Program-made: the position numbers and the translations under genes
In this document: positions 1 to 64,000 of the stretch, piece by piece
How the letters are laid out: the number at the start of each line of letters is the position of its first letter
Numbering within the stretch: the stretch's first letter is position 1
The notes under the pieces: generated by a model
Databases searched by the model: none
Seen by the model: the letters and a program-made list of their open reading frames with translations, nothing else
Told to the model about the DNA's origin: nothing
DNA from: Psammoneis japonica
Lineage: Eukaryota
DNA: 64,000 nt
Assembly (NCBI GenBank): GCA_008632985.1
Contig: QPGO01000026.1
Location: 248,001 to 312,000, forward strand
Direction of reading: 5' to 3'

Positions 1-1978
1 AACTGGTTCACAATCTCAATACCGACTCAGTCTAGCAACATCAGCGCAGATGTTTGGCGCTGGGAAATCGACTTTCGGGGCAAATTTTCTGCGTCGCTTA
101 GATAAATTGTGTTCTCATGATTCGTTAAAGCAACGTCTTGAAACGAAATATGGTGGTGCTGCTTTTGAATGGCTCCTCGGACTTAAATATGTTGGAATCG
201 ATTTCAGACATTTAAATGTGGCCAAGCCATTCATCGAGTCCATTCGCCTTTCTNNNNNNNNNNNNNNNNNNNNNNNNNNNNNNNNNNNNNNNNNNNNNNN
301 NNNNNNNNNNNNNNNNNNNNNNNNNNNNNNNNNNNNNNNNNNNNNNNNNNNNNNNNNNNNNNNNNNNNNNNNNNNNNNNNNNNNNNNNNNNNNNNNNNNN
401 NNNNNNNNNNNNNNNNNNNNNNNNNNNNNNNNNNNNNNNNNNNNNNNNNNNNNNNNNNNNNNNNNNNNNNNNNNNNNNNNNNNNNNNNNNNNNNNNNNNN
501 NNNNNNNNNNNNNNNNNNNNNNNNNNNNNNNNNNNNNNNNNNNNNNNNNNNNNNNNNNNNNNNNNNNNNNNNNNNNNNNNNNNNNNNNNNNNNNNNNNNN
601 NNNNNNNNNNNNNNNNNNNNNNNNNNNNNNNNNNNNNNNNNNNNNNNNNNNNNNNNNNNNNNNNNNNNNNNNNNNNNNNNNNNNNNNNNNNNNNNNNNNN
701 NNNNNNNNNNNNNNNNNNNNNNNNNNNNNNNNNNNNNNNNNNNNNNNNNNNNNNNNNNNNNNNNNNNNNNNNNNNNNNNNNNNNNNNNNNNNNNNNNNNN
801 NNNNNNNNNNNNNNNNNNCTTTCTTGCAAGACTCGCGGCCGTTCGTCCAATATCTGGAAGAAAATGCTAGGGCGGAGTTGAATCCGCTTTGTGGGATGAA
901 GGAAAAACAGAAAGAGTTCTTTGTGGAATTGATTCGAGTTGCCGCCCTGTGTCTTCCTCTACGTCTCTGCACAACCATCGAAGGGCGGTTCTGGGGATTT
1001 GAAGGGGACGTCATGACGCTGGAAGTGTGTAGCGTGTTTCCCTTGTACCTACAACGCTGGGATGCCGATTACCATTTTCTGGTCATACCCCCGGTCATCT
1101 TGGACAAAGTTGCAGAGAAAAATCCAGATCCGCGGCTTCCATTTTGGAGTTCGCTGTACAATGTATGCCCAATTCAGGCGAAAGCACAGAGATCAGGTGA
1201 CTTGCTAGAGACAATGGTACAGCACATTCTTCGCTTGCGTGTGAGCGAGGAGCTCCATTTGGACCCTCGACCTCTCGGCCAGTGCCTGCCCTTCTTGGAA
1301 GGATCTATCATCGGGGAGGACACATTCCGATACGTCGACTTTAAATCATTTCCCAAAATTACGACCGTTCCAAGACCTGGAAAAACTGTCGCTGACTTGC
1401 GTAAGTTCTTCGACAACCCGTCTGCTGCTGGATTCAATGACGTCCACCCGGATGACCTTGCGAAAATAGTCGGCTTGTTTGAGAATGGAATCTTCTACGT
1501 TCCACGACCAATGTCTTCTTCTGGAGACCTGCTTTTCAGAACCGACCGTACGGATGCCATTGTCGAGATGCAGTTTAAGAACGGCAAGCAGGAGGTGAAT
1601 TCGACCATGATGGCTAAAGAGCTGCAGAAGTCGTGTTGTCACGTCAGCGAGAAGCAAGTAGTGTTTGTGATGGTCGCGCTGACAACGGACAAGACAAAAC
1701 TACCAACGGGCACAGATGTTATCGACTTAAATGGGAATACAATTGCTTGGCGTTACGAACATGGGGTGTCTTTCGGTGAAACTGTTGTCCCGTCAAATTT
1801 GGAAGTGATTGTTGTACTTGAACCTGGTCTGGTGTCATTTTTGACCGAAGCCAATGTTCAGATCCTTCGGAAAGACGGATTGGATTTAAACGACATGGCT
1901 AAGGCGACGCGGTCACCTTCAAAACGTCCTCATGACCAGTCAAAGCAAAAGGCAGATCTCTGTGCTGGAAAACAATGA
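1..1978 (+). CDS. Crinkler(CRN)-like protein: P-loop NTPase region plus C-terminal PD-(D/E)xK-like nuclease domain; 5' end uncertain, interrupted by N gap
   Basis: Walker A-like QMFGAGKSTFG near the start. C-terminal 'SSSGDLLF...VEMQFKN' resembles a restriction-endonuclease motif. Tyr and TA content are normal. Frame across the gap is unverifiable. Confidence 0.5.
   Translation, partial: TGSQSQYRLSLATSAQMFGAGKSTFGANFLRRLDKLCSHDSLKQRLETKYGGAAFEWLLGLKYVGIDFRHLNVAKPFIESIRLSXXXXXXXXXXXXXXXXXXXXXXXXXXXXXXXXXXXXXXXXXXXXXXXXXXXXXXXXXXXXXXXXXXXXXXXXXXXXXXXXXXXXXXXXXXXXXXXXXXXXXXXXXXXXXXXXXXXXXXXXXXXXXXXXXXXXXXXXXXXXXXXXXXXXXXXXXXXXXXXXXXXXXXXXXXXXXXXXXXXXXXXXXXXXXFLQDSRPFVQYLEENARAELNPLCGMKEKQKEFFVELIRVAALCLPLRLCTTIEGRFWGFEGDVMTLEVCSVFPLYLQRWDADYHFLVIPPVILDKVAEKNPDPRLPFWSSLYNVCPIQAKAQRSGDLLETMVQHILRLRVSEELHLDPRPLGQCLPFLEGSIIGEDTFRYVDFKSFPKITTVPRPGKTVADLRKFFDNPSAAGFNDVHPDDLAKIVGLFENGIFYVPRPMSSSGDLLFRTDRTDAIVEMQFKNGKQEVNSTMMAKELQKSCCHVSEKQVVFVMVALTTDKTKLPTGTDVIDLNGNTIAWRYEHGVSFGETVVPSNLEVIVVLEPGLVSFLTEANVQILRKDGLDLNDMAKATRSPSKRPHDQSKQKADLCAGKQ
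254..818. other. Assembly gap (run of N)
   Basis: Seen directly. Confidence 1.
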
Positions 1979-3089
1979 AAATGCCGCCTATCTAGCTTCT
2001 CAGTGTGGACTTTTGTTTGTCAACTACTATGACACGTCGACTCAAGAGAGAATCCCTTGAATGGAGCCAATCAGAAGAACGCTGTGTTGGTTGTATCCCG
2101 AAGCTTGAATGTTGAACAATACTTACGCAGACTTGTTCTTGCTTCCAAAGGGAATGACAATCCTTTCATCAACAGCGGTAGAAATTGCTGACGCCACCAA
2201 ATCGTTGCTACTAACCAATGTGGGTGTGGTTGGAAAGAAGGAAGCACTCCTCCTTGTGTCGTATTGTTTCAATTTAACAAATCCGCAGCACCCCGCGCTT
2301 GTCTACTTTCCTCAAGCGATGAAAAAGGATGGAATGCGCAATAATGCTCTCATCGTAAGCCGCACTGTGCTTGTCGAGGGCCCGCATTGTTGGAAAGACG
2401 TTGCTGTTCGAGACGTAACTAAGGAATTCTTGTTGGCTACTGGTGACAATGCTGGTTGTCGGTTCAATTATGTTTGACAAGGAAACGCAACCTGCTGTCT
2501 TTTGCATGTGCCAGCTGCCGCACGCGGTGAAACAACAAGATCAAAAACACATTCTGTGCTCTACAACACTTGTCTGATCCATTGTTATAATAACTGTGTA
2601 TTCAAAGTAGAACGTCTCTCTCAATCCACTGCCAGGAGCTTGTCCAAAAGGCGCCATGGATCCTGCCGATGGAACAAATGGATCTGGGAACTGTTCAAGA
2701 TGAGAATCGCTTCCCATGCGGGGGAGCCAGGACTTTGGATTGAACAAAGTCTGTTGTGTTTCGCGGCATAAGCACACTCAACATTTCCTCCCATTCCTTG
2801 TTGTCGGCCGCTCTGACGTTTCCGACAAACAACTCGTTCATCTAGTGATGGTGGAGTGAGCCAACAACAGATTTCTCAACAAGTCATTGCCGCTCATCTC
2901 ATCTGCACAACAACTGTCCAGCCAGCAACAGGCTTCTCATGAAGTTTGCAGAGCAACCTCTTCTGAGAGATGGCTGGCTTGAGGCTCACGCTGCTCCTGC
3001 CCAGAGTTGGGACAGCAAACTTTCTGTGGCAGTGCAATGGTGAACAACTTTGCTCTGCACCACACCGCACCGGCGACATGGTGGTGCAA

Positions 3090-3215
3090 TGAGTCATGTC
3101 ATCCGATCAATGCTGGGTGACATGCTCAAGAGATGCAGATCCAAGGGTGGGCCTCAAAAACATGTGTTCAAGATCAAGGAGCACTTGAAGGAGCACTTCT
3201 TGGGAGTGAACACAG
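3090..3215 (+). pseudogene. Decayed gag fragment related to the neighbouring young Copia
   Basis: VIRSM..KRCRSKGGPQKHVFKIKEHLKEHF aligns to IIRAL..KACKNQGGPKKSVYLIKEYLKKHY in ORF 4293-6371. Confidence 0.7.
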
Positions 3216-3908
3216 CCCAACACTTGGGTTTTCAACATTGACTGGTGACTTGTTTTCATGCTCATTGCTCTGACCACAGGGAATGCCTGAGCACATTCTC
3301 AGAGAAACAATTGATGTGGCAGGTTTTCAGTTTCCTCTTTGAACCATGCTCTGTAGACCTGGTGCTCAACCCGTGCATGTGTTTCTCTGTGCCGTCTTGT
3401 GGCACAAAGAAGAAGCTTGGCTGCAGTGTTGCGCACCCTGTTTTTCTAACATGCAGCATTGACGACAATCAGAAATGAGTCTCTTTGACCCTTCAACCAC
3501 CGGGCTTGAGCAAATTTCCGTGGGTGAAGATTTGCTTGCTTGTGTCACAAACATGGCAAATGAAATAATTTCAGATGTGAGTGACATTTTATTTGCACGA
3601 TTTTGTTTTGGAACATGCGCTCGCCAAAAATTTGGGGGAACCCTTTTTGCAATTTAGAAAGTTCAATGTTGACTTTTAACACTGGGTTTCTTGCAAGCTT
3701 CATCTGTGAACAGAGAGGAACTAAATCTCAACCTTTGACAATGCAGGTTGTCACAAGTTGCTGTCATCACAAACAGAGCAACGATGCCACACCCTTGAAG
3801 CAAATCTCCGCCGGTGGAGATTTGCTCCCAACAAGCAAATGCATGAGGCACACTTTGCGCAGATTGCACCCGAAATGACATTTTTGTGCTGTGCACATCA
3901 CATTGCCA

Positions 3909-4245
3909 TGTCGCGGAACATGACTCAAGCGGGACTCAAGTGATTGGGTCCCGGTCACGAGTGAAGGGTCGTGCCACCGATGACCACAGAAATCGGAGCC
4001 GACCACGAATGCCGCAATCGATCTTGAGGAACAAGATCGATGAATCGAATGGCCGAGGAGCGGCGATTTGACAAGATCGATTTGGTAAGATTGATTTGGT
4101 AAGATTGGTTTGACAAGATTGAAGTCCAGAAGAAGTAGAAAAGCAGATCATAATTTAGCGAGAGTGAGAAATGTGAAGACTATTAATTTTAGTTTTGTGT
4201 GCTACTGACAAGGTGTTAGTAGTGTCGGCATCTGGTTGTCCAACA
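3909..4245 (+). repeat. 5' LTR of young Copia
   Basis: TGTCGCGG...GTCCAACA, repeated at 9390-9726. Confidence 0.97.
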
Positions 4246-4292
4246 CGATATATATCGACAGTTTGTGGCAACACTACATTCGAGAGTAGTAA

Positions 4293-6371
4293 GTGAGAGA
4301 AGCGATGAGCAAGGAAGAACAGACCTACGAGACTTCTTTGTCGTGGAGCGGCAAGAGAGAAGACTTCGAGAATTTTTTGGTGAAATTCGAGGCATTCGAG
4401 AGCGACCACGGTTGTGACGAAGCAACCGATGTGGATCTAGGAGATAAGCTTCTCACCAAGGCGGAATACGTGAATGGAAAGAAGAAAGTAACGCAAGCTA
4501 ATGGTACAGAGACCGAAGAAGACCTCACAAAGGAGGACAAGAGGTTGTACAAGCTGAACGCGAAATCATTTTCGAAGATCATCCGTGCGTTGCCTGAAAA
4601 CTTGATCAAGGCCTGCAAGAACCAAGGTGGACCCAAGAAGTCCGTTTATTTGATCAAGGAGTACCTCAAGAAACACTACTCGGAGCAGAATGTGGTAGAT
4701 GATTACCAAAACCTCTACAAGAAGAGGTTGGAGCTAGAACCTGGAGAGTTCGAGATAGCGCTGTTCTATTTCAACGAGTTGGAGGATATTAACTCCAAGT
4801 TGGGAAAGATTGATGAAAAGTATCGCTTAGATGAGCTTCAGTTGAAGACTGATATCTATTCAAAAGTCCCGGATCAAGGTAACTGGTCCTCTTTCAAGTC
4901 CGAGTATCGCAAGGACGGCGCGATGGAGAACATTGCCTACAGTGCGTTCAAGCAGCACTATGAACGGGAGTGGAAAGCTCATGGTCCACCAGGAGGATCT
5001 ACTACATCTATAGATCGATCTTCTGGAGAGGATAAGACCCTAACTATGAAGGTACAGGGTAGCAAGTTTTTCCCGGGTAATTGTGGGAAGTGTGGCAAGA
5101 AAGGTCACAAGTCAAAATTTTGTCCTGACAAGAAGAACGCCAAGACGAAGAAATTCGATGGCGATTGCTTTTATTGCGGCAAGCATGGACATAGAGCGAG
5201 CGACTGCTTCAAGAAGAAGAAGGATGAAAAGGAGAAAGACGAAGAAACGAACGAGGTTACACTCGGAGTGTTCGATTCCGTCGACTTGGTTGAGGAGGGT
5301 AAGGACCCTATTCCAGACTCCTTCTTCGATACCTTCGATACTAAGCCTGCAGTTCGAGACGATGAGTTCGAGAGAGAGCTTAAGAGGTGGGATACTCGGT
5401 CTGGACTGGGTTACGGCTACGATAGTAGCGGCGAACGCGCGCTGTCATGGTACGAATGGAGCGAGATGGCGGACGATGAGGACGAAGAAGACGATGACGG
5501 CATGAGTATGCCGGAGCTAGAAGGTCCTTTTGTTTCTGATAAGGTCGAGGATGAAAGTATCCCGCCCTTGGAACCGCGGTATGATTCCGACAGCGATTCG
5601 GATGATGACGAGTCATTAGAGCTGATCGGCTCTCAACGCAAGTGCACCAACTGTGACGGGCCTGGACATGTCTATCGAGGCTATCGCACAACGAAGAAAG
5701 TTCAAGACGAGGACAAGGGAGACGAGGAAGACAGTATCCCGCCCTTAGTATCTCGTGGCGGTTATGATAGCGACTCGAGCGACGACGAGTCGGTTGAATT
5801 CGAGGTTGTTTGCTCGTATTGCGGACAGCCTGGACACAAATTCTGCACTCCTTTCCAAGAGTTTTGGAATAACCCGGATGAAGAGAGCGATGATGACAGT
5901 ATTCCGACTCTAGAGAGTGGTATGGACTCGGATAGTGATTCAGAGTCCGAGTTTGATTACGATTCGGACGACGACTATGACGAAATACTGATGTCCGGTG
6001 CGCAGTATGAACCAGAACGTGGCGGTGTAAGGCTACTATTGGACTCTGGCTCGACAGCACATACAAAGAGGTCTGCTGAAGGGATGCGGAACCTCAGGGA
6101 AGTGAACAAAGTCATGAAGGACGCACACGACGGGAGTTCGGTAGCGAAGCTCCAAGGAGATTTTCCATTTACGCGTCAGAATGGGGACGGTACAGTAGTT
6201 ATTACTGAGATGTACGTCCAGCCAAATTTTTCACATAACATTGTGAGTCTGACGAAGCTATTTGAGAAAAATTGCAAACGAGCCATTGTTCTCGAGTGCC
6301 CTGATGGCACGGAATTAATTTTCGAAAAATCAGCGAAAGATGGCTGTTTTATATGGAAGTTGACTCGCTGA
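4293..6371 (+). CDS. Copia Gag-protease (likely start ATG 4305)
   Basis: CCHC knuckles CGKCGKKGHKSKFC and CFYCGKHGHRASDC. Aspartic protease LLDSGSTAH. Confidence 0.9.
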   Translation: MREAMSKEEQTYETSLSWSGKREDFENFLVKFEAFESDHGCDEATDVDLGDKLLTKAEYVNGKKKVTQANGTETEEDLTKEDKRLYKLNAKSFSKIIRALPENLIKACKNQGGPKKSVYLIKEYLKKHYSEQNVVDDYQNLYKKRLELEPGEFEIALFYFNELEDINSKLGKIDEKYRLDELQLKTDIYSKVPDQGNWSSFKSEYRKDGAMENIAYSAFKQHYEREWKAHGPPGGSTTSIDRSSGEDKTLTMKVQGSKFFPGNCGKCGKKGHKSKFCPDKKNAKTKKFDGDCFYCGKHGHRASDCFKKKKDEKEKDEETNEVTLGVFDSVDLVEEGKDPIPDSFFDTFDTKPAVRDDEFERELKRWDTRSGLGYGYDSSGERALSWYEWSEMADDEDEEDDDGMSMPELEGPFVSDKVEDESIPPLEPRYDSDSDSDDDESLELIGSQRKCTNCDGPGHVYRGYRTTKKVQDEDKGDEEDSIPPLVSRGGYDSDSSDDESVEFEVVCSYCGQPGHKFCTPFQEFWNNPDEESDDDSIPTLESGMDSDSDSESEFDYDSDDDYDEILMSGAQYEPERGGVRLLLDSGSTAHTKRSAEGMRNLREVNKVMKDAHDGSSVAKLQGDFPFTRQNGDGTVVITEMYVQPNFSHNIVSLTKLFEKNCKRAIVLECPDGTELIFEKSAKDGCFIWKLTR

Positions 6372-8500
6372 CGGATGTGTCCGAAATGACCGCAGACGTT
6401 TCCGATGGACAGAAATCTGGACAAAAAGAGTCGGACAAGAAAGTCCATGTTAACCGCGCACACATTTTGCTGAACCACATGGGAGAACGCGCGATGAAAA
6501 TGGCGGCAGCAGATCTCGGTTGGAAATTGACCGGTATACCCAAGACCTGCGAGTTCTGTGTCAAGGCAAAGGCTACAGCAAAGCCAACCGTGAAGGCTAG
6601 CGATAAGAAAGCGACCAAGCCTGGTCAGCGGCTCTACCTAGACACGTCAGGACCATACAAAGCGACGCGCGGCAAGAATCGATATCATGTGATGATAGTC
6701 GATCAACTTACAGATCGACTTTGGTCGATGTTCCAAGCAAAGAAAAATGGTTTTACGGACGATATCAAAGCTTTATTGACTAAGCTGAAGGGTCAGGGGT
6801 ACCCAGTCGAGTTCTTACGGATCGACAACGCTCCGGAATGGGGTGCACTCAAGCCAATTTGTGATGAGCATGGGATCACGATCGAGTATACCTCCCCTAA
6901 TACTCCGCAGTTCAACGCGGCAGTCGAGAGAGCGTTCCCAACAGTGCGTAATATGGCATACGCGGTACTGAAAGCATCCGATTTCGACGACGCAGAGCAA
7001 AGTCGGCAATGGGCGAATGCGCTGCAGGACTGCACTATCGTTCGTAACTTGGTCCCACGTGGGGACTGGAGCAATGCTTATGAACCATTTGGAGAAAAGC
7101 CACCCGTAAAAGCCGAAGACCTGGTAGAGTTTGGCGCAAAGGGGTGGATGGCCAAGAGAAACAAGATCAAGGCCAAGTTTCAAGATCGTGCCGAGGAGGT
7201 TCGTCGCGTAGGATACGCTGAGAATCACTCGAGCGATACGTATATTGTTCAAAAGTTATCAAATCGTCGTTGTGTGTTGACACGCGACGTGGTATGGGAG
7301 TCTAAAAGACGATATGATCACCTAGACCCCGAGACAGTGGTCGAAAAGCAAACTCCGCGAGTAACTTGGGCGGACGACGCAAGACCGTCAACAGTGGTTG
7401 AAGAGATATCACGCCCCTCTCAGTCATCCGCAGACGACCCCGACTTTCATGATTCTCATTCACAAATTGAGGAGGGAGAAGAGAGTGCAACAGACGGCGG
7501 GGAATCAACGGATAGCGAAGAAAGTGACTCCGAGATGGGTGCGCCACCTGACGGACCAGGACAGACGGATAAAGAATCAGCTGTGAATAGTCGATTGGAA
7601 CGCGAGTTGAGCAAGCTGAGGACTTCTTATAACCCAGCTGGTCTCCCAAGCGACGACGAGGACGAGGTAGAAGCGGTGAATATGGTCGCAGGATATGTTG
7701 ATCCGAAGAATGATCGCGAAGCGATGACAGGCGACGAAGCTGACGAGTGGTGGAAGGGTCTAGTCACAGAATACGATGGATTTTTCGACTTGAGAACTTG
7801 GATACTGGTCAAGGAAGCCGAATTGAAAGGTAAAAAGATATCCAAGCCGCTATCAACGAAGAACGTCTACAAAAAGAAATTACACGCGATAACAAAAGAG
7901 GTGCGGTATCGCGTGCGCAACTGCATTCGGGGGTTCGATATGATACCCGGAGTTCATTTCGATGAATCTTTTGCACCTACTCCGACGGATCATACTGTGA
8001 GACTCATATTGGCGATATCATTATGGATGCTGGAACAGTTGGAAGTCGATGATATCGACGAAGCCGAGAAGGAGTGGATTGTCGGGCATTTGTTCGATGT
8101 TGTGCAGGCATTTCTGAACTCAGAGATGACTGGACCACCTGTACATGTGCATCTTCCCCCTATGTGGAAGGAGTATTGCGAATATAAAGGTTGGGAATAC
8201 AACGAGAACGATCTTTTTTTGCTCGGAAAGGCGCAATATGGGCAAGTCGATGCCGCGAAGCGCTGGATTGATATGTTTGTCGGAATCATGACTGAAAAGG
8301 GTGGCGTCGAGCTTAAACGAAGCAAGACTGACCCTTGTGTGTTGTACCGTCATGATGACAAGGGGCAATTGGAGATTATCATTTTGATTTATGTGGACGA
8401 TGGTTTCATATGTGGGAGGCCGGAAGTCGTTAAGGAAGCCAAGGACTATTTGGCGAAGAGAGTTAAGATACTGGACATTGACGAATCGACACTCATTTAG
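6353..8500 (+). CDS. Copia Pol: integrase and reverse transcriptase (continuation after 1-nt frameshift)
   Basis: HILLNH...CEFC zinc motif, DDE core (YLDTSG, RIDNAPE, PQFNAAVER), RT DVVQAFL and IYVDDG. Confidence 0.92.
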   Translation: MEVDSLTDVSEMTADVSDGQKSGQKESDKKVHVNRAHILLNHMGERAMKMAAADLGWKLTGIPKTCEFCVKAKATAKPTVKASDKKATKPGQRLYLDTSGPYKATRGKNRYHVMIVDQLTDRLWSMFQAKKNGFTDDIKALLTKLKGQGYPVEFLRIDNAPEWGALKPICDEHGITIEYTSPNTPQFNAAVERAFPTVRNMAYAVLKASDFDDAEQSRQWANALQDCTIVRNLVPRGDWSNAYEPFGEKPPVKAEDLVEFGAKGWMAKRNKIKAKFQDRAEEVRRVGYAENHSSDTYIVQKLSNRRCVLTRDVVWESKRRYDHLDPETVVEKQTPRVTWADDARPSTVVEEISRPSQSSADDPDFHDSHSQIEEGEESATDGGESTDSEESDSEMGAPPDGPGQTDKESAVNSRLERELSKLRTSYNPAGLPSDDEDEVEAVNMVAGYVDPKNDREAMTGDEADEWWKGLVTEYDGFFDLRTWILVKEAELKGKKISKPLSTKNVYKKKLHAITKEVRYRVRNCIRGFDMIPGVHFDESFAPTPTDHTVRLILAISLWMLEQLEVDDIDEAEKEWIVGHLFDVVQAFLNSEMTGPPVHVHLPPMWKEYCEYKGWEYNENDLFLLGKAQYGQVDAAKRWIDMFVGIMTEKGGVELKRSKTDPCVLYRHDDKGQLEIIILIYVDDGFICGRPEVVKEAKDYLAKRVKILDIDESTLI

Positions 8501-8514
8501 GAATTGATTATGAG

Positions 8515-9552
8515 TTGAAGAAAGACGAACACGGTTGGTACTTCGAGTGCAGCATGCGCAAGTACGTGGAGAAGATGGTTGCGGAGTACGAACAACGCTT
8601 CAAGAAGACACTTAAGGACTACGAGACACCTGGGGAGCCAGGGAAGATATTGATGAAGGCGGACGAAGACCATGAGCCAGTCGAGCAAAACGGATATCGA
8701 GCCTTCGTCGGAAAGATCCTATATGCGATGTTGAAGGTCTTACCTGATTGCGCGAATGCGATTAGAGCGCTGACAATGCATTTGACGAATCCAACTAAGG
8801 ATCACTGGCACGCGCTGGACAGACTTATGGGACATCTGAAATTTCACTATCAGCCGTTGAAGTTGAGGTCACCTTTGGAATTAAGGAGCATAGGGATATT
8901 CGACGCTGAGTGGGGGACGGACAAGAATGACAGAAAGAGCATTTCGAGTGACATTTCCACACTGGGCGGTACGTCGTTAACTAATTGGCAATCGAAGAAG
9001 CAGACCTCTGTGGCGCTGAGCAGTTGTGAAAGTGAGACCATAGCGGGCACGGCGTGCGCGCAGAGCATACAATTCCAGAATCATTTATTGGAAGAGCTGG
9101 TAGGTACGGACATGTTGAAGATGCCGAGTTATGCGTACGGAGACAACGCCGCATCACTGTTTCTGGCTGTTAACAACCAAGTGGGACAGCGGACGAAACA
9201 CATTCACATTCGTGATAGATATTTGGGCGAGTTGGTTCAACGTGGAGAGATTGAACCACGTCATGTCAGTACGGAGAAGAACCCGGCAGATGTCAACACC
9301 AAGAACGCGAAGATCGAAACGCACAAGAGACTAGCTCAGAACCTGTATGACGGATTCGTGATGGTTGAACCGGAACCAATCAAGGAGGGTGTCGCGGAAC
9401 ATGACTCAAGCGGGACTCAAGTGATTGGGTCCCGGTCACGAGTGAAGGGTCGTGCCACCGATGACCACAGAAATCGGAGCCGACCACGAATGCCGCAATC
9501 GATCTTGAGGAACAAGATCGATGAATCGAATGGCCGAGGAGCGGCGATTTGA
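8515..9552 (+). CDS. Copia Pol: RT C-terminus and RNase H (after second 1-nt frameshift)
   Basis: DAEWG..DRKS, WQSKKQTSVALSSCESE, DNAAS, RTKHIHIR, NPADVNTK. Confidence 0.92.
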   Translation: MKKDEHGWYFECSMRKYVEKMVAEYEQRFKKTLKDYETPGEPGKILMKADEDHEPVEQNGYRAFVGKILYAMLKVLPDCANAIRALTMHLTNPTKDHWHALDRLMGHLKFHYQPLKLRSPLELRSIGIFDAEWGTDKNDRKSISSDISTLGGTSLTNWQSKKQTSVALSSCESETIAGTACAQSIQFQNHLLEELVGTDMLKMPSYAYGDNAASLFLAVNNQVGQRTKHIHIRDRYLGELVQRGEIEPRHVSTEKNPADVNTKNAKIETHKRLAQNLYDGFVMVEPEPIKEGVAEHDSSGTQVIGSRSRVKGRATDDHRNRSRPRMPQSILRNKIDESNGRGAAI

Positions 9553-9726
9553 CAAGATCGATTTGGTAAGATTGATTTGGTAAGATTGGTTTGACAAGAT
9601 TGAAGTCCAGAAGAAGTAGAAAAGCAGATCATAATTTAGCGAGAGTGAGAAATGTGAAGACTATTAATTTTAGTTTTGTGTGCTACTGACAAGGTGTTAG
9701 TAGTGTCGGCATCTGGTTGTCCAACA
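9390..9726 (+). repeat. 3' LTR of young Copia
   Basis: Copy of 3909-4245. Confidence 0.97.
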
Positions 9727-10207
9727 TTGCCACAAAAGTGCATGACATGTCACAAATCCTAGAGTGGAGCAAATCTCCACCCGTGGAGATTTGCTCCCCT
9801 GATGGTTGAAGGGTCAAGAAAATTTCTGTCACTGGCAAGCACCAGAAATGGATTGGCGCCCACCATCTTCTGAGTCAGTGATGCAGAGTCATGTGTGAAT
9901 GCATCACTGGTGTGACCAGCAATGGATTGGTGTGGTGATGGGTGAATCCATTGCTGGCAAGCACCACACAAATGGATTGGCACCCACCATCTTCCGAGTC
10001 AGTGATGCAGCATGACAGGCAAATCCATTGCTGGCAAGCACCTGCAACAGGGTGATGGACTTGTGCAACTTGATGTGATGCAACATTGTGGGATGAATGA
10101 TCTTGTTTCTGTGCAAATTAAAGATGCGCAGTTTCACTCTCCATCCCTGTGCATCTCTTTCAGTCAAACCACAATGAGATGAGCTCCTTTTGCCAAGCAT
10201 GATGGCT

Positions 10208-13200
10208 TGTGCCCTGTGCATGCACCAGGCGCTGAAAAAGCAGATGTGTTGCGACTTTGCCTTGTGAAAATTATGAGCCAGTTCATGAATGGAGAAAATG
10301 GAATCGCGCAAAAGGGAATCTTGCCAAGTTCCTGTTCGCTCACATTTTGGATTGCATCAATCAATCATGCACTCGCATCATGGATCGTGCAAATCACACC
10401 ATCACGCACCATGCACGAGTGATGTCATCATGTGGAATCACGCTGCTGTCGTGGGCCAGACGACAGGCTAGAGTGCTTCGCACAGTTGCTCTCCCAGCAT
10501 CATTCTGGAATTGCCTGAGACATGGAGCCATGCCCTCCTGTGGTCGTGCTTCCCAGGTGCGTGTTGGCAACACTGCATTGCCACGCACAAGAGGCTTGTG
10601 CACGGTCTCACCGTGTTGTCCAGTGACGGGGCATGCTGCACACTCCCCCATGATCAGGGCCGTCAAGTGACAGAATGTTTTGCTGGTGACAGGGTGAAAC
10701 CTGCCGTAGATTGCACGTGTCTGTCAGCGCTCTGTTCTGGATGCGCAACGTGCCGTTGTCATGTGCACGGACAACTCTGGCTGGTCCTGCACAACAGTCA
10801 GAACCGTGCTTAGAAGATTGTTCTTGTTTTACAAGCACCAATTGCCCTGCAGCATGTTTGCACTCCTTGCGGCTCTGATTCTCACGCTTGTTGTTTAAGT
10901 GGACAAGCTTCCACTTTCTGGTTTCTGTGTGCTTCCACTTAGCACGATGGGCAACAGACAAAACCGCATCATGTCCGAAGACCAATTGCACGGGGCTTGC
11001 ACGCGTGGTCGTGTGTGCCGTGGCTCTGACAGCGAAGGCCACTGTGGAGAGGATGCCACTCCACAGGTCATCTTCACCCAGCTCCATGTCTTGTGCTGAA
11101 AAGGAACGTGCCATGTCACCAAGTGTCTGGTGTGCACATTCCACTGTGGCACTCGCCTGTGGATTTTGCTTGCTTGTGGGTTTCTTCAGGATTCCATGGT
11201 CCTTTTTGATCATCTGGCAAAATTCTGCCACAAATTCTGTCCCACAGTCATAAACTACCTGGGTTGGCCACGGATGTCTGCACAGCCACGTTAGTTCCAT
11301 GATGTTTGCCATGATGACTGCGCATTTCGTAGACACTTCTTCAATCTCAAACCACCCGGTTGCCGGGTCAATCATGGTGACCGCCCACAATTGCAAAGTG
11401 TCCTTCCCGCATCTTTGAATTTTATGGGGCCCTGTCATGTCCATGCATGGAGTCTCCCATGGAATTAACTCAGCGACCTTTTCTGGCAGCTTCCCATGAC
11501 GCTGCACATTCGGCGTTTTGTCCTCTGGCATCGATCGCACTCAACGCACATAGAATGCACCGCAGACCTCATGCCAGGCCAGTGGAAGTGCTGGGCAATG
11601 GACATTTCTGCACGTGTCTAACCTGGATGACACAATGTCTCGTGGCACCATTCAATCAGCGGAACCTGCAATGACTGTGGTGCTGCGATTTTGTCCTTGT
11701 GACATGTCAACTGTCATGATGACCCTCCCCCATGATGCGCGTGAATGGAGCAGTCGGGTGAGTCCTTGGCTCGCGAGAGCAGGCGCTTGTCCTTTTGTTG
11801 TTCTTTTTGAATGCACTTGAAGCTAACAGGCAGAGACATGTCGTCTTGCGCATCTGCATTAAAGGCTTCATGCAAAGGATGACTCAATGGAGTGTCTTTT
11901 ACATCCAGATTGGCTTCGGAAGGCAAGCTCGGTGCTGGCCAAAGGCGACTAAGAGCGTCAGCAACCAGGTTGTGGGCACCCTTAACATGGCATAATTCGG
12001 GACCGCACTCTTCGCATGTTGGCCACCAGCGCATGATGCACTCGGCATTGAACACTTTGCAAATGAGATTTTTATGATCAGCACATGTAATCACACAATG
12101 ACCAAGGAGAATTGTTCGAAATTCTTTCAACATCACAATGGCGAGCAATTCTCTCTCCATTGTTGCACAATTTAATTGCGCACCATCAAGCTTTCTGCTG
12201 TAAAAGGCGATGGGTTCATTGTCTTGGGACATGACCGCTCCCAATTGACATTTAGAGGCATCGGCATGCAACTCAAAGGGTTCATTAAAATCAGGATGTG
12301 ACAACAAAACATCATCCGACATTGCCCGTTTAACGGTTTCGAACGCCTCGTCTTCAACGGACGTCCACTCCCACTTAAGACGGGTTCCAATCCCAGGTGG
12401 GACTTTTTGTGACATTGGGGCCGTAGAATTCTACGTGCGAGCTCCGCAGCAAAATTGTCAAGCAATGAAAACATGAATGATCGCCAACAGAAATAGAGGC
12501 AATTTTGCGAACGTGTCTCCTCCTCCAAACTTGAAGTGCGTTGTTTGTGGTCTGCCCGGGTGCATTCTTTAGATGTTAAAGAACACACCCAGTGCATGTT
12601 TGTTGTCACAAATGTAGAAAACAGAAAGCCTTTGGCATCGCAAAAGAGGCAGTGTGGAACAATTTTTTACAATGGAACACGCAGAAATGCACGTGCAAAA
12701 CATGCGACGGATGACAAAAAATGACATTGTCACAGTCCAGCAGTGCAAGGTCCCACCTAGAGCTGGAACGCGTCTTAACAGTTTCACTTGCGAGTCGTGT
12801 TGGCGGAGCCAAGACTTCAGAACATCTAATCCATGTGTCGCGGCAGCAGTTCACCATGCCAACAAATGATCGCAGGTCGCGTTTGTTGGCTGGGGTTGCA
12901 ATTCTCTTGATGGCGTCGACTTTATTGGGTGTTGGTTGCATTCCGTCTCTGTTGACCAGACAACCCAAGTGTTCTAATTGGGTTTGACAGAAGTGAGATT
13001 TAGTTGCGTTAACTTTTAGTCCTGCTTTCTGGACCCTCAATGACACTTCTTCAAGTTTGTTGAGGTGATCTTCACAGGTGCCTTTCATCACAACGAGAAG
13101 GTCATCTAAAAGTGCGCTTGAATGAATGATGGATCTTCAAACAAGCCTGACATGCGTTCTTGGAAAATGTCTGGCAAACTGCACAACCCCATGGGCAATG

Positions 13201-15909
13201 CCTGCATCTCATGCTTGCCCCACAGGAAGATGAGCGTGCACAGCTTTTTGCCATCAGCATCCAATCGGATGTGACAATGGCCCATGTTTAAATCCAGAGA
13301 TGCAGCCCACATGAAGCCTTTGAGCTTAAGTGGCATGTCTTGGACATGAGGAATGGGATGAGGCAATCGCTTGATCCATTTGTTCAGCTCTCTGAAACAA
13401 TTGACAAATCGCACTGTCAAATCTTTCTTCAGCATGACAAATGATGGAGCTGCCCACTGGGATCGGTTGGCACGTTTAAGAACACCGACACGCACCAGGT
13501 GCTCCACTTCTTGCACAGCGTAGGCTCGCACACACAAGGCACTTTATGCGGATGAGCGTGGTGTGGCTCTGCGCCCTCCTCAAGTTGGATGTGGCAGGGT
13601 TCTCCTTCCACTCTCCTGACGTTCCATCAAACAAGGACTCATGGCGTTTCAACAGTGCCAAAAGGTCATTTCGTTGAACAACAGAAAGTCCTGTTGCCCC
13701 TCGCGTCATGTCCTTGAGGCATGCTGGCGCACACTTAGCGTCTGAGACACGCGAAATCCAGTCGGTTTCCAAAGACAAGGCTTCTGGATCTTGAAGATAG
13801 AAGGAGGTTTCTGCTGTGGCATCTGCGTGCCTCATTGGCACTTCTCCATTTGCTGGTGGCCACTCTGTCATCTGTTTAGAGAAGACAATGTCAACACCTT
13901 GTGTCTCCAGAATGTCACGTCCAACAATCATGTCGCACTTGCCCAACTTTCCATTGTGTGCGTGGACGGCATGCTCAAGTTCTGCAGTTTCAGACAATTC
14001 TGGCAACCGGAATTTAACGGCGCAGTTGTTGGCCACACCAAACGAGCCTGCCACCGTAGCCCAGTTTGTCTCAGCTGTTGAACGGCTTTGCAAACGCTTG
14101 CAGCATCGACCATCTGGTAGAGTGCTGCTGGCGCTGCTGTCCAGCAGTGCCTTAATTGTCGGAGTCTTGCCCCAGCCATGCTTGGCATTCACAGCCATAA
14201 ACAAGATTGGAGCAAGATGAGTCTTTTTAACTTGTTTGCAGGATTGGCCTACAACACGTGTACAATGGCAATTCAGTTGTTCATTTGCACATTCATCCAA
14301 TGTGTTAAAACTGCCTGTGTCATGTCGGCCCCCTTCTCAGGCATCTGAGTCTTCGGAATCACTTAAGTTGAGGTCGCGGAAGTGATCAAGCTCCTCCTCG
14401 CGTGCCTTGCACTTTTTCTGAGCGTTGGCGAAGCACTCCTAGATCTTTGATCCGATGATGGCATTGATGTCTTCCTCATTCTGAGGTTTTTTGTTGGGCT
14501 TGCTGCCTCCGTTGCAAGAATGTCCAGTCTTGACACGTTTCACGTGGTGCTTGAGCTGACGGCAATCCTCCGTGTGATGTCCACAGTTGGTCCCGTGGAG
14601 CATGCACGACTTCTGGGTGTTCTTCTGGTTTGTGATCAACGACTCAGAATTGTCCGTTCTATGGCCCCGCTTGCGTGGGACCTTGGTGTGTTGGTCCAGG
14701 TTACCTTCGGCGGACTCGACCTGCTCGATGCGCTCGCAGAATTGTACAAACTCGGCTGCAGCATGAGCCAACGGGTCAAAATTCTGTAGCATCATGAACT
14801 TCTGCTGCCACGCATTTGGCACGCCGCACTCGAACATGTCACACAGTTTGTCATTGGGTGATGGTGCCGGTGCATCTCTGCCCTCCGTCACGGGTGGAAA
14901 CTGAGAGAGACAGCCGTTAATTTCAACAGCCCTCGCAACACAGTCACGAGCAGAGACCTCTGCGGGTTTGCGCATGAAGCGCCTTAAATGACGCTTCTGC
15001 AACAGCACCGCCCTGTGTGGGAAGATACTTTCCTTTAGCTTCGCAACGCATGCTGCACACGCAGCGTTGGTTTCGGATGCCTGCATGTCAGCGGCATTTT
15101 TGAATGTTGTCAGAGCATTGCCCTGAAGAAGATCACGCATGAGTGCATGTTTCGCTGGCCCGGTTGTCATGTTTTGCCCCTCGTGCATGCGATCCAAGTT
15201 GCACAAAAAGATCAAGAGTTGCTTGCATGTTGCCGCAGAAAGGTGCGGCATGCCCATCTCATGCGTTGGACTGTCAGGATCAGCAGGATCATCATGCAGC
15301 TTGAACGTCTGGTGCTCACCCTGCTGGAGCTCTTTCTTCTCCGGCCGTGCAAATGGAGTCGGCGGCTTGATCCGCTTCTTCATGGTCGTTTTGAGATTTG
15401 TCGGTCCCGCCAACATTTCGCAGTTTCGTTTCTGCAGATTTTGTCACCTCACACAATGTGCGGGAGTGATGTTGCTGTGCCCCATGCATGTGCCAGGCGC
15501 TGAAAAAGCAGATGTGTCACGACTTTGTCGTTGTGGAAATTGTGAGCCAGTTCATGTGTAGAGAAAATGGAATCATGCGAAAGGGAATCTTGCCAAATTC
15601 CCATTCGTTCGCATTTTGGATTGCATCAATCGATCGTGCATTTGCATTGTGGATCATGCAAATCATGCCATCACGCGCCATGCACGAGTGATCTCATCGT
15701 GTGGAATCATGCTGCCGTCGTGGGCCGGACGACGGGCTAGAGTGCTTCACACGGTTGCTCTCCTAGCGTCCTTCTGGAATTGCCTGAGACATGGAGCCAT
15801 GCCCTCCTGTGGTCATGCTTCCCAGGTGCGTGTTGGCAATGCTGCGTTGCCATGTGCAAGAGGCTCATGCACGGTCTCGCCGTGTTGTCCAGCAACGGGA
15901 CATGCTGCA
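10208..15909 (-). mobile_element. Hypermutated Ty3/Gypsy LTR retrotransposon
   Basis: LTRs 10208-10640 and 15476-15909. Minus-strand gag 14439-15416, protease ALLDSSASS, RT (WAAPSF, LDLNMGHCHI, LPMGL), RNase H (HADASK, AFYSRKL, ADALSR), integrase (NPQASATVE), PPT GGGGGAG. Tyr codons largely replaced by His/Cys. Confidence 0.93.
12378..12775. mobile_element. MITE with AGAC...GTCT TIRs inserted in the Gypsy RT (partly mutated)
   Basis: Imperfect ~27-bp TIRs. Removing it and one TA copy restores ASETVKWEWT in frame. Same ends as 38203-39000. Confidence 0.88.
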
Positions 15910-16115
15910 TTTGTTCAGGTGGGTTGCCCCCTCTCTCCACCTCCTTGCACTGACAACTGCTCCTGCTTGCAGTGGCAGAACCTCATCCAGCACATTGTGG
16001 AACTCTTTCAAAGGAGGCTCCTGTCACACAAGCTTGTGTTTTTGCGACGGTGACCCGTCCCAAGGAAGATGGCAAAGATTCTTCTGACAATGGCGTCAAT
16101 GAATGAGAGATGTTT
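15910..16115 (+). pseudogene. TA-free remnant paralogous to the C-terminus of gene 16600-18807
   Basis: FVQV..LQWQNLIQHI..TQA.V..VTRP..NE versus FVEV..WQWQNLVQHV..TQARV..LTRP..NE. Confidence 0.75.
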
Positions 16116-16599
16116 GCAGTTGAAACACCCTTCTTGCAACGTCCAATTGTTCTCTCCCAAGTGACTCGCACCACCTGAATTTTATCCTCTGCTAGCTAGA
16201 GTAGCTAGCTGGCAGCTGCTAGGGCCTGCTCTAGCTCTAGTAGAGATCCGAGAAGAGTTGAGTCTCGTGAAACTGTGGCTCACCAGCCAAGACTCACTTG
16301 CGGCGGATAAGATCAATTCATAGGACTATTTCTACGTAGAAATGCCGTAGAATGGAAGCTTCAACTTCACGCCAAAAACGCGAAGTTGAAAGTCCGTGCG
16401 CGCGTCGCGAGGATATCCTCATTAGTTTTGTTCTTTGGAAGAGTCGTCATATCGCTCTCAAGACTGCAATCAAACGATCCAAATGCTAACAAGCCTCTCA
16501 TACAACCGTCTTATACCTGTTTGAAGCCATAGCGAGACTTCGTTTCGTCAAAGAAAGAGGAATAATCCATCGCAGCGCACAAACCTACCGCGAGAGAGC

Positions 16600-18807
16600 A
16601 TGAGTGAACCCACATCAGCCGCTCCGAGTCGTGCATTGGGTGATTGGGAGCGTTTCGTCGCAGAGTCCAATGGGATTGCGTCGGAAAGGGCAACTGCAAC
16701 AAGGCGTGAATCGTTTGGAGATATTGCACCCAACCAAAACCTTTCTCCACAAGATGCAACCTTTCTGCAGGCTGTACGAAATTCCGCACCGAGTCATCCA
16801 GACGAGTTTAGTCACTCGGATGATGATGAACGATATGATGGTGCGAATCGTTTTCAACAGGAATCAAACCAAAGAGATATCGCCGAAATCGCTACCAATT
16901 GGCGTTATCGAAGGCTTGCTCGTACGATTCATCACGTTCCGGACGACATCGCTGTTGAACACAGCGATGCTGTGCTTGCTGGTACGATTCGTCAGGTCCC
17001 GAAAGCTGCTGATGAAGAAAGTGCTGCGAATCGTTCTCAGGAAGAATCGACCAAAAGAGATGCCGACAAAATTGCTGGTAATTGGCGTTCGTGGGTGGAA
17101 ACTAGCGAGAAATATCCAGAGCTTGCTAGTACGATTCATCATGTCCCAGAGGTTGATGAAGAAGAAAGTGATGCTGTGCTTGGAGTGGCATTGTACAATT
17201 ACGAGGCATTTTACAACATGGAACACGGAACTGCTAATATTTGCATGCTACAGTGCTCCTCGGCAGGTATTAGTGGATGGGCATCCTGTGTGCTGAACGA
17301 GGAGCAGCCGCCGAGTCGTGCTTGCCAAGGCGACTCCAAGCAACCAGCCGCTGAGAACATTGAATCGTCAAACGCCAAAGAATCTTTCAATGTCAACACC
17401 AATGACAGAGAGGAGGTCCAAAAAATTGAAACAAACATTGTCACAAGCCCCAGTCGCAGAACAAAGGGCAAAGAGGAAGAAGACAAGGAACTCCAGGTTG
17501 CTCTGTTACGATCCATGGGCGTCAGTGCTGAACTTGATCGACGTAGTAGCAACGTCTCGAACGATTCTAGCACTGTCCAGTATGAAATCGAGGATGATGA
17601 CATTGACGATGAGGAGCTCTACTACTTTGATAGCCACAGCGATGCCTGGGCTATACCGAAGAAGGATGGGAAATCGAGTGAAGAAGGCAATAGAGTGACT
17701 AAGTCAGCTACTGTGACTAGCAGACACGATGAAGAGAGCGAAGCAAATACGAAGGAAACCAAGAGAGAAGAGTTGAAGCTAGGCTACGATTGTTCCCTGA
17801 AGATTGAAGATGTGACCACGGACTCTCCGCCTTCACCGTCTCCTCCACCTCCTACTAACCGTTTTGCTTCTGCAGAGGCAAAGAGAGAATCTATTATTCA
17901 GGATACCAAGACTGACGATAAGAAGCCACCTTTTGGTTCTTCCGAGAGCAAAGCAAATGCGAAGAAAACCAAGAGAGAAGAGTTGAAGCTAGGCTACGAT
18001 TGTTACCTGAAGACTGAAGATGTGACCCCGGACTCTCCGCCTTCTCCATCTCCTCCACCTCCTACTGCCCGTTTCGCTGCTGCAGACAACAGACAAGATG
18101 CAAAGAGCGAATCCAATGCTCAGGAAACCAAGACTGACGAGAAGAAGCCAATTTCTGGTTTTTCCCATAATGCTAACAAAACCCCTGTTTCCTTTCCTTC
18201 CCCCGTCACTGTCGAGACCAACACCATGCAAATTGAAGAGAGCCAAGCAAAGGAGGAAACAAAGATAGAAGAGAAGAAGCTAGCTCGTGATGGTTCCTCC
18301 AAGCAGACTGACGAGACGTCACCCGCTTTTGCGGCCGTGGATCCTTTAACGTCCAGTGAGCACACGACAGAGACTACAAGCGAATCGACTGAAGAGCATA
18401 TGGTCCCAAGCATTGAAGCCAGTGCCACGTCCTTGAAATCGGTCGAGCTGTCGCCTCCAAAGCCCATTAGAAGCATGATGGGTGCCGGTGAAGACATGAA
18501 CGATCATGTCCAAGACCTACCAAACAATCACAGCGACTTGTCTGACAGTAGCTATGTTGCTGTTTGCGACACTGCTTCCTCAAACGAAGAGCAAGATGGC
18601 TTTGTCGAAGTGGAGCCGCCCAACTGTCCACCGCGAAGCAGTGTCAACCGTTCCAGGTGGCAGTGGCAGAACCTCGTTCAGCATGTTACGGCAGGATTGG
18701 CCAAGGAAGCTTCCTTTACACAAGCCAGAGTTTCCGATACCTTGACCCGTCCCAATAAGGACAACGATTCGGACGAGGATGCCAATGAATATGACCTTTG
18801 TGATTAG
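16600..18807 (+). CDS. Acidic, largely disordered protein with internal repeats, a UIM-like motif and LIR/AIM-like motifs
   Basis: 735-aa ORF with normal composition. Repeats TIHHVP..SDAVL (x2) and KREELKLGYDC..DSPPSPSPPPPT (x2). EEEDKELQVALLRSM. Confidence 0.8.
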   Translation: MSEPTSAAPSRALGDWERFVAESNGIASERATATRRESFGDIAPNQNLSPQDATFLQAVRNSAPSHPDEFSHSDDDERYDGANRFQQESNQRDIAEIATNWRYRRLARTIHHVPDDIAVEHSDAVLAGTIRQVPKAADEESAANRSQEESTKRDADKIAGNWRSWVETSEKYPELASTIHHVPEVDEEESDAVLGVALYNYEAFYNMEHGTANICMLQCSSAGISGWASCVLNEEQPPSRACQGDSKQPAAENIESSNAKESFNVNTNDREEVQKIETNIVTSPSRRTKGKEEEDKELQVALLRSMGVSAELDRRSSNVSNDSSTVQYEIEDDDIDDEELYYFDSHSDAWAIPKKDGKSSEEGNRVTKSATVTSRHDEESEANTKETKREELKLGYDCSLKIEDVTTDSPPSPSPPPPTNRFASAEAKRESIIQDTKTDDKKPPFGSSESKANAKKTKREELKLGYDCYLKTEDVTPDSPPSPSPPPPTARFAAADNRQDAKSESNAQETKTDEKKPISGFSHNANKTPVSFPSPVTVETNTMQIEESQAKEETKIEEKKLARDGSSKQTDETSPAFAAVDPLTSSEHTTETTSESTEEHMVPSIEASATSLKSVELSPPKPIRSMMGAGEDMNDHVQDLPNNHSDLSDSSYVAVCDTASSNEEQDGFVEVEPPNCPPRSSVNRSRWQWQNLVQHVTAGLAKEASFTQARVSDTLTRPNKDNDSDEDANEYDLCD

Positions 18808-19223
18808 AATCCGTGTGGGAGAAGGAGCTGCACGGTATATTGCGTGATGTATTTTCTGATTTCTTCAGCAATGGCTTGAAGCGTTCAAGCTCATGATCTG
18901 CTCCGTTCTTTCTGGTAGGGTTATCATTTAGAAGAGAACGCCGTGCACGGTGCCAATTTCTCTATTTTTAATTCTATATCTTAAACGTCTAAGTAAGAAG
19001 GCAATATAGAATGTATATGATCTTCTCGACTCCCTGCCATTCCTTTCATAGATGCTATGAACTACCACGTCTTGCTGAAATCCAACTTGAAGTTCGTTGC
19101 TTTCGCTCAGTCTCGTACACCCACTTCTTCTTCTTCTATATCAAGGTAGCCGAGGTTTTCAACTCAAATCAGATTAACTTTCAGTTGGCATGAAAATCCG
19201 TTTCAAGTACTTCTAGCAACATC

Positions 19224-19958
19224 CTAAGTAACAAGCCAAAGGACAATACTAGTCATGACTATCATCACTTTTGCTGCTGTGGACAACCACGCGGTCGTCC
19301 ATGCCGAGGAACAATCAACATTGTTTGCGCATGCGACTCCATTTCCGCTTTGTTGGTCCACACTTGGTGCAATATGCAGCCACTCATTTCCATAGGTACA
19401 ATTCTCGAGGGGAGTTGTAGCAAACTTAAAGCATAGGTTTGCATCATTCATGACGCAGATACCCACACACCACGGCGGATTAGAATCGGATCCGGTTGTG
19501 GGGAATTGTGCAATACTGTCCATTTCGTCCTCAATCTCGTACAAATTGTTGGATCCCTTGTACTCGGTTGAAGCAAAGGTTGGACAAAGCGTTCTGCATG
19601 CAATTCTGGAACATACCGCAATTTCGTTGGCACGGCTGTCGGATAAAACCACAGTAGCATCACCAAGGCTTGTATTGGCAAAGCTTTCGTTGTGGTAGGA
19701 ATCAAACGTGTAAAACATGCTTCCGCTGCTACTCAACAGATTGCATGACTTTTGTTTAAAGGTGGTGACGCTGCAATTTTCTTGCTCGAGAAATTGAATA
19801 TCCACCACTTTGCCTTCTCGTACAATGTCAAAGGTACTCGTTGTATCGGACGAAAGGAGATTGAGGCGAGTATCTTGACGAACGAGCGCAAAATCGCAAG
19901 AGACGAGACTCGTGTGAACAGTGAATAGCAACACAAACATTAAACACAATGATGTCAT
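19224..19958 (-). CDS. Putative secreted, membrane- or GPI-anchored Cys-rich protein
   Basis: Signal-peptide-like MTSLCLMFVLLFTVHTSLVSC, many Cys, hydrophobic C-terminus, normal Tyr content. Confidence 0.7.
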   Translation of the reverse strand: MTSLCLMFVLLFTVHTSLVSCDFALVRQDTRLNLLSSDTTSTFDIVREGKVVDIQFLEQENCSVTTFKQKSCNLLSSSGSMFYTFDSYHNESFANTSLGDATVVLSDSRANEIAVCSRIACRTLCPTFASTEYKGSNNLYEIEDEMDSIAQFPTTGSDSNPPWCVGICVMNDANLCFKFATTPLENCTYGNEWLHIAPSVDQQSGNGVACANNVDCSSAWTTAWLSTAAKVMIVMTSIVLWLVT

Positions 19959-22189
19959 GATGACAGTGATGGCAACAATGGTCTTGGAAAAAGAAAAGAG
20001 TTTTGGCGATGAGGACAATAAGTCGTGTCAAAACACATCAAGACAACCGCGATGAACGCCATCTTTTCTGCCTTCTGCCTTATCTGCTCCTTCTGCTTTC
20101 TGGCTGGGTCCCGAGTCAGTTTATTGCGTCAGTCCCGAGTTTCAATTTTATCGTCGTCCAACTGCTTTTCTGTCCGCGATGCGAATGAACCGACCGACCA
20201 AAAGACGGCAGCAGAATCATTGCGCTGCGGTGACCAGTGCATCTTCAAAAGATCCACCAGTTGCACACACTGCAGTTCCCTTGATGACACCTTTCAACAG
20301 TGGTGTGATCGGGGGTTCCAAGTTGTGTGGTGGTGTGGTGTGGCACCACTTCTTGAACTCTGGAGGTGTTGGGCTCTGTTGGGAGAATCTCACATGTCCC
20401 CACTGGGGTGATTTGTTGGTCCATTTCTTCAACTTGTGTGGGTGGATCATCATTGAGAAGTGTGGTGGCAATGTTTGTGCAAAATGGCGGTGTTGCTTTC
20501 TTTGGCATCATCGAGCTTGGGGAAGAACTGAGCACGTGTGTGGCGCCTTCAATCTGTTCATGCACTCTGCCCTCGTGTGTTCAGAGCATCTCCACACCTG
20601 CTCCTTTGCATCCACTGTCCACCTGCCTGGGGTTCTTCCCAGCTTTGGCATGGTGTTCCATCCTGTGAGAAGGCAGCAAGTGGTCAGTGCTTCCTGCAAC
20701 AACAACTTCCAGCTGGCATTTGATGGGAACCCTGCCTTCGGCCACTCACATGGGCTTGCACATTTTTTGTGAGCAGATTCCATCCATCCCTGGATGTGAC
20801 ATTGGAGATGTGCAATGGATTAATCCACAGTCTGTGTGGGTCTCCATTAAGAAGGAGTCTTCTTCACATTGCACTGGAACGTGCATTTTTGTCGGGAGAC
20901 ACCAGCTCAACTTGACAAGACAGACAGAACTCCTGCAAAGATTTGGCCCATGTCCTGGTGACCAGTGGCACCATTTTCTTGCAGTCCAACTGATGTGCTT
21001 GCCCTGGCACTCCCAGCTCCAGAGCTGCACCAACTCATGCTCTGCAGCCATTTCATGTCCCATCACAAGAGGGCATGTCTCATCCTTCTTGCGAAAATGT
21101 GGTTTTCAACCTCCTGCTCATCATCTCTCCCCTTGTTGACATCCTTTTCTCTTGCTTGATCTTCTTGGATGTGGTGTTTGCCTTGTCAGCTTCAGCACAT
21201 GTGTTCTTTTTTTCTTCTTTGCCGCTGTCGTCAGGGGCAGGGGCATCAACGTGCACTTGCAGCACAGCTTGCTGTTTTCTTTTTTTCCCCTTTTTTGGCA
21301 GCAAGGACCAGAGGCAGCTTGAGTCTCAACTCATGTGCTCTTTTGGCCAGATGCTTCACATGCATTTGATTGGAGCTTCCATGATTGCCCACATTCTTGT
21401 TCATGTTGTTGTCATCCAATGGGGCCAGCGGGTTTGGGAGGTGATGTCACTTTGTGCTTTGTGCTGTGCTGCTAAAAAAATCACCCAAATTCAAACAAAT
21501 CTGCTGTGATTGAATTTTTCCCTCAGTTGCTGCATGAGCACAAAAGAACAGCAGTGGCCATCACATTGAAAATGCCCAAATTTCAGCAATGAGAGAGAAA
21601 ATTTCCACAATTAATTTTTCACCCAATGTGACATTTCCAGCTTTGTGAAGCAATTTGTTCTGTGCCAATGAGCAGGCTGCAGAAGAATGACTCCAGTTGC
21701 CACATGATGTGGGCCCATCAAGACATTTGCTGCCAGCAGTTCAGACACTCTTGAAGCAGTGTCTGTAGCCAAAACAACACCAGTGCACAATCCAAAACTT
21801 TGAACAGGGCCAAAGATGCAGCAGAAATTGTCACAAGAAGCTGCTTTTTCCTGGTGTGTTGATGGACATTGAACAAGCACAGCCCTTCATTTTGGGAGTG
21901 CATCTCAGTCTCTCAATCATGGCACAGCAGGCAGCCAGCTGGCAGCAATGACAGCAAATGGTTTGAATTGCACTGCTTTGTTGGTTTGTGACAGCCCTGT
22001 TGTTGGCAGCACTTCTTCTTGCCACCACAAATCAAGTGTGGCAGGTCCAGTTTCATTGACCCTCTCTGCTGCACCCTTTTCCTCATGTCCATTTTCAGCT
22101 GTGACATGTGCTCCAGCTCTGGGTGGCACTGTCTGTGTGACATGTTTGCACTGCAGAATTCTGTGTGCATGCTCTCTGCAGCTCATGCT

Positions 22190-25100
22190 GTGTCACCAGG
22201 AGGGGACCAGAGCCCCACCTGTTGCTCTGATCCCTCCCTCCCAGCAATCTGCCATTTTTTGCATTCCAATGGCTGTCTTTTGGTGTGCAGAGTTTGGATC
22301 TGTTGGGGTGCATGGCAGTTCTGTGTTGTCCACCAAGGTGCAGCACACATGCAGTGAAAGGCACTCTTGGTGATGGGTGTCTTCATGCAAATCCCAACGC
22401 CCCAAGCAGATTCTTTCAAGTGACATCAGCAGTGTGCCACATGGTTTGTTCAAGGCTCAGAAGGCTGTTCTGACACAGTGGGCAATCTGACTCAAAGTTG
22501 CCATCATCATGAAAATCTTGTCATTGCTCTCATCTTCAAGCATTCAACTGATGCAGACAGATGCCACTGCATGTGGGATGTGATTGCAGTGTGATTTTGC
22601 ATCTGTGCCACAGATTGCTTCTGGTCTGTGAATTTTTTGGAGTGGATCTCCTGTCAAAACTTTGTCGAGCACACACATCATTGCTCTTTTTCATTTGCTG
22701 CCACAAGCCTCCCATGGGATCTGTCAGTGTGCCTCTGCTTGAGAAACTGTCACTTGGCCAATGTGCTTGTTCCTCTTGTTGTGCCACACATCAAAGAGAA
22801 CAACAACTCAAAGCTTCTTTACAAGCACAGATTCTGTCTCCTTGGTGTCATCACATCTGCAGCTTTAGACCTGGCACACCCATGTTTCCCTGGGATTGCA
22901 GACATGCAGACATCAAATTTGGCCACTGCAGGGTGTTGTGCTCCCACCTTGCAGTCAGAGAAGGATGGGCCAAAGGGGCTGCTTGATGTGTGGGCCTTCA
23001 TTTGCTTTCCACCCTGCACACTTCCCACCCTGCACATGTTCCTCAGTTGTGCATTCCTGGCCAAGTGCTGGCAGCAGGAGTTCTGGTCTTTTGACAGCTT
23101 CAGCCATTGGACAAACTTTGCTGCCCATTTGTTGGTGCCTGGCGGTGGTTGGCAAGGTCCTTGCAGCACTTGCTTTGCCACTGTGGTTTCAGCTGAGCAT
23201 CCAAAATCTTGAAGCAGGGGCTCCTTTTTGAAGAGCACCTCACTCCTTGGGGTTCAAGTTTGGCCACATCATGATCTCCCTTTGTCTTTGCATGCCTTCT
23301 CCATCCCCAGCTTCATGAAGTGTGCCTTGTTGTTCTCAGATCAACCTGGTCCAGTCACTGCTTGCATTGCTGAGCAGGCTTTTCCATCTGCATTTTAAAA
23401 TTCTTCTGAAGGTCTTCTTCTGGTGGTGCACATGTCCTGTTGGCTTCTCTTTGTGTTCAACCAATGTTTCATTCATTTCTGCTCTTGTGCCAAGAGTGGA
23501 GCTTGTGTTGTCAGAGTTTTGAATTCACTCTCTCCTCATTGCCACTTTGTGTTGAGCTTCAATGCCTTTGGGGAGATTTGGAAAGCATCCATGATGTGAT
23601 CTGTCTGCTGCATTGTTCTTCTGATGGTGTGCACAAAAACTCTTCAACCAAGTTGAAATCTGCAGATGAGTTGCCACAGTTGAATCCCCTTTCATGCCTT
23701 GTTGATTTTGTCAGACAATTCTGCCTCATTCACAAGCAGTTTTCTTCATTTTTCCTTTGCCATTGCTTGTGTCTTTCTGTTTTCTTCAAACATTCTTCTG
23801 TGCTCCAGCTTTTCCTGCAATCCACAATCTTTGCAGTTTTCTGGAGCACAATTGCTCTGTTCAGCAGGTTGCATGACAATGTCATCTTCAACACAATCAA
23901 GCTGCTCTTCTTTGCCACTTTCATTTCTTTCAGTTGCCTGCAAGGTGGCCCAGTTTGATGGTTGCCAATGGAGGTGGTGTGCAGCCAAAGACACTTCATT
24001 TGTCTGGATCAATCCACAAAATGCAGTGGGGTCAGCAGAGGTGCAGTCAAATTCTCCAAAGCCTGTCATGCCTTCTCTTGAAAATTTCTGAAACTGGTGA
24101 GATGAAAATGACATTAATTTGGGTCTCTGATCTGTTCTTGTTGCATGTTGCAACTGGCTCAAGACTCAGATGCTTCAGTTTCATGGCATCCTCCAGGTGC
24201 AATGATCTTGCCCATGAGTTTGTTTTGGCACTCCGCACACTCTCATTTTCAAATCTGCACCTGGCACAATCAGACACCCTTTTTCTTGCCAAGCTCTTGT
24301 TTTTTCTGTCAGGTCTTGTTCTGGCAGGAGTGCTTTCCTTGGGTCTTGAATGTCTTGTTTTGTCAACAGGCACATGGAGTGTTGGGAGCACCCTGTTCCA
24401 GGGTGTCCTGTTTCACATCTGTGAATTTGGCCAAACAGCTCATGTTTTGCATGATTTTTCCTGAATTTCACCATGCTTCACTGTGGTGAAAACAACAAGC
24501 TTTGAGTGATGGAGGAGGTCTGTCTGTCAACTCTCATTTATGTTGTGTTTGTTGTGTGTCAAAGATTGCACATGCATGAAAAGTTGGCAAATGGCAAACT
24601 GCATTTTTGAGAAATGTTGATGTCCCAACAGTTGTGCTTCAATTGTGGTGCTGATGGTTCTCGTTTTTGTGTGTGATCGGTTGTGAATCAGCTGCAACTG
24701 TGAACAATTCTTGCATCCAAAAACAAACACCACAAAAAACCTCATTCAAATGCAATGATGATTTTGGGACAATGCTGGGATGACGCCCCTCAAACCTGGC
24801 CCATGTCCAACATCCCAGTCCTGTTCTGTCTTTTTCTTTTTTTCAATTGAGCGGCGGCTCATCAGTTTGCAGAGTGGTGTTTGTTCATTGCTGCAACTGT
24901 GTGGGAGCATCAGAAAGTGTGCCAATGGCCTCTCCATTGTTGGATTTTGGCATCTGTCCAAAGTTTAAATTTGCTTTGACAACCCCCATGGCATCAGCAT
25001 GACTTTTTGTGATCCATTGTTCAATCTCGTGGTTCTTGTTGTGTCTGGTCTGGTCTTTTCCAATGGGAGCCTTTCAGCATTGTGGAAGGGAAAACAGCAG

Positions 25101-26400
25101 GCTCTCTGCATTTTTGTGCTTGAAGAGTCTCCCCACCATTCATCAGTTTGTCAGCCCAAATTTTGCCTGTTTGCATCCTCATGAGGCAATGGCTTGCTGG
25201 ATCACCAAGGATGGCCCAGACTGGGGATCTCCACCACAGCTCCCTTCTCAGCTGGCCTGAGAGCCGGTGAAGTCACTCATTTCTGCACCACTTTCATGAC
25301 AAGAGATGAGGCCAGACTGGAGGCAACTTCTGTGTTCTTGATTTGCTCTTGCAAAAGTCTGAGTTTGTCTTGACCCTCTTCAAGTTTTGCTCCAGTTGAT
25401 GGGGCAGGGCCAACCAAAGAATTGTGCTTTTCCTTCAGTGACTCCTTTTTTCTCTCAGCATCGCTGCTCCTTTGAATTGGATCAGTTTGTCATCTTCATG
25501 AGCAGAGGAGTGTGTTGCATTGTCGTCCTTGTTTCCTGCTGATCCTGCTGATTTGATGGCATTTTTGAAACATTCTGCCACTTGCTCCATTGCTGTTTTT
25601 GCTCATTTGACATTGCCATCTTTCTTGGGGGACTTGGAGGAGGTCTTGGATGACTCTTGCTTCTAGTCTGCTTGCTGTGTTGTGCTGGCTGATGTTCAAT
25701 TTCCAGCTTTCTTCCATTTCCCATTGACCATCTTTGTGATGATTTTGAGTGGCTTCTCTTGTTCTCTTTTGAGGTTGTCTCACACCTGTTTCTGCATTGC
25801 ACCATTTGTTGCAACACACCGCAACACCCAATGCCTTGAACCACTTTGCCAAATCTGACCCTGAGCAGCACAGCACTTCTGATTTAGGTTGTTGATTGAT
25901 TGCATTGCTTTTGCATGGACTTTCCTTTGGAATGCAATGACATGCTCATTTGGCCTGTTCCATTTGATGTTGATGTGATGGAAGAGCATTTTTTCTTTTT
26001 TGATGTGGGGTCCAGCACCTGGTCCCTCATCAAGCAGTGTTGGAGTGTGGTGCAGGTCTTGGATGAATTTGTCTGGTGAACACTGGACAAACGTGCAGCA
26101 GCGCACCTGTCCCAGGACCTGCTCTGCAAAGCAGTGTTGACATTGAGTGAGTTCTGCAGCATTTTTGTTGATGTCATGAGGTGTGCACACTGAATGACTT
26201 GCAAGAGTGGCACAGAATGAAGTGCGCCATTGCACCAAGGACCTTCTTCTCCTTGCTCCAACTCTCCAATTTAGTTTGGCTGTGATTCTCACCTTGAGCA
26301 CCTCATGGACTTCAACATTGATGTGAGTTGCCACTGGATGCTTCTTTTGATCATTCCAGTTGAATGTTGGTCATTTTCCAGCAGGTCCACATGTCATTCT
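22190..26400 (-). mobile_element. Decayed Ambal-like LINE (ORF1, endonuclease and RT remnants)
   Basis: Residual motifs QDPRKALL, HCILWID, PLLQDFG..QVLQG..PPPGT, SSPFG..K.GA, LVDNTEL, WEGGIRATGGALVP. Ends approximate. Confidence 0.6.
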
Positions 26401-26871
26401 CCACTGCATTCCCAGCAAGTCAGGGTCTTTGACATCCAGGGCATGATGGATGGCACAGTGCAGGAGGAGGGGAGTGTCTGTCATCATTTTTGAGCTGCAA
26501 CACAGCCATCTGAAGCATTTGGTGGGTGGGTGGACTGGCGTGGGACATTGGGTTCCTTGCCACTGTGAACTTTCCCACCTCAATCTCTTTTGTCATGCCA
26601 ACCTGCAAAAGAACTCTGGAATTTTTGTCATGCCAACCTGCAAAAGAACTCTGGAATGACAAATTTGCACAGAAAAAGCACCAGGGCCCCAACAGAAATG
26701 ACAAGAAAGTCTGGAACATCATGATTTTTGTTGCTGATTTTGTGCTGAATTCTGCACTGTTTCTGGATGTTCCAGACTTTGTTGGGCTTTCCACCAGAGC
26801 CCTGGTGCTGATTCCACACAAATTTGATGTTCCAGAGTTTTTTTGCACAGCAGCGTGCTGTTGAGGTTTTG

Positions 26872-27053
26872 GTCAAAGTCTGTCAGTGGGATTTTTGGCT
26901 CCCCTGTGACAATGATGTGTGCGGCACAGCAGGTTGGCTGCATGTTCTTGGTGGCTGGCTCTTGTCAAAGTCTGTCAGTGGGATTTTTGGCTCCCCTGTG
27001 ACAATGAAGTGTGCGGCACAGCAGGTTGGCTGCATGTTCTTGGTGATTGGCTC
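26872..27053. repeat. Tandem duplication, ~92-bp unit x2
   Basis: GTCAAAGTCTGTCAGTGGGATTTTTGGCTCCCC... at 26872 and 26964. Confidence 0.9.
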
Positions 27054-27776
27054 AAGGGTTGAAGTGTCCTGTGCCAAGGAAAGAGCTGAACAGCTCTTGC
27101 TCTTGAGCCTTGCCTTCTGGAACATCTTCACAGGGGAGTGTCGCTCTCCTCTGCAAGTGGCTTCCAGATCTGGATCCCATGTTCCGATGAGTTGGCTCTC
27201 ATCAAGCATTCTTCAGATGTGTGATCCTTGTCAGTGATCTGAGCTTCTTCTGGCTGGGGGAGATTCTTCCATCTCAGTGCTCTTCTTGCTGCACGTGTTG
27301 TGTTTGTGTGGGGTTTGGGGGGTGATGATCGTTTCCTTGGTGCACGGTTTCTGCGTGGAATTTGCACCAGCGTTCTTCGGTGCTTGCTCGATGGGATTTT
27401 TTGCTTTGCCATCTTGTCCTTTACCGGTTTTTTTTTTGTGCCCTTGTGGGGTGATCCGTGATTCTTTCCGCCAGAGTTGCGTCGTTTGCCGGCTGCCATG
27501 CATGGTGCGATTTTTTCGCTGTTCGTGCGTCTGATTTTTTTGATCCGTCCCTCTCGCTCTCTCTACTCTAGCTAGACTACTAGCTAGTAGAGAGTTTCAT
27601 CTACCAATGCAAGAAGTTACTATTGTGCTTTTACAACAAACAAAAACCCAGTGCCACATTGGAAGAGTGAAAAGCTCGATTGCAACCGGTGCAAGTCATG
27701 CCAGAAATACCTTGCGACAATCAAAGCCTCTCCTGCGTCAGGCGTGCATCCACTCTCATTACAGCATGCGTGATCT

Positions 27777-29802
27777 TCACACCATGTCGTCCTCGTCCTC
27801 GGGTGTAGGTTCCACCTCTTGCACCGAATCATAGAAAGAGCATTCACTGCCTGCGTAGAGGTCATCCCTTGCCGCTGTAACATCATGAATTATGTCACAG
27901 ATGCGAAGCATCTCGGAGTGGTGTGTTACAATGATTGCTGTTTTTCCTTGGAGAAAATTGTCAAGTTCATTGATGAGAATCTCCCTTGAAGTCTCATCTA
28001 ACGCCGACAAACATTCATCGAGAAGAACGAGATCGGCGTTGGCACATGTGCAAAACAAATGGGCCAGGTGAAGTCTCTGAAGTTGACCACCACTAATCAT
28101 GTTTTCACCGTCAATGAGATATTCATCTAGTTCATTTGGGAGAGACTTGACCCACTCATCAATATTGGCTTGTTTCAACGCTGCCCACACCTGCTCGTCA
28201 GTCACGCTCTCTTTAGCACCGTAGGTTACGTTTTCACGGATCGTACGGGCAAAGAGTGACTGGTCTTGAGAAACATATGCCATTTGCATGCCGTCCCATA
28301 TGCGGGTGGTACCATGGTCGGGTGACAAGAGAGAGGCAATGACTTTTAGCGTGGAGCTTTTCCCGGATCCGGATTCACCCACCTGTGAAGTGTACGCACG
28401 GCGGAGGAAGTATATGAGGACAAGATTGATTCAAATAGCGTATTTGAGTGATTTTTAAACAATTTGCTCACCAATCCGTGGCTTGAGCCTCGCTTGAACG
28501 AAAGGGATTTGTTATCAAGTACTCGTCTGCTTCTACCATCATAGTTGAGCACCACGTTTTCCAGTTTGAGTTCCTTGGCCGTTGGATCCACGATGCGTTG
28601 GGATGGCCTTCGATGAAAGGACGGCCGATCAGCTGCTACTTCTCCCAACTCTTCATCGCTGTCACTCTCTTTATCTGTAGATGGTTCAGATAGATTTGAG
28701 CTCACATCAAATTCTCTTTGGTGGATGCCCAGAAAGAAATCTATTGCTGCCTTGGCGTCAAGGAAAGCTCGTTGTCTGTCGCTCGTGTGACTGATGTAGA
28801 GCATACTCTTGTGGCTTTCATCGACAAAAAGCATTGTCAACAAAACGGCAGATCCTGTATTGAATGCATCCACAGGGTTATCTGACTGTGAGACTATCGC
28901 ATAGGAAATCATGATGACGAAAACGACATATAGTGCGGAGAGCAAGAGTCCGGCGATTTCTTTAAGGAATCGGAGACGGGCGTCTGTGAGTCGAGCTTTG
29001 TCACTCGACTCCTCCAGTTCCGTCAAAGCCAAACGCTCTTTCTCTTCCATACCCATCACTTTAATTCGAACGCCGTTCTTTATGACATCTTGTAGCCTGT
29101 CGTTGACTTGGCGTGCATTCGTTTCCAAAGCTTCCCGAGACTCAGTTCTCCTGACCTCAATGAGTCTTACTGTGAGCTCTGAAATCAGCAAGATGACTAC
29201 ACTCAGCACTCCTCCATACCAAGTGAACACAAAGAACAGAACAACACAAACGGGCAATTTCACTTTGTTGTAAAGCATCATGAATTCTTCATTGGCCTAG
29301 GGTAGATGGTAGATTGAAAATGAAAGGGTGGTGAGCTACAGGAAATAAAACAATTCAAATATCCAGTTGCGAACCTATTCTTTGTGCGTACCTGGTAATC
29401 TTCAATGATCTTTGCCTTCATAATCAAATCAGTCGACAATTGAGATATATTTATGGCTTTTGCAGCTCCAGAGATCCCGACAGCACAATCTAATATATTA
29501 TGACGAAGCTTGCGAGCACAGGCAGCGCTGCGCACGGCTGCCAAACATAAGGAAGTTGCGCAAATGACTACCGACACTGTTATGAAAAAGGCTGCGAGAA
29601 ACGCTGTTGCCCAAAAGGAGAGACCTTTGAGTAGGATGACATCGTATAAGGGTTTAGATGGGAACGAATCCATCTCAAGGGACATGCTTGAACCAATGAG
29701 CTTGCTGATCGCCACACCTGTTAGCCACTTTGCCAAAAGCGTCACAACGACTTGCGCCACCGCAAGGATGGTTAACAGAAGATGTGTTCTTGTAATGGTC
29801 AT
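27777..29802 (-). CDS. ABC half-transporter (TMD + NBD); exons 29802-29392, 29296-28472, 28382-27777
   Basis: Two GT-AG introns restore the frame. Walker A GESGSGKS, Q-loop YVSQD, signature ISGGQ, Walker B LVLLDE, H-loop VTHH, hydrophobic N-terminal helices. Confidence 0.88.
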
Positions 29803-30217
29803 TAGCAGGGACGATGCGAAAACGATTCAATCGCTTTTTTTGCTCTGAAAAGGGGGCATACGCCGCATGCAGAATGAGGGCGGAATACAAAATGCCGTTG
29901 CTTTGCGAGTTGCTTAGCTAGGAAATGCCGGTAGATAGATGCGAGCACGCAATCAACAGGCTGTGCATGGATTTGTGAGTCTTATTTTTTCGCATTCTGA
30001 CTTTTCATGACATTTTGTGAACGTCTTCGTGCGAAAACATTGATAAAAAATTAACGCCTGCGACAAATTCAGTCTTGCCCGACAACTAAATAATAGGGCT
30101 AGTGTATGTGTCTTGCGTACGTGCCGCCGTTGTGTGTTGGACATTAAACACGTGCGTAAGACATGACGTGGAGTGAGCTGGTACTGTAGCTACGATACGA
30201 GGTACAGTAGACTACGT

Positions 30218-30236
30218 CAGGGACATTATGTCCCTG
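30218..30236. mobile_element. 19-bp palindromic insert with 8-bp direct repeat (hAT-like remnant)
   Basis: GACTACGT-CAGGGACATTATGTCCCTG-GACTACGT. Confidence 0.55.
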
Positions 30237-30269
30237 GACTACGTAACAATCGGCACTTAGACTAGAGGG

Positions 30270-33200
30270 GAGAGCACATGTGCCATGCCAGTGGTGGCTT
30301 TATGTAGAAACCGGCACACACGTGGCACAAGACCAATGATGTTGGGGCAACTGAGCCCAACACATTCGGACCTGAAACTCTTTTGTTGCAAGTCACGTCA
30401 TCAGACTTGAGTGGCTGGCCTAGAAGGTGTCTTCAAGAAGGGTGGAAACTGATGCAGGCAGCCAACAAACAGCACTTTTTTGTTCCCTGCTGTGTGTGTG
30501 TTTCTGAAAAAAAAACAGCCGCTTCTTTTGTTTTTTTGCAGCACCTCGGAATGACAACAGCAGTGTTGTTTTTGAGTGGCTCAGAACTTGCCAGTCAAAA
30601 ACCAGATGAAAAGAAAAAACAGAACATTGGCTGTCACATGCCTCTGTGACATCGTTTCACTTCTCAACACACACCTGTTTGCGCACACCATGGGTTGCCG
30701 TTTGTCCAGCTGCAGCAGCTCAAAGGCATGCAGAGGAGAGGTTGCCACTGTTGTCCAGTGAAGAAGCAGCATCAGAATGCAGCCAATGGGGTGGGAAAGT
30801 GCTGCCACAGCATGGACATCCATCTTTGTGTTTGTGGTGCTGCAACGCCGTTTCAGGTGTTTGGTGTCCCAGACGTCCGCTGCGCTGCCAGAGAGCTCAT
30901 CTCATGCACCCCATGCTTGACAGAGGTGCAGCCATTTGTTCTGTTTTTTGGATGTCCCACCTGATGTTGCTGCTGGGGTTTGTCCCATGGCCCCCATTCC
31001 CGCTGTGGGCGCAGCAACATCAGCAAACACATGATCCTTCAAGAGGGTTGCACAAGGGTGCACCCCACACTCCCTCCTCATTTCAGGGGTGCAGCTGCTG
31101 AATCCTTTTTTTAGGAATGAAAGCTGGAGAGCATGCTTCTGGGGTTTTTGTCCCATGGCTCCCACCTCAGTTGGGGGTGCAGCTGTTCAAGGATTTCCAT
31201 TTGTTTGTGTGGGCAATTGCACCAACGCATCATCCCACAGTTTTGGTGATGGGGGACAACTCAATGTCCATGTTGCCATGAACTGCCACTTCACCCACTC
31301 CCCCCAGGTGCACTCTGCATCTCCCTTTTTTGTTTCAATGGAGCTTCTCCTTCTGGTGCCACTTTGCTGTCTGGTTTGACTGCACACTTTCCTTCTTCTT
31401 TTTTTGCAGCACGTGCTGGGGGGTGTCATCTGAGCCACACTCCTCTTTTGCTGTTGACCCCCTTGAAGTGCCAGCAGAAGAAACCACTTCCACATCAAAC
31501 AATTTCTTCTGTTTCCTCCTCTGCACCTCTCCAAGCTTCTGGTGCCTCACCTTCTCTTCATGCTCCTGATGGCACATCTGCTGCTGTCCCCATTTTGGCT
31601 CCCATCCAATGGAGAGGACTTGAGAAAAACATTTGGGATTTTGTGTGAAGATCCAAAAGAAATGCACTGGAAGAATTCAACCTGACTGTGCAAGCTTGGG
31701 AAGACCAGCCACAAGTGCTGGGATCACACCAATTGCACTCACTTTGTGCTCCCCAATCTTGACAGGGGCCAGACTTCCATTTGTGCTGATGGGAAGCACT
31801 GTCATTGCATGATGGTGCATTCTGACCTTTGCCAGGCCATGGTGGAGTTTTCTTCAAAATGCTTGCATTGGTTTTTACATGTGTCTCTTCCTTGCAAAAA
31901 CCACCACAATGACAGCCTTCATCATGCATGATGGTCACCCCATTGTTGATCGATTGGATTTTAAGGCTCTTTCAAAGAAAACAGGAGAAACTCCAGCTGA
32001 TTCCTTGCCAGAGCTGCGCTGCCACAATGCTTTGTCAACAAAAGCTGCCAAGCCTTCATCTTCATCTGCTGGCTCCAATCGTCAGTTGCTGGGCCAGTGC
32101 AAGGATTGGGGCTGCACCTCCACCCAATGCACTGGCTGGATGTCAGAAATCACACAGTGGGGTGTTTGTCAGTTGTGTGCAGGCAGTGAAAGATCCAGCT
32201 GTGCTTCTGTCTGTGTTTGCAGGAGTTTCTGACTGCGTGAAGCAAGTTCACAACATTCCTTGGATGTCACCAGGACAAGTTTCATTTTGTCATGATGACC
32301 CTGATGACGTCAACACAAGAAAAGTCAGCCTCATCTCTCCTGACTGTTGTGCTCCATTGCTGCATGTCATCAACACTGACATCAACAATCTCTTGCACTC
32401 TCACTGTGACAAGCACAACAGCAACAAGAAACCAAGAAGTCAGTCTTGTCCCAGGGAATGGCAAGTGGTGTTTGAATGCCACGCTGTGGACAGCTGTCAC
32501 AGGTTGCAATCACAAAGAACATGACCACCAGGTCTCTGTGGAGCTTGTTCACTCCCTGCACATGGCTGCCATCATGGAGGTTTTGTGGCTCTTTGCTGGA
32601 GTCATGAAAGCACATTGGTTTGGATCACATCAGAAGTGGTGCTCCAGTCAAATGCATCCCTCACTGCAAAGTGGTCAAGATGAAGTGCAACCCAGATCCA
32701 CTTGGTCACCTTCTTCTGTCTGTCAATGCAATTGGTGAGTTGATCCGCATGCATTTCCTCTTGTTCCTTGCCACCATCTTGTTGTTTTGCACCTTGGGCA
32801 TTGCAAGTCCCCAGCCATGCTTCTTTGCAGCCACATGCACAGCTCTGCTGCAGGAGTGCCGCCATTTAAAGCACTGTCATCCCAAGGATTTTTGCATTGG
32901 TTGCTTGGTGGCATCAATCATTGTGAAGATTGATGCAAAGTTGTGTCACAAAAAGAGGAATCTGCCACCTTCTCATCATGCCTTTTGTCATTTGTTTGTT
33001 CTTGGAACATGTGGGGAATGGTGAAATTAGGGCTTTGGGACATGTGTCACAACTCTGTCTGGTCAAGATTTGGATGAAGTTGGGCATTCATCTGGGGCTC
33101 AGATGGGAAAGTGTCACACAGTTTGTTCTTTAATGGCACCCACCATTGACAATTTTGGTGACCTTGGTGCAAACCATTTGTGGCTTGGCATTGTCTGCCA

Positions 33201-34580
33201 TTGGATGCTTGCCTTTCTGCTTTGTCAATCTTGCAGAGGTTGCCAAGAATGTGAAGGTGATGAAAGCTTGGATGCTTCTGGTGCTTCCTGAAAGTCTGCA
33301 GGGCTCCAAGACAATTGACAACACTGTCCAGGATGTGATGAAAAACATCAGTGCAGCACTTGCAAATGGATCAGGAGAAGGTGTCACTTGCCACAACAAA
33401 ACAGCATCTGCCAGGAATGTTGCATGTCAATTGCACCATTGGCTTGGACCGTTGCTGCTTGAACATGGTTTGCATTGGTCAAAACCTCTTTTTGTCATGA
33501 AAGAAGGTTTCATTGAAGCCATTTCCATGAACCAAAGAAATGCCAAACAAGTTGCCAAGGTGAAAGGCGGCCTTCATCAGACCATTCCTTCTGCTGGAGA
33601 GCACATTTCCATTTCTGACTTGAAAACAGCATGTTCCTCCAAGAAGCAGGGAGAAGGTCACACCGGCAATTTCAACAACCACTTTTGCAAGAAGCCAAAC
33701 AATCAAAGGAAGAAGGGAGCACTGGTCTGTCCTCACTTGATGTCAAACATGAGAAGTCCAAACAGATGGTTGCAGTGTTGCTGTTGTGATCCAGAGAGGA
33801 ATCTTTGCAGATTTTGGCAGCTGCAGCACTCTTGCATTTCTTGGAGTTGCTCAGAAACATTTTCACTGACTGATCTTTGCCTGTTGCTTGATGAGCATCT
33901 GTGAAGGGCTCCATCCACTCTGTGTGTTCAAGCACTTCATGCACCCAGTCTTGCACCAATCTTGGCTTGACTCCTTGTGCAATGCAGGTGGATCCTGCTC
34001 CAACATTTCACAGTCATGGTTGCCCATCTGTTCTTGTGTCGTCTTGACATTCCACGTTGTCTCTTCTTCCTTGAGCATTGGTTGTCCTTGAATTTGAGAA
34101 CCTTCCTGTTTGTCAAGGGTGCCTGCACCAGGTCAAAGACAGGATCACCATTGGAAGTGTGCACCTTTGTGTGTCTCTCTAAGATGGTGGACCTGAATGT
34201 GTTGATGTCTTTCTAGAAAAGATGGCTGCATTGTCTTGACAACACAAGGGGTTCATCCAGTGTTTCTCCTCCTGTGTCTGACAAAAAACACACAGCCATT
34301 TCTAGAACATTGTTCTCTTTGCCTCAACAAGTCTGCACAAATTTAACCCTGTCACAATGGGTTTTCCAGAGTTGCGCCTTCCATGTTCAGCTCTGTTGTT
34401 CTGATTGCAGAAGAGGCATTTGGGCAATGCATTTTTAGAGTGCAGCACAAATGTGCGACATCCACTCAAAATTTGCAAGTCATGGAATGGACAGGTCCCA
34501 TGAAACCAAGTTGGAATTTTGTGCCATTTTGTTTGTCACTTTTGTTGGCATTTCCCTTCAAAAAGCAACCACACTGAAAG
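30270..34580. repeat. Unclassified heavily mutated block
   Basis: TpA and CpG both nearly absent. No confidently recognisable domain. Confidence 0.55.
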
Positions 34581-34654
34581 CTGACCTGGCGTTTGCAGCA
34601 AGCATCTTTTTTTTTGAATTGTTCAATGGTTTGGTGACAGTGGCCACTTCACCA

Positions 34655-35878
34655 TCAAGCATTCCTGCTGTTGAGGGGCTTCTGGATGCTCGGCACTCGC
34701 CTTGAGAATTCGCAGCTGTGCATCTGCATCAATCGAACCAGGATCATCCTTGCACTCCTCCAGGGATCCAAGATCAAAGAGGCAGATCTCATTCTGTTGG
34801 ATGCCAACATGTTGCCAATGAATGTCATCAGTCTTGTGCAGGAGCTTGCGACTCTTGCAAGCCTCCAAAATGAGTCAGATTTGGGGCAGAGCTGCCTGTC
34901 TTGCTTCCATGGTTGTGAGGGGGTCAAAGCATGGAAGCAGAGTGCACCAATGCCGATGCAGTTTCTTCACTCGGACTTGATGTTCATCACCGTAGAGGAT
35001 TGTCCACATGTTCATCTCCTTTTCAGCCTCCACCTTTCTCGCGTTCAAGAGCAATGTGTGTTGTTGTTGGTGCACAGAAGCGCTTTCCCGACTTCTGTGG
35101 GATTCTTCGGCTTTGACAAGGAAGAACTTTGCGACCAGTGCTTTCCCACCAGGGCGGCTGCACACCAAGAATCTCTTCCACCACCACCTTTCCCAAGGTC
35201 ATGCAACAGGCAGAAGCTCTTGGTCATTGAGGATGGAAAGGAGTGACAGTCAATTGCCGCAGTTGAGGGCAAATCGCGCCAAACCATTCCTTCCTCATTG
35301 ACTCAAGCACAACCTTGTGAAGGAGTGCTGCCTTGCAAGGGAAGTGGAAGACTTGGAGACTCCATGCAAGACTTGGTTCCACATCAAATCGCAAGGACCA
35401 TGCCCTTGAGCATGTTGACATGCCTGACAACATTTGCACAACAAAGAGCGCGACTCCAATCTTCATCGTTGCTCTCCCCGTCATCACATTTGTCCTCAGA
35501 GCGCTCGGTTGGGCCATCAGAAGCTGATGGCATTTTTTGGTCTGAAGCAACAGCGTTGAGTTTTGACAATGGGCTTCCAGGTGCTTGTGGCTTGTTGACA
35601 TTGTTGGGCTGGCCATTGCCGCCTTCCAGGAAGGCGATCTCCTCCGTCAAATCATTTTCAATGTCACCTGAGACTCGCTCCAGTGACTCCTTTGACATGC
35701 CATCGTCGTCAAGATGTGCAATTGCCACGCGGTTGTGTGAGGACAAAACCACAAATGGCCGCAACACCCCTCCAGCAAGCATGCCAACAAGACAGTCGCA
35801 CACTTGTCCACCAACACTGTGTGAACTGAAAACTTTGAGACCTGGCTTCTTCACTTTGACAACCGGAACAATGCAGCC
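34655..35878 (-). pseudogene. CRN-like nuclease/kinase-like gene, 3' half (split by Copia-2)
   Basis: VVKVKKPG nuclease-like motif, then DIHWQHVG..LFDLGSL kinase-like motif. 5' half at 52846-53276. Confidence 0.6.
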
Positions 35879-38202
35879 TGCGACAACTCTTGTCTGAGAG
35901 TTGGGAGATGTTGACGGAAGGTCGAGCAGCAATCGTGTTGTCAGCAGCAGGACTGACAACAGTGACAGAATCAACAAAGCTGCCAATGTCTTGTCACACT
36001 AGATGTTGTAATTGTGAGCAGAAAAAGGGGAGAAGTTCTCCAAAAGAAGGGCGGGAAACCGCACGCACAAGTGAAGAGCGCACGAATCGCGCATGAGTTC
36101 GCACTGTGTTGACACTCCCTCTCAAACGAAGAAGCTGCCAACCACAAAGCAACTTGCAAACAGACTCAAATTTGACTGTGACAAGTCCTTTTGTTAAAAT
36201 GTCAGTGCATTGCAGGTCTGTTGCGATCTTGGATGCAGTGACTTGGTTTGGTTTCAGCTGTGAACGAAACCAGTGACACCCAATTGCAGAGTGCTTGGAC
36301 CTTGGTGTAACTCGGCCAGGTTCCATGTTAGCCAGAGTCAAGGCTCCAGCATTGTCCTCCCACACAATGGTCCTGACAGTCTTGGTGGTCCCCAGACCAA
36401 CTCAAGTGCCTTGGGAAATGGCTTGTGCAGTGCGAAGAAAGGGAAGGACAGTTTTCATGCATGTGGAGAGAGCACTGCACTCTGCCTCCATGGTTGAGAG
36501 TGCAATCTCAGGTGCAAGCTTGCTGGACCAGATGACAGGGCAGTTTGAAATGCAAATGACAAATCCTGTTCGGCTCTTGACACAAGCTGGGTCTTGCTTG
36601 TCTTCATGCGGCCACAATCCAGTGAAATCTGAGTCTGCAAAAACGTCAATGTTGAAGTCCCCAGATGGCTTGAGGATTGAACCTTCCTCTGGTGTGCCCT
36701 TGAGGCATCAGCCGATCCTCTCGAGGGCTTGTTCATGCAAGCAACGTGGACTGTGAACAAATCTTGCAGCAGAGCTAACTGCATGGGTGATGCCGGGCCT
36801 TGAATGGCCCTGGAGATGCTGGAGCATGCCAACAACACTGGCGTGATTGAAGGCTCCATTTGGTGGGTCTCCATTGGTGTCCTTGACCAATGGAGCAGCT
36901 GGCGCGGGTGTTCAGGCCTTTGGCAGATGGCCTGCATTGAGGGCTTGGACGACACACTTGGCTGGGCCACTCTGGGTGAGCTTGACAGTGCCATTGTTGG
37001 TGTCGCGATGGATGTGGACGCCTGAAAAACCTGCGACGGAATCCTCAACTTCGATGGCCAGACCACCATCAATTTTGAGTTTTTCAATCACTTTGTCGAT
37101 GTGCTCTTGCTTCAGTGAAAAGAACAATGTGTCGTCAACATGCACAAGGCAGATGACCTTGTCGGACACAAAGAGACATGGATCAACATCATCTTGAGAT
37201 TGAAATCCAGCGTCTTCAAGTTTTGATTTGAGGTGCAGGAAAAAGTTGCATGGTCCTTGCTTGAGACCATGCACGGTCTTCTTGAGTCGAAGTGCTTTGC
37301 CAGACTTTGTGCATCCGCGAGGCATTTGTGTGAATGTGCCAGAGCGTTCCCGCTCTTCGGGTGTCACAGTGTCCCATTTGGGATCTTCATCAATCGGAGC
37401 ATGCACGAAAGCTGTGACATGATCAACTTGCTTTGTGGAGAGCTCAAGAATTTGGGAAAGCATGAGCATCAGCCGTGCTGTTGTCCAATTGACAACCGGA
37501 GCAAAGGCATCAAAATGATCAACACCTTCCAATTGCTTGTCACCGCAGACACAGAATCGGGCTTTGTGTTTCCGGGTTGCAATTCTGCGAATGTTGGCAT
37601 TGAATTTACCTGCATGTTTTCAATGCCAGGCTCTCCGTAGAACTTCTGACCCACCATGGCGTCTTCTTCCATCGCTGACGGCAGAGCCATGCCCCTCCCA
37701 AGAACAATGATGACACCATGGCGGATGATGTCACCGTTGATCATGCATCCACCAAGCCTTCTTCCAAGCCGAAAGAGCAACAATTCAAGGAGATTGCTCT
37801 CCGTTTTGACATTCGTGGCCCAGAGGCGTCGTGCAAACCCATGACCCTCACCACGGCTCACCTCCAAGTCCTGCAGCAGATTCTGTTTGCATGCCAATCT
37901 GACGCAAGAATTTTTGACAACCACAACAACCGGATCACGAACATCAACGTGGCTGAGTGGATTTCGTCCCTACAGCATGAACGTCATTTTGTGGTTTCAA
38001 TGACTCGGAGCGGCGAAAAACGTCCCATCACTCATCGACTTTGTCGTTGCATCCTTGCCAAGGTTCCTCTTAAAAGGAAATTCGTTCTCACCCTCACATT
38101 CAATCCATTCTTGACTTGAACAATGTGGGCATGAAACGTCACTGTTGGAATGAATCTGTTGTTGATGCGGCCACTCCGGCACATCATGTTGCAACTCCAT
38201 CC

Positions 38203-39000
38203 AGACGGGTTCCAGTCCTAGGTGGGACTTTTTGTGACATTTGTCTCGTAGAATTCTACGTACGAGCTCCGTATTACGAGAATTTAATTAAGGGGGACCG
38301 CCGACCTATTTTTTCCGCGTTTATCCTAAAATTAGCAATGTGTTTGAATACGTTTATTTATAATTATTATTTTAAATACAAGAATTGTTCGATCGCCCAC
38401 GAAAACGAGAACATCAGGCACCGCGATCGAAGCACGACGATGACGGCAATTACGCTATCTCTCAAAATTGGCCCAGTGGCACGAGGGACGAAAGCATATA
38501 AATCAATCTGAACTATATGACGATAATAAAACCAATGAGTATCCCTCGTGAGGTGATACTTTGCAACTCACCGCTCGTCGCGAACATCATCATTGTCGCT
38601 CGTGCTTTTGTCGTGTTATTTTCTGTCGCGACCCGTCAAAAACGCGTAAAAACCCGGAAAAGACGTGCGAAAAAAATAAGCCGACGGCCCGCCTAAATGG
38701 ATATTTTTATCTTCAACATCAAATAAACGACCAAGTTTGTGGTACAATTATGACCATTGCCGCTTGACGTTTTCGGCAATCCGCCTGCCCTACGCCATTC
38801 TTAAGACATTTACAAATGGCGTAGAAGAAAAAAATGTCAAAAGTTGTTGGACGGATCGCTCAATAAGTGTACCACAAAATGACACAAAATTTCAGAAAAG
38901 TCACGTACCTTTCTACGTGCGCGACATACGGTGCGATCCAAAAAACTGTCGATGTCACAGTTCAGCAGTGCGAGGTCCCACCTAGAGCTGGAACGCGTCT
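38203..39000. mobile_element. Pristine 798-bp MITE (AGAC...GTCT TIRs) inside LINE ORF1
   Basis: TIRs AGACGGGTTCCAGTCCTAGGTGGGAC and GTCCCACCTAGAGCTGGAACGCGTCT, CC duplication. AT-rich interior with abundant TA and CG. Confidence 0.92.
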
Positions 39001-42000
39001 CCAAGCATGCACCAGTTGAAGAAGCTGCCAAATTGTTTGTGAAGGATCTTGGCGAATTCAAGACCAAGATGCCAAAATTCTGCTTGATCCCGACTGCCAT
39101 TTGTGTGGATGAAGATCATTTGGCTCCTCCGATTCGCACAGTGACCTGTGCCATCGAAGCGCAGCTCGGCGATTGCCGCACAGCCGGAAAAGCCCTTTTG
39201 CATGCTTCCAACAAGCTGCCGACTCACATTGTCCTGGCGAAGACTCGTTGCTTGCCTCCTCTTGCCTTTTGCAATGCCGCAAAAATTCAGGCCCGGCGCA
39301 ATCAAGACACATGTGTGGTCCCCTTGCTGCACACGAATCCTGACCTGATGCCTCATTTCGAAAATCACATTAAAGCCATCAAGGGAGTCAAGGCAATCCA
39401 CGCAACAAATGCCACCTCAGGAGTTGTGACATTTTGGTCACAAGAGCCGAGTTCAAAGCTGCCCGTGCTGCCATCTCTGCGTGTGTTGTGGATGAAATTC
39501 CAAATGTTCCAGAAGAATCTTGGCCTTCTCCTCCCTTTCCAGATCATCCCCAAGCATCTGGTGTGTTTGAAGAGCAATCCGATGCCAGCAAGTCCATTGT
39601 GTCAGCTGGCATTCGCAGCCTTGAATCGTTGACTTTCTCGGATGTTTCCCCGTTGACCAATGCCCAAGCACCGCGATCTGATCCTTCACACTTGAATCGT
39701 CTGTCTGCTGGCAGAGGGGCTGGTCGCGGTGGCATGCCTGGTCGCGGAACTGCTCAGGGTTCTGCCGTCCCTCCACATGTTTTCACCCAGTCGAACGAGT
39801 GTGCTCCGTCTTCCTTCCAACCTCTCGGATGTTCTTGCAGGATGCAAGGATGCCCTGGCATGCAGTCTCCTTCCTGCTCCTGCGCTCAAGCTGCTCAGTC
39901 ATCTGCCAGTTTGTCTCCAATGTCCATTCAGATGGCGGAAGTTCAACAGCAGCTGAATCAAATGCAGGCCAAGACTGACCAAGCCTTGGAGGAACTCCGT
40001 GCTCAACACTCAAAGGAGATTGAATCGTTGCACAATGCATTCTCCAAACAGCATGCCAACGACATGGCAGCATTGCAAGATGCCAACACTGAACAGTTTT
40101 CCAGCATGCAAGACAAAATGAATCAGATCGTCACCATGCTCCAAGCATCTCAACATGCATCGCCTCCAGCTTGGAAATGACACAACCATGTGGAAACTCC
40201 AGAACGCTCCTTTGATCAAACGGACAAAGGGCAGGATTTTTAGCCAGGGGTTGGTTCTTGCCGTCTCCACCCCCTCAAACATTAAGGCGCCCTCCTGACA
40301 TCCGTCCCTGAGCATCTGCTCCGCTTGCTCTCTCCCACATTTTTCGTCGGACTTCCCGTTGTCAGACTTTTGCCCTTCCTTCAAGATCCGCAAATCCTCC
40401 GTGCTCTCATCCTTCGGTTCAACCTGCTGGCAGCGCTGTGAGCCCCAGTCTTCTCTTCGGAGGAGCGTGGCCCAACCATGAGCAGCACTGTTTCAACAGA
40501 CGCATCTTCTTCCACATGGCAGACCCTTTTGGATGGCAGACGGTTTCAACCTGCTGCCGGACGCCGCATTGATTTCTCCCGACTGCAGACAAACGTTTCC
40601 ATTGGCGACCCTGTGAGGCCTGAGCTCTCCCATCATGCCCGATTGCACGCCTTCAATGCAAATGGCAGCAAGTTTGACAAACGTGGTGGAGACTTTGCCA
40701 CGTGCTGTCAGATTACGAACGGGACACAGGCTGACATTGTGGGTCTGTCGGAAGTTTGTTTGGACACTGCTCAGTGTTTGGCATTGTCGGTTTGCCGTTC
40801 CACAGTGACAAACTCCCTCCATCATGGAAGAGGCACCTTTTCTTGCAGCTCAACTCCTTTCTCTACACAGTGCAAACCTGGGGGCACGGCTTTGTTGTCA
40901 TGCAATGCGGTGTCTGCTTGCCACCAGTCTCAGGAGGCTGATCCATTGGGCCGTTGGTCCATTCAGACATTTGATGGCAGGAATGGCAGACAAGTCATGT
41001 TCATTTCATGCTGCTGAGTTTGCACCAAAAATCAAACAAGGCCTGGGAAAACAACAGCATGCGCTCAGCAGCTTCATCTTTTGCGTCAACAGGGCCGTCA
41101 GCACCTTGATCCTCGCAAAGCATTCTGCACCGACTTGTCTCGTGTGTCACAAGAGTTTCTTTCAGATTCCAACCGTGAGGTCATCTTGTTCGGAGACTTT
41201 GACACTGACTTCGTCATTGACACTGACTCTCTGTCTGCTTTGGCCCAACTTTTCAATCTTTCCGATGTGATGTTTTCTGTCACAGGCGACACAGCGTTGT
41301 CCACTTGCACAAGGGGGTCAAAACGCTTGGATTTCGTTCCAGCTGCTCCTGGTGCTTTAGCCGCAGCACAATTTGGTGGCTGTGAAGCCTTTGGATGTCG
41401 CATTGCTTTGGATCATTGCGCTTGCTTCATGGACTTTGACACCATTGTTTTGTTCGGAAACCCGACCGTTGATCTTCCAAAGGCGGCCTTTCGTGACCTG
41501 CAAGCGTCTTTGAAACCTCAAGTTGCCACCCACCTACAAACCATTGATCCCATGCTAGAGAGTCGGAACGTTTTGGAGCGGTCCAATTCGCTCCTGGAGT
41601 CCAATGCTCCTGATCATGAATTGGCAGAAAGACCAGACAGGGATTTGTTGCAGTTTTCTTTGGCAGCGGCAAAGAAGTGTGGCCTTCACCAAGAAATGGA
41701 GTGGTCGACTCAGTTGGCGGACCTGCGTCACCGAGTGCATGTCTTGTCCCATGTCTTGTCCATGATGCGCACCCGCATTGATCACACAACTCAGATCCAA
41801 AATGTCCGCTCCAGCAAGAGTGGTGAATTCATGACACCATCTACTTTCAAAGAGTGCCAACAAGCTTTGCGACAAGCGCAGAACGAGTGTCGACAGGTCG
41901 CGGCTGAGAGCGTCAAGCATCGGGACAATGAAATTGCCGACAAGATTGCTCGGCTAGAAATGGAGGGTGCTGCAGCTTCTCATCAAAAGGCGACCATTCT

Positions 42001-45000
42001 ACGCAACATTCGCAAGGCAGTGGAGACCACTGAACTGTTCCAGAAAATCAAGTCGTGTGGAGCTCAACGCGACACTGGGATCAACAGTGTTCAAGTTCCA
42101 CAGAATCCAGAGATCCCTCCAAAGGAATGCATGGATTGGATTGCTGTTGATGCCCCGGACGAAGTGGCTTCGGCACTGCGCTCACGGAATCAGAAACATT
42201 TTGGGCAAGCTGATGGCACGCCTCCCACTGTGCCCCCTTTGTCTGTTGATTTAGGTCACTCAGGGGACACTGTTGTGGCGGATCTTATTCTGGACGGAGA
42301 GCATGACACGTCTGTGCTCAATGACGCTACGTCTTGGTGTGTCGCTCATTTAAAACGCCGTTCTCCAGTGTCTGTGTCAAAGTTCTTAACGGCTCAGGAC
42401 TTGGAAGGAAAGATTGAGCCGTGGAAAGAGTCTGCATCAACATTGCTTTTCTCAGGCCTTCACCTGGGTCATTGGAAAGCAATGTGCGCTTCCCACACTC
42501 ACTCTCACTCTCAAACTGCCGATGGCAAACCTGCTCCGGAATGTGCTTCACTGGACAAGGTCCAACGAACCTTGATTCAAATCCATTTGAACTTGCTCAA
42601 TTGTGCCTTACGCTGGGGGCACTCACACGATCGTTGGAAAGACATTGTCAATGTCATGATCTTCAAGGAACCTGGCAACACCAAAATTCACAGACTTCAC
42701 GTCATCCACATCTATGAGGCCGATTTTCAGCTTGTTTCCAGTGTAAAATGGCGGTCCCTTGCTCAGAACATGGAGCATCAGCGTCTGTGCAATCCAGGCA
42801 TTTACGGCACCAGACCTTTCTTGAACGCCAACACTCCCGTTTACCTGGAGGAGCTCATGCTGGAAATCAGCAGAGTGTCGAGGAAGACTGCCATCCACAG
42901 TGATGATGACTGCACCTCTTGTTGTGATCAGAACATCCCTGCTTTAACGGCACTGGAGAGCAGAAGCAACGGCATGCCCAAGCAGATCACACAGTCTGCT
43001 GACGCTACCTTGGAAGGCGCCCGGCATTGGCTGAAGATGGTTCTTGGCCTGTCTGCGAACTCATGCTCACACTCTGCTGAATTCCCGATCTATGGCATGG
43101 GACAAGGCAGTGGCGATTCCCCATTCTACTGGAATCAAATGTGCAACAGTCTGTTCTGGCCATTTGACGAGAAAGCTCATGGCGCCTTTTTTGAATCTCC
43201 TGACCGGCAACAGTCCCTCAAATTGTTCATCCGAGGACATGTGGACAACACGTTGAAGCAAGTCAATGACTTTTGTGCCTCCCCTCAGCCGTCCGCCATG
43301 GGCCTGGTTCCAAACATGCAGGAAGACAACCAAATGTGGTGTGACCTTCTCAACGCTGCTGGCCACGAACTTGAACTTCCCAAATGCTCATTTCATGCTG
43401 TCGAAAGGATTTTCACGGAGGATGGCGAACCCCACTTGCCCCCCCCTTCAATGACGAAATTGACATTGAAATTTTCTCCGCCGACCGCACTGCCAAGAGA
43501 TCTGGCACCCAGTTTTCGGCTCACTCATCTCACAAGACCTTGGGGCATCGCAAGTCTCCCACTGGCACTCAGAAAACGCAATGCTCAGCGTCAAAGAAGA
43601 AGAGTGATGACATTGCCTTGTTTCTTCAAGCGTGTCCTCTTGACCGACACGAAGCTTGGATGCATCACTTTGTCTGCTGCTTGTCTTCCATGTCTTGTGA
43701 TCTCCCGAACACTCACTTCTTGCCAAAGGAACTGTTGGAGGTCCAGCGGAAAGCGATGCGTGCGATTTTTGCGAAGTGCGGGTACAATCGCAACACAAAA
43801 TGAGACGTGCTGTTCGGTCTGCACGCTCTTGGCGGAGGCGGTTTTTGTTCATTGGACGTGGAACAAGGCATGTCCCAATGTGTGCAGTTTGACAGGCATT
43901 GGCGCGGCAGTGGTCAACCTCATGTTCTGTCCCGCATTACGGTGGCTTGGATGCAGTTTCAACTGGGCACAGGAATCAGCTTTTTAGCGGATGTCCATTC
44001 AAAATTGCCTCATTCTGAATCTAAATGGTTCATGTCTCTGTGATCCTTTCTGGCTCGGATCAATGCCTCCCTCGACTTGGATGATGCGGGTGTGTTACCC
44101 CTTCAGTGGGACAACGATCAGCATGTCATGGATGTTGTGCTCGAGTCTGGTGAATTCTCCAACAAAGAGATCCGCTGGATTAATTGCTGTCGATTGCATC
44201 TCAATGTGCTTGCGGTTTCCGACATTGCTCTTCCAGACAGTCTTTCTGTTGATGAATTTAAATTGGCCGGTGATTGCTCTCTCCTCAGCAGTTTTTCATT
44301 GAACAACCCGGTGGAACAGCCGTCTCCATCTGCCAGGGCTTGGAAGCAGTGGCGTCGAGCGTGTGCCCTTTCATGCAAGGACGACACTTCTTTGCTGAAA
44401 CATCCATTGGGACAATGGATTGTAGCCACTGCTGACATGCGCGTGCAATTCCCGGCTTGCTTTGAACCGGGTGAACAGTTTTTGTGCATGCGGCCTGACA
44501 TCGGACACAATGTGCGCCCTGTCCAAGACGGATGCGCGGAATCTCTGAGACACCCAGAGACTGTTCCAGACTTGTCACCTTCTGCATCTCCTGTTTTGGC
44601 AGACACCACCAACAATGGCAAGTGGCGTCTTCAGTCGTCCTTCTCTAAAGCATCCATTCCTCTGAGTCTCCCTGTCCCAGGTGAATTCGTTGCATGGGTC
44701 CGTTCTCTGCCCAGATGGGAATCGGCTCCATTTCAAGACTTGACGTTGCACGCATCGGTGTTTGAACTAGCGGAAACATTGGCCAGCTCTCGTGCAACGG
44801 TTGGCAGTGACGGCTTGGTGGTGCAGCACAATGGCACCTTTGGCTGGACATTGTCCATTGGCGGAGTTTTTCTGGTGGATTGTGCAGGCCCAGCCTTTGG
44901 ATTTCGTCCTTCTTCGTGTCGCACTGAGGTGCATGGCTGCCTTTCCGTGGTGCGGTTCTTTCTGCGTGTTGTGGAATTTTGCAATCAGACCTTTCCACTT

Positions 45001-46175
45001 GGGACAGAGTGTCATTGTGACAACTCTTCCTTGGTGCGCAACGTTCAGAACTTCGAGGCGCTGCCCCCACACCCCGACGATGCAGATGAGACTCACTGTG
45101 AACGAGACTTTTGCCTGAGGCACCACATTTCCAACACCCTGGCTCCTGATTGGGACGTCATTCATGAAATTTTTATTTCTTTGCAACAGTTGCAAGGTGT
45201 GCACAGTGACAGCTTGCCGGGTGCTCCAGTGCTGCTGTCCTGGGTGAAAGGGCACCAAGACAACACCATCCCGCATAAAAACCTGTCTCTTCCTGCTAAA
45301 TTGAATGTTCAAGCAGATGAGCTAGCCACCGGATTCCAAGGCAAGCACGACAGCGACACTTCCATTGTGCCCCGCATGCCCCATTGCTCCGCATTGTTGA
45401 ATGTTCCAGCGGGTTCCCTCACTTCAAACTTCAAGACTGTCCTTTGGTGTGAGGCATCCAGCCCAGCTCTTGTGCAACACATGAAAGAGAAATGCGGGTG
45501 GTCCGACGTCGTGTTCAAGTCAATCGATTGGCAAGTGCATTCAAAACTAATGTCACGGAACATTGGGCGCAAGGTGAGCACCGTCAAATTGGTTCAAGAC
45601 CTTCTTCCAACAAACAAAATTGTGCACAGGTACAACCCCACTCATCCCGACTGTTGCATCCATTGTCAACATCCGATGGAGGACCAAGATCACATCCTTT
45701 GCTGCCCTCATGACAAGGAATGGAGACGCAAGTTTCTTCAAGGTCTTTGAAAGAAATGCGATGATGCAAACACCTCCCCGGCTTTGCGCGATGTGCTCCT
45801 GTGTTCTCTAGAAGGGTGGTTTCATGAAGAGATGACACACATTGAAGAATTTCATTGCAGTGCACATGCAACATTTTGGTCCCAAGAGAGCATTGGGTGG
45901 TGACATGTTTTCAGTGGCAGGTTTTCTACTTCATGGAATGTGTCACAGCGGTTGCACCTGCCAGCCACAGGTGCATGTCATTCTTCATCTGACAGGGAGA
46001 AATGTCTCAATTGGGCGGCGACTGTTGGCAGTTACATCTGGTCACAGTGGTGGGAATTGTGGGACATGCACAATGATGCCGTGCACGGACACGATTCTGA
46101 AACAAAGAAATCTGCTGAACGCCGTGACATGGAGGCTGAAGTCGGGAAATGTGTTCCAGGGTGGATGAGCACTCA

Positions 46176-46619
46176 CTGGGTAAAAATTAATTTGGTGTTT
46201 CGCGTGACAGTCTGGCAGGGCTTGGACGGCCGTTGCAAAAAAGGCGTGCACAGAAAGTGCGCTGGTTTCTACGCACACAAGCAAACACACACAAAGACTT
46301 TGAGGAGCCCGCCACACGTAGAATGTGTGCTAAATGTCACGCACATAAATGTCTTGACAGAAAATGGTGACACCAACGGAATGACTGCACACGCGCATGC
46401 ACACGCAACAGATGAATGACCGCTGTCTTGCTGTCGCACCCACATGCTGTGTCCTGCGAGAGGGTGCACGTAGCCAAATTTCAGCACCAGGCGCTGCGTG
46501 CAGTTGAAGTCTGCCACGTAGAACCTGGCACTGATTCTACGCATGTCCAAAATTCGTGGCAGGCAGGCAGTGCTTCAGACAGAAATGTCGCGCAAAACAC
46601 CAAATCAATTTTTACCCGG
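46176..46619. mobile_element. MITE with ~34-bp TIRs inside the LINE 3' region
   Basis: CTGGGTAAAAATTAATTTGGTGTTTCGCGTGACA versus TGTCGCGCAAAACACCAAATCAATTTTTACCCGG. TSD unclear. Confidence 0.75.
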
Positions 46620-49600
46620 TTGGCAAGAGACAAGCTCCAACTGCTTGATTTGGTTGAGGAGCATTTGACCCATTCTCCACCCATCGGATGCGCAATTGGT
46701 TGGCTGTGGTGAAACCCATGTTCAAGTCTAGTTTGCGGGAAGTCAAATGGCTTGCCGTGCGAGGCACACGCTCTGTTGCTGGCTGCTTCGGGTCGGCATC
46801 GCCTTTCGGCGATGCCGGTGGTGGCCAATCGTCACATGCTCCTGCCACACATTGTGTGCTGGGAGTGTGGGTTAGCTTGTTGCTGGAGTTGCAGGGTGGA
46901 AGTGCAGCAGCACTTAAAACACAGACATTGGGTTTTGTTTTGTGTTTCCGGATTGACCCATCAGGGCACCGTTTGCATTTGAAAGCCCAAGTGGATGGCA
47001 TGACATTCATCCAATCTTGGCGGTCGACTTCCTCCCAAGCATCTTTGCCATTGACAAGGGAGTCAATTTTGACATCACAAGCCTTGAGACAGGCTGCACG
47101 ATCAGGTCCACTCATGGCTTCTTCCCAAGTGGAATTTGCACTAGCTGCAAGAGCCAGAGGATGCATTTCTTCGAGTGTGCCATGAACTTGATCAGTGTTT
47201 TTGTGGAAAAGGTTGATCACAGCACGTGAGTCCTTTGAGCAGAGTGCATTTGCAATGCTGTCCCACTTTGGGGCCATCAGAAACTGTTTGTTGAGTGTGT
47301 CTCTGACTTGACCATTCGTTTGGAATTCTTGCAGGCTGTCGGTGACTCGTTTGGAGGAGTGCGAATGTCAGCCGTCATGGCTTCAACAAGGCGGTCCGGT
47401 TTCTTGATGGTGCAGCCGCTGCGAGTCCGAGTGGCAGTGGTGGCAGCATTCGGAGCTGGTTGAGTGGGCTCAGCGATGTCTGAACCAAGATCCAGGTCTT
47501 CAGGCAAGTCATGATGGTCGACCAGGGACAAATTGTCATCACTGTTGTCACTGAACTCATCGATTTCAACTCCCTCTGGAGCCTCTGAAGTTGCAGATGC
47601 CAGATCATCTGATGATTCAGGATTTGTGGGAAGCTCTCCCTCTGGAGCTGTGACGGAAGAGGGTTGGTGGAAGAGGAGTTTTGCCAGATGGGGTGCACTG
47701 TTGGCGGCGCAACTTTCGTGCCTGACAATGGTTCTCACAGTGGCGGCACTCTTCGGGTGTCAGCCAATTGTCATGTGGTGCAGGCAAGTGATGGCGAGGG
47801 TCCTTGGAAGGCTCGTGGTCAAGAACGTGGTTGACTGCAGAGTCAGCAGCAAGCAGGGACTCCCAGACGTCAGCAGAGAAAGGGATGTCCTGAAAGTGCC
47901 CCCCAGAATCACTGTTGGGTGCAGTGGAGAAGTGGTTGTCATAGACCACATGGCATTGAGGGCCAACATGGCCTGTCACAAGGTCAAGGATCAGACCAAT
48001 GTTCGTTGAATGAGCCGGGGAGATGCCAAGGTGTTGGCTGCTGCGGCTCCACGGGTCCCACTTTGGAGCTTTCGTGCCATCCTGCAGTTTGGGATCTAAA
48101 ACATGCGCAGGACAGCCCCACACCTGCAAGCACTGTAAATGTGTGTGGGAATCAAAGCATTGCTTGGAATGGATCTCAACAGGAGCAGCATGCGTGTCGA
48201 CTTTTGGAAGATGATTCCACAAATGAGCGGCGTGAGTCATGGCAAAAGGCCAAAGTTCCAGATTGGCAGCATCAGGCCACACAAGGATGGCATGGAGCAA
48301 CACAGATCTTGCCCATGAGGTGACAGTTTGAATGGAGCGCTCGGCGATGCCGTTTTGATGATGGGCGCCAACACCAGAGAAGTCGATTGTCTGGTGGTTC
48401 TCTTCGAGATCTTGCATGAAGGCCTCAGAGCGAAAGAGACACTGTCGGCAAGGTGTTGCGCAACCTGGACCCCAAATTGGTCGCTGAGCTGCTCAAAGGC
48501 ACGCTCAGCACGCATGGTTTCACCTGCAGTGAGACCAACTTGATGGGTCAGGAACACACAGCCAGAAGCATGATCAACAAAAATCATGCCGCCACTGCAC
48601 TTGTCTTTCTCAGGTTCGCGCCCCTTGGTTGACGGAAGACAGCCAGGGACGCGGCTGATGTGCTGGTCAACAGAGACGCGTTGACCTGGAGACAAATCGC
48701 CCTCTCGCAACACCATGGGTGGAGGGTTTGATGTGCCATGGCAGTCCAGAGTGTGCCACTTTTGTTTTGCCAGTTGACAGGCAGCACACAATGGAGGTGT
48801 GCAACCTGCCACCACGTTGGATTTGGGTTTAAGGACTTGGGATTTGGCAGGATCCCTTGGGATGGCACTGAGATGTTGGATGTGTTGGAAGCCAGTGTGA
48901 CCGAGCTTTTGATGGAGTGGCAGAAGCTCCTTTTGACCTGGAGCAAGGTTTTGATTCGATTGTGAGGTGACCGACAAGAACGCATCCAGTCGGTCTGCAG
49001 CACTGATTGGAGCCAAATTGCACTTTGAAACTCCGGCGGATGTCAGTTCAGACATCATCACAAAAGGTAAGTTGCTGTCCTTGTTGTGCGGGAATTCAAG
49101 GGTGTCACCACTCAGGAGAGTCAGGGCGGCTTTGTTGCCATGTGCCAAACATTTGCCTTGATTTCCATTTTCTTGAAAACAGGATTGCGGGCTGAAAAGG
49201 CGGATGGAGGCGTCAGGGACGTAACAGGCCTTGGTGTGGACGGTGCGCACAACATTCCAATGGTCAATTGCGCCCCATTTGACATGACCTTGACCCACAA
49301 CACGAGAAGCAGAGGACAATCCGTTGATTGTGGTGAGTTTTGCGGGTTCAAGCGGGCATGTGAAGTCACTCAAGTGTGGAGTGAGAGAGGAAGAGGTGCC
49401 GGCATCAAGCACCACAGGCGCATCAACAGGCAAGGCTGACAACAGAGCTTGACATTGTGAGCTGTCAAGATGTTGTGGGTCGGCTGACGACTTGATTGGT
49501 TTTGTCAAATCTTCAGAAAGCCAAGGTGGATCTTGTGAGGATGCATCAGGTGGGGACGGTCCAGAAGTCAAGGTTTGGTGGGAGAACATGGCCACGCCAC

Positions 49601-52600
49601 CGAAACCAGTCAAGCAGGTTGCTGCAGTCATTCGAGACAGATTGGTTGCCATGCAGGAGAGGGCAGGTGCTTCTCCGCAAGCTCACAGCATGTCCGTTGA
49701 GGTGAGTGCTTTCATCATGTGAAATTGTGCAAGAAGGTCAATGCCTTGCACAAACTCATCCAATGAGATGCCAAACTGCATGCAAAACATGATCCAGGAT
49801 TGGCGCAGCAGTCGGTGTCTGATGCAGGTGAACTCTTCAAGTTTGTGTGCTTCGGGGTCTTCCAGTGGTGCAAAATTGGAGGGCGCTGAATCAGCAGGGT
49901 TGAATTCAGTGGACTTGGTCTGCAGGCAATCACCCAGCGGATCTAGCAACACAACAAAATCAGTTGGCGTTGCACCATGCTGCAAATCGCACATCTCAGA
50001 AGGTGGGTGTAGCAGCAGATGTTTGATTTGTGCATGAGCTTTGTTGGCTTCTTGAATGGGATCAACGCAGGCAAACCCAGGCTTCTTGGGTTTCAGAGGC
50101 TTGACTCAACATCTTGATTTTAAGAGTTTCCAGGACTTGGATCGGCGACACTGCTTGAAATTGGTCTCTTCAACAGCAGTGTCTGCCAGCATGGGTGCTC
50201 GATGTTTGTGGCGCCAAGTCATTGGACAAAGGAAGGCACAAGCAGGGTCTCTTTGTGGGAATCGAACTGGTCAACGGTCCAAACGATGAACTTGCACGTG
50301 ATGACACAATTTGTGGCACGTCCGATGATGATGAGGATGATGATGTGGGTTGTGTTCCAAAGACGAGGCAACAACAAACCAAGGCATGTCATCATGTGAG
50401 AGTGAAGGATTCTTGGAAAAGAGCAGCAAGCAGAAAAACAATCCACCTGCTAAAACAAAAAGGAGCTGCAAAATGGCAGAGACAGCTGCTTCTCCTCCCT
50501 CTCCAAGAATCTGGAGAGCAAACCACAAGAGGAGGGACTGTGCCACAGTCACACAAGCCTGGATGTCCCTTCCAGGAAAGGTTGTTTTGCTGAATGGCGA
50601 AAAGGGGTGGGCTGCACGCTCAAAGAAGGAGGCACGCCCAAAGCTTCAGGTGAAGGAAGCAAAGAGACCAGCGATGGTCTTGACAACCTCGCGCTTGGCG
50701 TTCGCGACAGCAACTCCGGAAGCAGGGGCCTGTGCAGGTGCAGGAGCAGGTGCAGGAGGTGCTGGGGGCGCAGTGGCAGCACCAGCAACTTGAGCAACAG
50801 GGCGCCAGTGCTTGGTCTTGCAATGACAACAGCGATCTTTACCATCAATGTTGCAGCGACTGTTGTTGTTCTTCTCAGCATCAGTCAGTGGTTGCCATTT
50901 CTTGGGAATGGTCTTGGTTGGCTTGCCATCCTTCCTGGCAGAGGCATTGTGCTTGTTCTGAGCCCGTTTTGTGTCGACAAACAGTTTCTTGTTTGCGCGC
51001 ACTCAAGCATTGTCGACGGGCTGCTTGCAGTTGGAAAGAGGATGAGGGCCACCACAATTGAAGCAGTTGATGCCTCTGGCAACAAATGCAGCAGCATTCT
51101 TCTTAGCAGTCACACCGGACCACTGGTTGGAAGATGCAAGGGCCAGGTGTTGAGCCTCCACGAATTCAAGGAGATCAGGCACGGATGTGGTGCGATGGTC
51201 GGACCACTGGACTTGAGCTTAGAGATTTGAGAGTTCTTGGTGAGGTGGTCAAAAAGGGAATTAAATTCCGGCACGCTGGAGGTCTGGAATGTCTTGGTGA
51301 GGTTTTCCATGAAATCAGAAGGAACAACTGACTTTCCTTTCTGATCCTGGAGGTTCTGAAGTCGAGCACATCCACCATGGATGAGTGAGACGACTTTGCC
51401 AACGTCCTCACCATTGAAATCGGTGATCTTGAGCGAGGTCATGTTGGCAACCAAATGACGAGCAGCCTCCTCGGAGTTGCTCTGCAGGAATTTCATCATG
51501 AGCAAGAAAAAGAGAGGTCCGCCTTGTTCTTCTTGCGGATGCTTGAGGTGTGTCTCATTCACTTTCTTCTGGAGGGCATGAGAGGCATTCCTCTCAAAAT
51601 GGTCACAGGCAAGATGAAGGTTTTGGCTGGCCCAGGTCCCATCAGGGTCCTCAAGCATCGTAGAATGCCACTTGTTGCTCTTTGCAACTTTGGCTTTGGT
51701 GATCGTTGAATGCTCGGTGCAGAGATCACGAGTCTTGAAGGTGTCAGGATCGACAATTTGGAAAATGTCGTCCATGTCGCACTTGATGTGGTTCGACCGC
51801 ATGGTCGAGATGGACATGGCCAGATCACAAGCATCTTCGAGCTTGTCCAGATCGTTGACATTGAAATTCAAGAGGTCGAAACGCGTCTGCAGTTTCGCAG
51901 CAGCTCACTGGAACAAGTCATTGAGCTTGTCCGAGTCCAACTTGTTCCTCTGCTGTTTGGTGCAGAGAGCAGCAAGAGCATCTGTGGACGTTTTGGGAGT
52001 CGTGCGGACTTTAACTTTCCTGCCATTTATCTCCACCTCGGCAGTCATGGTGCTGGCAGGTGCAGTCGGCGGACTGGAAGGTGGAGTCGGCGGACTTGAA
52101 GGCAGCAGAGGTGCACTCAAGGAGAGGCTGGCCATGCGAGTCACTCAAGGAAATGCAGGTTCTTTGGATGACGGCCAGCAGTTTGACTGTCATCTGTCCA
52201 AAAGTGAACCCGTTGTTCAGTTGTGCAGGTGACAGTGGCCTGACGGTCTCGAATGGTTGCTGTGCGACGAAAGTTTCGAACTTCGTTCGTCATCACAATG
52301 CAAACGCCGACACGAAAATCTGCGACAGTCAGTTCTCTGTTGATGATGGGCCGAGATGGTCCGGCTCCAGCTCTGTCACGGTTCTGTCATTCGCGTTCAG
52401 ATGCAATGCGACAAACTGGGTCAGCCTCTTGTAGTTGAAGCGCTTGCAGTTGTGCAATGAGGTCGTCAAGTGTCTCAGAACTGCAATTGGACATCAACGT
52501 TCTGCACACAGAATTGTGCGTAAAAATGCACTGAGCTCAATTCTCGTCCACCAGAGAGAAAAGAGATGAGGCGCAGGAGTTGTCAAGTGTGACACTTGGG

Positions 52601-52845
52601 CTCCTAACCTGCGACAACTCTCATCTGAGAGTTGGGAGATGTCGACAGAAGGTTGAGCAGCAACTGCATTGTTGGCAGCAGGACCAACAACAGTGACAGA
52701 ATTGACAAAGCTGCCAATGTCTTGTTGCACTAGATGTTGCAATTGCGAGCAGAAAAAGGGGAGAAGTTCTCCAAAAGAAGGGCGGGAAACTGCACGCGCA
52801 AGCAAAGAGCGCGTGAATCGCGCATGAGTTTGCACTGTGTTGACA

Positions 52846-53276
52846 ACACCAAAACACTTGTGCATGACAACAAGGACATTGGGCCGGCAGGAAAAGAGGG
52901 AGATTTCAGGTTGCACTGACAGAAGAGATTCAAGACCAAGTGGCTTGACAGTGTCCTTTATGGTGTTCTTCATGCAGTCTTGAACTTCTGTTTCATTCTG
53001 ATGCACCAGTGATGGCCGACCGTTGAGATCTGCAAGAAGATGTGAGGGCCTTGTGTTTCTGCAATTGGTGCAGACATGGCGTTTCGCAAGCAGCTCCTTG
53101 ATGTCAGCAGCCTCCCCTGTTAGGATGGCAGCATCGTCATGACCTGTGTCTTCCATGTGAGCTGAGCTCTGCAAGCCTGCGTTGTCGAGCAACAACTCTG
53201 GGGAACAACTGCGTTGCAGTTTTGCATGAGATGCGACATCGTGGTGTCTTCCTCTTCTCCTTCTTCTCTCCCCCAC
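52846..53276 (-). pseudogene. CRN-like gene, 5' half upstream of the Copia-2 insertion
   Basis: NETEVQ..EISLFSCRPNVLVV..FG joins GCIVPVVKVKKPG across the element, giving an (R)PD..ExK-like nuclease motif. Confidence 0.6.
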
Positions 53277-56200
53277 TTGAACGACATTGTTGCAGCTCTT
53301 TTTGTCTTTAATGGCAAGTGCGACTCATGCAGCATGCAGCAACAGCAGCTGTCAACCAATGTCAACACACAAAAAAAACACACACAGACCATTTTCATGG
53401 AAGATGGCCAGACGAAATGGGACTCGCGAAAGCAAGCACATGCAAGCGAGCAAGATTTTCCCGCCCAAGCCACATGCAATTTAGAGTCTCCTGCCGCCCC
53501 CCGACACATTCCAAGCAAGTCATGCAAACATGTCATGTGCTCTTTATGTGCAAAAGACAAGTTCTAGCCACTGATGTGTCATCTTGGCCTGTTCATTGAG
53601 TTCCGATGTGTCCCTTCCTTTCTGCACAATTTCTGCGTAAAATTGGCACTGCGATTTCCCACCTCACGAGAAAACGCCATGCTCATGAAGAATGAAGAAC
53701 AGTGTTCAATGACACTCATTGAAAGGAAATTGCTTGTTGAAAGGAAATTGCTTTTCCAGAATTTTGCTTGATGGCAGATGGCTTCGGCAAATGTGCTTTG
53801 CGACTTTGCAATGTCTGATTGTCGCTCGCCATCAAGTGTTGAATTGCTGCAGGAGAAGCACGGTGGAAATCTTCTACACATGCATCCCATTTTTCAGATT
53901 TTCAATCTGTCATCTTCTGTGCAAAATGATCCATCTGTGTTGATTTCAGAATCTGCAAGAAAGTTTCAGGGGCCGAATAAAATCCAACATTTTTGAATGG
54001 AAAGCAAGTCTGGAATCTGGATCCCATCTGTCTTTCCCCCTCCATGGAACAAATCTGCACACAAGCTCACAGCTTTTCACACCAACCCCAGCAGCCTTCT
54101 GCATCACACACCAGAATTTTTAAAATTTGTTTGCTCAGTCAGTGATGTGTCATTGTGAGTTGACAACCACCGATTTTTTGCTCGCGACACCACCACGATG
54201 ACAGGTTCTGTCCAACGAGTTTGGGGCCACCCGGAATGGTGGTCACCAAGCCATTTGGGTGCAGCCACATCAATGAGGCACTTGCGGACCATGTGTGTCT
54301 CATTGGCTTGGCAATTCTTTGTGGTTGACAAATGAATGATGGCAAAGGATTCAGGTGTTGTTTTGTCATGCTTTGGAGTGAAGAGCCAGATCAGTCGAGT
54401 CAGCCCCTGCAGAAAGGAGCCTGTGCAGGCCTGCTCTGAGCCACAAGCACATGTGGCAAGCTTGTGGGATGTACGTTGACCATGCTGGGCCCACTTTTGC
54501 CACACCTGGCCCATCCTGCAGAAGGGTTCTTCATCAAAGTTTGCATCAATTTGCCGATTTCCAGCAAAAACTGACCCCAGTTTTAGCCGAGTCATTGAAA
54601 ATCTGTGCTTTTTGAAAATCAGCAACTGTTTCTGCAGACTCCTTGACAATCTGCAGTGAATCTGAACCCCAAACCTGTGCCACAGATTTTCCACAACAAT
54701 CGGGGTGCTTGTTGCAGCATCAACAGCCAAAACGTGCCACTCCACTGCACCATCGGGCATTTTGCTGGAACCACATGAAAGGCATGTGTGAAACAATCTC
54801 AGAAGATCCATTGATGCCATTGATTGATGTCATGTGATTCACATTTTGAATCATGCTTGATCAAAATGCTGCCATTTGCTGACTCATGTTTCAGCAAATT
54901 TTGATGAAACATGATGTTTTGGCAAAATCTGCTGAAACACAAGTCCTGTTTGAGCAATTTGAGCTGTGGTGGTGTTTTGTTGCACGCTCGTGCATGAAAC
55001 AACCAACAAACACACAAGACACAAATCGCGTGCTTGGGATTGCCATTGCTGGCCATCACCCGTCACCCATCAAAACAGTGTTAAAAGTTCTCATGCCATC
55101 AATGCCAATTGGAAACAGCCCTTTTTAAGACGTTTTAAACACCACATTTGGTGTTGAGCCCAAAATTGAACCCACCACATTTGGTTTTGCAACTCACTTT
55201 TAAGCTGCCCATGAATCAAAACAAGTGCAAGATTTTTTGTGGGCAACATCACTCCCTCCAAGAAGTGGCACAGCAAGTTGCAGCCACAATTGTTGTCATC
55301 ATTCTCACCACTTTTGACTCAGCAGCAACTGCATTTCCATGCACCATCATGTCTGACTGCTGCAACAAAGAAAACATTGCTGATGCCATTGGAGCTGGTG
55401 TGTGTCCTCATTGTGATGCATTCCCTGTCACAGATGACACAACATTCTCCAGCTGCTGCAGCAGAGACTGTCAGCAGAGGCTGTCATTTCAGTCAATCAT
55501 GGAGAGCATTGGATCAGCAAACTCAACCATTTTGTCATGTTGCCATTGTCAAAACCAATGGTGAAACTTTCTGCACCATGCAGCACTTGAGCATGTCAAG
55601 AAACCCCATTTTGACACAGTTCATCAACACAAACTCAATGCCACTGTGCCCACTGCACAGAATCCACCTGCAAAACTCTGGGATTGCAGGTGTGACACTC
55701 AAATCAACAAGCCATGAAACTTGACTGCAACATCAATGTTTTCAAATCTTGTTGCTGGCGTTGTGGTTGCTGGCTTGGCAGTGGCCAGCTGGGTGGTGTT
55801 TTGTTGCATCAATGGCATTGCTTCCTGTGACTTTTTTTGGAGTGTTGTTGTCATTCAGAAGCATGCAGAAATCAATTCCTTGACTTTTTTGCCGGCAGAA
55901 GTTGGCAGCAATTTCTTGAAAATCTCTCTGGAAAGCACAGGGTGAGTGTGGGGCATCAAAACACAAATCAGCAACGTCCATCTGTTGTCTGTGTGTCCCA
56001 AGAGGAGAGGGAGGTTCTTGGAGGGAACATTCTGCTGCTTCTGGCAATGCAGCAGGATCCATCATGGTGGAAGCAGTTTTGCCAGAAAAAGTTGTGTGAA
56101 AATGCTGCACTTTAGAGAGGCACTGATCAATGACAAAAGGTCACTTGAAGATGATCAAAGAGTGGAAGTGCATTGTTTCAAGTGTGGAAAATTCATTTGC

Positions 56201-57899
56201 TTCAAACTTGTGTTGACAGAGACAATCGCTGAATGGAAAATTGAAACACCATGTGTGGTGTTTCAATTTGTTGAAACACCTTTCCAATTGGCATTGAGAC
56301 ATCACATGCAAACAACTTCACCGACAAGTTGCCATGGCACACATCACATCAGAGCTCTTTGCAACAGCATTTTAAAAGCTTTTTCAATCATGGCCATTGA
56401 AGTGAAACTCTTGGGATGTGCAGTTTTTTGTTGCCAATTGTGACATTCCCACAAATGAGCTGACAATTTTTCAAGAAAAATGTGCTTTGAGACATGTTTC
56501 AATCATTGGCAATGAACCAGACAAAGTCATCATTTCCCTGACAATGCTGTGTCTCTGTCACAAATGTCATGTCACAACAAATTTTGTCACATGAATTTTT
56601 GTTTGTGACAAATGTCGCCAAATTTTACAAATTGCCCCATCTGTTCAAATGATGACATTGCCAAAGTGCACATGTGCTTGAGTGATGAACAAACAATTTG
56701 TTGCTGAGCTGAACAATGGCTTTGTCCAGTTTGTCACCAATGATTGCATTTTGTCTCAATTGCATCATTTCCTGGCATGTTGTCAATCCATTTGGGAAAA
56801 TGTGCCAAGCGCGACAAATTGCCCTGTGTCCCAGATGGCACAATGAGATTGACTGCAATGGTGACCCATTTTTTGTCCCATGATGCAACAATCAACCACA
56901 CCATTTGATCCCCAGTGTTTCATCCAGTCTGTGGCACAGAAATTGGTTCAATGTGTTGCACTTGTGATGGGTTGTGGTTTCATTTTGTGCTTGAGCTGTT
57001 GAAAATGTCATTGCATGTGATTGTTGGCCATGCGCGCCAACTTTGAACCACAAATCACCAAACAAACAACACCATTGAGTCCATCTTTTTTTGCCAGCCA
57101 GTTTTGCTGCTGTTTTAATGAGCAGAACCTTTGCTGCAGTGGCCTCATGCACCATGCAACTTGCTCCTTCTCAAAGGACATCATGAACCAATTTTTTCTA
57201 CACAACAAACACACAGTCTTTTTGCATCATGTGTTGCATTGCATTGTCATGCAACAGTCCACACACAGGACAAATGGGGTCCATGCCATTGACAAATGAA
57301 ACTTGTGCAATGTTGCATTTTGGGTGAGAGGCTTTGAAAATCATGTGTGGGTGCACCATGGTGGCCTCACAACCTCCAGAAAACAAAAAGGAAAGCACAA
57401 GAACACAAATGGCAAGGAGCAGGGCAAGCTTTCAAGACAAAATCAAAATTCGATTTTGGTTTTGACAAAAATGATGTGAGTGTGGTGCAGCAGGACCAGC
57501 GCCAGTGTCCTGCTGTGGATGTTTTGCATGTTTGAGCAATTGCTCAAACTTGTGCAAGTTTGAGCAATCTCACAAGCATGAGAGATTGCTCAAACTCAGC
57601 AAACTTGAGAGCAAATGGGGGTGCAAGTTTGAGAAACTGCTCAAACTTTCAGTGGTGAAAGCCAAGACTGAAACTCTCAGTCGTGAATGTCAAATGTCAA
57701 TTGTTGTGGTGTTCACTCTTGATGTCCATTGCAGCTGCACACTCATGCATTTTTGAGCATTTTTCCCATGTGGTGCTGGCTGCAAACAACATCAGAAACT
57801 GTTGGTGGAAGGATGGACCATGCCATGGTTGAATGAGCCAGCAGCTTTCACAGTCAGCAAACTGACAAATGCAGCAACCACAAATGACTTGATTGGGCA

Positions 57900-58600
57900 G
57901 AAAGATGTTTGGCATGAGCACAGAACTTCAGCCTCATGGTGGGACCCAGAGCTTGTTAAATGACCTGACAACCCACTGAGCACAATGCACAATGCTCCAC
58001 TTCAAGACAAACCACAAATGCAACCTCAACTGAAACAATGACAACAATGACCTCACTGTGTTTGTTGCAGTTGTCACCAAACCCAAATCTGAATTTGGGC
58101 TCAACACCCACATTTGCAGCAATGGGAAACAATGCAGTGCAATGATCAACAAATGCACCGTGATTGGCCGGATGCGCCACACCCCTCAACCCCATGTCCC
58201 AGTTTTTTTTGTGTAAAAATTGAGACCTTTCTAACATGCCCAAACAAAGAGATGAAGATTTCAGGCATGGAAGCACTGAGAACATTCTTGGAAGAAGTCA
58301 ACTCTACAGGCTTCTGATGCGCATGAATCACATCAGCAATCTGATTGTTTTTGTTGTCAAGAATCTGAACATCCTTCTGATGGGCAAACAGAATCTGACT
58401 CCTTGACAGTTGAAGGTGAAAAGCAGCAAGGGTCATGGGCTTGAAAGTTGCTGCTGAGCCACAAACGTCAAATGAAGAGTGATCTCTTGACATTGTTGTT
58501 CTTTTGGCTTGAAAAAATGTCAAGGGAAGCTTGATCCACTGTGGCATCAGCAGCATCGTCAGCAGCATGGCTGCTGTCAGCAATGGAAGAAGATGTTTTG
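57900..58600 (-). mobile_element. ORF1 fragment of a LINE related to 37576-46938
   Basis: FDVCG..FKPMTLAAFHLQL..QILFAHQKDVQILDNKNNQI versus FDIRG..CKPMTLTTAHLQV..QILFACQSDARIFDNHNNRI. Confidence 0.75.
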
Positions 58601-59849
58601 ATGGGTCAGAAGTTCTGCAGAGGGCCTGGCATTGAAAACACATGCAGGCAGGCAAGTCAACAGACAGGTGCAAGAAATTGGGAAAACAGATGCAGGAGCA
58701 GAGATTGAGCAAGGACGCAGCCAACTGCAATGAAGTTTGGTTGAAGCAATTCTGCGATCACATGGACAGCAAAGAAGAAACCCAAGAAGAAGATGGTGAT
58801 CAGCCACAGAAGGAGAAAGATGCCAAGGAAGACATTGAAAACCTGAATTTGTGGCTTGTGGAAATGCAGCAACAGGCAGCTTTTTAATTTGCATTTGGCA
58901 ATGATTGCCAAAACAAAAAAAGAAAGCAGAAAAAACCATGGACAGGTGGAAAGGAACAGACAACAGATGCATCAATGGAGCACACAGGAAAAATGCAACC
59001 GCGTCAGAATTGTTCATGCACTGGTGCATGATGGAGCCAAGTCATTGGCCTGCATTGCAAATGAAGCAAGACAGTGTGACTGCCCTCATTGAATGTGGTG
59101 GAACCCCAAATGCAATGAACCCAAGACCTGCATGGAAAATGAGAGACAGACCAACATTGTTCAATTGAGCCTGACTCAAATCATTCTCCCCTCAGAGATG
59201 CAATGTGCAAAATGGGGGGTGAGGCACCAAGACTTTGTTTGGATGATGGAAGTTTGTGGCCCAGTTGAGATGTGATCATTGGAACAAATCCACTCATCAA
59301 ATTGTGGTTTTTCTCCACAGAATGGAGGTGATCACTGCCTGTGCCTCAGATGACAGTGCAGAAGGAGACAGCAACTTTGGTGGATGAAGGATGGGCACCA
59401 AATTAAAGTCTTCAAAGCCCCCCAGCCTGGCTGCAAGCTTCTGCCACCAAGAAGCTCATGTGTTGCAAGACAGAGCTCTTGTTGCCCCTGAAACCTGCAA
59501 GCAAGCTCAAGGCAGTTGTTGCTGCTGCTCATCTAAATTTGATCCCTGGGTCTGCTTGAGAACACAAGCTCCCACTTTGTGCTGTTTCTTGGGGGCCATG
59601 CAGCAAAGCCTTTCTTTTAGAGAATGACCCCCCCCCCCCCCTGCCACATGATGTGCCCATCCTGCCAATGCAGCCACAAATCACAGCCATTGCCTGAAGC
59701 TGATGGAGGTGGCAAAGTTGGTGCCTGCGATGGAGGGCCATCACAGCAGGGTGTTTAATCAACAACCCCCAGTGCTGAAGCTGCTGCCACTTTGTCTGCA
59801 ACAGCAGCATGACATGGTGAAAAAAGAACACTGCAAAAAAATGACAAAC

Positions 59850-60330
59850 TGAGAAATCCTCACCTGCAACCTGGGATGCTCTGAATGCCAGAGCATTGAA
59901 AACATGCAAGCCCTGATTGACAGTCTCTGTCATTGTCAAAGTCACACCAGCATTGCCTCAGTGGAGCTGTGCCAAGGGGAGCCTGTTGCATTGCCCCACA
60001 GTGCATGAAAGCAGAGCATAGACATGGAGAACAGGGCCAGACACAGCACTGGGTTGGGTGTTGGGGGCATGTTGTCAGGGTCACAACAGAGTGTTGTCAT
60101 TTCTGTTGACACCTTTGCCACTTTGTTTGTGATGGCAGCAGCACAAAATTGCACTTGCAACAGAAATTTCATGGCAAGAAACCACTGTTGAGAAAAGGAT
60201 GACAACAAAAACAAGGGAGCTCCACCTGCAACCCAGGACACTTTGAGTGCCAGAGTGTTAAAAACGCTTGAGCTCTGCTCAACAATTGGAGTGGTTGTCT
60301 CACTGCACACAACACGAAGGTTAAAAGGTG
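59850..60330 (-). pseudogene. Frustulin-like acidic Cys-rich repeat pseudogene
   Basis: PLRQCWCDFDNDRDCQSGLACFQCSGIQSIPGC resembles the frustulin CEGDCD..DC..GL.CFQR....VPGC repeat. A second decayed copy lies at ~60225-60305. Confidence 0.6.
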
Positions 60331-61784
60331 GCAAGATGAAGAACTCAAATGTGCAGAAACAACAAAATGGATGATTGATGCCCCATGACACCACTGGCAT
60401 CTCCCTCACAGCATCCCAGCAAAAATGCAGAGAGAGGCTTTGCAGGTCATGTTGGGTCAAGGGCAGCCAAATGTGTGCTGGACTCAGTGTCTCCCAGCTT
60501 GCTGGGTCTGATGTTGCCAGCAGCCAGCAAATCCTTTGTCGACACAGGAGGTGTGTTGTCAGGCATTGCAAGAGCTGATCTCAGTGCAGTTGACAACACT
60601 GGATTTGGTGCAGATTGGGGTGGGCATGATCGGTGGTGAAATGCAGTTGCCATGACAACAGCTGGCATCTTGCACACTTTGCTGCTGTTGACAAGGGATG
60701 CAAAGATTTTTGTTTGGTGGAAAACAGCATTTTGAGAGAAGGAAGCATGCATGCATGCATGCATGGAGTGGGTGAAGAGGAGATCAGTCAATCCTTGTGA
60801 TCAAGCAATTCTCACCTGTGGCTTGGGGCTGGCTCTTGCCCATTCCGTTTGGAGTGCTTCAGTCCAGAATGGCAGCCATTGTGTGTGACGATGCAGCCAG
60901 AGAAACACAAGATTTGGAAAACACTCAAGAATGAGCTGCAACAACAACAGAGCTTGCCACTCTCTCTGACAGTGACCAAGAGGAAAAGAAGCAAACAGTG
61001 ACCTGTTGTGAGCAGTGTGTGCAAGTGAAGTCAAGTGCCTGCCAGTGAATGCAGATGAGGCCACAGCCAGTCAGAACAAGTCCCGGGATTGTCATCTCAA
61101 GCTCTGAGCTCTTGAGCCAAATGTGTTGAAGCTCATGACTGTGGCTGCATGGCACAATCAGAAACAAGACTTTGCTCTGGGCCAGTGATGTTGGAAACAT
61201 CTTTTTTGTTTTGGGTTGTCGAAGCTGTTGTGTCATCATACAAAAACAATCCAAAAACACAACTGAGCATCTGTGATTCACGGTTTATGTGTTCAAGAAA
61301 ACTGAATGTCATCTTTCTTACTTGCATGCCAAGCAGCTGCCACAGAGGAGCAAGGAGAATGACAATCAAAGATGGATTTGAACACATCGAATGTGTCGTA
61401 TCTCAGGATCTTTGTGAGAACCCCGATGAAGCTCGTGAAACTTCCTTGGGTCCTACAAGCACTTGCTATAAAGTCGCATCTTCTTCCTTGCAGATGCCAA
61501 GCATTGCGCTGTCGCTTAAAGATTACACATCCATTTGTTTTGACCAATCCCTCCATTCGATGTCTTCTTCTTGTGCTACGAGTTCAGTGCCAACTTAGCT
61601 ATTGTACGTTTTTGGATCAATATCTGCCTTAAACCTGATGCTGATCCTTCTATGAAATATACAAGAATTGCTATTTTGCATTTACAACAAACAAAACTCA
61701 GTGCCAAACTGGAAGGGTGAAAAGCTTGACTGCACCCGGCGCAAATTATACCAGAAACACCTTGCGACAATCAGAACCTCTCCA

Positions 61785-61852
61785 CCTCTCCTGCATCAGG
61801 CGTGCATCTTCTATTCGTAGAGAGAGATCAACACACCGTCATTCCTAGGCTC
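61785..61852 (-). promoter_or_regulatory. SECIS element in the GPx 3' UTR
   Basis: AUGAC-GGUGUGU..AUCU..UCUA(CGAA)UAGA-AGAU-GCACGCC-UGAU: non-Watson-Crick core quartet plus ~11-bp helix II. Confidence 0.75.
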
Positions 61853-61900
61853 ATCATTTCATTTGTTGCTGTCAAAAGAGCTTCCTCCTCTACACCATTT

Positions 61901-62564
61901 CTACTTTTTCAACAATTCCTCAATCGTCTCCTTCATATTGTCGTAGGGCGTCTTGGAGGGAGAATAACGTTTAAAAGGTTCGCCCTCTTTGTCGACTAGA
62001 AAAATGTTGAAATTCCATCGAATGTCCGTAGTTCCGTCCTCATTGGGAAGCTTTTGCTTGAGAAAGGAAAACACGTCTCGGGTGTCGGCACCATTGACGT
62101 CACCCTTTTCAAAAAAGGTAAACTTTTCATTGGCGCCGTCAAATTGCTTGGCGAAATCCAAGATTTCCTCGTGTGTGCCCTGTGTTGTACGACGAAAACG
62201 ATTGAGTAACCCATGTTGCATCATTATCAAAAATACTATTCTCTCGACACGTATGACTCACTGGCTCTTGTCCACCAAACTGGTTGCATGGAAAGGCCAG
62301 AACCTTGAAACCGTGCGAACCATGTTCGTCCACAAGTTTCACAAGCTCGGTATAATTCGAATTCGTGAGGCCTCATTTGCTAGCCACATTGACAACACAA
62401 AGGACGGATCCCTTGAAATTCGACATGGGAATTTCCTCGCCCTTCATGTTGCGATCGACAATTTTGAAGAAATGATCAATAGCCGTTGGTTTCTCCTTTC
62501 CAAAGATTGCCTGCGTGACACCGTCTTGGGCCTTGGCAAAACTGCGTCGCAAAATATTGCTCAT
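61901..62564 (-). CDS. GPX: Selenocysteine glutathione peroxidase; intron 62261-62180; Sec UGA at 62375-62373
   Basis: [29 protein letters not shown] and IRWNF are the GPx signatures. GT-AG intron and downstream SECIS. Confidence 0.92.
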
Positions 62565-63236
62565 GTTCTTCTTGTATTTGGTGTCCGTGAGAGCTCTTCT
62601 CAAACGATTGTGGGTCCCTTGGTGCAGTGCGGACAATACTCCGATACTAATGGTGAAACGGGAGGTAGTCGGATCGGTGAAGTTCTTTCATTTCTAACAA
62701 TCGTTGGCCGCTGCGATGTGTCAGTCGGTCAAGACGAAGATAGACGGTTGTTCAGAAATGACGTCAGTGCAAAAATTTCGAAAATTCAATATCTTATTCA
62801 GTATGATAGCATGTATCAATTTTGAAATTTGAATAAAGTATTTTATGAATGGAGCTTTTGATAATATCCATAGCTTCTAAACGTTACTTTACTTAGGTAT
62901 GTACGACCGTACAGTATCAAATTCTTCGAGTGTTTTGGCGGGAAAAAATTACTTATGGCGCCTGTACAGTACAAAATTGACCCCACCATCCATTGCATTA
63001 GGGCCTACCCCCACCCCCACACACTGAAGACGACTCAAGTTTCGGACGATGAGAGAGTAAGTTGGCCCATTCGATTCAGCTCCAAGTGGAGGCGCGGCCG
63101 CAGCCTCAAAAAATACAACATTAAAAAGCATCTTTCAAAACTCGAAGTAAAAGAGAACAAGGCGAGATTGTATTGCTTGATAAGCAGGACGAATGAGCGA
63201 TTTTCTGTGCTGTATTGCAAAACTAGCATCATCCTA

Positions 63237-64000
63237 ATGCTATCCACTACCGCTCACAAACATTTCGCTTCGTCAGCACGCCAAAGAAATTCGTGCTGCT
63301 GTACAATAATTGGAATTGCCTTGGCAAGATCGGCAGCTGCAGCCCCTTTTGGATCGTACAGTTTTCCATTGCGAACTGTAAAAAGAAGAAATCCATTGGC
63401 GTTTTTGCGGAGGAACACATCATCATCATCATCATTGTCATGTTTATTTCCGACTAGTGCTTTTCAAACATCATGGTGTTGTTTACAACAACGTCGCTAC
63501 TTGGCAAAAAAGCAAAACAAGAAGCAACAGAAGAACAAGCCTTCTAAGGCAACCAGACGAGCCGCACGTCGTAAACGAGAAGCACGTGAACGCGAGTATC
63601 GCGAATACAGGAAACAAGAACAGGACCGCGTGAAGAAACTGCACCGACAAAAGAATTTACATTACGCAGCCAAAATGAAACGTGTCTTGTCGACGGCGGA
63701 CTACTGGTTTTCCGAACGAAATTTAAAAACGGACGAGTTCATGAGAGAGCAATTGTTGCTGCATGGCGGGTACATTCCCTTGACTGTGTTGTTGACCTTT
63801 CCCAAGTTTGAGCATTGGACCGACTTGCAGCTCTTGTATGATTCCTTTACCAATCCAGCAGCTGTGAAACGGTACAAGCTGAAAATTGACAAACAATTGA
63901 TGGATACTATGAAACGACAAAAAGAAGAACGAGAGGAACAAATGGCTAGAAGGCTGTACCAACTACAAGAAAGAGCCAGGGCAGAAGACGAGCGGGAGTG
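63237..64000 (+). CDS. La-motif RNA-binding protein with possible mitochondrial presequence (runs off the window)
   Basis: Open frame from ATG 63237 (not in the ORF track). DYWFSERNLKTDEFMR..GGYIPLTVLLTFPKF matches the La motif. S/R-rich N-terminus. Confidence 0.75.
   Translation, partial: MLSTTAHKHFASSARQRNSCCCTIIGIALARSAAAAPFGSYSFPLRTVKRRNPLAFLRRNTSSSSSLSCLFPTSAFQTSWCCLQQRRYLAKKQNKKQQKNKPSKATRRAARRKREAREREYREYRKQEQDRVKKLHRQKNLHYAAKMKRVLSTADYWFSERNLKTDEFMREQLLLHGGYIPLTVLLTFPKFEHWTDLQLLYDSFTNPAAVKRYKLKIDKQLMDTMKRQKEEREEQMARRLYQLQERARAEDERE

Follow-up and report, generated by a model that had tools for sequence, protein, structure and literature searches.

Fungal RIP changes C:G to T:A, mainly by turning CpA into TpA, and so creates TpA; it requires duplication of the target and a sexual phase. 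Adenine deaminases of the TadA/ADAT2-3 and ADAR kinds are known as enzymes acting on RNA, with a 3' preference for G in the case of ADAR; the natural target A34 has the invariant U33 before it and thereby sits in a T-A context. In the alga Bigelowiella natans, a preprint describes hypermutation of TpA to TpG or CpA in integrated foreign DNA (Mettrop et al., bioRxiv 10.64898/2026.01.13.699255). According to that preprint, 230 of 231 mutations in two viral inserts were A>G or T>C, the GC-biased mutations are stated to be all on TpA, CpG hypermutation was not seen in the viral regions, and the main target was a single-copy viral insert; the process was measured in real time in asexual mutation-accumulation lines with Illumina reads, and an ADAT2-like candidate, Bn78255, was proposed from sequence and predicted fold only (bioRxiv 10.64898/2026.01.13.699255). 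For natural adenine deamination of chromosomal DNA, the only report is that on amphioxus ADAT2, as cited in the same source (bioRxiv 10.64898/2026.01.13.699255). The original prediction for the present locus, which knew of no such system, is superseded on this point.

The window analyzed here, a 64-kb stretch of DNA from Psammoneis japonica, holds some 44 kb of dead transposon-type DNA in which nearly all TpA, and locally nearly all CpG, is now TpG or CpA; this is real hypermutation at the level of DNA. As in B. natans, so far as the preprint describes it, A:T is changed to G:C only at TpA, yielding TpG or CpA according to strand, and the effect is sharply local, in clusters that are poor in TpA and rich in CpA plus TpG. 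With fungal RIP the process shares dense in-place transitions that disable transposons, a dinucleotide context, and sharp limits, but here TpA is lost (207 sites, against 2,839 expected) and copy number does not predict mutation, and the B. natans process runs in asexual lines. The blocks resemble the outcome of 5mC-driven CpG decay in being depleted of CpG and enriched in TpG and CpA, but the loss of TpA is beyond the reach of CpG decay, as had been argued beforehand from the same DNA, and so is the conversion of TAY codons to TGY or CAY. Deamination of A to I by TadA/ADAT2-3 or ADAR reads as A>G, the change seen here, but those enzymes are known on RNA and the changes in the window are at the DNA level.

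Extent of TpA Loss and Organization of the Window

A two-state HMM of TA among YpR dinucleotides delimited six TpA-poor blocks (2613-4084, 9704-11819, 13023-16177, 20152-27556, 30312-38214, and 38929-61238), which match the coordinates of the original prediction. The first was used as 2613-3908, because its final 176 bp belong to a young Copia LTR, which begins TA-poor; the HMM also marked the corresponding TA-poor part of that element's 3' LTR (9348-9565). Together the blocks span 44,078 bp, with the TpA expectation given above taken from base composition, and carry 4.7 TpA per kb, compared with 41.1 per kb in 17,880 bp of normal sequence. Within blocks, TpA observed/expected (o/e) is 0.03-0.17; most normal segments have 0.45-0.80, with an intermediate 0.34 in segment 11824-13018, which contains a MITE-like copy. 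For the whole window, o/e is 0.23 for TpA, 0.59 for CpG, 1.53 for TpG, and 1.56 for CpA. The transition at block edges takes less than 100 bp; around 27560, successive 100-bp counts of TA run 0, 0, 0, 0, 1, 0 on one side and 11, 2, 3, 3, 1, 3 on the other. The thresholds of the preprint for clusters of low TpA and high CpA plus TpG are passed by 36 of 63 1-kb bins, in runs such as bins 21-27, 31-38, and 53-61.

TpG and CpA each reach 1.5-2 times expectation in the blocks. The predicted excess of these dinucleotides is therefore real, but the accompanying loss of CpG had been missed (1,094 observed, 2,661 expected), so that part of the excess stems from CpG. In 1-kb bins, CpG o/e falls to 0.02-0.12 at 21-27 kb, 0.06-0.24 at 31-35 kb, and 0.03-0.29 at 54-61 kb, and TpA loss exceeds CpG loss in every block. 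This CpG loss may be a sign of 5mC in these putatively silenced domains. Two classes of block can be distinguished: in class I, TpA and CpG are both nearly lost, and in class II, TpA is nearly lost and CpG o/e is 0.36-0.73. The features of the window are as follows.

2613-3908: TpA-poor block, left portion of an older element interrupted by the young Copia (HMM block 2613-4084, TA o/e 0.09, CG 0.58)
3068-3223: Copia gag-like remnant (tblastn with the young Copia gag, E 2e-7)
3909-9726, plus strand: young Copia LTR retrotransposon, unmutated (zf-CCHC, RVT_2; YVDD at 8390-8401)
9727-10207: TpA-poor flank between young Copia and Gypsy (within HMM block 9704-11819, TA o/e 0.14)
10208-15909, minus strand: hypermutated Gypsy LTR retrotransposon (rve, RT_RNaseH_2, RVT_1; LTRs 10208-10640 and 15476-15909)
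12378-12775: MITE-like insertion within the Gypsy, partial TpA depletion (TA o/e 0.28, CG 0.80); ends about 90% alike to 38203-38271 and 38941-39000
15910-16177: TpA-poor right flank of the Gypsy (within HMM block 13023-16177; sharp edge at 16180)
16183-20150: island of normal composition (TA o/e 0.56, CG 0.92)
16600-18807, plus strand: ORF for a low-complexity, cellular-looking protein (no family in a Pfam search; weak relatives with a common module of about 150 aa, two of them with kinase or CDC48_N domains)
20152-27556: class I block of unrecognizable origin (TA o/e 0.03, CG 0.16, TG 1.63, CA 2.03; no credible match in Pfam and TE-protein comparisons)
27564-30306, minus strand: host ABC-transporter gene of normal composition between two hypermutated blocks (ABC_tran E 2e-16; TA o/e 0.62, CG 0.89)
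30312-35000: class I block of unrecognizable origin (1-kb bins, TA o/e 0.02-0.08, CG 0.06-0.24; zero matches in a Pfam search)
35001-38202, minus strand: class II block (TA o/e 0.00-0.09, CG 0.36-0.73)
36915-37619, minus strand: Copia RT remnant in this class II block (RVT_2 E 5e-20; HVDD at 37131-37142)
38203-39000: MITE-like element with terminal inverted repeats and very high copy number, this copy unmutated (TA o/e 0.77, CG 1.68)
39001-54000: class II block (TA o/e 0.02-0.24, CG 0.43-0.73; Pfam domains Exo_endo_phos, gag_pre-integrs, SH3_retrovirus)
40442-45747, plus strand: LINE in this class II block (ORF against homologue P0001, E 6e-68)
46615-49682, minus strand: Copia gag/integrase remnant in the same block (Pfam search)
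54001-61238: class I block of unrecognizable origin (1-kb bins, TA o/e 0.03-0.06, CG 0.03-0.29; zero matches in a Pfam search)
61239-64000: host genes, normal composition (TA o/e 0.52, CG 0.98)
61904-62687, minus strand: glutathione peroxidase exons (GSHPx Pfam match)
62874-63998, plus strand: La-domain ORF (La Pfam match)

The young Copia has LTRs (3909-4245 and 9390-9726) that are 100% identical over 337 bp, an internal region with TA o/e 0.66 and CG 1.19, and TTGCCA on both sides, a likely target-site duplication. This element, the MITE-like copy at 38203-39000, and the host genes are all of normal composition, as predicted. The expected range of targets holds for LTR elements and the LINE but not beyond: of the two MITE-like copies one is normal and one partly depleted, and Pfam and protein comparisons across the 64-kb window found no host pseudogene affected by hypermutation.

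Contigs assembled from a public DNA run (X1, about 60x) cover 24745-36004 with seven differing letters and reproduce 24745-27555 of the first large class I block, so that the pattern recurs in sequencing data, although X1 is perhaps the same sample as the window's assembly and may not be independent. The ABC-transporter gene has zero listed differences from these contigs. Among the six listed single-copy differences, none falls at TpA, of which about 21 are left in the covered hypermutated stretch, and four are CpG against TpG or CpA.

Direction, Context, and Timing of the Changes

The direction of change is evident from the proteins of the dead elements. The Gypsy was compared with the first 40 polyproteins by id having at least 950 aa, among 120 listed references. 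Where the share of Tyr in a column was 60% or more (30 columns), the Gypsy carries Tyr once, Cys 11 times, His 10 times, and Phe 3 times, with the codons CAT (8), TGC (6), TGT (5), and CAC (2); Phe is retained in 21 of 26 columns and Trp in 16 of 17, and 40 conserved Arg columns show 6 Cys, 2 Trp, and 2 Gln, in line with CpG decay. Similarly, 25 Tyr of homologue P0001 align to 0 Tyr, 4 Cys, and 4 His in the LINE. The reading of Tyr as Cys or His is thereby upheld quantitatively, and the individual motifs first quoted for it were recovered (HVDD on the minus strand at 37131-37142, GHCHI on the minus strand at 13268-13282, and CKPGGT and TCTRG on the plus strand at 40871-40888 and 41303-41317).

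The changes are specific to TpA. Where a first-position A>G is inferred in the Gypsy, the preceding base is T in 19 of 22 codons, as against 35 of 114 unchanged G-first codons (Fisher p = 1.4e-6); of 26 codons at which L, I, or V has become P, S, T, or A, 21 read NCA (NTA>NCA). The base 3' of the adenine also matters: in an additive model of surviving TpA sites against a baseline of other sequence, k for A, C, G, and T is 0.33, 1.53, 0.79, and 2.43. The resulting order T>C>G>A (TAT>TAC>TAG>TAA) was returned by 500 of 500 bootstraps and is common to both block classes; for either baseline, r is 0.98.

Both strands are affected equally. Sense-strand TG and CA counts in four retroelements are 461/488, 144/166, 507/498, and 292/330, and the two outcomes are interspersed at random (runs z -0.75 to +2.05); with Cys and His occurring together in the Gypsy, the earlier claim of both outcomes in one copy stands. 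Editing of sense RNA is therefore excluded.

The Gypsy LTRs, which are 87.3% identical, differ almost only at YpR dinucleotides (44 of 54 differences), so the changes were made in place, after integration. The 54 comprise 21 CG against TG or CA, 10 TG/CA doubles (20 positions), 3 TA against TG or CA, 7 other transitions, and 3 transversions. The pair shares 11 CpGs and has 21 half-mutated ones, and by our estimate about 5 of the 10 doubles could derive from CpG; a comparison of the LTRs by itself therefore cannot separate out the decay of TpA. In a second pair (35877-36114 and 52608-52845), YpR dinucleotides account for 25 of 26 differences.

Targeting and Candidate Mechanisms

We consider it probable (roughly 0.8) that the blocks are dead Gypsy, Copia, and LINE elements and older unrecognizable DNA, hypermutated in place at TpA through targeting of silenced or foreign chromatin rather than of homology. 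On this model, TpA in integrated DNA is converted to TpG or CpA by A:T>G:C on either strand, at a rate that depends on the 3' base (T > C > G > A), and CpG decays more slowly to TpG or CpA in the same blocks. Once mutated, a site has lost TpA on both strands, so it takes no second hit and creates no CpG.

The simplest chemistry would be context-specific enzymatic deamination of adenine, with the inosine product being read as G; an enzyme of the TadA/ADAT type may be responsible. The same targeting could act through a modified thymine (of the 5hmU or base-J type) or 6mA at TpA, misrepaired or miscopied. TpA being palindromic, A>G on one strand is indistinguishable from T>C on the other, the context rule can just as well be stated for R-T-A, and the sequence of the window fits both chemistries alike; but deamination to inosine yields A>G directly, we know of no route from 5hmU or 6mA to a clean transition, and we regard this alternative as unlikely.

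Targeting follows element boundaries within 100 bp, spares host genes, and is independent of copy number. Gypsy, Copia, and LINE elements make up the recognizable targets, no origin was recognized for the three class I blocks, and composition is normal in the genes for ABC, GSHPx, and La. That all recognizable targets belong to transposon families, and that the Copia family at 36-38 kb has further copies whose differences are mostly at YpR, could speak for RIP-like sensing, in which duplicated DNA is recognized and mutated. However, the most repeated element, the MITE-like copy at 38203-39000, has an X1 contig depth of 10,793-62,259, compared with about 60 for single copy, and a TpA o/e of 0.77; the young Copia is untouched; the most depleted blocks, including most of the X1-covered class I stretch (24745-36004, at 90% likeness or more), lie at single-copy depth; and the main B. 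natans target was itself single copy (bioRxiv 10.64898/2026.01.13.699255). Targeting does not track copy number, and this agrees better with chromatin being marked as silenced or foreign than with homology sensing, which appears quite improbable; the "repeat-directed" element of the original prediction is not supported. Its observation is confirmed and its interpretation partly supported.

ADAR-like editing of retroelement RNA, fixed by reverse transcription, could draw on the 5'-U preference typical of ADAR (bioRxiv 10.64898/2026.01.13.699255), but it is very hard to reconcile with nearly equal TG and CA on the sense strand, a single copy in which Tyr has become Cys at some sites and His at others, and LTRs of one element that diverged after integration. 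The 3' order T>C>G>A is likewise unlike the ADAR preference for G. A sequencing or assembly artefact from modified bases in repeats might also recur in X1 if that run is the window's own source, but we give it very little credence, since X1 contigs match 11 kb with 7 differences, since evolutionary patterns are seen in the in-frame changes of Tyr to Cys or His, in the TG/CA doubles between LTRs, and in the young Copia that lies intact, with TTGCCA flanks, inside a depleted block, and since the B. natans preprint used Illumina reads (bioRxiv 10.64898/2026.01.13.699255). That the blocks were TpA-poor on arrival, or that selection and not mutation bias removed their TpA, is scarcely credible: TpA is mildly low everywhere (o/e 0.45-0.8 in normal parts), but conversion has specifically struck codons for conserved Tyr, Ile, Leu, and Val, frameshifts and disrupted active-site motifs mark the elements as dead, and LTR divergence bears the same signature.

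In-place hypermutation at TpA may be the same process in the window and in B. natans, judging from its signature. TpA-poor coding sequences in the B. natans preprint are enriched in RT and endonuclease Pfam families, and the targets here are Gypsy, Copia, and LINE elements; the viral inserts described there retain TpA (Rho 0.45 in a giant-virus insert), whereas LTR and LINE elements in the window fall to o/e 0.03-0.17. The main text of the preprint leaves aside CpG, flanking or trinucleotide context, and retrotransposons, all three of which the window shows. What the window adds to that main text is the 3'-neighbor rule, a loss of CpG from the blocks that lose TpA, and LTR and LINE elements with TpA almost entirely gone. 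With TpA loss and slower CpG decay acting together, both palindromic YpR dinucleotides would drain into TG and CA.

Depleted blocks and their contents

Over its 64,000 bp the window is poor in TpA (observed/expected ratio [o/e] 0.23) and CpG (0.59) and rich in TpG (1.53) and CpA (1.56). A two-state HMM, with the share of TA among pyrimidine-purine (YpR) dinucleotides as its input, called TpA-poor blocks at 2613-4084, 9704-11819, 13023-16177, 20152-27556, 30312-38214, and 38929-61238, thereby recovering the block coordinates of the original prediction. The first block was trimmed to 2613-3908, its final 176 bp being the TA-poor start of a young Copia LTR; an additional small block (9348-9565) is the same LTR start. 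TpA o/e is 0.03-0.17 within the blocks versus 0.45-0.80 in most normal segments, and is intermediate (0.34) in segment 11824-13018, which contains a MITE. Base composition predicts 2,839 TpA and 2,661 CpG for the 44,078 bp of blocks, which hold 207 and 1,094, respectively. Block edges are sharp (at most 100 bp): counts of TA per 100 bp run 0, 0, 0, 0, 1, 0 and then 11, 2, 3, 3, 1, 3 across position 27560, and six zeros and then 3, 1, 5, 6, 5, 4 across 61238. Arithmetic from the HMM segments gives an equal total YpR density in depleted and normal DNA (233-242 per kb), as a pure transition process predicts.

On the plus strand of 20152-27556, TG (919) exceeds CA (728), possibly through ancestral composition or a strand effect; the remaining blocks are balanced. 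A repeat of approximately 150 bp (27607-27750 and 61659-61808, 81% identical), each copy lying just beyond the right edge of a different depleted block, could be chance, a small element, or a boundary sequence. The scaffold gap of 565 N at 254-818 falls within an apparent host gene.

Features of the window (coordinates, strand where noted, description)
3909-9726, young Copia; 337-bp LTRs 100% identical; zf-CCHC and RVT_2; YVDD intact; TpA o/e 0.66
10208-15909, minus strand, Gypsy; rve, RNase H, and RVT_1; LTRs 87.3% identical
12378-12775, MITE-like insertion in the Gypsy element; TpA o/e 0.28, partly depleted
16600-18807, low-complexity ORF; normal-composition island; weak relatives look cellular
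27780-29296, minus strand, ABC-transporter gene; normal-composition island
36915-37619, minus strand, Copia RT remnant, depleted
38203-39000, MITE-like element, 798 bp; TpA o/e 0.77, CpG o/e 1.68
40442-45747, plus strand, LINE, depleted
46615-49682, minus strand, Copia gag/integrase remnant, depleted
Glutathione-peroxidase exons and La-domain ORF; normal-composition islands

The blocks fall into two classes. In class I (20152-27556, 30312-35000, and 54001-61238) TpA and CpG are both nearly gone; no credible Pfam match was found there in 111 ORFs of 62-99 aa or in longer ORFs, and no tblastn match to Gypsy, LINE, or Copia proteins. In class II, which houses every recognisable retroelement, TpA is nearly gone and CpG o/e is mostly 0.4-0.75. 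A 40-mer search in purine/pyrimidine code for hidden homology between blocks gave no pairs beyond those of blastn. The young Copia is nested in an older depleted element; the young and old Copia RTs (36% over 53 aa) are too diverged for codon-level comparison.

The MITE-like family (38203-39000 and 12378-12775) has terminal inverted repeats beginning AGACGGGTTCCAG, and its two copies are alike only at their ends of approximately 60-70 bp. The ORF at 16600-18807 encodes 735 aa, acidic and Ser/Pro-rich, with an internal tandem duplication (17734-17943 and 17944-18165, 84% identical); an unnamed module of approximately 150 aa, matched by residues 185-340, is present also in kinase- or CDC48_N-domain proteins. 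Loss of TAA and TAG stops in depleted blocks leaves TGA alone, giving long spurious ORFs in 39434-49652 and other blocks, including 41081-43987 (968 aa) and 44077-45750 (557 aa).

Direction, place, and strand of the changes

The Gypsy coding region was aligned by tblastn to the protein P0003, and the conservation of each column was judged by 40 reference Gypsy polyproteins (of 120 listed, the 40 that come first in id order at a length of 950 aa or more; 41-57% identity). Thirty columns are 60% Tyr or more; the element's residues there include 1 Tyr, 11 Cys, 10 His, and 3 Phe, with the codons CAT (8), TGC (6), TGT (5), and CAC (2). Conserved Phe and Trp are retained in 21 of 26 and 16 of 17 columns, respectively; conserved Arg is retained in 26 of 40, and another 10 of the 40 carry Cys, Trp, or Gln, which is the CpG signature. 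When the depleted LINE is aligned to its only homologue (P0001, 27% identity), 25 Tyr of the homologue meet Cys in 4 places, His in 4, Phe in 4, and Tyr in none. The central claim of the original prediction, that TAY codons had become TGY or CAY and that the two outcomes stand side by side in a single copy, thus holds. Inferred first-position A>G replacements in Gypsy (I>V, T>A, K>E, N>D, M>V) come after a T in 19 of 22 instances, compared with 35 of 114 unchanged G-first codons (Fisher p = 1.4e-6), and 21 of 26 L/I/V>P/S/T/A replacements have NCA codons.

The two LTRs of one element are identical at integration. Those of the Gypsy element have since come to differ at 54 positions out of 433: 21 are CG versus TG/CA, 20 belong to 10 TG-versus-CA doubles, and 3 are TA versus TG/CA, which leaves 7 transitions of other kinds and 3 transversions. 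Another repeat pair (35877-36114 and 52608-52845) has 25 of its 26 differences at YpR dinucleotides. The mutations must hence have occurred within the chromosome. The Gypsy LTRs share 11 CpGs and have 21 half-mutated; from these counts we estimate that approximately 5 of the 10 doubles could stem from CpG, and the remaining doubles would need another ancestor, most simply TpA.

RNA editing before reverse transcription is excluded, because the sense strands of four retroelements have TG and CA in nearly equal numbers (461/488, 144/166, 507/498, and 292/330). Strand-coordinated mutation tracts were likewise rejected, TG and CA being interspersed at random (runs z -0.75 to +2.05).

A flanking-base rule for TpA loss

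For each TpA-centered tetranucleotide, density in the blocks was divided by density in normal DNA. The resulting survival ratio is 0 for ATAT (0 versus 65 sites), 0.004 for ATAC, 0.035 for both GTAC and ATAG, 0.073 for ATAA, 0.12 for CTAC, 0.14 for GTAA, 0.19 for CTAG, 0.30 for CTAA, and 0.54 for TTAA. An additive model, in which the adenine of each strand adds a rate that depends on its 3' neighbor, fits the ratios (r = 0.98) with the estimates k(T) = 2.43 [2.06-2.89], k(C) = 1.53 [1.29-1.83], k(G) = 0.79 [0.58-0.99], and k(A) = 0.33 [0.18-0.48]. The order T>C>G>A was recovered in 500 of 500 bootstraps, and was kept with a transposon-only or a non-transposon baseline and in both class I and class II blocks. 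Surviving sites measured against a baseline, as distinct from observed mutations, thus point to a putative rule TAT>TAC>TAG>TAA, with TTAA nearly resistant; by symmetry, it is equally a rule R-T-A for thymine.

A flank preference for CpG loss, with TCGA and ACGA lost fastest by baseline comparison, was left unconfirmed by the LTR pairs, in which the base 5' of the mutated C is A in 10, G in 8, T in 7, and C in 6 cases, and that of conserved CpGs is G in 14, A in 9, T in 7, and C in 4.

We give roughly even odds to the predicted chemistry, conversion of adenine to inosine. The TadA/ADAT enzymes target A34 in U33-A34, a T-A context with which that found here agrees; the 3' preference is unlike that of ADAR.

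The target of the process and its relation to Bigelowiella natans

The window was compared with Logan contigs (approximately 60x) of a public DNA sequencing run, X1, which is possibly the window's source sample and whose independence is uncertain. X1 contains 96% of sampled words from 20001-30000, and its contigs, which lack cover at 20001-21334 and 23336-24002, span 24745-36004, where 7 letters differ. Three features do not have the pattern of an artefact: codon conversions in frame, divergence between LTRs, and a young Copia that is intact inside a depleted block. All six listed single-copy differences between the window and X1, within 24745-36004, lie in depleted DNA, with none at TpA and none in the 2.7-kb ABC-gene island; four are CpG versus TpG/CpA (32237, 32487, 34358, and 34819). 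There is in this a hint of rapid CpG change still under way in class I blocks.

The original prediction had the process directed at repeats. X1 depth over 38203-39000 is 10,793-62,259, compared with approximately 60 for single-copy DNA, which suggests hundreds of copies of the MITE-like family, yet the copy here has a TpA o/e of 0.77; covered class I DNA is mostly at single-copy depth. At two listed sites, where this copy reads TTATT and TTACA, 58% and 86% of X1 depth reads TG, suggesting mutation in other members of the family. Age or chromatin state fits the targeting better than copy number. The TpA- and CpG-poor stretch 24003-24669 has a depth of approximately 2,339 (approximately 40x single copy), and loose ends are numerous at 24423; this depleted sequence therefore exists in many similar copies.

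We consider it likely (probability about 0.8, for everything except the enzyme) that a chromatin- or silencing-addressed process converts TpA in place. CpG loss in the same domains is most simply explained by putative 5mC.

The phenomenon is already known, contrary to the prediction that it was undescribed: the main text of a 2026 preprint describes TpA hypermutation in the alga B. natans (bioRxiv 10.64898/2026.01.13.699255). What stands of the original interpretation is a DNA-level, TpA-specific A>G change; that it was repeat-directed or new does not. According to the preprint, 231 of 302 nuclear mutations in mutation-accumulation lines fell in integrated giant-virus and virophage regions; 230 of these 231 were A>G or T>C, all GC-biased ones being stated to lie at TpA, and the rate there was approximately 1000x background. 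It also reports 124 genomic clusters in which TpA is low while CpA+TpG is high, enrichment of TpA-poor CDSs for RT, endonuclease-RT, and DDE Pfam families, and, as its proposed cause, an ADAT2-like protein deaminating adenine. The preprint's cluster thresholds are passed by 36 of 63 tested 1-kb bins of the window; its main text leaves CpG, flanking or trinucleotide context, and retrotransposons unmentioned. Our literature searches found no other report of TpA depletion of repeats, and turned up nothing on nuclear 5mC in B. natans. The window contributes detail, not discovery, with three additions: transposons that have lost nearly all TpA, the TAY rule, and the accompanying loss of CpG.

By our arithmetic, the rates in the preprint's main text correspond to roughly 1e-5 per TpA per generation (bioRxiv 10.64898/2026.01.13.699255), a pace that would strip an addressed element of most TpA in approximately 1e5 generations. 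This fits a pristine young Copia next to elements with nearly all TpA lost.

More tentatively, and with the odds somewhat against it, a single silencing-coupled pathway may act on transposons and viral inserts alike and drive both YpR palindromes to TG/CA. A natural adenine deaminase of chromosomal DNA with a T-A-Y preference (TAT>TAC>TAG>TAA) would remove TpA fast, and CpG would be lost more slowly in CpG-methylated domains, class II and then class I being successive stages. If true, a natural genome defence by adenine editing of DNA would here, for the first time, have both a defined sequence rule and a chromatin address.

Spurious ORFs of up to 968 aa may be mistaken for genes by gene finders. 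The preference TAY >> TAR, with TTAA nearly resistant, offers a testable sequence rule for any candidate enzyme, and the co-loss of CpG suggests an address in methylated or silenced chromatin. Ordinary LTR and LINE transposons have here been brought near complete TpA loss. Hypermutation of this type, A:T>G:C and targeted at foreign DNA, is fungal RIP in mirror image. If enzymatic, the process would represent a natural adenine editor of chromosomal DNA, with a bearing on genome defence, mutation-rate theory, and base-editing tools.

Follow-up and report, generated by a model that had tools for sequence, protein, structure and literature searches.

The window (the whole 64,000-nt stretch of DNA analysed, from Psammoneis japonica, a probable diatom) contains a decayed Ty3/gypsy element on the minus strand. 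Its internal region (10641..15475) carries Pfam domains in broken reading frames, including a reverse transcriptase (RVT_1, 12606-13136), an RNase H (RT_RNaseH_2, 11714-12430) and an integrase ORF (rve, 10608-11540), all on the minus strand and in the RT, RNase H, integrase order of Ty3/gypsy pol. This region is bounded by two LTRs, also read on the minus strand, which the preliminary description had correctly recognised and which are direct repeats with TG...CA ends; in the orientation of the element the 5′ LTR is the copy at 15476..15909 and the 3′ LTR the copy at 10208..10640, and the two are 87-88% identical. No target-site duplication is visible at the gypsy element (left TGGCT, right TTTGT), so the two LTRs are presumptive sisters of one insertion; recombination in the origin of the element, or rearrangement of its flanks, may lie behind this. 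A younger insertion of about 400 bp (12374..12773) lies inside the element; contigs of other family copies jump from 12373 to 12774, and the ends of the insertion are shared with 38203-39000, with 60-70 nt matches (90% identity) to 38203-38271 and 38941-39000. The highest summed depth was found in the gypsy bin 12335-13001. Remnants of older repeats, poor in both CG and TA, flank the element on the left (9727..10207) and on the right (15910..16182); TA is absent from 15765 to 16182 and dense from 16183 on. A young Ty1/copia element (3909..9726, plus strand), with 337-bp LTRs that are 100% identical, served as an unmutated control. Rfam and ARAGORN gave no matches within the window.

The two gypsy LTRs differ at 55 columns, comprising 51 transitions, 3 transversions and 1 indel; 44 of the 55 are interchanges among CG, TG, CA and TA. 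The three TG/CA pairs quoted in the preliminary description are present (10215/15483, 10223/15491 and 10333/15602), as are the two quoted sites with TA in one copy (TA 10272-3 versus TG 15541-2, and TA 15764-5 versus CA 10495-6); a third site of this kind has TA at 15559-60 and TG at 10290-1. The LTRs do not, however, differ mostly as TG versus CA, as had been claimed. Of the 34 YR sites that vary, 21 have CG kept in one copy opposite TG or CA, 10 show TG/CA discordance and 3 have TA versus TG/CA; most LTR differences therefore stem from CpG, a source that the preliminary description had rightly allowed for some of the pairs. Unchanged sites include 11 with CG and one with TA in both copies, and the LTRs contain 19 CG and 2 TA (10208 copy) or 25 CG and 3 TA (15476 copy). 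CpG was lost in the 15476 LTR only at 8 sites (4 to TG, 4 to CA) and in the 10208 LTR only at 13 sites, 12 of them to CA and one to TG, a one-sided outcome that slow spontaneous deamination of both strands would not predict. The gypsy LTRs gave no support for a TCG preference tied to one strand in the loss of CpG (a 3′ A at 2 of 16 CG to CA changes; a 5′ T at 1 of 5 CG to TG changes).

Read contigs from other copies of the family allowed some sites to be polarised, using the best-supported 40 of 780 records of another letter, which are not a random sample; 35 of the 40 lie in the gypsy element. Ten of these 35 have TA where the window has TG or CA, and TA is the family majority at 14387 (10054/11986), 14574 (7525/8275) and 13131 (961/961), 84-100% of the family depth keeping TA at these three sites. 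At seven other internal gypsy sites with TG or CA in the window, nearly all family depth has CG (e.g., 7546/7770 at 14322). The data show the direction of both changes, from TA and from CG to TG or CA, and their dinucleotide specificity. Within the LTRs, a 30-letter loose end from elsewhere in the family, compared by eye, shows CG at five sites, and at 10305/10307 two contigs have TG TG where the 10208 LTR has kept CGCG. Wherever an LTR difference could be polarised the family has CG, TG or CA and not TA, the outcome that the preliminary description had itself named as counting against TA ancestry. No discordant LTR site is among the best-supported 40 of the 780 records, and loose ends of family contigs end 1-2 bases before two of the discordant sites; no further family copy able to polarise the LTRs lies within the window. 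CG in another copy opposite TA 15559-60, seen by eye at one joint, was given no weight, as the alignment needs indels.

The protein-coding part of the element presents a record of TA loss. Tyrosine is kept in none of the 15 conserved tyrosine columns of gypsy pol, where nine His, five Cys and one Leu now stand, and 14 of the 15 codons are now CAY or TGY; other conserved residues are largely kept (28/29 Pro columns, 26/27 Gly columns and 9/10 Trp columns), and the young copia element keeps Tyr in 19 of 24 conserved columns (gypsy versus copia, Fisher P = 7.7e-7). The polarised codons comprise eight TAT to CAT, two TAT to TGT, three TAC to TGC and one TAC to CAC. For the element as a whole, therefore, the TA to TG or CA process put forward in the preliminary description stands, although not as the main source of the LTR differences. 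The occurrence of both Tyr to His and Tyr to Cys changes means that both strands were hit, so that editing of sense RNA alone is inadequate as an explanation; the earlier exclusion of RNA editing stands to this extent, while action on chromosomal DNA, also claimed, is something that we infer. A flank rule tied to one strand (a pyrimidine after the target A) failed on the polarised tyrosine codons, and the flank preference described below is accordingly not assignable to a strand.

Depletion of TpA extends over much of the window, with observed/expected (o/e) ratios <0.2 in 80 of 125 500-bp segments and of 0.02-0.1 across blocks of 5 to 7 kb, where CpA and TpG rise to about 2; for the window as a whole, by comparison, ApT is 0.9 and AA/TT 1.2. 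Seventeen 500-bp segments combine TpA <0.2 with CpG >0.6, and none shows the opposite pattern. Both depletions are confined to repeats, host ORFs being spared (TpA o/e 0.47-0.48), and TpA depletion is graded by nesting order in three nests. At the gypsy locus, TpA and CpG o/e are 0.04 and 0.22 in the old flanks (9727-10207 plus 15910-16182), 0.10 and 0.73 in the LTRs, 0.23 and 0.69 in the internal region, 0.31 and 0.81 in the insertion inside it and 0.63 and 1.19 in the young copia element. TpA o/e is >=0.58 in every one of 80 related metagenomic gypsy loci, compared with 0.10-0.23 here; seven of the 80 have CpG o/e <0.3 with normal TpA, which indicates that the two processes are separable. 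Sequence context also matters, since 56-57% of surviving TAs are YTAR, as compared to 19% in unmutated sequence, and ATAT is missing from all three depleted sets while the unmutated reference set has 58. TTAA is the least lost context, and surviving TAs are mostly TTAA-like.

We propose, with a probability of about 0.72, that a dead Ty3/gypsy element in a repeat-rich stretch was rewritten, together with its older neighbours, by transitions at CpG and at TpA, while host ORFs and the young copia element were left untouched. One process would convert CpG to TpG or CpA, most simply because 5-methylcytosine deaminates in methylated transposons; it appears to be ongoing in the gypsy element and would be the source of most LTR differences. 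The change of CG to TG or CA in repeats only, with CG kept by the sister LTR or by the family majority, is as expected of decay driven by 5-methylcytosine, and methylation probably drives it here; transposon methylation in diatoms relies on DNMT5a (PMC9998398). The other process, probably enzymatic and probably acting on the chromosome after integration, would convert TpA to TpG or CpA through A:T to G:C transitions at TpA of whichever strand, and would prefer RTAY flanks and largely spare TTAA; it seems to run ahead of CpG loss and to be nearly complete in the gypsy element. Its signature would be the one measured on chromosomal DNA of the alga Bigelowiella natans, where TpA to TpG or CpA change was shown experimentally in integrated viral DNA (preprint of Mettrop et al., bioRxiv 10.64898/2026.01.13.699255). 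Whether diatoms possess targeted, TpA-specific hypermutation of DNA, a mirror of fungal RIP that acts on resident retrotransposons, outpaces methylation-driven CpG loss, prefers RTAY and spares TTAA, is a question on which we see the odds as even.

The discordant LTR sites speak for a quite improbable alternative, that the sister LTRs differ mainly through independent post-integration changes of ancestral TA, to TG in one LTR and to CA in its sister. Their number (10) exceeds the 4.7 expected under a uniform CpG-only model (P = 0.023), an excess that could also reflect uneven rates among CpG sites. Two are flanked as G__C and two as A__C (both R__C), as in GTAC and ATAC, which are strongly depleted, while at least four others (T__T twice, T__C and G__A) have flanks that rarely give one of the two TA outcomes, making a TA origin unlikely there. 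The scarcity of TA in both LTRs (just 2-3 each) is in keeping with TA loss, and so is the TG:CA ratio of outcomes for the 10208 LTR, which is 5:5 at discordant sites versus 1:12 at single-loss sites (Fisher P = 0.05); nevertheless, the three sites with TA in one copy compare with 2.4 expected from background transitions (P = 0.44), making the LTR pair weak evidence for independent TA loss. The CG kept in one LTR at most variable sites, the CG of the loose end and the CGCG at 10305/10307 all speak for CpG as the source. These counts leave room for a TA origin at about 5 of the 10 discordant sites, an upper limit of about 5 among all 34 YR sites that vary. A second diverged repeat pair (35877..36114 and 52608..52845, 89% identity over 238-240 nt) has CG in both copies at 6 sites, CG versus TG/CA at 10, TG/CA discordance at 7 and TA versus CA at one. 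Its 7 discordant sites also exceed expectation (2.0), but most of the excess lies in flanks of the TCG/CGA type, whose TA counterparts would be the resistant TTAA, CTAA or TTAG; for both pairs pooled, 17 discordant sites were observed and 6.7 expected (P = 0.0006).

This pooled excess in turn argues against a different reading, which we regard as unlikely, namely that TA loss is older than the insertion, having been present in a mutated source copy mobilised in trans or made during reverse transcription by deamination of RNA and minus-strand cDNA, with later LTR divergence through CpG only. Such a history would fit the 75 concordant TG/TG and CA/CA sites of the LTRs, set against at most 10 discordant ones, and site 10284, where both LTRs have CA and two contigs have TA; the TG/CA state of the window is also held by most of the family depth at some sites (TA 816/5403 at 14313 and 0/14064 at 14409), but TA is kept by most of that depth at the three sites 14387, 14574 and 13131. 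All recognisable depleted elements in the window are retroelements, which is compatible with editing during reverse transcription or with a mutated source copy; none of the 79 long ORFs of the depleted blocks matched a DNA transposon in Pfam, a find that could have separated chromosomal from cDNA-stage editing. However, the grading of TpA depletion by nesting order points to time of residence in the chromosome rather than to a single event, TG and CA outcomes on the coding strand would require two substrates, and the B. natans signature arises de novo on chromosomal DNA. That the TG and CA at CG and TA sites are false, through miscalling of modified bases or assembly mis-polishing, is hardly credible. 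The window does include a gap of 565 N, but contigs of one run (X1, word depth about 64) show no differences over 6489 bases of a depleted block (17975-24463) and one over 1873 bases (24745-26617), a comparison in which these contigs may be the assembly data of the window itself, and conserved residues are altered as real mutations would alter them.

Among the processes that hypermutate selfish DNA in a particular sequence context, those acting on cytosine are well known (RIP, APOBEC and decay of 5-methylcytosine). Fungal RIP resembles the process proposed here in inactivating repeats through transition hypermutation with a dinucleotide signature; however, RIP changes CpA to TpA and so raises TpA in repeats, whereas here TpA falls to 0.02-0.1 as CpA and TpG rise, and the organism is not a fungus. 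Editing of retroelements by ADAR or APOBEC likewise leaves clusters of deaminase-type transitions in integrated copies, but APOBEC acts on C, not A, and ADAR, a metazoan enzyme preferring a 5′ U, would act on sense RNA to give TA to TG only on the coding strand, whereas TA to CA is the commoner outcome in gypsy pol (more His than Cys). Loss of TpA to TG or CA is a rare kind of DNA mutation, previously reported in only one other alga; a literature search of mostly open-access content brought up no account of such hypermutation in a diatom.

In that alga, the rhizarian B. natans, TpA hypermutation was reported in 2026 for two viral inserts, a rate per generation some 1000 times that of the rest of the genome being taken as a mark of this type, and an ADAT2/TadA-like DNA adenine deaminase has been proposed (10.64898/2026.01.13.699255). 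As described there, the likeness extends to transitions restricted to TpA to TpG or CpA, the targeting of selfish or foreign DNA with host genes spared, a lasting footprint of TpA depletion with gain of CpA and TpG, and an enrichment of reverse transcriptase among TpA-poor coding sequences. The two cases also differ. B. natans is a chlorarachniophyte and the host here probably a stramenopile; the inserts there are giant-virus or virophage DNA, while the targets here are LTR and other retroelements; and the viral region there has a Rho of 0.45, a far weaker depletion than in the kilobase-scale blocks of the window. CpG decay overlaid on TpA loss, and a flank preference with RTAY lost and TTAA spared, are both seen here and absent from the main text of the preprint.

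If the same signature has run almost to its end in the retrotransposons of a probable diatom, then it is neither peculiar to a single strain nor restricted to insertions of viral origin. If the reading is correct, A:T to G:C editing of selfish DNA would, taken together with Bigelowiella, be a defence found across the SAR supergroup, and a DNA adenine deaminase with sequence specificity, or an activity that modifies thymine to equivalent effect, would be yet to be found; the RTAY and TTAA flank preference puts a concrete constraint on the search for such an enzyme. Practical effects would follow as well. Where TAA and TAG are lost, long spurious ORFs arise, and conversion of Tyr to His or Cys hides old transposons from domain searches; among the 79 long ORFs of the depleted blocks, 6 had a Pfam match (E-value up to 0.01), four of them to transposon domains (RVT_2 and, weakly, Exo_endo_phos, gag_pre-integrs and SH3_retrovirus), while weak matches to Phage_zn_bind and Focal_AT were taken for chance. 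Two hypermutable dinucleotides would, in addition, inflate ages estimated from LTR divergence.

A process that turns TA into TG or CA has left well-supported traces on the decayed Ty3/gypsy element (10208–15909, minus strand) and across the window, with three independent lines of evidence: conserved tyrosine codons, further family copies, and a survival of TA that depends on its flanks. The preliminary description, in which the two LTRs were said to differ mostly through TA→TG and TA→CA changes after integration, therefore stands as regards a process acting on the DNA of the element, and extends to the window, but not as regards the main source of the LTR differences.

The element is bounded by direct repeats with TG…CA ends at 10208–10640 (433 nt) and 15476–15909 (434 nt), which confirms the LTR pair as real; the repeats are 87–88% identical. 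Between them, integrase (10608–11540), RNase H (11714–12430), and reverse transcriptase (12606–13136) domains are found on the minus strand in the Ty3/gypsy order, in broken reading frames. No target-site duplication is visible at the ends (TGGCT vs. TTTGT), so the origin of the two LTRs from one insertion is presumed.

The LTR alignment contains 55 differing columns (51 transitions, three transversions, and one indel), 44 of which are interchanges among CG, TG, CA, and TA. By site, CG is present in both LTRs at 11 positions, TG in both at 45, CA in both at 30, and TA in both at one; CG faces TG or CA at 21 (13 lost by the 10208 copy alone and eight by the 15476 copy alone), TG faces CA at 10 (discordant sites), and TA faces TG or CA at three. 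CG versus TG/CA is the commonest class of variable site, with CG persisting in one copy, a feature missing from the preliminary description; while the three TG/CA examples and the two TA sites cited previously were found, the claim that TG versus CA predominates is contradicted by these counts (10 vs. 21). The transition rate outside these dinucleotides (six in 184 columns) predicts 2.4 TA versus TG/CA sites over the 75 concordant TG/CA sites, and the three observed match this background (P = 0.44), so TA sites carry no signal of their own. Discordant sites number 10 against 4.7 expected under a uniform CpG-only model (P = 0.023); their flanks suit a TA origin well at four sites (G__C twice, A__C twice) and poorly at at least four (T__T twice, T__C, G__A). 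The LTR pair mostly records CpG decay, with a possible TA-derived share of at most about one third of the differences at these dinucleotides. The CpG losses private to the 10208 LTR are one-sided (12 to CA vs. one to TG) and those private to the 15476 LTR are even (four to TG and four to CA); such one-strand coordination in the 10208 LTR hints that its CpG decay was enzymatic or tied to replication, and not a gradual deamination of both strands.

A second diverged repeat pair (35877–36114 and 52608–52845, 89% identical) contains seven discordant sites against 2.0 expected under the CpG-only model (P = 0.0045), giving 17 against 6.7 for both pairs pooled (P = 0.0006). Such an excess is expected if ancestral TA was lost independently, but also if rates are uneven among CpG sites. 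Six of the seven discordant sites in the second pair have TCG/CGA-type flanks, and the TA alternatives for these six (TTAA, CTAA, TTAG, TTAT, TTAC, and GTAA) include contexts resistant to TA loss. These 238-bp repeats likely terminate an old minus-strand copia-type element (35877–52845) that nested insertions have broken up, among them a LINE-like piece and an unmutated island at 38–39 kb.

Evidence for TA ancestry comes from protein conservation. When 150 homologues of the gypsy RNase H ORF were aligned to the element by tblastn and columns with at least eight homologues and at least 60% agreement were retained, gypsy kept the consensus residue in 234 of 312 columns, including 28/29 Pro, 26/27 Gly, and 9/10 Trp columns, and none of the 15 Tyr columns, where it has His (9), Cys (5), or Leu (1). 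Arg was kept in 19/26 columns, with CpG-type changes to C (2), W, H, and Q, and further TA→CA changes appear as Leu→Pro (3), Leu→Ser (3), and Val→Ala (2). The unmutated Ty1/copia control at 3909–9726 (14 homologues, minimum of four per column) kept Tyr in 19/24 columns (Fisher P = 7.7e-7 vs. gypsy), and a copia remnant at 36–38 kb kept it in 0/8. The loss of consensus Tyr shows that TA was the ancestral state and later changed to CA or TG; the gypsy coding strand carries both products, and editing of sense RNA alone cannot account for them. Among 85 homologous proteins covering at least four of the Tyr columns, nine gypsy-like predicted proteins (P0019, P0030, P0035, P0052, P0061, P0122, P0131, P0140, and P0144; from JGI/IMG, ENA, Logan, and NCBI) lack Tyr there, having mostly Cys or His, and contain 0–1.3% Tyr overall against a median of 3.7%. 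The same footprint is thus present in other public sequence, possibly from the same organism.

Contigs of three runs were aligned to 9000–28999 at 80% likeness (6436 contigs placed from run X1). The gypsy family is clearly highly repeated, with summed word depth, which is not a copy number, of 7,130–60,572 over the element against 58–94 in most single-copy bins. Among the best-supported 40 of 780 variant places, 35 fall in gypsy: window TG/CA corresponds to TA in other copies at 10 and to CG at seven; the window has CG and other copies TG/CA in four; two are a TG/CA double, one is a window TA altered by transversion, and 11 are of other kinds. TA is the majority state among family copies at 14387 (10054/11986), 14574 (7525/8275), and 13131 (961/961), a minority at 14313 (816/5403), 14496 (374/2756), and 14434 (63/8254), and absent in X1 at 14409 (0/14064). 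By eye, a 30-letter loose contig end beside the inner edge of the 15476 LTR reads TA at three window CAs and CG at one window TG; at five sites with TG/CA in one or both LTRs, a loose end within the LTR reads CG. A relative at single-copy depth (an X1 contig at depth 63 and a 494-nt contig of the smaller run X2 at depth 161), 82–88% alike to gypsy over 14280–14709, retains TA and CG at sites that read TG/CA in the window copy, and may represent a less decayed, possibly expressed relative, the kind of run X2 being a guess.

Surviving TAs are strongly biased by their flanks: compared with a reference of different, unmutated sequence, against which only large effects are reliable, YTAR accounts for 42/75 TAs in gypsy and 80/140 in other depleted blocks vs. 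106/558 in the reference, RTAY for 3/75 and 3/140 vs. 187/558, and ATAT for none in all three depleted sets vs. 58; ATAC/GTAT, GTAC, and ATAG/CTAT are nearly lost, and TTAA is found at 0.5–2.1 times the reference density. Tested on the polarised Tyr codons, this preference could not be tied to a single strand.

Across the window, observed/expected TpA is below 0.2 in 80 of 125 500-bp windows and correlates with CpG (Spearman 0.79). Blocks at 21–27, 31–34, and 55–61 kb have TpA of 0.02–0.06, CpG of 0.02–0.17, and TpG/CpA of about 1.5–2.2; 39–53 kb has TpA of 0.02–0.24 and CpG of 0.43–0.73. Host-like ORFs (16525–18807 and 27777–29296) have 0.47–0.48 and 0.87–0.89, and the young copia element 0.63 and 1.19, respectively. 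TpA below 0.2 with CpG above 0.6 occurs in 17 of the 500-bp windows and CpG below 0.3 with TpA above 0.4 in none, so TpA is lost before CpG. Decay tracks the nesting order, from the old flanks of gypsy (TpA 0.04, CpG 0.22) through its LTRs (0.10, 0.73) and internal region (0.23, 0.69) to a ~400-bp insertion within it (0.31, 0.81); the island at 38 kb within the old copia-like element has 0.69 and 1.5. A basecalling or assembly artefact was ruled out by X1 contigs, which match a depleted block with no difference over 6489 bases and one over another 1873, although the assembly may have been built from X1 itself. Low TpA is not a lineage trait, since all 80 related gypsy loci on metagenome contigs (the best 80 of 507 confirmed matches, skewed towards intact copies) have TpA of 0.58–1.06; seven of these 80 combine normal TpA with CpG below 0.3, so the two decays are separable. 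Fungal RIP, which creates TpA, has the opposite sign.

The TA→TG/CA process likely acted after integration, given the nesting gradient, the discordant excess, the outcomes on both strands, and precedent. In the available text of a 2026 preprint on Bigelowiella natans (10.64898/2026.01.13.699255), 231 of 302 new mutations in mutation-accumulation lines fall in two integrated viral regions, where all GC-biased mutations are TpA→TpG/CpA, at ~6e-7 per site per generation and in some lines only; TpA-poor coding sequences show an enrichment in reverse transcriptase and DDE domains, and the enzyme proposed is an ADAT2-like protein. The words CpG, diatom, LTR, retrotransposon, and TTAA are absent from that text. 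The process described here is rated as a new member of this very recently described kind of system, affecting another lineage and another class of target, to which the window adds the flank preference and the overlay of CpG decay. No report of a TpA→TpG/CpA process in diatoms was found in the literature searched; DNMT5a-dependent transposon methylation is known in a diatom (PMC9998398).

The copia element at 3909–9726 (plus strand) is a nearly intact Ty1/copia element within old TpA/CpG-poor sequence, with ORFs of 692, 731, and 356 aa; its own TpA and CpG are normal and its 337-bp LTRs show 100% identity. The insertion appears to be very recent and may be active. A short element at 12374–12773 (inside gypsy, skipped by contigs of other gypsy copies) and 38203–39000 has conserved ends of 60–70 nt, 90% identical between places, and no Rfam or tRNA match; the bin of the former has the highest summed depth in 9000–28999 (60,572), and the element is a very abundant small repeat. 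In the TpA-poor blocks at 20000–61000, both strands contain long ORFs without Pfam domains, the longest of 989 aa (e.g., 41018–43984, plus strand); because TAA and TAG are nearly gone, leaving TGA as the sole stop, these frames probably arose by chance and are not genes. Pfam matches were obtained for only six of 79: RVT_2 (36915–37619), four weak matches to APE endonuclease (40442–41014), copia gag/integrase pieces (47620–49682), and Phage_zn_bind (26812–27234), and a weak match to Focal_AT (39374–40177). The intron-free 760-aa ORF at 16525–18807 (plus strand), acidic and Ser/Pro-rich, with normal dinucleotide content, internal tandem repeats (16839–17174 and 17734–18165), X2 contig coverage, and no Pfam domain, is probably a host gene. 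One gene, the ABC-transporter ORF (27777–28430), points to a diatom or something closely related as the source: its best named matches are to the diatoms Seminavis robusta (55–62% identity) and Helicotheca tamesis (55%), the next named match being at 36%.
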